29,692 nucleotides of DNA from Catajapyx aquilonaris (lineage: Eukaryota). The notes beneath the pieces were generated by a model. It was not told where the DNA came from. It saw only the letters and a program-made list of their open reading frames with translations, and did no database searches. The translations under genes and the position numbers were made by a program. Positions 1-29,692 of this stretch are shown one piece after another. Position 1 is the stretch's first letter; each line of letters begins with the position of its first letter. The DNA lies in contig JYFJ02001098.1 of assembly GCA_000934665.2 (NCBI GenBank), positions 62,001 through 91,692 of the forward strand, written 5' to 3'.

Positions 1-1339
1 GCCCCGCCCTTTCCTGGAGGTCAGGGAACTACTTTTTTGACCTCTACAAAGCATGAAAGAGTCTCTTATTTATTGCCGGAAATTAGGTTTGCGAATGAAG
101 TGATACATGACATACCAGTACCTATATCAGGCCTGCATATATGCAATACAAAGCCGGCTACATGGAGCTGGTCCAATATTGTCCTACAGGAAATATCATC
201 ACAATAATTATTAAGAGTAAAGATTAAATAACACAAATGATCACGTGGCATGAGCAATAAAAAATGGCAACATAAATTATTGGAAGGATATCCTAACAAT
301 GAGACAATAAATCAAACCATTTTGTTCCGATGTACAGTTACCATTTTGTCTATTTGGCTACTAATCATGCCAGTTAGTGTCAGTATATGCACATAATTAT
401 GCTACATATATTCCGTTAAAATACAGTTATATAACAGGTGCTCAGAATTTTGATCATGGACAGATTGGACTAAAGTGCGCAAATTATAAAATAAAATTGG
501 AATAATTTGACTAAAGAATGATGCTTTTAATCTACAAGCAGTAATAATGTTATCTATATGACCACGCTTCAAGGAAAATAGTGGTTAGTCTTTAGAGAAC
601 CACAATGAACCGCAGAACAGGAGGAGTTATCTTGGGTACATGATGTAATGAGCTCTAGAGAAAAGTGGCCTGGCAATTGGATATCTAATCACTAATATTA
701 ATCACTGCTGACCCTTAGGGTGACAATTTCACTCCTACATCATCTTTCTGGGAATTGAGTGTATATCATATTATTTTAGCAAAGTGTCATTTTTTTACTG
801 GCACTGTGTGACACTAATTATAATTTGCGTACTGAACAATCTGGAAGTTTTTGCATAGTTCAGGGAACAACGAATGACAATCGTAATTAAAATACATGTA
901 ATTGTCGCAGTGAGTATAGCATTGGAGGCGGATGTCAGGTATTACTATCAGAAACTATTTTTTTGCTACAAGGATGGAAATAAATTAGGCTACTATTGAC
1001 CATCAATAATAAGTATTTTGTAGAAGTTTTCATCAAATTGGAAGTTTTCATTATAACTACTCAATTCTTACATCAATTTGTAGCACATTCACTGCTGCAC
1101 TAACAGTACAGATTTGCAACAGTGGCATACAAGTTAGGTATATGACTACTACTGTAAGTTATGTGGCCAAAATGATAAATTATCTTATAGAACAATTTAA
1201 GCTATGCGATCATAAAGAGGAATGTGCTGGGAGAAAGCTTTTGCTCCAAGTATAAGCAGCAGATTGGGCTTCGGCTAATCGCTATCGGGATCACTTATAC
1301 AGTATATTATACATCGCAATCTGCCTCCCCCATATGCCA

Positions 1340-1414
1340 GTGGATATCGAGTGAGTGCAGACGTGCTGGATACACGTACTTACACACAGTCTACAGAACA
1401 CAAACACGAGAGAG
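1340..1414 (+). other. Putative non-coding first exon of paralog 1 (5' end uncertain)
   Basis: Consensus donor GAG|GTAAGT at 1415 and a pyrimidine-rich acceptor at 1917, just upstream of the ATG. Confidence 0.45.
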
Positions 1415-1932
1415 GTAAGTCTTTTGCTTGTAAAAATACTATATTTACATCCATCCAATGCAATGTTTCGAATATGATAATATTCTAAACACATGTTGGA
1501 GATTAATCGAGTACAGTACACTTTGCTGACTTGTGTGTGGCGTTGTTATGGCATGCTTATACAATAATAAAAGTAACACATTTGATTCAAAATCGTGTGA
1601 AGTAACGAACATGCAGAGTACATAGGAACGGCAGTAGAGTACAATCATCTTTACGTCACTGATATTAATAAGGAGAGATTACTGTCCCATAAATATCGCG
1701 TCACTTGTAGCTTTCTGGCAGCTGTAAATTTCTTGCATGTGTACGCTGCACTTAAGTAAGCTACATGTTGACAGGGTCTGATTAATCTTATTGCTCCTGT
1801 ACGTCTCTTTCCTCCAACGTGTAACTTACACGAGTTCGCCAAGTTACATGAACAGAGCAATCAAAATTTCGCCTGACACTCTCAAAAATCGACAGATTAT
1901 ATTATTTTTTCTTACAGATTTTTCAGTTCCAG

Positions 1933-2653
1933 ATGGTGCGCTTAAATTCGTGTTGCTTTTGCTGCTCTACGCGCACAGGCTCATTAATTTTAGGATCATG
2001 CAGTTTGGTAAGTCAATATCTGTGATGTAATCGCTATAATGCTATACATATTTGTTACACATTGGCTTGTGAATAGATTGCGAGCGTCCTTGGAGTGATA
2101 TGCGCTGGAGCAGTTTTAGCCATGTATGACAAAATAGCTGAGGCCATAAGAAAAAATCCTCCACCAGATGTTCATTCAGCTGACATTGAAAAGTACATCT
2201 CATGTAGGTTGCAAAAAATGTTGCATAGTAATCGTTGCAGAGTAATAACACCTTCCGTTTTTTTTTTGCAGTTGTGCGCATTCTGTTCATTGTGAGCTTG
2301 GTGATATTACTACTAGGACTATTTGTAGCATCTATGCTCATTCATGGGATCAGAAAGGTTACTTATCCTTTTTTTCCATTGCCAGTACATAAGTTGACAT
2401 ATAATTTAAATTACAGGAACGACCGGGACTGATGCTTCCGTACATTGTTGCAAGCGCATTTTCGCTAATTTCTGGAATTGTCATGAACGTCATGGTGATC
2501 ACAAACGGTGGCGACAAGATCACGCCTATTGTCAACATGGTTATTGGTGCTCTCTTTGGCACTTATTACCTCCTAGTTATTTATTCACACTACCGCGATT
2601 TGCGAGACCACGAAGGCAGAACGAGTGTTCCTAACGATAACAAATTTATCTGA
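1933..2653 (+). CDS. Paralog 1: four-TM membrane protein, LAPTM4/DUF4728-like, 174 aa; exons 1933-2007, 2077-2203, 2272-2357, 2417-2653
   Basis: Manual splicing at GT-AG sites gives a continuous frame MVRLNSCCFCCSTRTGSLILG...SMLIHGIRK/ERPGLMLPY...YSHYRDL...KFI*. Exon structure is shared with 8 paralogs. AATAAA at 2813. Confidence 0.9.
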
Positions 2654-3328
2654 AAATTTTCAAACCAATCTGCTACATCATGATTTACATGATTTATCAT
2701 GAGTCGTGATGACATGCACGAAGCATTCCGTATTTACAACAATCGTTAATAATAATTAGCCTTTTGTAGCCATGTACTGCCTTTTTTATACTTCTTGCAA
2801 AGTATAACAATGAATAAAATATTTCGTGTATTATTCACAGAGGCATCAGACTTCATTGGCCTTGCATGTATGTTGTATTGTGTGGCCAGGGCGTGTATTG
2901 CGTTACTATATACTGTCGTGCAGTATCTCCTTTCGGATGGAGGACGTTGGATATAATATAATTTGACGTGTTTGACGTAAGGGAAGTGGGCGGCAATAGA
3001 AATGAGACATGTTATAATTTTGAACCAGGTGTACAGCATTGCATTTGGATTTGCACTTGAATCAGTGAGGAACAACCCGCTTAATGGTGAGTTTATTTTC
3101 TGCTCATATACCTATCTGATGTACTGTACAGTCCGCCTATGCATGTTAATGTGATTAAATATTTAAAAATATGATTCTCCGCTCTTGATAATTATTGTCT
3201 CTTGACTTGTGCAATTTTTATAAGCAGCAGTCATGCTATGGCCAGGCCTTCTGTTCTGGCCATTACATATAATATTTTAATTGAAAATATAATAGGCTTT
3301 GTACTTATAAATTAACAGGTCAGCAATA

Positions 3329-4076
3329 ATGGAAAAAGTGCCTCAAGACCAACCATGCTGCTGCTTCTCTGCAAAAAGTACGGGCATCCTCATTTTAGGA
3401 GTATCCTCACTGGTACGTGTACGTTGCATTGCTGACAGTAATTGACCTGACATGTTTACCTCGATAACAATCCACAGGTTTCAAGCATACTGGTGTTTGT
3501 GAGCTCAGTAGGAGTTCTGGCAACATGGCAGACTATTTCCGAACGCATTCACTGGACTCCACGTGAGACATCTGCAGATCAGATTGATGCATATCTCTTG
3601 TGTACGTATTTGGAATACTGTATATTCAGTAGTATGCACTGTATGGCAACATGTTATTTGTAATAATTCAGTGATTTTTGGGGGGTACAGTTTTCTACCT
3701 TGCCAGCTTCGTTGTTTTGGTTGCGTCGGTTTTGAGCATTGGTGCATCATCCATGTTCATCCATGGGGTCAGAAATGTGAGTTACAATATATTCCTATAT
3801 AAACATTTCATGAAAAACTTTTAAAAATTTCTTCTTCAGGAAAGGTCCACATTTCTGCTGCCGTATATCGCAATGGGCGTATTGGACATCACGGTGGGGG
3901 TTATTATAATAATTGCGCACATGCTGGTTGTGGATGGGGACAACATTATTGCAATCATTAGCATGGTAGTTTTGATAGTTACAGGCACTTACTGTCTAGT
4001 AATGGTTCATTCTTACTATCAGGATCTAAGATCTTACGAGAAATTAATGAATGTAGAATTATTAAAGGGTACTTAA
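3329..4076 (+). CDS. Paralog 2: four-TM membrane protein, 176 aa; exons 3329-3412, 3478-3601, 3691-3776, 3840-4076
   Basis: MEKVPQDQPCCCFSAKSTGILILG...SMFIHGVRN/ERSTFLLPY...SYYQDLRSYEKL...; intron phases 0/1/0; 86-nt exon 3; AATAAA at 4121. Confidence 0.88.
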
Positions 4077-5055
4077 ACCATGAAAGACAGGAATTGCTTC
4101 AATGTACTTATTACTGCCACAATAAAACACGTGATCAGTGTATTTTAGTAGCCGGATGGAAATTTTAATCACCAAGACAAAACATTGCCATGTATTACAA
4201 GTTAGTGTCTGTCAAAGAAAGTTATGGATCTTTATTCCATGCAACCTGTAATTTTTTTTGTCGTTGGTTTTTTTGACGTATGGTACGTACATTAACAAAG
4301 TTGACTAAATAACTTTCATAAAATAGGTAAAAATAATAAGGCAGCTCTCGGTCGAGATAATACTACAAAACAATTTTAAAAACTTCATCAATTCATTTAC
4401 ATTTTCAATATGACTCCTGAAGATTCTCAAATAATTTCTTGTGAAATGGCATACATTGATCGTTCACCGTTTTTCGTCACTCACTCCATGATGGACCGTA
4501 GAGGCTATTTTCTGCTTACTATTTTTGCCTGAGTTGTCTCGTATCTTCATTTTCCTGCGCAGCCGGGGCAGATGACATCTAGTGGACGTTCAGAGAATCA
4601 CAAAATTACTCCTGAATCCACAAAGGGGTATAAAAATAGCCAGAAAAGAGGTCACGGATCAGGTTGTAGAAATAAAGCCACTGTACTGTGTAATGTTGTA
4701 GCACAGGCTAATATAGTGCTATCAAAGACACTTCGGACATACTATTTTAGGGGGTAAATAATAGGCCTCTTTGCGACAGCAAGCGACTCGGGTAAGAAGC
4801 AACTTACAATTTTATACACATCACTGAGTGCAAATGTTCCGGTTCCCACGAGAGACCGGCGACATGTAAAATGCCTATGAAAAAAATCGGCAAAATATTA
4901 AGCACATATCTATAATTCATAGCCTATACGATAATACATTGGCGGGTCACTTTTCGATGTCCGGAGAGGAAAGATAAAAAAAATTGCTATAATGAATGCT
5001 GCCAGTTCTTCAGGGCGATGCCACTTTTACAAAGTGAGTGGGTGACCTTCGTTCT

Positions 5056-5231
5056 GCTCATGCGCCGAATAAAACTGGGTGTGGACGCGGGTCCTCATCA
5101 AAGTGGGGTTATAGTGCGTACTGTGCATGCTATGGTTTGCTATATGAGACTTGGAAAGAAGAACTTGGTTGAAGACCTCTCAACCACTACTTGACGCGGA
5201 AGGATTACAAGATTACGCTAAGAAGACAGAG
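5056..5231 (+). promoter_or_regulatory. Putative promoter and non-coding first exon of paralog 3
   Basis: GCTCATGCGC and GGGTGTGG motifs shared with paralog 4; donor GAG|GTAACT at 5232 and acceptor at 5293. Confidence 0.45.
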
Positions 5232-5310
5232 GTAACTAATGGTCAGTTATTGTTTAGACTTTAGATGACAAGCCAGAGGTTTTCTTTTAACAGGAAATTG
5301 ATCAGGAGAC

Positions 5311-6356
5311 ATGGCGCCTTGCTTGGAGAAGTGCTGCTGCGCTTTTCCGCTAAGGAGAGGGTCCTTAATTATAGGGATTATCAGCCTCGTAAGTGTTTCA
5401 AGTGACCTTGCCAACTACATAGACGTGACAACACACTTTTATTTTCCATATCGATCAGGTTGCGAGCATCTTGGGCACACTGGCCATCGTCGGCACTCTG
5501 GCCATGTGGTCAACCATTGCCAAAAACATCCGAGAGGCCGCCAGACAAGGGTCTCATGACACCCAGATCAGGGCTGAACCATACATTATTCGTACGTATG
5601 TTACATATTACGCGGGTGTAACAGGTTAATATCTTCATAATAAAATAATGTTCATAATACAGTAAAACTTCAATATTATAACGCTCTTCAAGGGTGGTTG
5701 ACCCTTTGCTCGTGGGTGTGTAGCCTGAATTCTCGCAAACATTTTTAAATCGTGGACTCTATTTTTTCAGAAACTCGCACCTACTGCATCCTCTCTCTGG
5801 GAGTGTTTCTCGGTGGAATTCTTGTGGCATCGATGCTTCTTAGGGGCATAATGCAGGTAACTAGCACCAGAATCGTAACGCAGATTTAGTTAAATGGTCA
5901 TGTGGAATTGCTAAAATGAAGACAGCCTCTCCTTATGTTTGATATAATAATCACTCTTATTAAAAGTGCTACATAAAGATATTAATGTGTAATTATAATT
6001 ATTATCATGCTTTATGACCAACACAAATGCTTAATGTGATACGGATACGTTAAAGAATGATGATATTGTTTGGTTAAAATGAACTCATTTGAGCATTTTA
6101 TTGACAGAATCGGCCCGGACTGATGCTGCCTTACATAACGACAGCCACAATCGGAGTGATTTTGGGCATTGTCATTGATGTTTTTTGCATTATGGATGGA
6201 GTGCACCTGATTTCCTCAATTGTTCATCTAACCCTTGGGACCGGACTGGAAACGCACTTCATTGTGGTTATCTACTCTTACTATGAGGAACTTCGCAGCA
6301 ACAGCAAAGAAATAATAAGCGTACCTACTGAGGACCCAGACACGGCCAAACCCTGA
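5311..6356 (+). CDS. Paralog 3: four-TM membrane protein, 181 aa; exons 5311-5388, 5459-5591, 5771-5856, 6108-6356
   Basis: MAPCLEKCCCAFPLRRGSLIIG...SMLLRGIMQ/NRPGLMLPY...YSYYEEL; canonical splice sites and an open spliced frame. Confidence 0.9.
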
Positions 6357-7621
6357 TTGAATTCGAAAATTGAAAGTGCTTCATGTTAGCATGATTGTGC
6401 GTTATGATCTGAACTACCGGTAATTGAAATTGGTGCGAATTGCTGTAACAAACTCGAGCATATTTATACATACGAGTATTTTTAAAGAGTCGTGGAATAA
6501 TGCCTTTAATATGACGAACCTCATATTTGAATAATTGCTAAACCGCATCAAATATTTTAATAGAAGAAAACATAGAGAGTAATAATATAGTTTGTGTACA
6601 AATTATTGATACAATGGCTTCCAAATTATTTTACTGTGAATGTTGAACTGTGGCTTTATATTGTTTGACTGTATCAACAGACTCTAAAATTATATGATTA
6701 CCGGTATATGTCTGTATTCGCTACCAATCTAGTCCATTATCTTCCACTTGTCTTCTTGTCATGCTGCATTATTTTTAATGCCGCAGTTTACATACTGTAG
6801 TTCTAGGCTATATAGATTCTTGATTTCAGGAGTCGTTTTTTAAAAGAGGTGCAAATCCACTGTGATATATTAGCCAGTGTACTTTGATATAATACAGTTT
6901 TTGTGATGTTGAAACGTTGTTGAAATGGGTTATTGCAGACGGTTTCATAAACATCTCGGGTATATAATATATTATTCATTATTATTCAATAACATATTTA
7001 TGTATAGTAAGAAGGCCGGATTTTGGCAAAGCCTGGAAGATAACATTAAAATAATAAAGATGGAAAAATTGACAAGCTTTGAAGCAGTTGAATTTGTTGC
7101 TATCATATTTTTGACGTTAAGGAACGTAGGCTAAATACTCCAGTACAGAAAATGAAAGATGGTATAACATAATGATTGATTCCAGCTTCCAGCCTGATGT
7201 CTTCAGACAATATTATTATTTTCCCAGTAGTACAATGTCTCTATTGTCATGTGAATAATGTGCAGCGTCTACTGTGCATACTTCATGAATTTTTTATGGC
7301 AGAAAATATTATTTTGTGCATTATCTTTTACACTGCATCTTGTACGCTGGTGTTGTAAAATAAACGTTTTGAACAGCCATCCCATAATATATTTTGAAAG
7401 GATATTCTGGATCCCATCCATAATCCCTATGTTATTGTCTAGTATCTATTTCGATTGATTTTAATCAATAATTTACCTCTTCATAGGTCAGAAGAATATT
7501 AGTTATAATGTATCCTAGAAACATTCGAATTTTCTTTCCCATGATTGGCCCGGATTCCTACTGGCTTATATCACAATGAGAGTTACGTACTGTAGGTACT
7601 CTACATACAGTACAGTACATC

Positions 7622-7710
7622 ACATCAGAGTGAAGATTATTATTAATTGCTCACATGCTGGTTGTGAATGGGGATAACATTAGTGCAACCATTGATATAG
7701 TTTTGATAAT
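7622..7710 (+). pseudogene. Degenerate fragment of paralog 2 exon 4
   Basis: acatcagagtgaagattattattaattgctcacatgctggttgtgaatggggataacattagtgcaaccatt... aligns by eye to about 3887-3980 with indels; no other exons found nearby. Confidence 0.75.
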
Positions 7711-7988
7711 GCAATATTTCCTCATTTCTCTCTCTCACCCTTCCACTAATAATGTCTCTTTATAATGGCTCACAAAGGAACATACTTTTCGCAATTAGTT
7801 CACGGTTTACCTAATAATCGTCCATGTCAAACAAACTCCTTCATTAGCCTGTGCTGTCGGCGAAGGTTACATCTAGCGGCTTACAATATAAGTCCTGAAG
7901 CCACAAAGGGTATAGAAATATAGGCAGAAAAGAGGTCACGGTGATGCTATGAACCTTTTACTAGAAGTGAGTGGGCGATGTTCACGCT

Positions 7989-8149
7989 GCTCATGCGCTG
8001 CCGACAACAGGGTGTGGACAGATATTCGTCGTCAAAGGGTGGGTTTGCGCGAGTATGTATTGGGAATGAAGCACGTTGTTGAAGTGTGCTCAACAACATT
8101 ACTGTTTACACTGGAAGGATTACAGCATTGCACACCCTGCTGCCGACGA
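7989..8149 (+). promoter_or_regulatory. Putative promoter and non-coding first exon of paralog 4
   Basis: Homologous to the paralog 3 upstream block; donor GTGAGT at 8150 and acceptor TTTCAG ending at 8247. Confidence 0.45.
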
Positions 8150-8264
8150 GTGAGTTATATGTATACGATTATATATATGGAACCGACAAGCTAATGCAAA
8201 TATCTGGTCAGGTGCTTAATCGATGGTGTGCATTTGTGTTCTTTCAGGAAATTGATCCAGAGAC

Positions 8265-9228
8265 ATGCCTCGCGTGAAGAATTGCTTCTGCATTTTTCCG
8301 ATAAGGAGAATGTCCTTAATAATAGGGGCGATTAGCCTTGTAAGTGCTTTCGGTGACCTTGTCCGTTCCGTCGACCTGACAACAACACTTTTCTCTCAAT
8401 CGATCAGGTTGCAAGCGTCTTGGGCACACTGGCCGTCGTCGGAGCTCTGTCCATGTGGTCGACCATTGCCAAAAGTATCCGAGAGGCAGCCAGTCACTGG
8501 GATTATGACAGCATCATAAGTACAGAATCGTATATTATTGGTGCGTACTAAAGTGTTGTACATTCTGCATTTTTCTATTATAATAATATTCAGGCTACAC
8601 CCTTCAGCAAAAATGAGTCATTTTTGCTGAAGGGTGTAGCCTGAATATTATTATAATAGAAAAAAATTGTGAACTATATTTTCAGAAACACGCACACACT
8701 GCGTCTTCTCTCTGGGACTGTTTCTTGGTGGAATTATTGTGTCATGGATGCTTCTTAGGGGAATAAATCAGGTAACCTCACGCTTAACATCCTTATAACT
8801 AACTGTAAGTGCATCACTGTTCACATAACATTGCGAAATTGGCTATACATTTTTTCAGGATGTTTCATAAATTGATAGCAGGAAAACTAGTATTAAATAC
8901 GCTTTTGGCCCTTAACATGTCGTGCCAAAACTGGAGAAAATAAGGTTAAAACACTAATTTGTGTATTTTTTATTGGCAGAAGCGGCCTGGACTGATGCTG
9001 CCTTACGTAACGACAGCCACAATCGGAGTGATTTTGGGCATTGTTGTTGATGTTTTGTACATTATGGATGGAGCGCATCTGATTTCCCCAGCTGTTCATC
9101 TAACCCTTGGGACCGGACTGGAAACGCACTTTATTGTGGTTATCTACTCTCACTACCAGGAGATCTGCAGCAGCAACAAGAAAAGGATAAGCTTACCTCT
9201 TGAGAATCTAGACACCGTCATATCCTGA
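8265..9228 (+). CDS. Paralog 4: four-TM membrane protein, 180 aa, close duplicate of paralog 3; exons 8265-8339, 8408-8540, 8686-8771, 8980-9228
   Basis: MPRVKNCFCIFPIRRMSLIIG...KRPGLMLPY...YSHYQEI. Exons 2-4 have the same lengths as in paralog 3 (133/86/249) and are visibly similar at DNA level. Confidence 0.9.
8570..8664. repeat. Perfect inverted repeat, 47-bp arms with a 1-nt spacer, in intron 2 of paralog 4
   Basis: 8570-8616 is the exact reverse complement of 8618-8664. Confidence 0.95.
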
Positions 9229-12200
9229 ATTAATACAAAAGTTGATACTATCTCACTAATGTTAGCAGGATTGCGCGTCATGATCTCATCGAAATGAAAT
9301 TGGTGCAAAATGCATGATAAAAAGTCACAGAATAATATCATTAGTATGACAACGCGCATATACCGGCATGCGAATCACTTCTAAGACACTGCATTTGTTA
9401 AAAAATTAAGTGACTCATAATATTATGAACAAAATAATTACACTGTCCTGAAAAATTAATTTTTTGTAGCCAAAAGTTCCCTGAGTTAGCTTTCGTCATT
9501 TCCTTGAATTTATTTATGCCGTTACCTGTATGTTCTTCGGTGTTTTCGCAACACTTTTTGTACAATAATTATTAGGACAATTAGGCTAATTGTTTCATTC
9601 GTCATTCAGTAATTTTAATTGTATATAATTATTTAAACAGTACACTGAATAATCACACGATCGCATTGTCATTGCAAGAAAACTGCATGTGACTAGTGAA
9701 AAATGAAAAAAAAAAGATCTGAAATCTGTGCACTCGAATAAGATTAAGACAGTCACCCAATCAAACCTCTTGATGCAAAATAAATCGCTTGGTAGCATTG
9801 TTGATTCAATTGCTGCAAAATATTATTGTGTGACTGTTGAAGTTATGGATTTTCTATTGCATGGCTCAGATGGCTGTGTCAGCACTCAGCAGAATCTTGT
9901 CGTATTTTTTAATGCATTGTAAATAGTTCTACAGGGAGTGAGTCTTAAAAAGTCATGCCAATTCAGTGTGATAATAGTCAGTGTACTGTACCTTGATAAT
10001 GATAAGACTGCTGTTTGGTACTCAGACTGTGCTAAAATTGTTATTGCAAGTGGATTCATGAAGATAGCAAATACGTAATGCAGTAGGTCTACTATATATG
10101 TCAATTATTTTTTAAAGTAATTAGTAAGAAGGCCGGTTTGTGGCAAAGCTTGTAAGAGGTTCACCGGCTTTTACATCATTAATTATGATGTAACCAAAGA
10201 GCAACTATGTAATGAGGATAAAAAATTGACAAGCTTTGAGGCAGCTTGTCATGCTTATTAAATATTTTGAAGTTGCGGCTAAATACTCTAGTACAAAAAA
10301 ATGCAAGATGGTACCACCAACTGAAGCGTTCAGCCATAATTATGTGTCAATACTATTTTCCAGTACAATGTCACTATCGCATGAATAATATGTGGTACTC
10401 GTACCTACTGTGATTACATGATGCACATTTATGTCAGAAAATATTTGTGCATTATCATGTACCGTATTCCTTCATCTTGTACGCTGGTGTTGTAAAATAA
10501 ATGTTTCGAAATGCCATATTTGCCATTGTTCGAGCAGAAGAGCTGTTATTTGATCATCAGAATTAAGTATACTCATCCATGACCACATTATGCATTTCCA
10601 CATTTGATCGTTTAATATTTCAGGAACTGAAAAAGGAGATTCCAAGGCAGACGCTAATGACTCTTCATTTCTAACTCATTTAACTGCGCACTCCAAGCGC
10701 ACTCACTATGCTTTAATTTTCTCTAAAATCTCTTGGCAAAAAAGGGAACACAAATCTTTCAATAACCGCTAGGAAAGCAAACTAGGACGAACTAAGATGG
10801 GACCAGTGGCCTAACCACTAATTACAGCCGTAAAGAAGTTTTGTCTTGCAGAATTTTAGAATAGGAGATTTTCTCACTGGGCGCATTGCAGAAGGTTTAC
10901 ACTGGGATTATTTTGCACAGATTGGATTTTTAAATAAATTAATCAAAAAATGGTTTAGTAAGCCGATTCTCATTGACAAGACGTATTTTTACGATTGTAC
11001 AGTATACTGAGGGAAGCTACAGTGCAATACACATTGCATGTGCAAATTCTGGAAAGTGCCCTGCAGTATCACAATTCACGCCTAAAAAGCAGCAGACGCG
11101 ATAATTTTTGTCGAGAGAGAGAGTGCGGCATCAATTTAGCGAATTTAAAATTCCTGCAGTATTTCAGACTCTTGTTATAGAAACGTACAGTGCCGGAATC
11201 CGGAATGAGTACAGATTAATACTGAGTCCTGAATCCTGGCCAACGACGTTAGGGCCCATAAAGCACGCGAATGGTCTCACATCATACATGTTTAAAGTGA
11301 AACAAGGTTCCTGTCGCACAAATCCCTAAATTATTCTACAGTTTTCTCGCAAAGGTATGGGAGAACACACAAGACGCGCAAAGGTTAAGCGAAGTTATCA
11401 TTTGCGTTTCACGTACCGTACTGCACTACTTGCATGCGCACTGTGCGACATTACTTATTGCCAACTTTTATGTCTGTCGGCAGCCTCACGCAAGTGTCAT
11501 CTCATTGTTATTGACCAAAAGCAACCAGCAGTAATGATAAGCATGTCTTTCGTGAATGTTAGCTATAAATTAAGGATGTTTGTCACGACTCGGATGAGAT
11601 ATTCCGGGAAATTATTTTAAGAGTCGTCGCATGACATATTGACCGCTGTCCGCACTACTTGGCACCTCTTTCATGGCTTCCGACCTGAAAAAAAACTGTC
11701 ATTCCTGCGACAAAGTTGCTTAGTAGTTGAGGACATTGTATGCCATTGCTGAAACCAGAAGAATTTATAATACAGCAAGTATTTTTAACTAATTTTTAGT
11801 AAGTAGCTTCTCTTATACAGGTTATATTTTTCCTATACTTTTTACCCCGGTGCTGATGGTCAGAATGTCCTAAATTCTTTTTTTGATATCCAGTTTATAT
11901 ACACTATGGATGAGGTCATTGTCAGTATAATTGTGACAGTGCGTTGGATGAGATTACTGACTGTTAATTTTTTTAAACGATTCACGCACATGCTGCAGGA
12001 ACATTCTGCAGGGAAAAACCTGCTTTTAAAAAGACGGGCTCGGGGCCAGACCTCGTTAATTTTTTCATACGTATAGTTGGACGCGACATACAGACTTGGA
12101 TCCGTCTCGGTCTCTAGAGTTCACATATTAAATTAATGCAGTCCGTCCATGGAGGACGGGAGGGTTGGATTAAGGGAGGGTAGATTTGCATGCATAAAAC

Positions 12201-13457
12201 CCCGCAGTTTGCTCATATATGACATTCCCATGTTGGTGCCAGAAATAATCCGGAAAGACCTGGATAAAGGCAGTTCTAAGCCAGATCTTAACCGCAAATA
12301 TTGGCGGAACAGAATGACAAACATGCAGAGGTCATTGATGGAATGAGTAAGGGGGGGTCAGCTGGGTCGAATTGGCTTGTCGTGGCAGCCAATTGCACCT
12401 CGCGTGACAGACTTAGCAACTTCACCTTGCTTACTCAACAACTATCATTGGGAAAGGCCCGAGTTTCACATTCCGAAGAGACTAACTGTATAGTGCGAAG
12501 TAATCCGTCCGGAAATCTACGTGTCGATATTTCCGCGAATAAATCCAGTTATCGGCTGTCTGAAAATATTACAAATAAAATAACATCAAAAGAAACATAT
12601 AGAATGGTCCCAATGCGTCGAAAACGTCAGTAAGTATCAGTCAAGAAATAAATCGCCAACTGCCTAATTCAATTGACCCAACTGGGCGACTCTGATTGTT
12701 CTGCACAATCAACTCTTAATTTTCTTTTCTTGCCAGATAACAACCAAGAAACTTCAGAAAGAATAGGTGAACAGTAGCTATAAAACGTTCTGATTAAATT
12801 TTATGACCAGTTGCACATACTGTACAGACGGTAAGCTTCACTTTTAGGTATATTGACAGTAACAATATTGCACCACAGCGAACTGTAGCACTGTATCGAC
12901 TGCAATTTTAGTTCATATTCCTTTTGTAGGTTTATTGCCGGGCACTTACAGGCATGCAGTGACGTGACTTACAGTACCCCGGCTTTCTTTCATAAATATT
13001 TAATCCACCTTATTTTCTCCCACATTTTAACAATTCACTCGCATCCCCAGTGGTCCTCCAAAAAATTCGTCCAGTTCCCACCTTAGTAACCGACCCCGTA
13101 ACGTAAGGCTTCGAGTCAGTCAGTCATGCAATATTAACTACTATCGAGCTAAATGTCTACTTAATCTTGTCGTGCCGGAAGGGTTCTTATGTACGCCTAA
13201 AAATAAACAGTCTAGTCACATTGTTGCATGCCCCCTACTCACCCTTCCATCTCATTTTCAAGATGACCCCAAGCAATGGGGTCTGCCCATTACATAACAA
13301 GTCCTTGGAGCCAAACTGATCCATACTTTATTCTGCCCCATTTTCAGGTTTTGGTCACACCCTCTGACCTCCTGTATAGTTCTAATACAATTAATGGTTG
13401 TAATTTAATCAAAATATTTGTGGGGGGTGCAATGATTTCCTGATATGTATCATATTT

Positions 13458-13473
13458 GGGGGGGGGGGGGGGG
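13458..13473. repeat. Poly-G tract (G16) upstream of paralog 5
   Basis: Read directly from the sequence. Confidence 0.9.
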
Positions 13474-13503
13474 CTATATGCTGCATGACTACTTTGCGGC
13501 ATT

Positions 13504-13640
13504 TTGCGCATATGGGCATGCGCAGTTTGATCTGTTCAAAGGTGGGGGTGCGACGGCGTGCATGAAACTAGACTGTTTCACTTCGGATTGCGTGTCATGC
13601 GTGAGTGTGCAGGCGAACCCGGTGGATGAAAGACGCGAAG
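13504..13640 (+). promoter_or_regulatory. Putative promoter and non-coding first exon of paralog 5
   Basis: GC-richer island with GCATGCGCA and GGTGGGGG; consensus donor AAG|GTGAGT at 13641; acceptor TTTTCTAG ending at 13778. Confidence 0.5.
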
Positions 13641-13779
13641 GTGAGTTTTTGAAACGCCTATTGCCGAGGTTTTATTTATCATGTCTGTACTGCATGATCG
13701 ATCCAGGGTATATAGAAAGAATAAGGGCAACGGTTGTGGGGGGGGACGGCTCTTTTAAAACCATTTGACATTTTCTAGG

Positions 13780-15020
13780 ATGGAAGACGAATCTGTGTTC
13801 AAGTTGCCGCGACTTACTTCATGTTGTTGCTGCTTTTCGACCCGTATTGGTTCCCTGATCTTGGGGATAATCACTCTGGTACGCTTTGCAATATTTTTGC
13901 GACGATTTTTTTTTCCCCTCCCTTGCTACTTGCATGCACTAATTAAACATTAATGCTTAGGTGGCGAGCGTGCTTGGGTTTCTGGGCGCGGTTTGTGTAC
14001 TGGCGACATGGGGTATGATTGCGAGCGAGATTCGGAAACATCCGCCTGATGAAGCTATTAAGGACGTCGAATCTTACATCAATCGTAAGTTTAAAAACTT
14101 GATTAGCACATTTTTTTTTAAAAAAAAGGTCCTGACATTTTTGAGCAGACAACCCTGATCGATTTCCTTCACAATGCGAACTACATAATGGTAGTGCAAG
14201 TGACAATGAATGGGTTGTTGGCGTGCCTAAACGGAAATTATATATTATTGAATGCTCTTTGATTCATCCTTGATATGGCGAATCTTCATCTGCAAAATTC
14301 CGACCTTTTACAATTGCTTTTTGCAGTGGTGCATGTCCTGATGATCGTCATTCTGGTGGCGTCAGTGTTCGGCATACTTACAGCATCCATGCTCATCCGG
14401 GGAGTGAAAAAGGTGAATAATGTGAACAACATAAAAAAACATGGCCCCCATTAGGCTAATGGATGCTTAATGTAGGGCACGGCCATTTTGAGTCTCGCAA
14501 ACGGCTTGTTGCCACGTGACTCAAAATGGCCGCGTCCACTCCCATTGCGATAATTTTTTAATTATTTAAAACAAGTTCAGTGTGACGTGTTATACAGTGT
14601 AATTAGTAATCCCCGCATTGTGTTAAAAGTACATCGATTACTGACGATATAAGGACCTAGTTTAGGCAATCGCTGCAGTCTTTCTCATAATGAATGTTTC
14701 AATAAAATTTCCTTTACTTTCGACACTTAATTTTTTTAAAACAAATTAAACCAAAGTTATGCTAATTTTCTGCTGATTTATTTGTGTAGGAGCATCCTGG
14801 CCTGATGCTGCCTTACATAGTGATGGGTGCAATCGACCTAATTGTTGGGGTCGTGATGAACATCTTGGCGATCGTGGGTGGAGCCACCATCATCAGCATC
14901 GTCTCCATGGTGCTTGGGACTATTATCGGCATCTACTATCTCCTGGTGGTCCATTCGCACTACCAGGAGCTAAGTGCTCGAGAAGGGAGAATAAGTGTGC
15001 CTTCAGACGGCAGGTTTTAA
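13780..15020 (+). CDS. Paralog 5: four-TM membrane protein, 179 aa; exons 13780-13878, 13961-14084, 14327-14412, 14790-15020
   Basis: MEDESVFKLPRLTSCCCCFSTRIGSLILG...SMLIRGVKK/EHPGLMLPY...HSHYQELSAREGRISVPSDGRF*. The C-tail resembles paralog 1 (EGRTSVPNDNKFI). Confidence 0.9.
14480..14532. repeat. Short inverted repeat with 15-bp arms, possible mini-MITE relic, in intron 3 of paralog 5
   Basis: CGGCCATTTTGAGTC ... GACTCAAAATGGCCG, with imperfect extension on both sides. Confidence 0.7.
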
Positions 15021-18000
15021 GAACCAAGAAAGAAAAAAATAACCACGTTTCCTTATTACACTATGCAGTATTTTTTTGGGCACATTTTTTCATATTACCC
15101 CCCCAATTTTAATCTGGTATTAGAGTATATTCCTATGCAAAGATTTACCAAGTCTTATTCCATCTCATTATAAACTACAAGCATGATAGTTTTCACGTAC
15201 AACTTTTAAAAGTCTTTGAAACTCTCGATTCAGTACAAATCCAGTATTGTTGCATGTGCATTAATTTATTTCTGTCGCGTACTCGTGTGTCCCTTACATG
15301 TTAAACAATTTGTACCTATTTTCAAATATACGATATTTGTTTTTACACGATTACTGGTGCGTGTAAATAATTATTCCTGCCATTTCCAGCAAATAATTCT
15401 GTTGGACGAATTGAAATGAGAAAGGGAATTTTTCTTTTCAATTTTCTTTTCTCGTCTTGCGATTAAGGGTTGCGTGGTCGATGATGTATTCAGAACAAGC
15501 GATTCATACTTGTTGTTCATATATAATTAATAACTTGAGCTAGATTTACTATGGATCATGCAACCCAAGCTAAATTACAGAATATTGATGGAATGGTGCA
15601 CTGGCCAGCTAAAAGTGATATCGGGTTAAGTTTAGGCTGACGGAAATGATTGTCATTAAATGTGTTCAATTTTTTTTGCATCTTCCATTATTGTGAGTGA
15701 ACCATGACCGAGTATTTTGATTGACTTTTAACTCCACTACCGCATGTTTCAGGAAGTTCCGTGAGACCACAAGAGTTTCCTACAGTTTCCAATAACATTT
15801 TGGGCTATTCGACAATTTCACGATCTATTATCGCCGAAAGTCCCCCGTAACAAGGAAACTTGTTAGAATAAATAATTCAGGTATCAAACAACGTGCATGT
15901 TACTCCCAGGGTGAAGTAGAGGAATCCGTTCCCAATGGTCATTCCCGTCAATATTAAAGTTACGTGCTGAGACTGAAAAAAATGGGAGAAAATTGGCGTA
16001 CTGTGCACATGAAATATATTATTCCGGCAGCTACGTGCAACTCCGTACAGTATAAAACTTGTATACTGTAGGCCACTGTACTGTTTGTAGAGTCATCATT
16101 GCATGTTATCCACTAGTCGGGAAATCCCATTAGAGTTTTACTATATACTGTAAAATAAGTATGAAACTGGGATTGGATAATTCATGAAGTATTTATTATT
16201 TCAGTAACTTGGATACATCAATTGAATAATTGAGTATACCTGGTTACCTTGTTCGTTGCTTGTTGAAAACTAAATACGCGCATTTTTGAATCGACGTTTG
16301 TGTATGCATTGTTATTGTTGTTGTAATTAATGTTATTATTGTGACTATATACAGAATAATCCCAACGGTTCATTTTTTTTGCCTGAGTGAAACTGCCTGA
16401 ATAGAATTCGCCGGGGTTGTATTATGTTGTCCTACTTTTTGTCCTATTTATTTCTGCTCCACACATGAATGATTAAAGTACATCAAATCTTGACGAAGTT
16501 GGGGAACTCAATCTTCCATAGATTGATCGAGCAAAACTTGACGTTTCGCGTCAAGGTTTGAATGGGCCTGAGTCGAAGTACAGTTAAGCGTGAAATGCCT
16601 GTCAATTGTATGTAATGTCGACAGATGTCACTCTGATGTTTCCGATTGAACTAATGGCTGGCTTTTTTTTTCCTTGTTAAGTTTATGCATCCTGCACGTC
16701 AGGTGATCCACGTGGCACCGAAGATTGTCGGGTTGCATAAATTGCAGGATGGCATTTTTTACTCGCGACGAATGTACTGTACACGTAACATCCTCTTCGT
16801 AACGAAGCAGAATCGACATCAACAAAGAAAGCTCTCTTGGAATTCCTTGACGCTCACTCTCCTGTACTTGTTATTTGCTCGTAAAAGTTTGTAAATACTC
16901 GCGGTTTTCTGTACGAACAAACAAGTTAAAGTTCCATATCCGAGCGGCAAAGACATTAAGCCCAAGGTTCACATTACGGCAAACAATGGTGACACTTGAG
17001 GAGGTCCCCTGACCACAACTCCCAACTCCCAAGAAAAAAGGTCTGAACTAAATGAATAGCTACATTATTTACCGGTTAGTTATACCTATGTATATGATAT
17101 ACATGCATTTTATGCCATTCCTCAAAGAACATTAACTTATTTAGGTTCGGCTAAGGCGCATACCAACGGCTGTGTTTGTGAATATCATGCACACTACGAG
17201 TCGGTACCCTCGTCATCGTGTCACGGCCCATGGTAAAGCTGCAGAGCTGGAAGCTATAAATTAACATGCGTATGACATTTACAACTTTGCTTTACAGGTT
17301 TATTTCCTACTTATGGTACTGCCATTTTGAATATTCCACTTCTGATGGGCTATCGCGGAAAAAAACGATTCCAATAATAGGTTTACAGCACATGTGTTGA
17401 TCGCTGATGCTGAACATCTCGAGGACAACCTGTCTCTAAGCACATCGCAGTTGGATTGTACGGAATATCCTCCATACAGTGTGTTACTCTGACATGTTCC
17501 TGTAGTAAACCAGCAATTACTTGTTTGTTATCAAGCCTGATAATATTTTTAACAATAAATCATGCAGTGGATATTTCATCCAGCAGGTTGTGTTTCAGAC
17601 GTGCAGTTTCTACTGCACAGTTTATAATTACGGTGCGACTACATGAAGGTGTCGGTAATACACACCCTGCAATGTCCCATGCCCCCCAATCTCATTATTA
17701 TAATTGACTATTACTCCAAAGCACACCGGCTCACTAGACAGGCAACAACTCACTGAATAAAACATTCTTTTTCTGACCTATAAGTGACCTTCTTCCAAAC
17801 CACGTTTGAACATTTTTTGAAATTCCGCAAAAAAATTCCGCCTTTTCGCTAATAAGTGAATTGGTAATAATTGGCACTTAGTTTCTGCAACAAGCAAACT
17901 TAACTACTTCCGATAGGCGTATCAAACCCATACTTGCAGCAGAATGTTCAGGTGGCCATTACCGATAAATAATTTTGGCTCTCATCCTGTCCATTAGCTA

Positions 18001-18856
18001 AAATAAGCATGCGGTGTCAACACTGGAAATTCCTCAGGAGACGTGTCATACATACACAATAATACGGTAGTGTATCATCTCTTGCGAAATCTTATCGATT
18101 GGGGGTTCGGAAGTGGTTAAAATTCCCAAGCTTCCGTTCAACAAAAAAAAATCGCGATAACTCGACCGGCCGGTGTAGTTTGACGCACAAACGGCGGGAA
18201 ACATTTGCGCCTTGAACCTGATTTTTTATTCTAAATAGTGATGAAATATTCCAATACCTTACACACTTTAAAAATGGTTACGAACGTAAACTCACTATAT
18301 TGACTCTTAATGGCTTTCCTTACACCCTTTATAGAATTTACCGATATATTCGAGTTAGTCTGATAATATTACACACTTATCGCGTTAAATCCGATCTTCG
18401 TGGCTCTCTTCACGTTACAACGCAATCTAATTAATTCGTTTTGCACATTTACAACGCTGTCATTCTGTGCAACTTCTTGTTGGCTTCTTTGTTATAAGCC
18501 AGACGCGACATAAAGGTCAATTCGTCATCATCCATTACTTTGTTGCAAGTCATCACAGCATAGCTCTTCTTTTGCAGACTTGAACTCCTCAGTTGTTATG
18601 CGTGAGAAAAGTAATGTTAAGTACTACCTGTACACTGTACTCGAGTGAACGTTCCTAATTAACTGATTCAAGTTCCAGTGTGGTTTAACTTAGTTTAAGA
18701 AATAATATTAGATTAAGCCTGATTTTGGCAGTGAATCACTACACAATATTTTCATACAACTTGACCTGAGCTCCATGTCGTTAATGTCCAATTAACAAAT
18801 TTATTGATTGCAAATTTGCTAATAATTAGAAGATTTCAACGGGAAGGAGAACATGA

Positions 18857-19000
18857 CGCAGGCGCAGTTGGGCGGGACTTGATGTGGTGACGGAAGATGG
18901 GGGCTGAGGAGAAGGGGGTTGTTGGCGTCGTTTCATTCCAGAACCTGGTCGGAGTTGGAAGTGAAGTGACGGACATTTGACAAGCGGTTTCCTATAATAG
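18857..19000 (+). promoter_or_regulatory. Putative promoter and non-coding first exon of paralog 6
   Basis: CGCAGGCGCA plus GGGCGGGA in a G-rich island; donor TAG|GTAACT at 19001; acceptor TTCCAG ending at 19952. Confidence 0.4.
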
Positions 19001-19826
19001 GTAACTACAGAGGGGACTCGTTAGTTGGGATAGTGTGACGATGGGTTATTAATTAATGAGTTACCTGCACGCGAACAAAAGCTGCGGGCTCCCAACAATC
19101 CTGATGTCACAATTGTTACTAATGAAACTTTTTTTATCTGAAGGTCAAGTGCATTTGACGGTTCGTCAAATCGAAATTCTGGTAGGATTGAGTCACGGTT
19201 GTGCTAACCATAAATTAGGATAAAATCTGTAATTAGGGACACGCTGCATAAAAGCAAATTGGCGAATATTGTGCAAAATCCGTGACTTCCGTTAATTTGC
19301 GACCGTACAACCTAAGCGGAATCATGTTACTTCACAGCGTATTGATAAGTCTCGTTGTGTGAACCTTGAGAAATAGTGTAACTGCCGGGTCCCACGTGCG
19401 TTGGATTAGGTACTGCACCTATACTACATTATTACTATTGCGAGCTAAATTGGTCTCCCGATGCTTTCGTGCCTGCACTACCTGAAGTTCAAAAGGGCAT
19501 CCGCGAAAATGCCCAAAATATCGGCCCAGTGTATTATACTGCCCTCTGATATTTAAGCTGACAGTGAGACCAAAACACGACCATACGTGTTTCCGGTTAT
19601 GGTCTAACCTTAGTGATAGTAACAAGGGCAATCAATATTGAATCAGAAAAATTGGTTGATTTTCGTACACTATAAAATGGGCCAGCGTAACCAACGGTGG
19701 TACTTACAGTATTTTGAGATTGCTGATTGTAGTTGTGTCCGCCTTATCACGATTTCTATATTTGCGACCAAGTGATTTACGCCGGATGTGAGATAATTAC
19801 CAGTTAACGTTAACGGTCATCTCAAG

Positions 19827-19860
19827 TCTCAGGTTTCGTCTAGCTAGACGAAACCTGAGA
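19827..19860. repeat. Perfect 34-bp palindrome
   Basis: TCTCAGGTTTCGTCTAG|CTAGACGAAACCTGAGA with no spacer. Confidence 0.95.
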
Positions 19861-19973
19861 GCTTCTAGATGGAAATAATATTTACACAAGCATAGCACAA
19901 AATGTGGTAGGTTTTTGCGTCAGCAAGCTGTCCTATAATCTCTAAATTCCAGGAAAGACAACGAACCAACACA

Positions 19974-20782
19974 ATGCCTGTCCTCAACACGTGTTGCTTC
20001 TGCTGCACTACCCGCACCGGTACCCTCATTCTCGGGATTCTTAACTTGGTAAGATAAGTCAATGTAATTGTTGTGTATATGACGCTAATTTTTCTGGTCC
20101 ATATATAGATTGGTTCCGTGTTTGGATTACTTGGTTGCATTATTGTTCTGGCGTCATGGGATGGCATCACCAAGGATTGGAGGAAGGAAGCAGCTGCTCA
20201 AGGAGTCAACATTGAAGAGACTATTACGTGTAAGTGCTATTGCGGTTCATAAAACGTGGATATCTGGTGGTGTTAGGAAAACACAATAAGTTATACAAAG
20301 GAACTTGATAGCAACTTGCAGGATTAATGAAGGCTAATTTATTATTTCCATTATCAGTTCTGCTTGTTACCTTCATAATCATGATGATCTTGTGCCTGTT
20401 CTTCATCGCCGTGGCATCCATGCTCATACATGGAGTCCGAGAGGTTAGTCCATTTCACACTAAATTAGCCACGAAAGTATATCGATGCTTTTGATACGAA
20501 ATGTGGATTTAACCAGCATAATTATGATGATTACAAATTTTTCAGATGCGTCCCGGATTTATGATGCCTTACTTGGTGGTGACCGTGATCGGTTTGGTCC
20601 TGGGCACGATCTTGAACATCGCGACATTGGCAACCGGAGGATCAGTACTGGCAGGATTGATGGGTCTCATTGTTGGAAACGCCATCGGCATTTACTTCTT
20701 CCTGGTGATCTACTCGTACTACCAGGAGTTGCGGGAAGGAGGCGGAACAGCCGCTGTCCCGCCTAACAGCGCCAAGTTCTAA
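19974..20782 (+). CDS. Paralog 6: four-TM membrane protein, 172 aa; exons 19974-20048, 20109-20229, 20358-20443, 20546-20782
   Basis: MPVLNTCCFCCTTRTGTLILG...SMLIHGVRE/MRPGFMMPY...YSYYQELREGGGTAAVPPNSAKF*; AATAAA at 21077. Confidence 0.9.
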
Positions 20783-22499
20783 ACGCGTGCCTTTTTGTGT
20801 GCCATTATACATGCCATGTTGTGTTTCTTCCAGGTGTCATTGTACGTAACTTTAGAATATGGTTGGTGCAATTGCTCAGGCCCAAGATTTGTATACTCGA
20901 TCAACCATGTTTCTTCACTTGGAAACTGGTTGCTGGAGTAATAGATCTGTCAAGGCTTCCCGTAACACACAAGCTCGGCCTGTGCACATTGCACCAACCT
21001 GCGTATGTGTTGCCAATTTTTCTTGCCATTATTTTGATAATAGCAGAAAAAAAGTATCCAGTGTGCTTCAGATAAAAATAAACATTGTTGGTATTCAGAT
21101 CGTAAGTCGTTGCCGGATATAGATTGACGTACTGTTTCCAGTAAGCTGCATTTGCCACATGCACGCTCACAGTACAAGAAAATGTTATAGATCATGCAAG
21201 GGAATACGGTAATGACTGACGTTAATATTCCATAATATTATTATTGCTGGAAGAGTTGACTGGGAATGATTTGAATTCATGATTTTTGTTAATGTGTCGG
21301 TTCCAAAAGTGATGTAAAGTGAATTGTTTTGCTCTCATACAAGTAGTTTATTGTTGCATTGAGCGTACGTGGAGTAACAAGAGAGACGATTGAGACGCGA
21401 GCAATAATGACACAGGCTGTACTTGTAATAGCATTAGTGTAAAATAAAGCAAATATGGTCGAATTGGAGAATGTGTTACCATTTAATAACAAATATTTTG
21501 TTTCGTAGCCTACTGACTTGTCATTATTGAAAATCATTAATTCAATTCATTTCTAAGCAACTCCTCAACATGTTCCTTAAAATGTGTTTTGTAACTCTTT
21601 ATAATGCCTTATCATTAAAGTTTCTCTATAGTATTATCCAGAGTCATTTATATGAACAGCAACTTACCCACATGTGATTTATGTCCAAAAGGCTGTATTC
21701 AAGACTGTATCGGACCAATAATTAAAAACTTTGTATATCCAAGTTGTTGGTTTCATTTTTTTGAAGGAAAAAGCTAGGTCAAACTCAAAAGCTGCACCTA
21801 AATAAAACTGTCACTTGCAGTTTGGATATTGAACTATCATGATGACGCAATTGGGAACCATATTATTTTAAAACATTGTTAATCTTAATGATTATGCCTG
21901 GGTGTTGTAAAGTTGAAACACTGATTGATCACATAGTACAGTACATACCTAAGCAATCTGATCTCTAAAATTATATTGCACCATTTTCTGCTTAAAGTAG
22001 AGCAACCTTGCGAGAATAGTGTGTAAGAGCAGATGTGGTAGACTGTAGAGAGCATACACTCCAGGGCAATATTGCATTGTACGGGAACATTTATTACCTG
22101 ATGATCAGCGAAGAGAAGAGGACGGGGGCCGTGTTTCTCTATTGAAGATGACACGTCGAACCTGGGGGATGATTAAGAATTATTTAATATAGGGTAATTA
22201 TAAGAGTGTGATGAAATACGTGCAACAAAACGATGAGATGGATGTAATGAATACATAAAGAGTACACAGAATAAATATTAACGCTGCAGGGAGCCCATCA
22301 TCTCCTGACCATGTCACCCAGGGGTGCTTTGTAGTTTGTTGAGGGGCCCATCACCCGGACGACGGAGTATCACAAGGGTGTTTGGAACAGAACGCTATTA
22401 CACCCAACCAGACGAACTGCCAGTCTTGGAATCACTGCCTTAAACATCGTGATAACATCTGTATATTCCAAACTGGCGACTCCTACACACCAATTCACA

Positions 22500-23263
22500 A
22501 TGTTTGACGGTGACAACACGTCTGACACGTGTTGCTTCTGCTGCAGTACCCGCACAGGTACCCTTATTATCGGGATAATGTGCTTGGTAAGACAGTATGT
22601 CAGAGTAATTGACCTGCACTTGTACAAGCCATTTTTTACGCCCTTTCGTTCATAGGTGGTTGCCCTGTCCGGATTAATTGGGTACGTCATTCTTCTGGTG
22701 ACAGGAGACGAGTCCGTCAAGATCTACATCGAGTCTATTTATGGCGAAGATGTTTTAGAGTCTTATGCGCGTAAGTGTGCACCGCGTGTATTTTATCTTC
22801 CATAATCTCTGTTCTCGAAGACGTATGCTTCATGAGGCAGGTCCAGGCAAGAAAAGAAGTTTCATGTGTTCTTTTTCCAGTCCTGGACGAGTCTGACGTC
22901 CAGATCGAGTGTTTTATACTCATTTAGGTGCCCATTATTTCAGATTAATTACATTACTCAGGCACAGTCATTTTTGTACATAAAAATGCTACAAGTAGGT
23001 TTATTTCCCGACAATAAATTTTAATGACGCCTAACTTATTATTTTCATTACAGTCAGACCTCTTATCACAATAATTGCACTGATCATGGGTCTTCTCTTT
23101 GTCGTCGTGTCATCTATGCTCATACACGCAGTCCGAAAGGTCAGTTCATTTCACTCGTACTTGTAATAATTGATATGACCTTACCAGACTTGCCCGTTAT
23201 TATGCCAGCCCCAGACATTTTGCTATGGGGATTACAATTGCACTGCTCTGCAAGGATGTGGAT

Positions 23264-23353
<90 letters not shown>

Positions 23354-23742
23354 TAATTCCGCAGATGAGGCCTGGAAGGATGGTGCCATTCATGGCGTTC
23401 ATCGTGGCAAACCTAATCATTGGCTCGATTACCACCTTCTTGAGCATAGTCAATGGCACAGTAACTTACGCAGCATTGCTATTTGTGGTCGTGATAGATG
23501 CCATCGGGAGTTACTGCGTCCTGGTGATGTGCTCATACTACCGGGAGTTGAAATATGGCTTCGACGGAACAGCCGAAACAGGGCACGACGAAAATGGATA
23601 CGAAAGACTCATCGGAACAGAATACGGAAAAGTTGACGAGAGAGTCGGAACAGAAGACGGAACACGATCAGAAACAGTCGGAACAGAAGACAGAACACCA
23701 TCAGGAACAGTCGGAACAGCAGTTGTCCCGTCTAAAAGTTAA
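22500..23742 (+). CDS. Paralog 7: four-TM membrane protein with extended acidic repeat tail, 221 aa; exons 22500-22586, 22656-22770, 23054-23139, 23365-23742
   Basis: MFDGDNTSDTCCFCCSTRTGTLIIG...SMLIHAVRK/MRPGRMVPF...SYYREL...VVPSKS*; AATAAA at 23973. Confidence 0.87.
23264..23350. repeat. Compound microsatellite (TAC)17(TAA)12 in intron 3 of paralog 7
   Basis: Read directly; ends 14 nt before exon 4. Confidence 0.95.
23611..23719 (+). repeat. Coding minisatellite, 33-nt (11-aa) period, about 3.3 copies
   Basis: Units begin (A/G)TCGGAACAG at 23611, 23644, 23677 and 23710, encoding IGTEYGKVDER/VGTEDGTRSET/VGTEDRTPSGT/VGT. Confidence 0.85.
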
Positions 23743-24144
23743 AAGTTCTGAAGGTTCCTTATGCGTCATTATCCGTGCCATGCTGTCTCTTCCAGATGTT
23801 ACTGTAGGCTCCTGAATATGAGCAGCATGGGTCAACTGCCCATGCCCAAGATTTGTTGCAAATGATATGTAACGTCGCCTCCTAACACCAAGTCTGTGTC
23901 TGCATATTGGTCAAGATATTGGTCGACTACTTGCCCATTTGGTATTAGCAAAAAAAAAACAAGTATGATTCAAATAAAATTAACCAGTGTTGTCATCAAG
24001 ATCGTTAGTCGGTTCTGGATGTATAATTGCCATACTGGTTTCAATGTCAGCATTGCCATATGCAGGTCAACATGTTCGACCAGAAGAAAGAGGCTTGGAT
24101 GCTACGTAATAATAACAACACGATATTTGTCCATAAAAATTCAT

Positions 24145-24810
24145 CGCTATTTCCAAGTTCCTTAGGTCACTCGTAACTCATAATGACCATTCACTTCGTC
24201 TGAAATATGCTCTTGACCTTGGGGCAGCCAATAAAACCAAAATATCCAAAATACATTTCCGAATCAAGTGGGCTGAAATCACACTCCACTATAGAAATAT
24301 TGTTATGTCCACATTTTGAAGAAAATGAGTTATATCCTTCACTGGGTAGCTCAGTCCACCATAGAAGAATGGTATTTGGACCAAAATTGGCGACGTAGTG
24401 TTAAAATTTCCATCAATATTGTGATAGCTTTTATCTTACAAAATGTGATCTTCTTTTGGTTCTCCTGTAAAATTACCTTTTTGTGACGTACAATACTCCT
24501 ACTGGTGGAGTGCGAAATGCTGTTAGACCATATCGGATTTTGCTGATAAAAATCACAGGTGTAGTACACACACCTATGCCATAACGTCAGATATCAAATT
24601 AAATCCATATTGCTCAATACCGTGGGGAGGGGGAAAATCGCGAGAAAATGAGGCCTTTTTTGGATATTTTCTTCGGTTAGTGAAAATTCCCAAAACCCAA
24701 TCAACAAAATGTACGGTACACTATCAAATAAAAGAGAATGACGAGGAAAATCCGACTAGGGAATTAGTTTTACTCAAAAATGTAACGAGAAAAACGTGTC
24801 TGAAAAAAAT
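24145..24810. mobile_element. Candidate insertion of about 0.67 kb in the 3' flank of paralog 7 (boundaries approximate)
   Basis: Interrupts a block that is contiguous downstream of paralogs 6 and 8; homology resumes at TTGACTGGGAATGATTTGAATT near 24821. No TIR or TSD identified. Confidence 0.3.
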
Positions 24811-25207
24811 CTGCAAGAATTGACTGGGAATGATTTGAATTAATACATTTTCAACAGCATATTAGTCCAAAAGCGATGTAAGGTGAGTTGTTTCTGTAGC
24901 TCTCTCAAGAGTATAGTGTTGTGTTGCGCTGACAGAGTTGGTGCAGTAACAAAGACGCGAACGAAACGATGTCACTGGGACATAGCACAACTTTTAATTG
25001 ACGCTATTGGCTCATTTAAGGATACCTGTGCTTTGTTGAGGGCTCCATCACCCAGGCGACGGAGTATCACCAGTGTATTTGGAACAAATGTTATTATTTA
25101 CACCACCGTGCACCATCAGGACAAACTGGCTCGGAATCACTGACTAAACATCGTGATAACATCATCTGTATATTCCAGACTGTCAGACTGCTATACACAC
25201 CAACACA

Positions 25208-25855
25208 ATGATTGTCATGGACAATTGTTGCTTCTGCTGCAGTACCGGCACCGCTACCCTTATTATGGGAATAATTCTCTTGGTAAGATGTGTCCGTGTG
25301 ATTGATATGCACTCGTAAGCCGATTCTCTATCTTTCATTCACAGCTGATTGGCGTGCTCGGAACACTTTCGTTAAGCTTGATTCTGCTGGGAGAGCGGCT
25401 CATGGTCCAGCGCTTGATCAAGAGTGTTAATGACCCAGTGGACGGCCCACTAGTTGTCGAAAACCTCACTGCAAGGCATTATTCGTGTAAGCGTGCATCA
25501 CTTCTATTTGTCTTTCATTGCCTAAATAATGCACCCTGATGATCTCTAAGACGTCTGCATCATGTGTGGCAAAACACTAGTTCCATGTGATGGTTTTCCA
25601 GGCCTGGAACGAGTCTGAGGCGGTCTGGTGTGTTTAATACCAATTTAGGTGTCCATTATGTCAGATTAATTGCGCTACTATAATGAACAGCCATTATTGA
25701 TTTTAAAAACTTCCCAATCATGACTTCCTGAATTAATTACTTCCAATTAATTATTTTCATTACAGATGTCAAAGCCGGTTTCGCAATTGCGCTGATCATC
25801 TTTTTTTTCTTCGCAGTCTTGTCATCCTTTCTCATATACGGAGTCGCAAAGGTCA

Positions 25856-25938
<83 letters not shown>

Positions 25939-26257
25939 TCTACAGAAGCGTCCCGGAATGATGAAGCCTTTCATGATTTTCATCGGGGCAATCCTGTCCA
26001 TTTGCTTGATTGGCACCTTATTTAGCGTGATCACAGGCAGATTGTCGCATGTAGCATTGTCATATATGATCGTGGGAGAGGCCATTGGGATTTATCTCCT
26101 TGTGGTGATCTTCTCACACTACCGGGAGTTGCGAGCTGAAGGCGAAACAGGATACGGAACAGGACAAGGAAAAGGAAATGGATCAAGACGTGGAACAAGA
26201 AATGGCGCAAGAAATGGAAGCGTTGTACCAGCAGATTTCCTGTACTACATGAACTAA
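25208..26257 (+). CDS. Paralog 8: four-TM membrane protein with Gly/Arg-rich tail, 204 aa; exons 25208-25282, 25345-25486, 25766-25851, 25946-26257
   Basis: MIVMDNCCFCCSTGTATLIMG...SFLIYGVAK/KRPGMMKPF...SHYREL; AATAAA at 26511. Confidence 0.87.
25857..25937. repeat. Microsatellite (TAA)27 forming nearly all of intron 3 of paralog 8
   Basis: Read directly from the sequence. Confidence 0.95.
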
Positions 26258-27052
26258 AACATGCCTTATCCAGCATTATCCATGCCACGTTGTATCTTCC
26301 AGATGCCACTGTACCTGTCTTCAGAAAATATGCGCAGGTTGGGGCAGCTGACCAGACCCAAGATTTTTTTTTTTTTGTAAAATGATCTGTAGTCTTTTCC
26401 TAACCCACACTCGGCCTGTGCACCAAACCTGTGCATGAGTTGGTAGCACTTCTAAAACAAAATTACCATTATTTTGATATGAGCCAAAGAAAAATGTCTA
26501 GTGTACTTCAAATAAAATTAACCAGTGTTGGTTTTCAGATCATAAGCCGCTTCCGGAAGTAGATTGATGTATTGTTTCCAGTTATTTAGCAACATTGCCA
26601 CATATTCAGACCAACAGTGGACTACAATAATGTTATAAGTCATACGGTAGACAAGAAGAAGAGGTAATGATTGTATATTGTTAATGATAATGTTCTTACT
26701 GCTGGAATAATTGGCCACGAATTATTTGAATTAATGATTGTTTAGCCACATCCCAGTGCAAAAGTGTTGCAGAGTGAGTTGCTTTTCTCTCCTATAAAAG
26801 TAGTTTATTGTTACACAGTGCAATACGTACAGCAGAGAATAGACGGGAGAGTACACAGTAAATTCAACGAGAGACACAATCATCTCGGGGACCATGTCAC
26901 TCATAGTGCTTTGTTGACTGACGCATTACCCAGGAGACGGATTTTCACTAGGGTATTTGGAACAGAAGGTTATTATTTGCATATGCTCAAATCGTGACCA
27001 CAATCATCATCTGTATATTCCAGACTGTCCGATTGGTCTACAGATCAACACA

Positions 27053-28514
27053 ATGATTGTCCTTGACACTTGTTTCTACTGCTTCAGTGTCCGCACCGGT
27101 ACCTTGATTATTGGGCTAATTTGCTTGGTAAGATAATGTCAGCGTAATTGACGTGCACTCGTAAGCATTTTTTTTCCTTTCGTTCATAGATGATTGGCGT
27201 GCTCGGATCACTTTTGACCATCCTTATTATGTTATATGGGAGGCACACCATGAAGCGCTTTATCAAGAGAGTATATGGAGATGAGGCTGCAGATTCTAAA
27301 ACATGTAAATGTGCATCACTGTTATTTATTTTTCATTACCTAAATGCATCCTGTTCTTGAATACGTATGCATCATGAGACAGGTCGAAGCAGGATAACGC
27401 AAGTTTAGTGGAATGGTTTTCCAGTTTGAGATCCTAGTCGGGTGTTTTATATCCATTTAGGTGCCAATTATTTAAGATTAATTGCGCTACTCAGACACAT
27501 ATATTTTCACAAAGAAATGCTACTTCCGAATCATAACCTGATGAATTAATTAAGCCCAATTTATTATTTTCATTACAGTTGTCACTGTTGCTTTAATAAT
27601 AATGCTGCTCCTCGGTCTTCTCCTCGCAATCTGGTCATTCCTGCTCATATACGGAGTCCAAAAGGTCAGTTTATTTCAGTTGACATATTAGTATTTCCAT
27701 ACTCCAGGGCTCTACCCTATATACAATATAGCTCAACATGTAACTTACGTCACTCTACTAACTTGCCACACTTGGTATATAACCGAGAGGTAGCAGGTTT
27801 TTCAGATTCAATCCCTACATAATGAGGCATAGTAAATAACATTTATTTACATATTATCATGCATGTTATCCTTAGCCTATAAACAATGAGCAATTTTAGC
27901 TGTGTCCTATGAATATTCATAGGCGCTGATTCAGATTTTTTTTCTGTCAGTATCGATGTTTTTGTAACAATCCTTGCTTCTCCGAAGTCAGAATATTTAT
28001 ATATTTTGGCGTTCATTTTCTTGTAACAAACCTATACTCGTTTGCCTTTTACATAGGCCTATTTCTCAACGACATCTTATGCATACCATATATTTAAATA
28101 TTATATATTTTCCAGAGTTTTGGCTTTTCTACTGCTGTAACAATAGGGCCTCATAGGGCTGACACAGGTCATCCATAAATTAAGCCATATTAGCCATTAC
28201 CTACTCACAAATGACAAATTATGTGGAATTTGAACGTGTATGATTTTGCTGCCATAAAAATGCCAATTACTCAAAAAAGACTGAGCGATAGAAAAAAAGC
28301 AGTTAAGAAATATGAAATAAGCGCAAAAAATGCAATTATAATCGCATTCTTGTACACGTAACGAAAAAAAAAAATCATTTTTCGAACATCGTGACAGTAT
28401 CATCGATGAAAGACATTAACGTACTTTCCATTTACATCGTGCTAACCACATGGCTTATTTTATTTTGTGACAATATTATTGCACTGTGCTGCAAGGAATG
28501 TGGATTTAACCTGC

Positions 28515-28602
<88 letters not shown>

Positions 28603-28879
28603 TCCGCAGAAGCGTCCCGGAATGATGAAGCCTTTCATGATTTACATCATGGCAAACATGGCCATTGGCTGTTTGAGCACCATAGTGAGCGTGTTGACCG
28701 GCAAGCAACCGTCCGAAATATTGGTACTTATGGTCGTGATAAACTCCCTTCTGAGTAATCTCCTCCTGGTGATCTATTCTCACTACCGGATGGTGAAACA
28801 TGAAGTCAGAGAAGTCGGAGCACCAGGACGCGTTTTAGGACGAGTAGGCCTACGCATAACAGGACATGGAAGACGATAA
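27053..28879 (+). CDS. Paralog 9: four-TM membrane protein, 181 aa; exons 27053-27127, 27190-27304, 27579-27664, 28610-28879
   Basis: MIVLDTCFYCFSVRTGTLIIG...FLLIYGVQK/KRPGMMKPF...YSHYRMV...GRR*; canonical splice sites, intron phases 0/1/0. Confidence 0.86.
28516..28602. repeat. Microsatellite (AAT)29 in intron 3 of paralog 9
   Basis: Read directly; abuts the acceptor TCCGCAG. Confidence 0.95.
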
Positions 28880-29468
28880 GGAGCATCCGAAGCAGCCAGT
28901 GTCCCATCTGTAACAAATAAAAGTGCTGAAGGTTCCTTATCCGTCACGATTCGTGCCATGTTGTCTGTTCCAGATGTCACTGTAGTCCTTCCGGATGGAG
29001 GACTCCTTTGTGATTTTTGCTATTGGTTTTTCCAGCAAATTTATTTCTGCCACAGTGACAGTGAAGCCAGGAAGTACTGTATACACGTATACATAATCTC
29101 TTGATTACGGCATGATGAATTTGAAGCTACAACACTTCTAATTCGTATGATAAAAGCAGTTTTTTTAAATGAGGTTCGGTGAAGATTTTTTACTCCAACA
29201 GAACCATTTGTTACGTCACCATTGTTTCATAACATTTTTCTAGAAAAGTTTGATTTCTTGAGAGGTCTTGAGTCGCTCTAGTCTTGAGTGTCCATGATGT
29301 TGTAAACAGCCCGGGGAGACCATTGTTGAGGGCCATCACCAGGGTGTTTGGAATACATAACAGACCGTTTGCACCCACCCGGACGAACATACAGTCTTGA
29401 AATCCCTGTGTAAACGTTGGGCCCATCTCTGCAAATTCCATGTCCTATACGACTTTAACACCAACACA

Positions 29469-29549
29469 ATGTATGTCCTCAAGAGTTGTTGCTGCATATT
29501 CAGTACTGGCACCGGTAGCGCCATTGCAGGGATCAGTACATTGCCATTG
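29469..29549 (+). CDS. Paralog 10, coding exon 1 only (remainder outside the window, or truncated)
   Basis: CAACACAATG start context as in paralogs 6, 8 and 9; MYVLKSCCCIFSTGTGSAIAGISTLPL followed by the donor GTAAGA. The upstream block (about 29320-29400) is homologous to those before paralogs 7-9. Confidence 0.7.
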
Positions 29550-29692
29550 GTAAGATGAGTCCATGTAATTGGAGTGCAAATTATTGAGTCATTTTGGCTT
29601 GGGTGCAGTTTAGAGCCGCAAAAATCTTGCAGGTTTCTATACATTTTCCGAATCTACTCGATGAGCTGAGTCGAATGACACTATTCCTAGTG

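Follow-up and report, generated by a model that had tools for sequence, protein, structure and literature searches.

The question raised by this locus of Catajapyx aquilonaris is whether it holds a tandem array of small membrane-protein genes hidden by splicing, to which family such genes belong, and what kind of selection acts on them. The window analyzed is the whole stretch of 29,692 nucleotides (contig JYFJ02001098.1, positions 62,001 to 91,692). At least ten genes lie here in tandem on one strand, in an array shaped by birth and death of copies, and they represent a newly found set of members of a known family. This family, pasiflora/DUF4728, is conserved across animals and barely studied; full-text literature searches found three papers that name DUF4728, and no papers for the Pfam/InterPro accessions of the family or for the related DUF7027. 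With moderate confidence, the locus is explained as an array of at least ten locally duplicated DUF4728 four-transmembrane (four-TM) genes, in which the young copies are diversifying and the products would act as scaffolds or adaptors.

Gene models and layout of the array

Gene models were rebuilt from the window. Nine intact genes, c1 to c9, span 1933-28879 on the + strand with four coding exons apiece. Coding exon 3 measures 86 nt in 9/9 copies; the 27 introns of c1-c9 all have GT..AG borders, with phases 0/1/0 in each gene. Each copy carries a single ATG-to-stop frame, and the products (172-221 aa) share 19-68% pairwise protein identity. With these nine models and the first exon of a tenth gene, the + strand array of at least ten genes with a common exon architecture, as claimed in the original prediction, was recovered.

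The array begins with c1 (1933..2653, 174 aa; exons 1933-2007, 2077-2203, 2272-2357, and 2417-2653) and c2 (3329..4076, 176 aa; exons 3329-3412, 3478-3601, 3691-3776, and 3840-4076). The next two intact genes, c3 (5311..6356, 181 aa; exons 5311-5388, 5459-5591, 5771-5856, and 6108-6356) and c4 (8265..9228, 180 aa; exons 8265-8339, 8408-8540, 8686-8771, and 8980-9228), share 68% identity. They are followed by c5 (13780..15350, 179 aa), with exons 13780-13878, 13961-14084, 14327-14412, and 14790-15020 and a 3' UTR reaching at least 15350. The gene c6 (19953..21555, 172 aa) has its acceptor at 19953, coding exons 19974-20048, 20109-20229, 20358-20443, and 20546-20782, and a 3' UTR to about 21180-21555. 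The models of c7 (22500..23742, 221 aa; exons 22500-22586, 22656-22770, 23054-23139, and 23365-23742) and c8 (25208..26257, 204 aa; exons 25208-25282, 25345-25486, 25766-25851, and 25946-26257) were built from the sequence. The last complete gene is c9 (27053..28879, 181 aa; exons 27053-27127, 27190-27304, 27579-27664, and 28610-28879). The first coding exon of c10 (27 codons, + strand) lies at the end of the window, from the ATG at 29469 to its last base at 29549 with the donor GTAAGA, and has 69-71% nucleotide identity to exon 1 of c6 and c8. The remainder of c10 is past the window end or behind a high-copy repeat. A tblastn comparison of the nine proteins with the window (E <= 0.01) detected just two more family pieces, one being c10 exon 1 and the other a relic at 7637-7711.

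Homology and consensus, rather than RNA, were used to place the exon 2 donor of c7 and the exon 2 and exon 3 borders of c9. The c9 exon 3 acceptor at 27579 was preferred because it yields the 86-nt exon and has an acceptor sequence identical to that of c7 and c8; the top-scoring candidate, at 27555, was dropped on homology grounds. Other exon 2 donors of c7 and c9 with similar or higher scores were dropped on the same grounds. The C-terminal tails of c7 and c8 are lengthened by repeats. A 33-nt coding repeat of 3.3 units is found in the c7 tail at 23612-23719, and (TAA)27 occupies 82 nt of the 94-nt intron 3 of c8.

No RNA family was found in the window with Rfam at gathering thresholds. Fifteen other ORFs of 80-121 aa, from both strands, had no Pfam match at E <= 0.01. 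Homologue searches with exon 4 found no annotated protein of the array.

Splicing in RNA-derived contigs

The copies had been proposed to be hidden by splicing. No sequencing run listed for the locus is on record as RNA. Run X5 behaves as cDNA, and run X1, which is DNA, was used as the contrast. The X5 contigs were compared over one 20-kb stretch that holds c5-c10, with c1-c4 lying outside it. Six GT..AG joints were present in X5 contigs and none in X1 contigs. These six coincide exactly with the predicted borders of c5 and c6, apart from the one that reveals a leader exon. For c5, X5 contig 9 joins 13878|13961 and 14084|14327 and then covers 14788-15350. For c6, all four joints are borne by X5 contig 12, and contig 13 prolongs the 3' end. 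Both RNA-covered copies (2/2) fit the models, so spliced transcripts exist; transcription and splicing are documented for these two copies only. No X5 contig of this one run covered c7-c10 in the 20-kb stretch, which says nothing either way on the expression of these copies.

Two features are new relative to the original prediction. The first is a 5' non-coding exon of c6 on the + strand (18949..19000, start not defined, donor after 19000), supported by the X5 joint 18998->19951 (GT..AG, cut +2), whose short side is 52 letters. The second is an AG acceptor located 1-32 nt upstream of the ATG in 8/10 copies (c1-c6, c8, and c9); c7 and c10 have no AG acceptor ahead of the ATG. Spliced-leader trans-splicing was considered given the acceptor close to most ATGs, and it was ruled out for c6 because the leader is encoded 952 nt upstream within the window.

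Family membership

Pfam was run on 12 exon pieces, not on spliced proteins. Exon 4 alone matched DUF4728 (PF15860) in 8/9 of the copies c1-c9, with E values from 2.6e-5 (c2) to 0.016 (c1, 1.1e-4). These matches cover profile positions 22-91 of 91 and score 16.3-25.2 bits, below the 26.7 cut-off, and positions 1-21 of the profile fall in exon 3. Used as the query of a profile search, exon 4 retrieved 59 matches; among the 30 that were scanned, PF15860 was found in 29 and its cut-off was reached by 23. All 42 full-length relatives match PF15860. Against a profile of these 42 relatives, the nine spliced proteins score 88-164 bits (c1, 157; c2, 109; c3, 121; c4, 103; c6, 164), with the weakest family score, 88 bits, in c9. 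By this sequence similarity, c1-c9 belong to DUF4728, the pasiflora/Fire exit tetraspan family, in line with the DUF4728 assignment first suggested. One match was discarded as spurious, namely the top one, P0001, an MTMR GRAM-domain protein of 1783 aa with 30 short stretches.

P0002 is the best outside match of all nine copies (65-171 bits); it passes the PF15860 cut-off at 31.1 bits and is 47% identical to c6. This shared best match weakly suggests a lineage-specific expansion. The quick tree leaves 29/48 inner branches open, and 19 matches were omitted from it owing to length.

The alternative label of LAPTM4 did not hold. Even with the threshold relaxed to E <= 10, none of the 12 exon pieces matched Mtp (PF03821), and only 4/42 relatives match Mtp weakly at E <= 0.01 (best E 6.6e-5). 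The motif [LP]PxY is found in 0/9 copies, which agrees with the absence of C-terminal PY motifs noted before; 6/42 relatives have one in their last 60 residues. LAPTM4/5 identity was rejected on the lack of both the Mtp match and [LP]PxY, and the family is distant kin of LAPTM4.

Motifs, topology, and fold

The Cys cluster, RPG..P(Y/F), and YxEL motifs named in the original prediction are real, and the rest of the protein diverges. Within the first 30 residues, c1-c9 have 2-5 Cys. The original prediction describes the N-terminus of LAPTM4 as likewise Cys-rich. In RPG...P[Y/F], the P is invariant (9/9) and is followed by Y in 6 copies and F in 3, never by W. S-x-Y, within SxYxEL, is invariant across the nine copies; SxYxEL is degraded to SHYRMV in c9, where the SVP tail motif is also lost. 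The motif at the end of TM4 in the window copies reads V-[IVM]-x-S-[HY]-Y-[QRE]. Among the 42 DUF4728 relatives, 24 have W at this next position, 11 have Y, 2 have F, and 5 have some other residue. Strict PW is absent from the window copies, while P-aromatic is usual in the Pfam family.

The window proteins are small four-TM membrane proteins with no signal peptide. Four hydrophobic segments with a mean hydropathy of 1.1-2.7 are present in 9/9 copies, and the N-terminus is polar and Cys-rich. The first extracellular loop (EC1) has about 21-30 residues, and the second (EC2, between TM3 and TM4) about 6. Because the basic TM2-TM3 loop fits the positive-inside rule, we infer that both termini face the cytosol. 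The juxtamembrane Cys cluster is probably palmitoylated, and YxEL, which closes TM4, may be a sorting signal of the YxxPhi type.

The AlphaFold2 model of P0002, the nearest outside relative, has a pLDDT of 91.8 and four long helices, so this relative is predicted with confidence to fold as a four-helix bundle. A PDB sequence search with the family profile gave nothing below E 0.03 (best E 0.037, a designed protein), and in Foldseek no PDB entry matched the P0002 model at E <= 0.001. In full-length structural comparison the model came closest to Tspan15 (8esv_B), CD53, CD9, and Kei1 (9ivc_B), with Z of 11.3 (rmsd 3.8, 136 aligned), 11.1 (3.2, 140), 10.5, and 10.2 across this set, where Z under about 13 may mean only a shared arrangement for helical bundles. 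Kei1 is the small subunit of yeast inositol phosphorylceramide synthase (Foldseek TMq 0.51-0.52 against the P0002 model). What defines tetraspanins (PF00335) is a second extracellular loop that is large and carries a CCG motif. The window proteins differ from them by an EC2 of only about 6 residues, and the TM bundle alone is alike (Z 10.2-11.3).

Duplication and decay of copies

Comparison of the copies shows growth by local duplication. One duplicated unit comprised two genes, and its second copy of c2 has decayed. The remnant of this copy, c2' (7622..7708, + strand), corresponds to c2 exon 4, with 81.5% identity over 92 nt to 3886-3977 by blastn and a tblastn E of 0.001. It is frameshifted with broken reading frames, and the P of its LPY motif and its SxYxEL are lost.

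The relic shows that copies decay within the array. It is consistent with neutral birth and death, in which only a few copies (c5, c6, and perhaps c1) would be functional, while c7-c10 would be silent and drifting to pseudogenes, their high dN/dS reflecting lost constraint. The loss of the acceptor before the ATG in c7 and c10 and the degraded SxYxEL and tail motifs of c9 fit this explanation as well. The substitution data for the young copies bear directly on it.

Selection on the young copies

Within c6-c9, the NG86 method gave dS of 0.32-0.64 and dN of 0.48-0.65. With 3-4 paralogous sequences of one genome and a one-ratio model, the maximum-likelihood omega was 2.0 for c7-c9 (p 8e-5) and 1.54 for c6-c9 (p 0.005), each tested against omega=1. 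For the TM segments only, omega was 2.56 (p 8e-5), and for the non-TM core it was 1.4 (p 0.29). For the young clade c6-c9, dN/dS was 1.5-2.1 gene-wide and 2.5-3.5 in the TM helices. Under four codon models, omega was 1.6-2.3 for the core and 1.8-3.5 for the TM segments; the excess persisted throughout GY, MG, and MGK with F1X4, F3X4, and F frequencies. In simulations at omega=1, the observed value was reached in 0/300, for the core and for the TM set. Replacement change in c6-c9 exceeds both synonymous and intron change, most of all in the TM helices. In c7-c9, 76/102 TM columns vary, and 59 of these 76 vary only among apolar or small residues.

These values argue against neutral birth and death. 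Lost constraint predicts an omega near 1, not 2.0-2.6, and the neutral simulations never attained the observed omega. The neutral odds of retaining the ATG, the ORF, and the splice dinucleotides are 3e-4 to 3e-2 per lineage; for c7, c8, and c9 all to keep ATG, ORF, and 12 splice nucleotides they are about 1.4e-3 x 4e-4 x 2.7e-2. These odds leave indels out of account, and introns show many of them (31-42 gap columns for intron 2). TM hydropathy is also maintained. Neutral birth and death is therefore regarded as unlikely.

A different explanation is that all copies are conserved paralogues with divided labor under purifying selection, and that omega exceeds 1 only artificially, through alignment, the small number of sequences, multi-nucleotide changes, or selection acting on the synonymous sites of short exons. 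Taken together, the nine copies give an omega of 0.66 (synonymous sites are saturated in 7/36 pairs), and c3-c4 gives 0.77. The value above 1 rests on just 3-4 sequences, and splicing signals could lower dS in exons as short as these (75-142 nt). Against this explanation, the c6-c9 TM alignment contains no gaps and is fixed in register by exon borders and motifs, and the omega result is stable under the codon models and frequencies given above. The synonymous sites are not unusually slow, because dS among c7-c9 (0.32-0.46) is in line with the intron 2 divergence (0.31-0.44). The artefact explanation is accordingly given a low probability.

In the young clade c6-c9, ORFs, splice sites, TM hydrophobicity, and the Cys cluster, RPG-P[Y/F], and SxYxEL motifs are retained although omega is above 1, a combination that points away from decay and toward diversifying selection. 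The original prediction had proposed that selection keeps the copies intact, and the low neutral odds of intactness agree with it. It had also expected purifying selection, and this part was overturned in c6-c9, where dN/dS exceeds 1 significantly and peaks in the TM segments. A dN/dS near 1 in the TM segments, which would have spoken against the proposal, was not found in this clade; the TM omega above 1 rejects plain conservation and neutral decay alike.

Possible function of the products

The products are probably small lateral scaffolds or adaptors that would bind other membrane proteins via their TM helices, by analogy with Pasiflora in septate junctions and with LAPTM4, which works with transporters and enzymes. 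The older copies c1, c5, and c6 would retain a conserved role, and the young copies may be selected for new or changing partners. TM helices are an uncommon site of positive selection, and their involvement points to partner binding within the membrane. The variability of the TM helices showed no consistent 100-degree signal in a helical periodicity test; therefore, no partner-binding face is evident.

A more specific version holds that c6-c9 are a tetraspan repertoire in an arms race inside the membrane plane. Positive selection would act on the TM helices because they touch fast-changing partners, such as host receptors that evolve rapidly or the membrane proteins of pathogens or symbionts. 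This version is considered doubtful. If true, the family would be a recognition or restriction module of a new type, working inside the membranes of an invertebrate.

Still less likely is a variable recognition repertoire of immune or sensory type, like the clustered MS4A genes, a sharpened form of an idea in the original prediction, in which the fast copies meet changing external or intramembrane ligands (e.g., pathogen membrane proteins). An omega above 1 with intact ORFs is a pattern typical of immune, reproductive, and chemosensory families; here it is gene-wide, the tandem array shows birth and death, and the C-terminal tails of c7 and c8 are repeat-extended. However, the extracellular loops are tiny, and the replacement excess sits in the TM helices, not in the loops, as the non-TM core omega indicates. 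FcεRI β, a protein of the MS4A family, matches only weakly in structure (chains 8k7t_B and 8y81_B against the P0002 model, Foldseek E 1.5-1.9, TMq 0.35), and Pfam CD20 had no match among the window exon pieces or the scanned relatives.

Comparison with known systems

The array can be set beside several described proteins. According to the available text of PMC4582180, the Drosophila family comprises nine tetraspan proteins of 169-258 aa, including Pasiflora1, Pasiflora2, and Fire exit, and a septate-junction role was shown for two of them only. The window proteins resemble Pasiflora/Fire exit, their closest described family, as characterized there: they are small, with four TM segments, no signal peptide, predicted cytosolic ends, a larger first outer loop, a P-aromatic pair at the start of TM3, and V-x-S-x-Y at the end of TM4. 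The relatives of the window proteins match the same Pfam family, DUF4728. The same text calls PW at the start of TM3 conserved, and PW and VxSQYQ absolutely conserved in the Pasiflora1 group; the window copies have PY (6) or PF (3) instead. They were kept out of the Pasiflora1 orthologue group because PW is missing and VxSQYQ is not matched, S-H/Y-Y standing where VxSQYQ has S-Q-Y. Neither a tandem array nor fast evolution is described for the fly family in that text.

Ikebana (CG15098) is described in the available text of bioRxiv 10.1101/2024.04.13.589362 as a four-TM member of the pasiflora family with predicted Mtp and DUF4728 domains and both ends intracellular. It is likened to the window proteins by description only; unlike the array, it is a single fly gene, proposed to act in Flower-dependent cell competition. 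LAPTM4A, LAPTM4B, and LAPTM5 share with the window proteins the four TM helices and, for the latter putatively, an adaptor-type role with other membrane proteins, as far as the accessible text of PMC3214061 and PMC6348303 goes. The LAPTM [LP]PxY motifs, which bind Nedd4, are lacking in the window copies.

A local DUF4728 array can outgrow the entire fly family, for which the available text of PMC4582180 gives nine members. Its young copies can evolve at a dN/dS near 2, focused on the TM helices. If this finding on the TM helices holds, the array offers natural variants for finding binding partners.

Gene predictors may miss or fuse such arrays, as the present array has no annotated protein and a beetle model fuses five units. 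This model, P0021 (Carabus blaptoides fortunei hypothetical protein CBL_01154, 899 aa), contains five DUF4728 stretches and is most simply read as tandem family members fused by gene prediction. It would follow that DUF4728 arrays exist in other animals. Unlike the window array, P0021 comes from a beetle; it is only a distant relative (profile E 1.7e-5) and an uncharacterized protein model.

Array and gene models

The window holds spliced genes, two of them (c5 and c6) with detected transcripts, which encode DUF4728 proteins with four transmembrane (TM) helices and make up a birth-and-death array that includes a fast-evolving clade. With a GC of 0.35-0.44 the window is AT-rich, and an ORF scan found no long ORFs in it. 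A six-frame motif scan of the window identified the Cys-cluster, RPG-P[Y/F], and SxYxEL motifs on the + strand only, recurring in order, as expected from the proposed conservation of a Cys cluster, RPG..P(Y/F), and YxEL. Copy 1 was read by eye, and the other copies were found by scoring all GT/AG-bounded open exons with matching phases against it. The rebuilt models have a common exon architecture and bear out the original prediction of nine intact spliced ORFs plus a tenth first exon on the + strand. Nine complete genes (c1-c9) lie within 1933-28879, each with four coding exons of 75-99, 115-142, 86, and 231-378 nt. Their intron phases are 0/1/0, the introns are 59-945 nt long with GT..AG ends in 27 of 27, and the products have 172-221 aa. 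The tenth first exon (c10; 29469-29549, + strand, donor GTAAGA) is located at the window's end. When the nine proteins were searched against the window by tblastn, the only further family pieces at E <= 0.01 were c10 exon 1 and a relic at 7637-7711. Taken together, the array and the family assignment are very nearly certain.

Family membership

Exon 4 alone matched positions 22-91 of Pfam DUF4728 (PF15860) in eight of the nine copies, with E values of 2.6e-5 to 0.016 and scores below the 26.7-bit cut-off; exon 4 of c7 gave no match. The membership of the spliced proteins was assessed through their relatives. A profile of the nine aligned exon-4 translations was searched against 1.84 billion representatives and returned 59 matches at E <= 0.001, most of them 140-230 aa long and aligned in the C-terminal half. 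Among 30 scanned hits, PF15860 was matched by 29 and the cut-off was reached by 23. The sole hit without PF15860, P0001, was rejected as a spurious repeat match. All 42 full-length relatives in the family alignment match PF15860, 32 of them also match DUF7027, and four match Mtp. The nine spliced proteins scored 88-164 bits against the profile of these relatives. The best match common to all nine (65-171 bits) is P0002, a protein of 172 aa from a 1088-nt Logan contig, which lies above the PF15860 cut-off and has 29-47% identity to the window proteins.

The P of the P-aromatic motif is kept in all nine copies and is followed by Y (six) or F (three), never by W; of the 42 relatives, 24 have W as the next residue, 11 have Y, and 2 have F. 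V-x-x-S-x-Y-x-E-L is also kept in the window copies. On these motifs, the window proteins are assigned to DUF4728 as members with a PY/PF variant. No Mtp match of the window exon pieces was found in the Pfam search, and [LP]PxY occurs in none of the nine proteins; the LAPTM identity was therefore rejected. The proposed LAPTM4/DUF4728-like nature thus stands for DUF4728, through the exon-4 matches and the profile scores, and falls for LAPTM, while the remark that C-terminal PY motifs are not evident agrees with the [LP]PxY count.

The accessible parts of PMC4582180 tie DUF4728 to the pasiflora/Fire exit tetraspan family, of which Drosophila has nine members, describe Pasiflora1 and Pasiflora2 as core septate-junction components, and give PW at the TM3 start and VxSQYQ at the TM4 end as family motifs. 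The P is common to both groups, whereas the window copies carry PY/PF in place of PW, and Pasiflora1 orthology was rejected. CG15098 (ikebana) is presented in the accessible part of bioRxiv 10.1101/2024.04.13.589362 as a LAPTM4A-like protein with Mtp and DUF4728 domains.

Transcripts and splicing

The public runs found were four DNA runs from a single sample and one small run, X5. Contigs of X5 and of the DNA run X1 were compared over 9693-29692, a stretch outside which c1-c4 lie. Six GT..AG joints were seen in X5 contigs and in no X1 contig, which indicates that X5 behaves as cDNA. The c5 joints are 13878|13961 and 14084|14327; the X5 contig of c5 goes on at 14788-15350, a layout that implies a third joint, itself absent from the joint table. 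The c6 joints are 20048|20109, 20229|20358, and 20443|20546, and a further joint from ~19000 to 19953 shows that c6 has a non-coding leader exon, which lies 952 nt upstream. X5 contigs gave no cover over c7-c10, a result with no bearing on whether these copies are expressed. Predicted exon borders were matched in both covered copies, and since all X5 joints fall on predicted borders, the gene models are validated for c5 and c6. Spliced transcripts, whose absence had been named beforehand as evidence against the array, are present for these two genes.

A pyrimidine-rich AG acceptor lies 1-32 nt 5' of the ATG in eight of ten copies (c1-c6, c8, and c9), and the homologous AG is mutated in c7 and c10. 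The c6 leader exon is immediately preceded by a G-rich stretch (18841-18930), which may act as a promoter or belong to the 5' UTR.

Duplication history and repeats

Self-comparison of the window showed that 3886-7380 is duplicated at 7622-10517. The two-gene unit of c2 and c3 was copied; the copy of c3 is c4, with 68% protein identity, and the second copy of c2 decayed to a frameshifted fragment. Three copies of a ~2-kb unit correspond to c7, c8, and c9, and exon 1 of c6 and c10 has 69-83% nucleotide identity to exon 1 of c7-c9. A quick tree joined c3 and c4 (support 100) and weakly grouped c6, P0002, and the c7-(c8,c9) clade (support 82); no other grouping was resolved in it.

The cytosolic tails are lengthened by coding tandem repeats in c7 (33 nt x 3.3; 23612-23719) and c8 (24 nt x 2.2; 26168-26219). 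A far longer repeat tail is found in P0048, a distant relative, which indicates that tail expansion via repeats recurs in the DUF4728 family. Intron 3 ends in a trinucleotide microsatellite, close to the start of exon 4, in c7 ((TAC)18 then (TAA)14; 23264-23357), c8 ((TAA)27; 25857-25938), and c9 ((AAT)29; 28516-28602). Pure (TAA)n makes up 82 of the 94 nt of c8 intron 3, with no ordinary polypyrimidine tract left.

Intron 2 of c4 contains a near-perfect 95-nt palindrome (8570-8664, 98.9% self-complementary) that its c3 paralogue lacks and that resembles a small insertion of hairpin type (MITE-like). X1 contig depth rises from ~35 to >2000, with many loose ends, at ~24116-24670 (between c7 and c8) and 29640-29692 (just after the c10 exon); these stretches are high-copy repeats, probably transposable elements. 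At 10157-10473, both X1 and X5 have a contig in which 23 different letters stand in place of 63 nt (10158-10220) and 228 nt (10245-10472) are missing. Since its ends lack GT..AG, this difference is a DNA-level structural variant or a paralogous copy and not splicing.

Selection in the young copies

Nei-Gojobori (NG86) estimates gave saturated dS in 7 of 36 copy pairs. The c3-c4 pair has dS 0.24 and dN 0.19 (ratio 0.77); within c6-c9, dS is 0.32-0.64 and dN 0.48-0.65 (ratio 0.80-1.49). Intron 2 divergence among c7-c9 (0.31-0.44) is close to dS, which indicates that synonymous sites can fairly be used as a neutral reference. Omega was estimated by maximum-likelihood one-ratio codon models and tested against omega=1. 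Over the whole gene it was 2.0 for c7-c9 (180 codons, 2dlnL 15.65, p 8e-5) and 1.54 for c6-c9 (161 codons, 2dlnL 7.88, p 0.005). For c7-c9, the core without the tail gave 2.1 (155 codons, 2dlnL 14.61, p 1.3e-4), the TM segments 2.56 (102 codons, 2dlnL 15.56, p 8e-5), and the non-TM core 1.4 (53 codons, 2dlnL 1.11, p 0.29). The dN/dS near 1 across the TM segments that was to count against the array was thus not found. Under other codon models, omega was 1.6-2.3 in the core and 1.8-3.5 in the TMs. In omega=1 simulations on the fitted trees, the observed value was reached in none of 300 replicates for the core (maximum 1.88) or the TMs (maximum 2.36); an earlier simulation of 60 replicates had a maximum of 1.70. 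When all nine copies are taken together, omega comes to 0.66.

Under neutral change, a lineage would retain its start codon, an open frame, and all 12 splice nucleotides with a probability of 3e-4 to 3e-2, not counting indels; this supports the proposal that the copies were kept intact by selection. Among the 102 TM columns of c7-c9, 76 vary, 59 of these with apolar or small residues only, and TM hydropathy is unchanged. Together with omega above neutral, this indicates that the young copies are kept four-TM by selection even as their residues are replaced at a rate above neutral. Positive selection in c6-c9 is probable, on a basis of three or four sequences and a single omega per run. The TM-centred dN/dS > 1 is the part of the array finding that deserves pursuit.

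Structure and proposed mechanism

Each of the nine proteins has four hydrophobic segments; the loop between TM2 and TM3 is basic and that between TM3 and TM4 very short, features that suggest cytosolic N- and C-termini. An AlphaFold2 model of P0002, built from a 42-row alignment (pLDDT 91.8, pTM 0.79), has helices at 13-40, 54-93, 97-124, and 128-163, as well as a short one within the first loop, and agrees with the predicted four-TM proteins. Against the PDB, Foldseek gave no match to this model at E <= 0.001; its best TM-scores were to Kei1 (0.51-0.52). The only near-full-length matches in a wide structural search were Tspan15 (Z 11.3), Kei1 (11.1), CD53 (10.5), and CD9 (10.2), which resemble the model as helical bundles at Z values that arrangement alone can reach.

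By analogy, the window proteins might act as small scaffolds in the plane of the membrane, with their TM helices binding other membrane proteins as partners. The models for this role are Pasiflora at septate junctions and LAPTM4, to which the accessible parts of PMC3214061 and PMC6348303 give an adaptor role for transporters and enzymes. The mechanism, drawn from knowledge of the family, is tentative, and we give it somewhat less than an even chance. The juxtamembrane Cys cluster would be likely to undergo palmitoylation (29 of 42 relatives carry CC or CxC within their first 30 residues), and YxEL at the TM4 end would fit a YxxPhi sorting signal. The tails of most copies end in a common SVP-like motif. 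The older copies c1, c5, and c6, nearest to the outside relative, probably kept the ancestral role, and adaptation to partners that are new or changing is probable for the young copies.

Family members and arrays elsewhere

The pasiflora/DUF4728 family is already known and named, and the window adds a new member set to it. PF15860, PF22954, IPR031720, and DUF7027 were not found in full-text searches of the literature, and 'DUF4728' occurred in three papers. Neither tandem arrays nor fast evolution are described for the family in the accessible parts of PMC4582180 and bioRxiv 10.1101/2024.04.13.589362. The profile match P0021 is CBL_01154 of the beetle Carabus blaptoides fortunei, an 899-aa 'hypothetical protein' with five DUF4728 units, which suggests that arrays of this kind also exist elsewhere and are merged by gene-prediction programs. 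In another match, P0016, an HTH_psq domain is fused to the last two TM helices. Both P0021 and P0016 look like gene-prediction artefacts around family members.

Follow-up and report, generated by a model that had tools for sequence, protein, structure and literature searches.

In short introns of the Drosophila type, which are recognized by intron definition, the stretch between the donor and the branch point acts mainly as a loop that must have a certain length, the sequence of the branch site varies and the avoidance of AG is a main constraint (PMC10946897). Simple repeats can also fill the branch and pyrimidine-tract region, as in the zebrafish (AC)m-(GT)n introns, which are spliced, are poorly conserved as single cases and need two complementary repeats that pair across the intron (PMC4691745). 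The same text cites human APOA2, with its (GT)16 3' splice site, and the GU-repeat acceptor of CFTR, in which a microsatellite directly ahead of the acceptor replaces the normal tract while the rest of the intron is normal, these GU repeats having known binding proteins (cited in PMC4691745). At a broader scale, STR copy number has been associated with splicing in human cortex, the spliceSTRs being statistical associations in human (PMC13174678).

Here we describe a predicted intron of Catajapyx aquilonaris, the third of the eighth paralog of a tandem gene family, that can be compared with each of these systems. Like the Drosophila-type short introns, it is a short GT-AG intron in which donor-to-branch length would prevail over sequence, with a variable branch site and no AG ahead of the acceptor; unlike them, its spacer, its branch region and most of its pyrimidine-tract region are one perfect triplet array offering many equivalent branch registers. 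It shares with the zebrafish introns the filling of the branch and tract regions by a simple repeat, but it contains a single repeat. The hairpin bridging of the zebrafish introns was rejected for paralog 8, whose single repeat is predicted to be unpaired (z 0.65; 147 of 200 shuffles fold equally well or better). As in APOA2 and CFTR, the microsatellite lies directly ahead of the acceptor, where a normal tract would stand; in contrast to these two, the intron consists almost entirely of a UAA array. Its repeat copy number could affect splicing, as for the spliceSTRs. No published precedent for a near-pure microsatellite intron was found in the literature searched, most subscription papers lying outside it, and the absence of one is not proven. 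Low-complexity introns of AT-rich protists may be a precedent.

The host gene family and the anatomy of intron 3

The window, i.e., the whole stretch of DNA that was analyzed (29,692 nt), is the end of a contig (C455) in an assembly of 286 Mb and 20,583 contigs. It contains nine complete four-exon paralogs and the start of a tenth near 29470. All nine complete paralogs have GT..AG ends and phases 0/1/0 in their three introns, an exon 3 of 86 nt and an open joined frame (172-221 aa); the exon boundaries were picked among open combinations within hand-set ranges, and this agreement is a consistency check rather than a blind test. The position of intron 3 in paralog 8 is common to all nine paralogs in their alignment, and it is for this reason that the stretch 25852-25945 is called an intron, the motif alone being at chance level. 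The same shared position led us to reject a newly gained or introner-type intron. Across the genome, at least 27 copies of exon 4 were found, one of them with an internal stop.

The host gene resembles the DUF4728 or tetraspan Pasiflora-LAPTM4 group, in which a recent report places Drosophila Ikebana (CG15098), a four-helix DUF4728 protein (10.1101/2024.04.13.589362). Indeed, it encodes four predicted hydrophobic segments, and PF15860 (DUF4728) is matched by five of eight single-exon queries (E 1e-4 to 0.016), all of them below the gathering score of 26.7 bits, the queried exon lacking profile positions 1-21. It differs from that group in that its matches remain under the gathering score, in its fast-evolving tandem expansion and in the result of the homologue search, which, for longer proteins only, found no full-length homologue. 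Atlas matches reached 0.90 to a cluster with 19% PF15860 and 0.91 to an unnamed cluster. Gly/Thr-rich tandem repeats at 23612-23719 and 26168-26219 lengthen the C-terminal tails of paralogs 7 and 8, and a high-copy dispersed repeat (summed contig depth up to ~20,000) occupies 24116-24670 between these two genes.

Table 1. Coordinates of paralog 8, of the comparable introns of its neighbors and of repeat-filled introns at other loci (window positions unless a locus is named)
Feature	Position	Strand	Description
Paralog 8 exon 1	25208..25282	+	25 codons; Cys-rich N-terminus and first part of hydrophobic segment 1
Paralog 8 exon 2	25345..25486	+	second of four exons
Paralog 8 exon 3	25766..25851	+	86 nt, hydrophobic segment 2
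Paralog 8 intron 3 (predicted)	25852..25945	+	94 nt, phase 0, GT..AG, 86% repeat
Donor hexamer	25852..25857	+	sole leftover of the 5' unique part known from relatives; base 6 is the first array base
TAA array	25857..25937	+	27 perfect units, G-free, predicted unpaired, 27 equivalent branch-like adenosines
Acceptor stub	25938..25945	+	8 nt, ends CAG; homologous to the stubs of paralogs 7 and 9 and of G000:C8772
Second AG (tandem acceptor)	25946..25948	+	3 bases downstream; use would drop one Lys, in frame
Paralog 8 exon 4	25946..26257	+	hydrophobic segments 3 and 4; positions 22-91 of the DUF4728 profile weakly matched
Paralog 6 intron 3	20444..20545	+	102 nt; at the same place a short run of degenerate triplets, presumably a proto-repeat state
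Paralog 7 intron 3	23140..23364	+	225 nt; unique 5' part, then 17 TAC + 12 TAA units (23264-23350) ahead of the acceptor
Paralog 9 intron 3	27665..28609	+	945 nt; 28 TAA units (28518-28601) and 8-nt acceptor stub following a unique 5' part
ATG16L1-like gene, last intron	L092:1501-1608 (G000:C209 near 100657)		108 nt, 24 TAA units, 67% repeat, 36 non-repeat nt
GH31 glucosidase, GC..AG intron	L283:454-573 (G000:C928)		120 nt, 29 TTA units into the acceptor, 72% repeat, 33 non-repeat nt
Putative repeat-filled short intron	L243 (G000:C144)		89 nt, 78% repeat
Putative repeat-filled short intron	L117 (G000:C2420)		72 nt, 67% repeat
Putative repeat-filled short intron	L257 (G000:C344)		126 nt, 62% repeat
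Putative repeat-filled short intron	L168 (G000:C2545)		81 nt, 81% repeat

Paralog 8 intron 3 consists of a 5-nt donor stub, 81 nt of TAA units and the acceptor stub, which leaves 13 non-repeat bases (Table 1). This recount is identical to the lengths given for the intron and its repeat in an initial annotation of the locus, and TRF agrees with it (27.3 copies, 100% matches). The flanking exons had also been described as intact and in frame; joined, exons 3 and 4 indeed complete a 204-aa ORF with no internal stop, with hydropathy segments predicted at residues 7-44, 71-102, 104-135 and 136-160. Retention of the intron, whose own sequence holds no stop in this frame, would append VS and 27 Asn, shift the frame and end the protein at 158 aa, with the stop codon at 26023-26025; translation hence bears out the earlier prediction that the last two hydrophobic segments, 3 and 4, would be lost.

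With respect to splicing signals, the donor matches the U1 consensus at seven of nine positions, like those of paralogs 7 and 9, and the array is without G and therefore contains neither a cryptic GT nor a cryptic AG. The pyrimidine fraction ahead of the acceptor is 0.45, with a longest run of 4. The initial annotation noted that a conventional pyrimidine tract and a unique branch-point sequence are missing, and this point is overstated: a weak tract is not a special trait of paralog 8, since five of the 24 array-free introns of the cluster also have a fraction of 0.5 or less. All 27 branch-like adenosines, from -87 to -9, lie inside the array. Between -45 and -15, 11 branch-like heptamers have the same score of 5/6, a sequence score against a branch consensus without shuffle control; on this scale, the top site of an array-free intron reaches 6 in 2 of the 24 cases, 5 in 17 and 4 in 5, and the repeat heptamer equals or exceeds the best site in 22 of these 24 neighbors.

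Intron 3 measures 59, 63, 251, 208, 377, 102, 225, 94 and 945 nt in paralogs 1 to 9. The shortest of the 27 introns of the cluster has 59 nt and lengths of 59-70 nt are common, so that the intron of paralog 8 lies above the local minimum; approximately 16 units would bring it to 59 nt, i.e., ~11 of the 27 would have to go. As only 13 bases are not repeat, the array must provide both the length and the branch adenosine if the intron is spliced, and on this conditional point the anatomy agrees with what had been proposed earlier.

Descent of the array and a model for its splicing

Triplet arrays of at least eight units, lying no more than 120 nt from the acceptor of intron 3, are present in six of the 27 family copies, namely paralogs 7, 8 and 9, a copy on contig G000:C8772 (15 AAC + 13 AAT) and two copies on contig G000:C736 (8 GAT-type units); the other 21 have no run of four or more triplet units at that place. 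These six copies form one clade, weakly supported (87/60, not starred). Both C736 copies are near the contig start, with no recognizable exon 3 within 1.5 kb, and at L013:1364-1763 the GAT array upstream of family exon 4 is interrupted by a ~290-nt element with inverted ends. In paralog 6 and in a copy on G000:C2976, short degenerate triplet runs stand behind the conserved motif that precedes the arrays of paralogs 7 and 9 and of C8772. These five copies have their first ~14 intron bases in common, whereas paralog 8 shares six, after which the array begins.

This comparison indicates that the array of paralog 8 is inherited from the clade ancestor and is not new. Since its relatives keep a unique 5' part where paralog 8 has only its six donor bases, the present intron is likely the product of a deletion from +7 into the array. 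Unit number varies within the family, because G000:C10677, a second copy or haplotype of the paralog 6-paralog 7 interval (92-98% identical to window 20737-23411, ending 50 nt into exon 4 of paralog 7), has 16 TAA units in intron 3 of paralog 7 against 12 in the window. The compound arrays of paralog 7 (23264-23350) and of C8772 (L216:1404-1490) have their TAC or AAC blocks ending at -50/-49 and their TAA block nearest the acceptor.

We consider that the stretch 25852-25945 is genuinely present in the assembly and that it is most likely a functional intron, of the ordinary short kind but in an extreme form: with a probability of about 0.7, it would be a U2-type intron whose unique 5' part was likely lost and whose inherited TAA array serves as passive spacer and redundant source of branch adenosines. 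In this model, a short triplet run near the branch region, such as those of paralog 6 and C2976, would have expanded in the ancestor of paralogs 7, 8 and 9 and C8772, the expanded array would have made unique intron sequence dispensable, and the deletion would then have removed this sequence in paralog 8. U1 and U6 would recognize the intact donor hexamer and U2 would pair with one of several equivalent UAAU registers, approximately 18-40 nt from the 3' end; as the array holds no AG, the first AG downstream of the branch would necessarily be the correct one. Repeat number would matter as a threshold (~16 units) and not as a dial. Such an intron would fit the published short-intron rules without new machinery.

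Repeat-filled introns elsewhere in the genome

In genome-wide pattern counts, TAA arrays were not enriched next to splice-like motifs when compared with reversed controls, overlaps being counted: a donor-like pentamer directly ahead of eight TAA units was found 8 times versus 8 in the control, TAA arrays directly ahead of an acceptor-like motif 97 versus 94 times, and a third pattern 89 versus 84 times. A further pattern gave 30 versus 468, a control probably dominated by a repeat family. Unlike TAA, TTA arrays directly ahead of an acceptor-like motif were counted 400 times versus 159 in the reversed control. Of the 55 examined, which come from the first 100 of these 400 matches, 18 continue as TACAGT and may be transposon ends, for which reason selection on TTA arrays at acceptors is not claimed; some of the motifs are true acceptors, where the array could replace the U-rich tract.

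Donor-like and acceptor-like flanks surround 76 of 188 distinct TAA arrays, most of them without coding evidence. Peptides from the flanks matched Pfam in 5 of 91 and 3 of 44 cases, in an insensitive test that missed the exon of paralog 8 itself at the same cut-off. Among these 188 TAA arrays and the 55 TTA arrays among the matches listed, at least two short introns have homology on both sides. In the ATG16L1-like gene, the exons on either side of the 108-nt intron match residues 236-277 and 282-307 of 9h2q_B and, in the GH31 glucosidase gene, those flanking the 120-nt intron match residues 246-278 and 280-320 of 2qly_A. In addition, repeat makes up 53% of a 131-nt intron in an MFS gene, and arrays reach the acceptors in ASC-channel and LDLa-domain genes. 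At the loci L067 (G000:C1591) and L036 (G000:C209), arrays begin at the donor side: a CD36-family gene passes from its donor GT directly into 25 repeat units, and in CASK 23 units start at intron +8. The candidate intron of L243 (Table 1) follows a possible 12-nt microexon, and L051, which we take to be ZFPL1, had no match in Pfam and PDB. With its 86% of repeat, the intron of paralog 8 is the most extreme one with coding evidence among the TAA and TTA arrays surveyed.

A wider reading, which we put forward only tentatively and hold to be rather doubtful, is that the genome holds a class of microsatellite-dependent introns produced by a ratchet, in which an array expands, unique sequence is lost and a hypermutable repeat becomes load-bearing for length and, as TAA, for the branch point. 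The compound arrays of paralog 7 and C8772 touch on this reading, as the non-branch-like TAC and AAC blocks stop short and TAA is kept at the acceptor, in two cases only. If such a class existed, contraction alleles would be splice-null or leaky and selection would maintain a minimum number of units; paralog 8 would represent the end point, and the ATG16L1-like and GH31 introns, which keep 36 and 33 non-repeat nt, would be under way.

Alternative explanations and biological meaning

The deletion could, in principle, have crippled splicing, leaving a broken or leaky copy in which the intron is mostly retained or which is silent, its exons being intact only since the event is young. A signal of purifying selection on paralog 8, sought through dN/dS against paralogs 6, 7 and 9, was not found: dN equals or exceeds dS in five of the six comparisons, with values for paralogs 8 and 9 of 0.44 versus 0.35 in exons 1-3 and 0.41 versus 0.22 in the exon 4 core. 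In simulations of neutral change limited to point mutations, without indels, 4-16% of runs keep the frame of paralog 8 open. The exons would show no trace of a recent deletion, the deletion cannot be dated, and the family is large and redundant, with one internal stop among its 27 matches. For paralogs 7, 8 and 9 together (window 22500-28879), dN is at least equal to dS while the frames and the hydrophobic pattern are intact, a picture which suggests that selection on this tandem family of membrane proteins, with its 27 or more copies, is relaxed or positive. Against a broken copy speak the intact donor and acceptor and a length of 94 nt, above the 59-70 nt common in the cluster; moreover, paralogs 7 and 9 and C8772 are already repeat-only from -9 to -45 with open exon-4 frames, and conserved genes, ATG16L1-like and GH31, carry comparable introns. 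We hence judge a crippled intron improbable.

We also give little credence to an assembly collapse, in which the true intron would contain two arrays, or a longer interrupted one, with unique sequence hidden in between and joined over by the assembler. In each of the three DNA runs, which represent one sample, probably the source of the assembly, and are not independent, a 1453-nt contig covers 24430-25871 without any difference, crossing exon 3, the donor and five TAA units before 11 letters more. The left junction of the array is therefore present in the reads, but coverage ends five units into the array and no record spans it in full. Run X5 covers only dispersed-repeat parts of the stretch and has no bearing on expression. 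A collapse would be in keeping with the fragmentation of the assembly and with array lengths: the 190 arrays of at least 30 nt in 216 selected loci peak at 60-79 nt and drop above 90 nt (longest pure array, 93 nt), and the long arrays of the paralog 8 clade bunch at 81-99 nt, close to the greatest lengths that were assembled. These lengths could be a read-length ceiling, and 27 units may be a floor of the true number. However, with the left junction in the reads, a second array would have to have arisen right at the donor, where five relatives have none. In addition, none of 15 runs of at least five N in the fetched loci lies at an AAT array, and no orphan copy of the pre-array sequence turned up (one candidate, checked), in an insensitive search that also missed the paralog 7 homologue.

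A selected tuning knob, by which repeat-length alleles would act on branch choice or on a protein that binds AU-rich sequence and so set the proportion of four-helix protein and truncated poly-Asn form, is very unlikely: the variation of repeat length in paralog 7, the associations described in human cortex and a retained frame free of stops within the intron are in its favor, but TAA arrays are no more frequent at splice-like motifs than in reversed controls, no allele of the paralog 8 intron was seen with one contig per run (contigs drop variants), and 27 units stand far above the probable threshold. The suggestion of the initial annotation that repeat-length alleles could tune splicing is not supported, ~11 units having to be lost before the intron falls below 59 nt.

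If spliced, intron 3 of paralog 8 would be a near-minimal natural intron, reduced to six bases at the donor, eight at the acceptor and a UAA spacer that carries no information, and would indicate the small amount of intron sequence with which the major spliceosome can work in an animal. With so many equivalent branch registers, it would be a clean substrate for the question of how distance alone sets the branch position, and alleles of different repeat length would form a natural ladder toward the minimum length of an intron.
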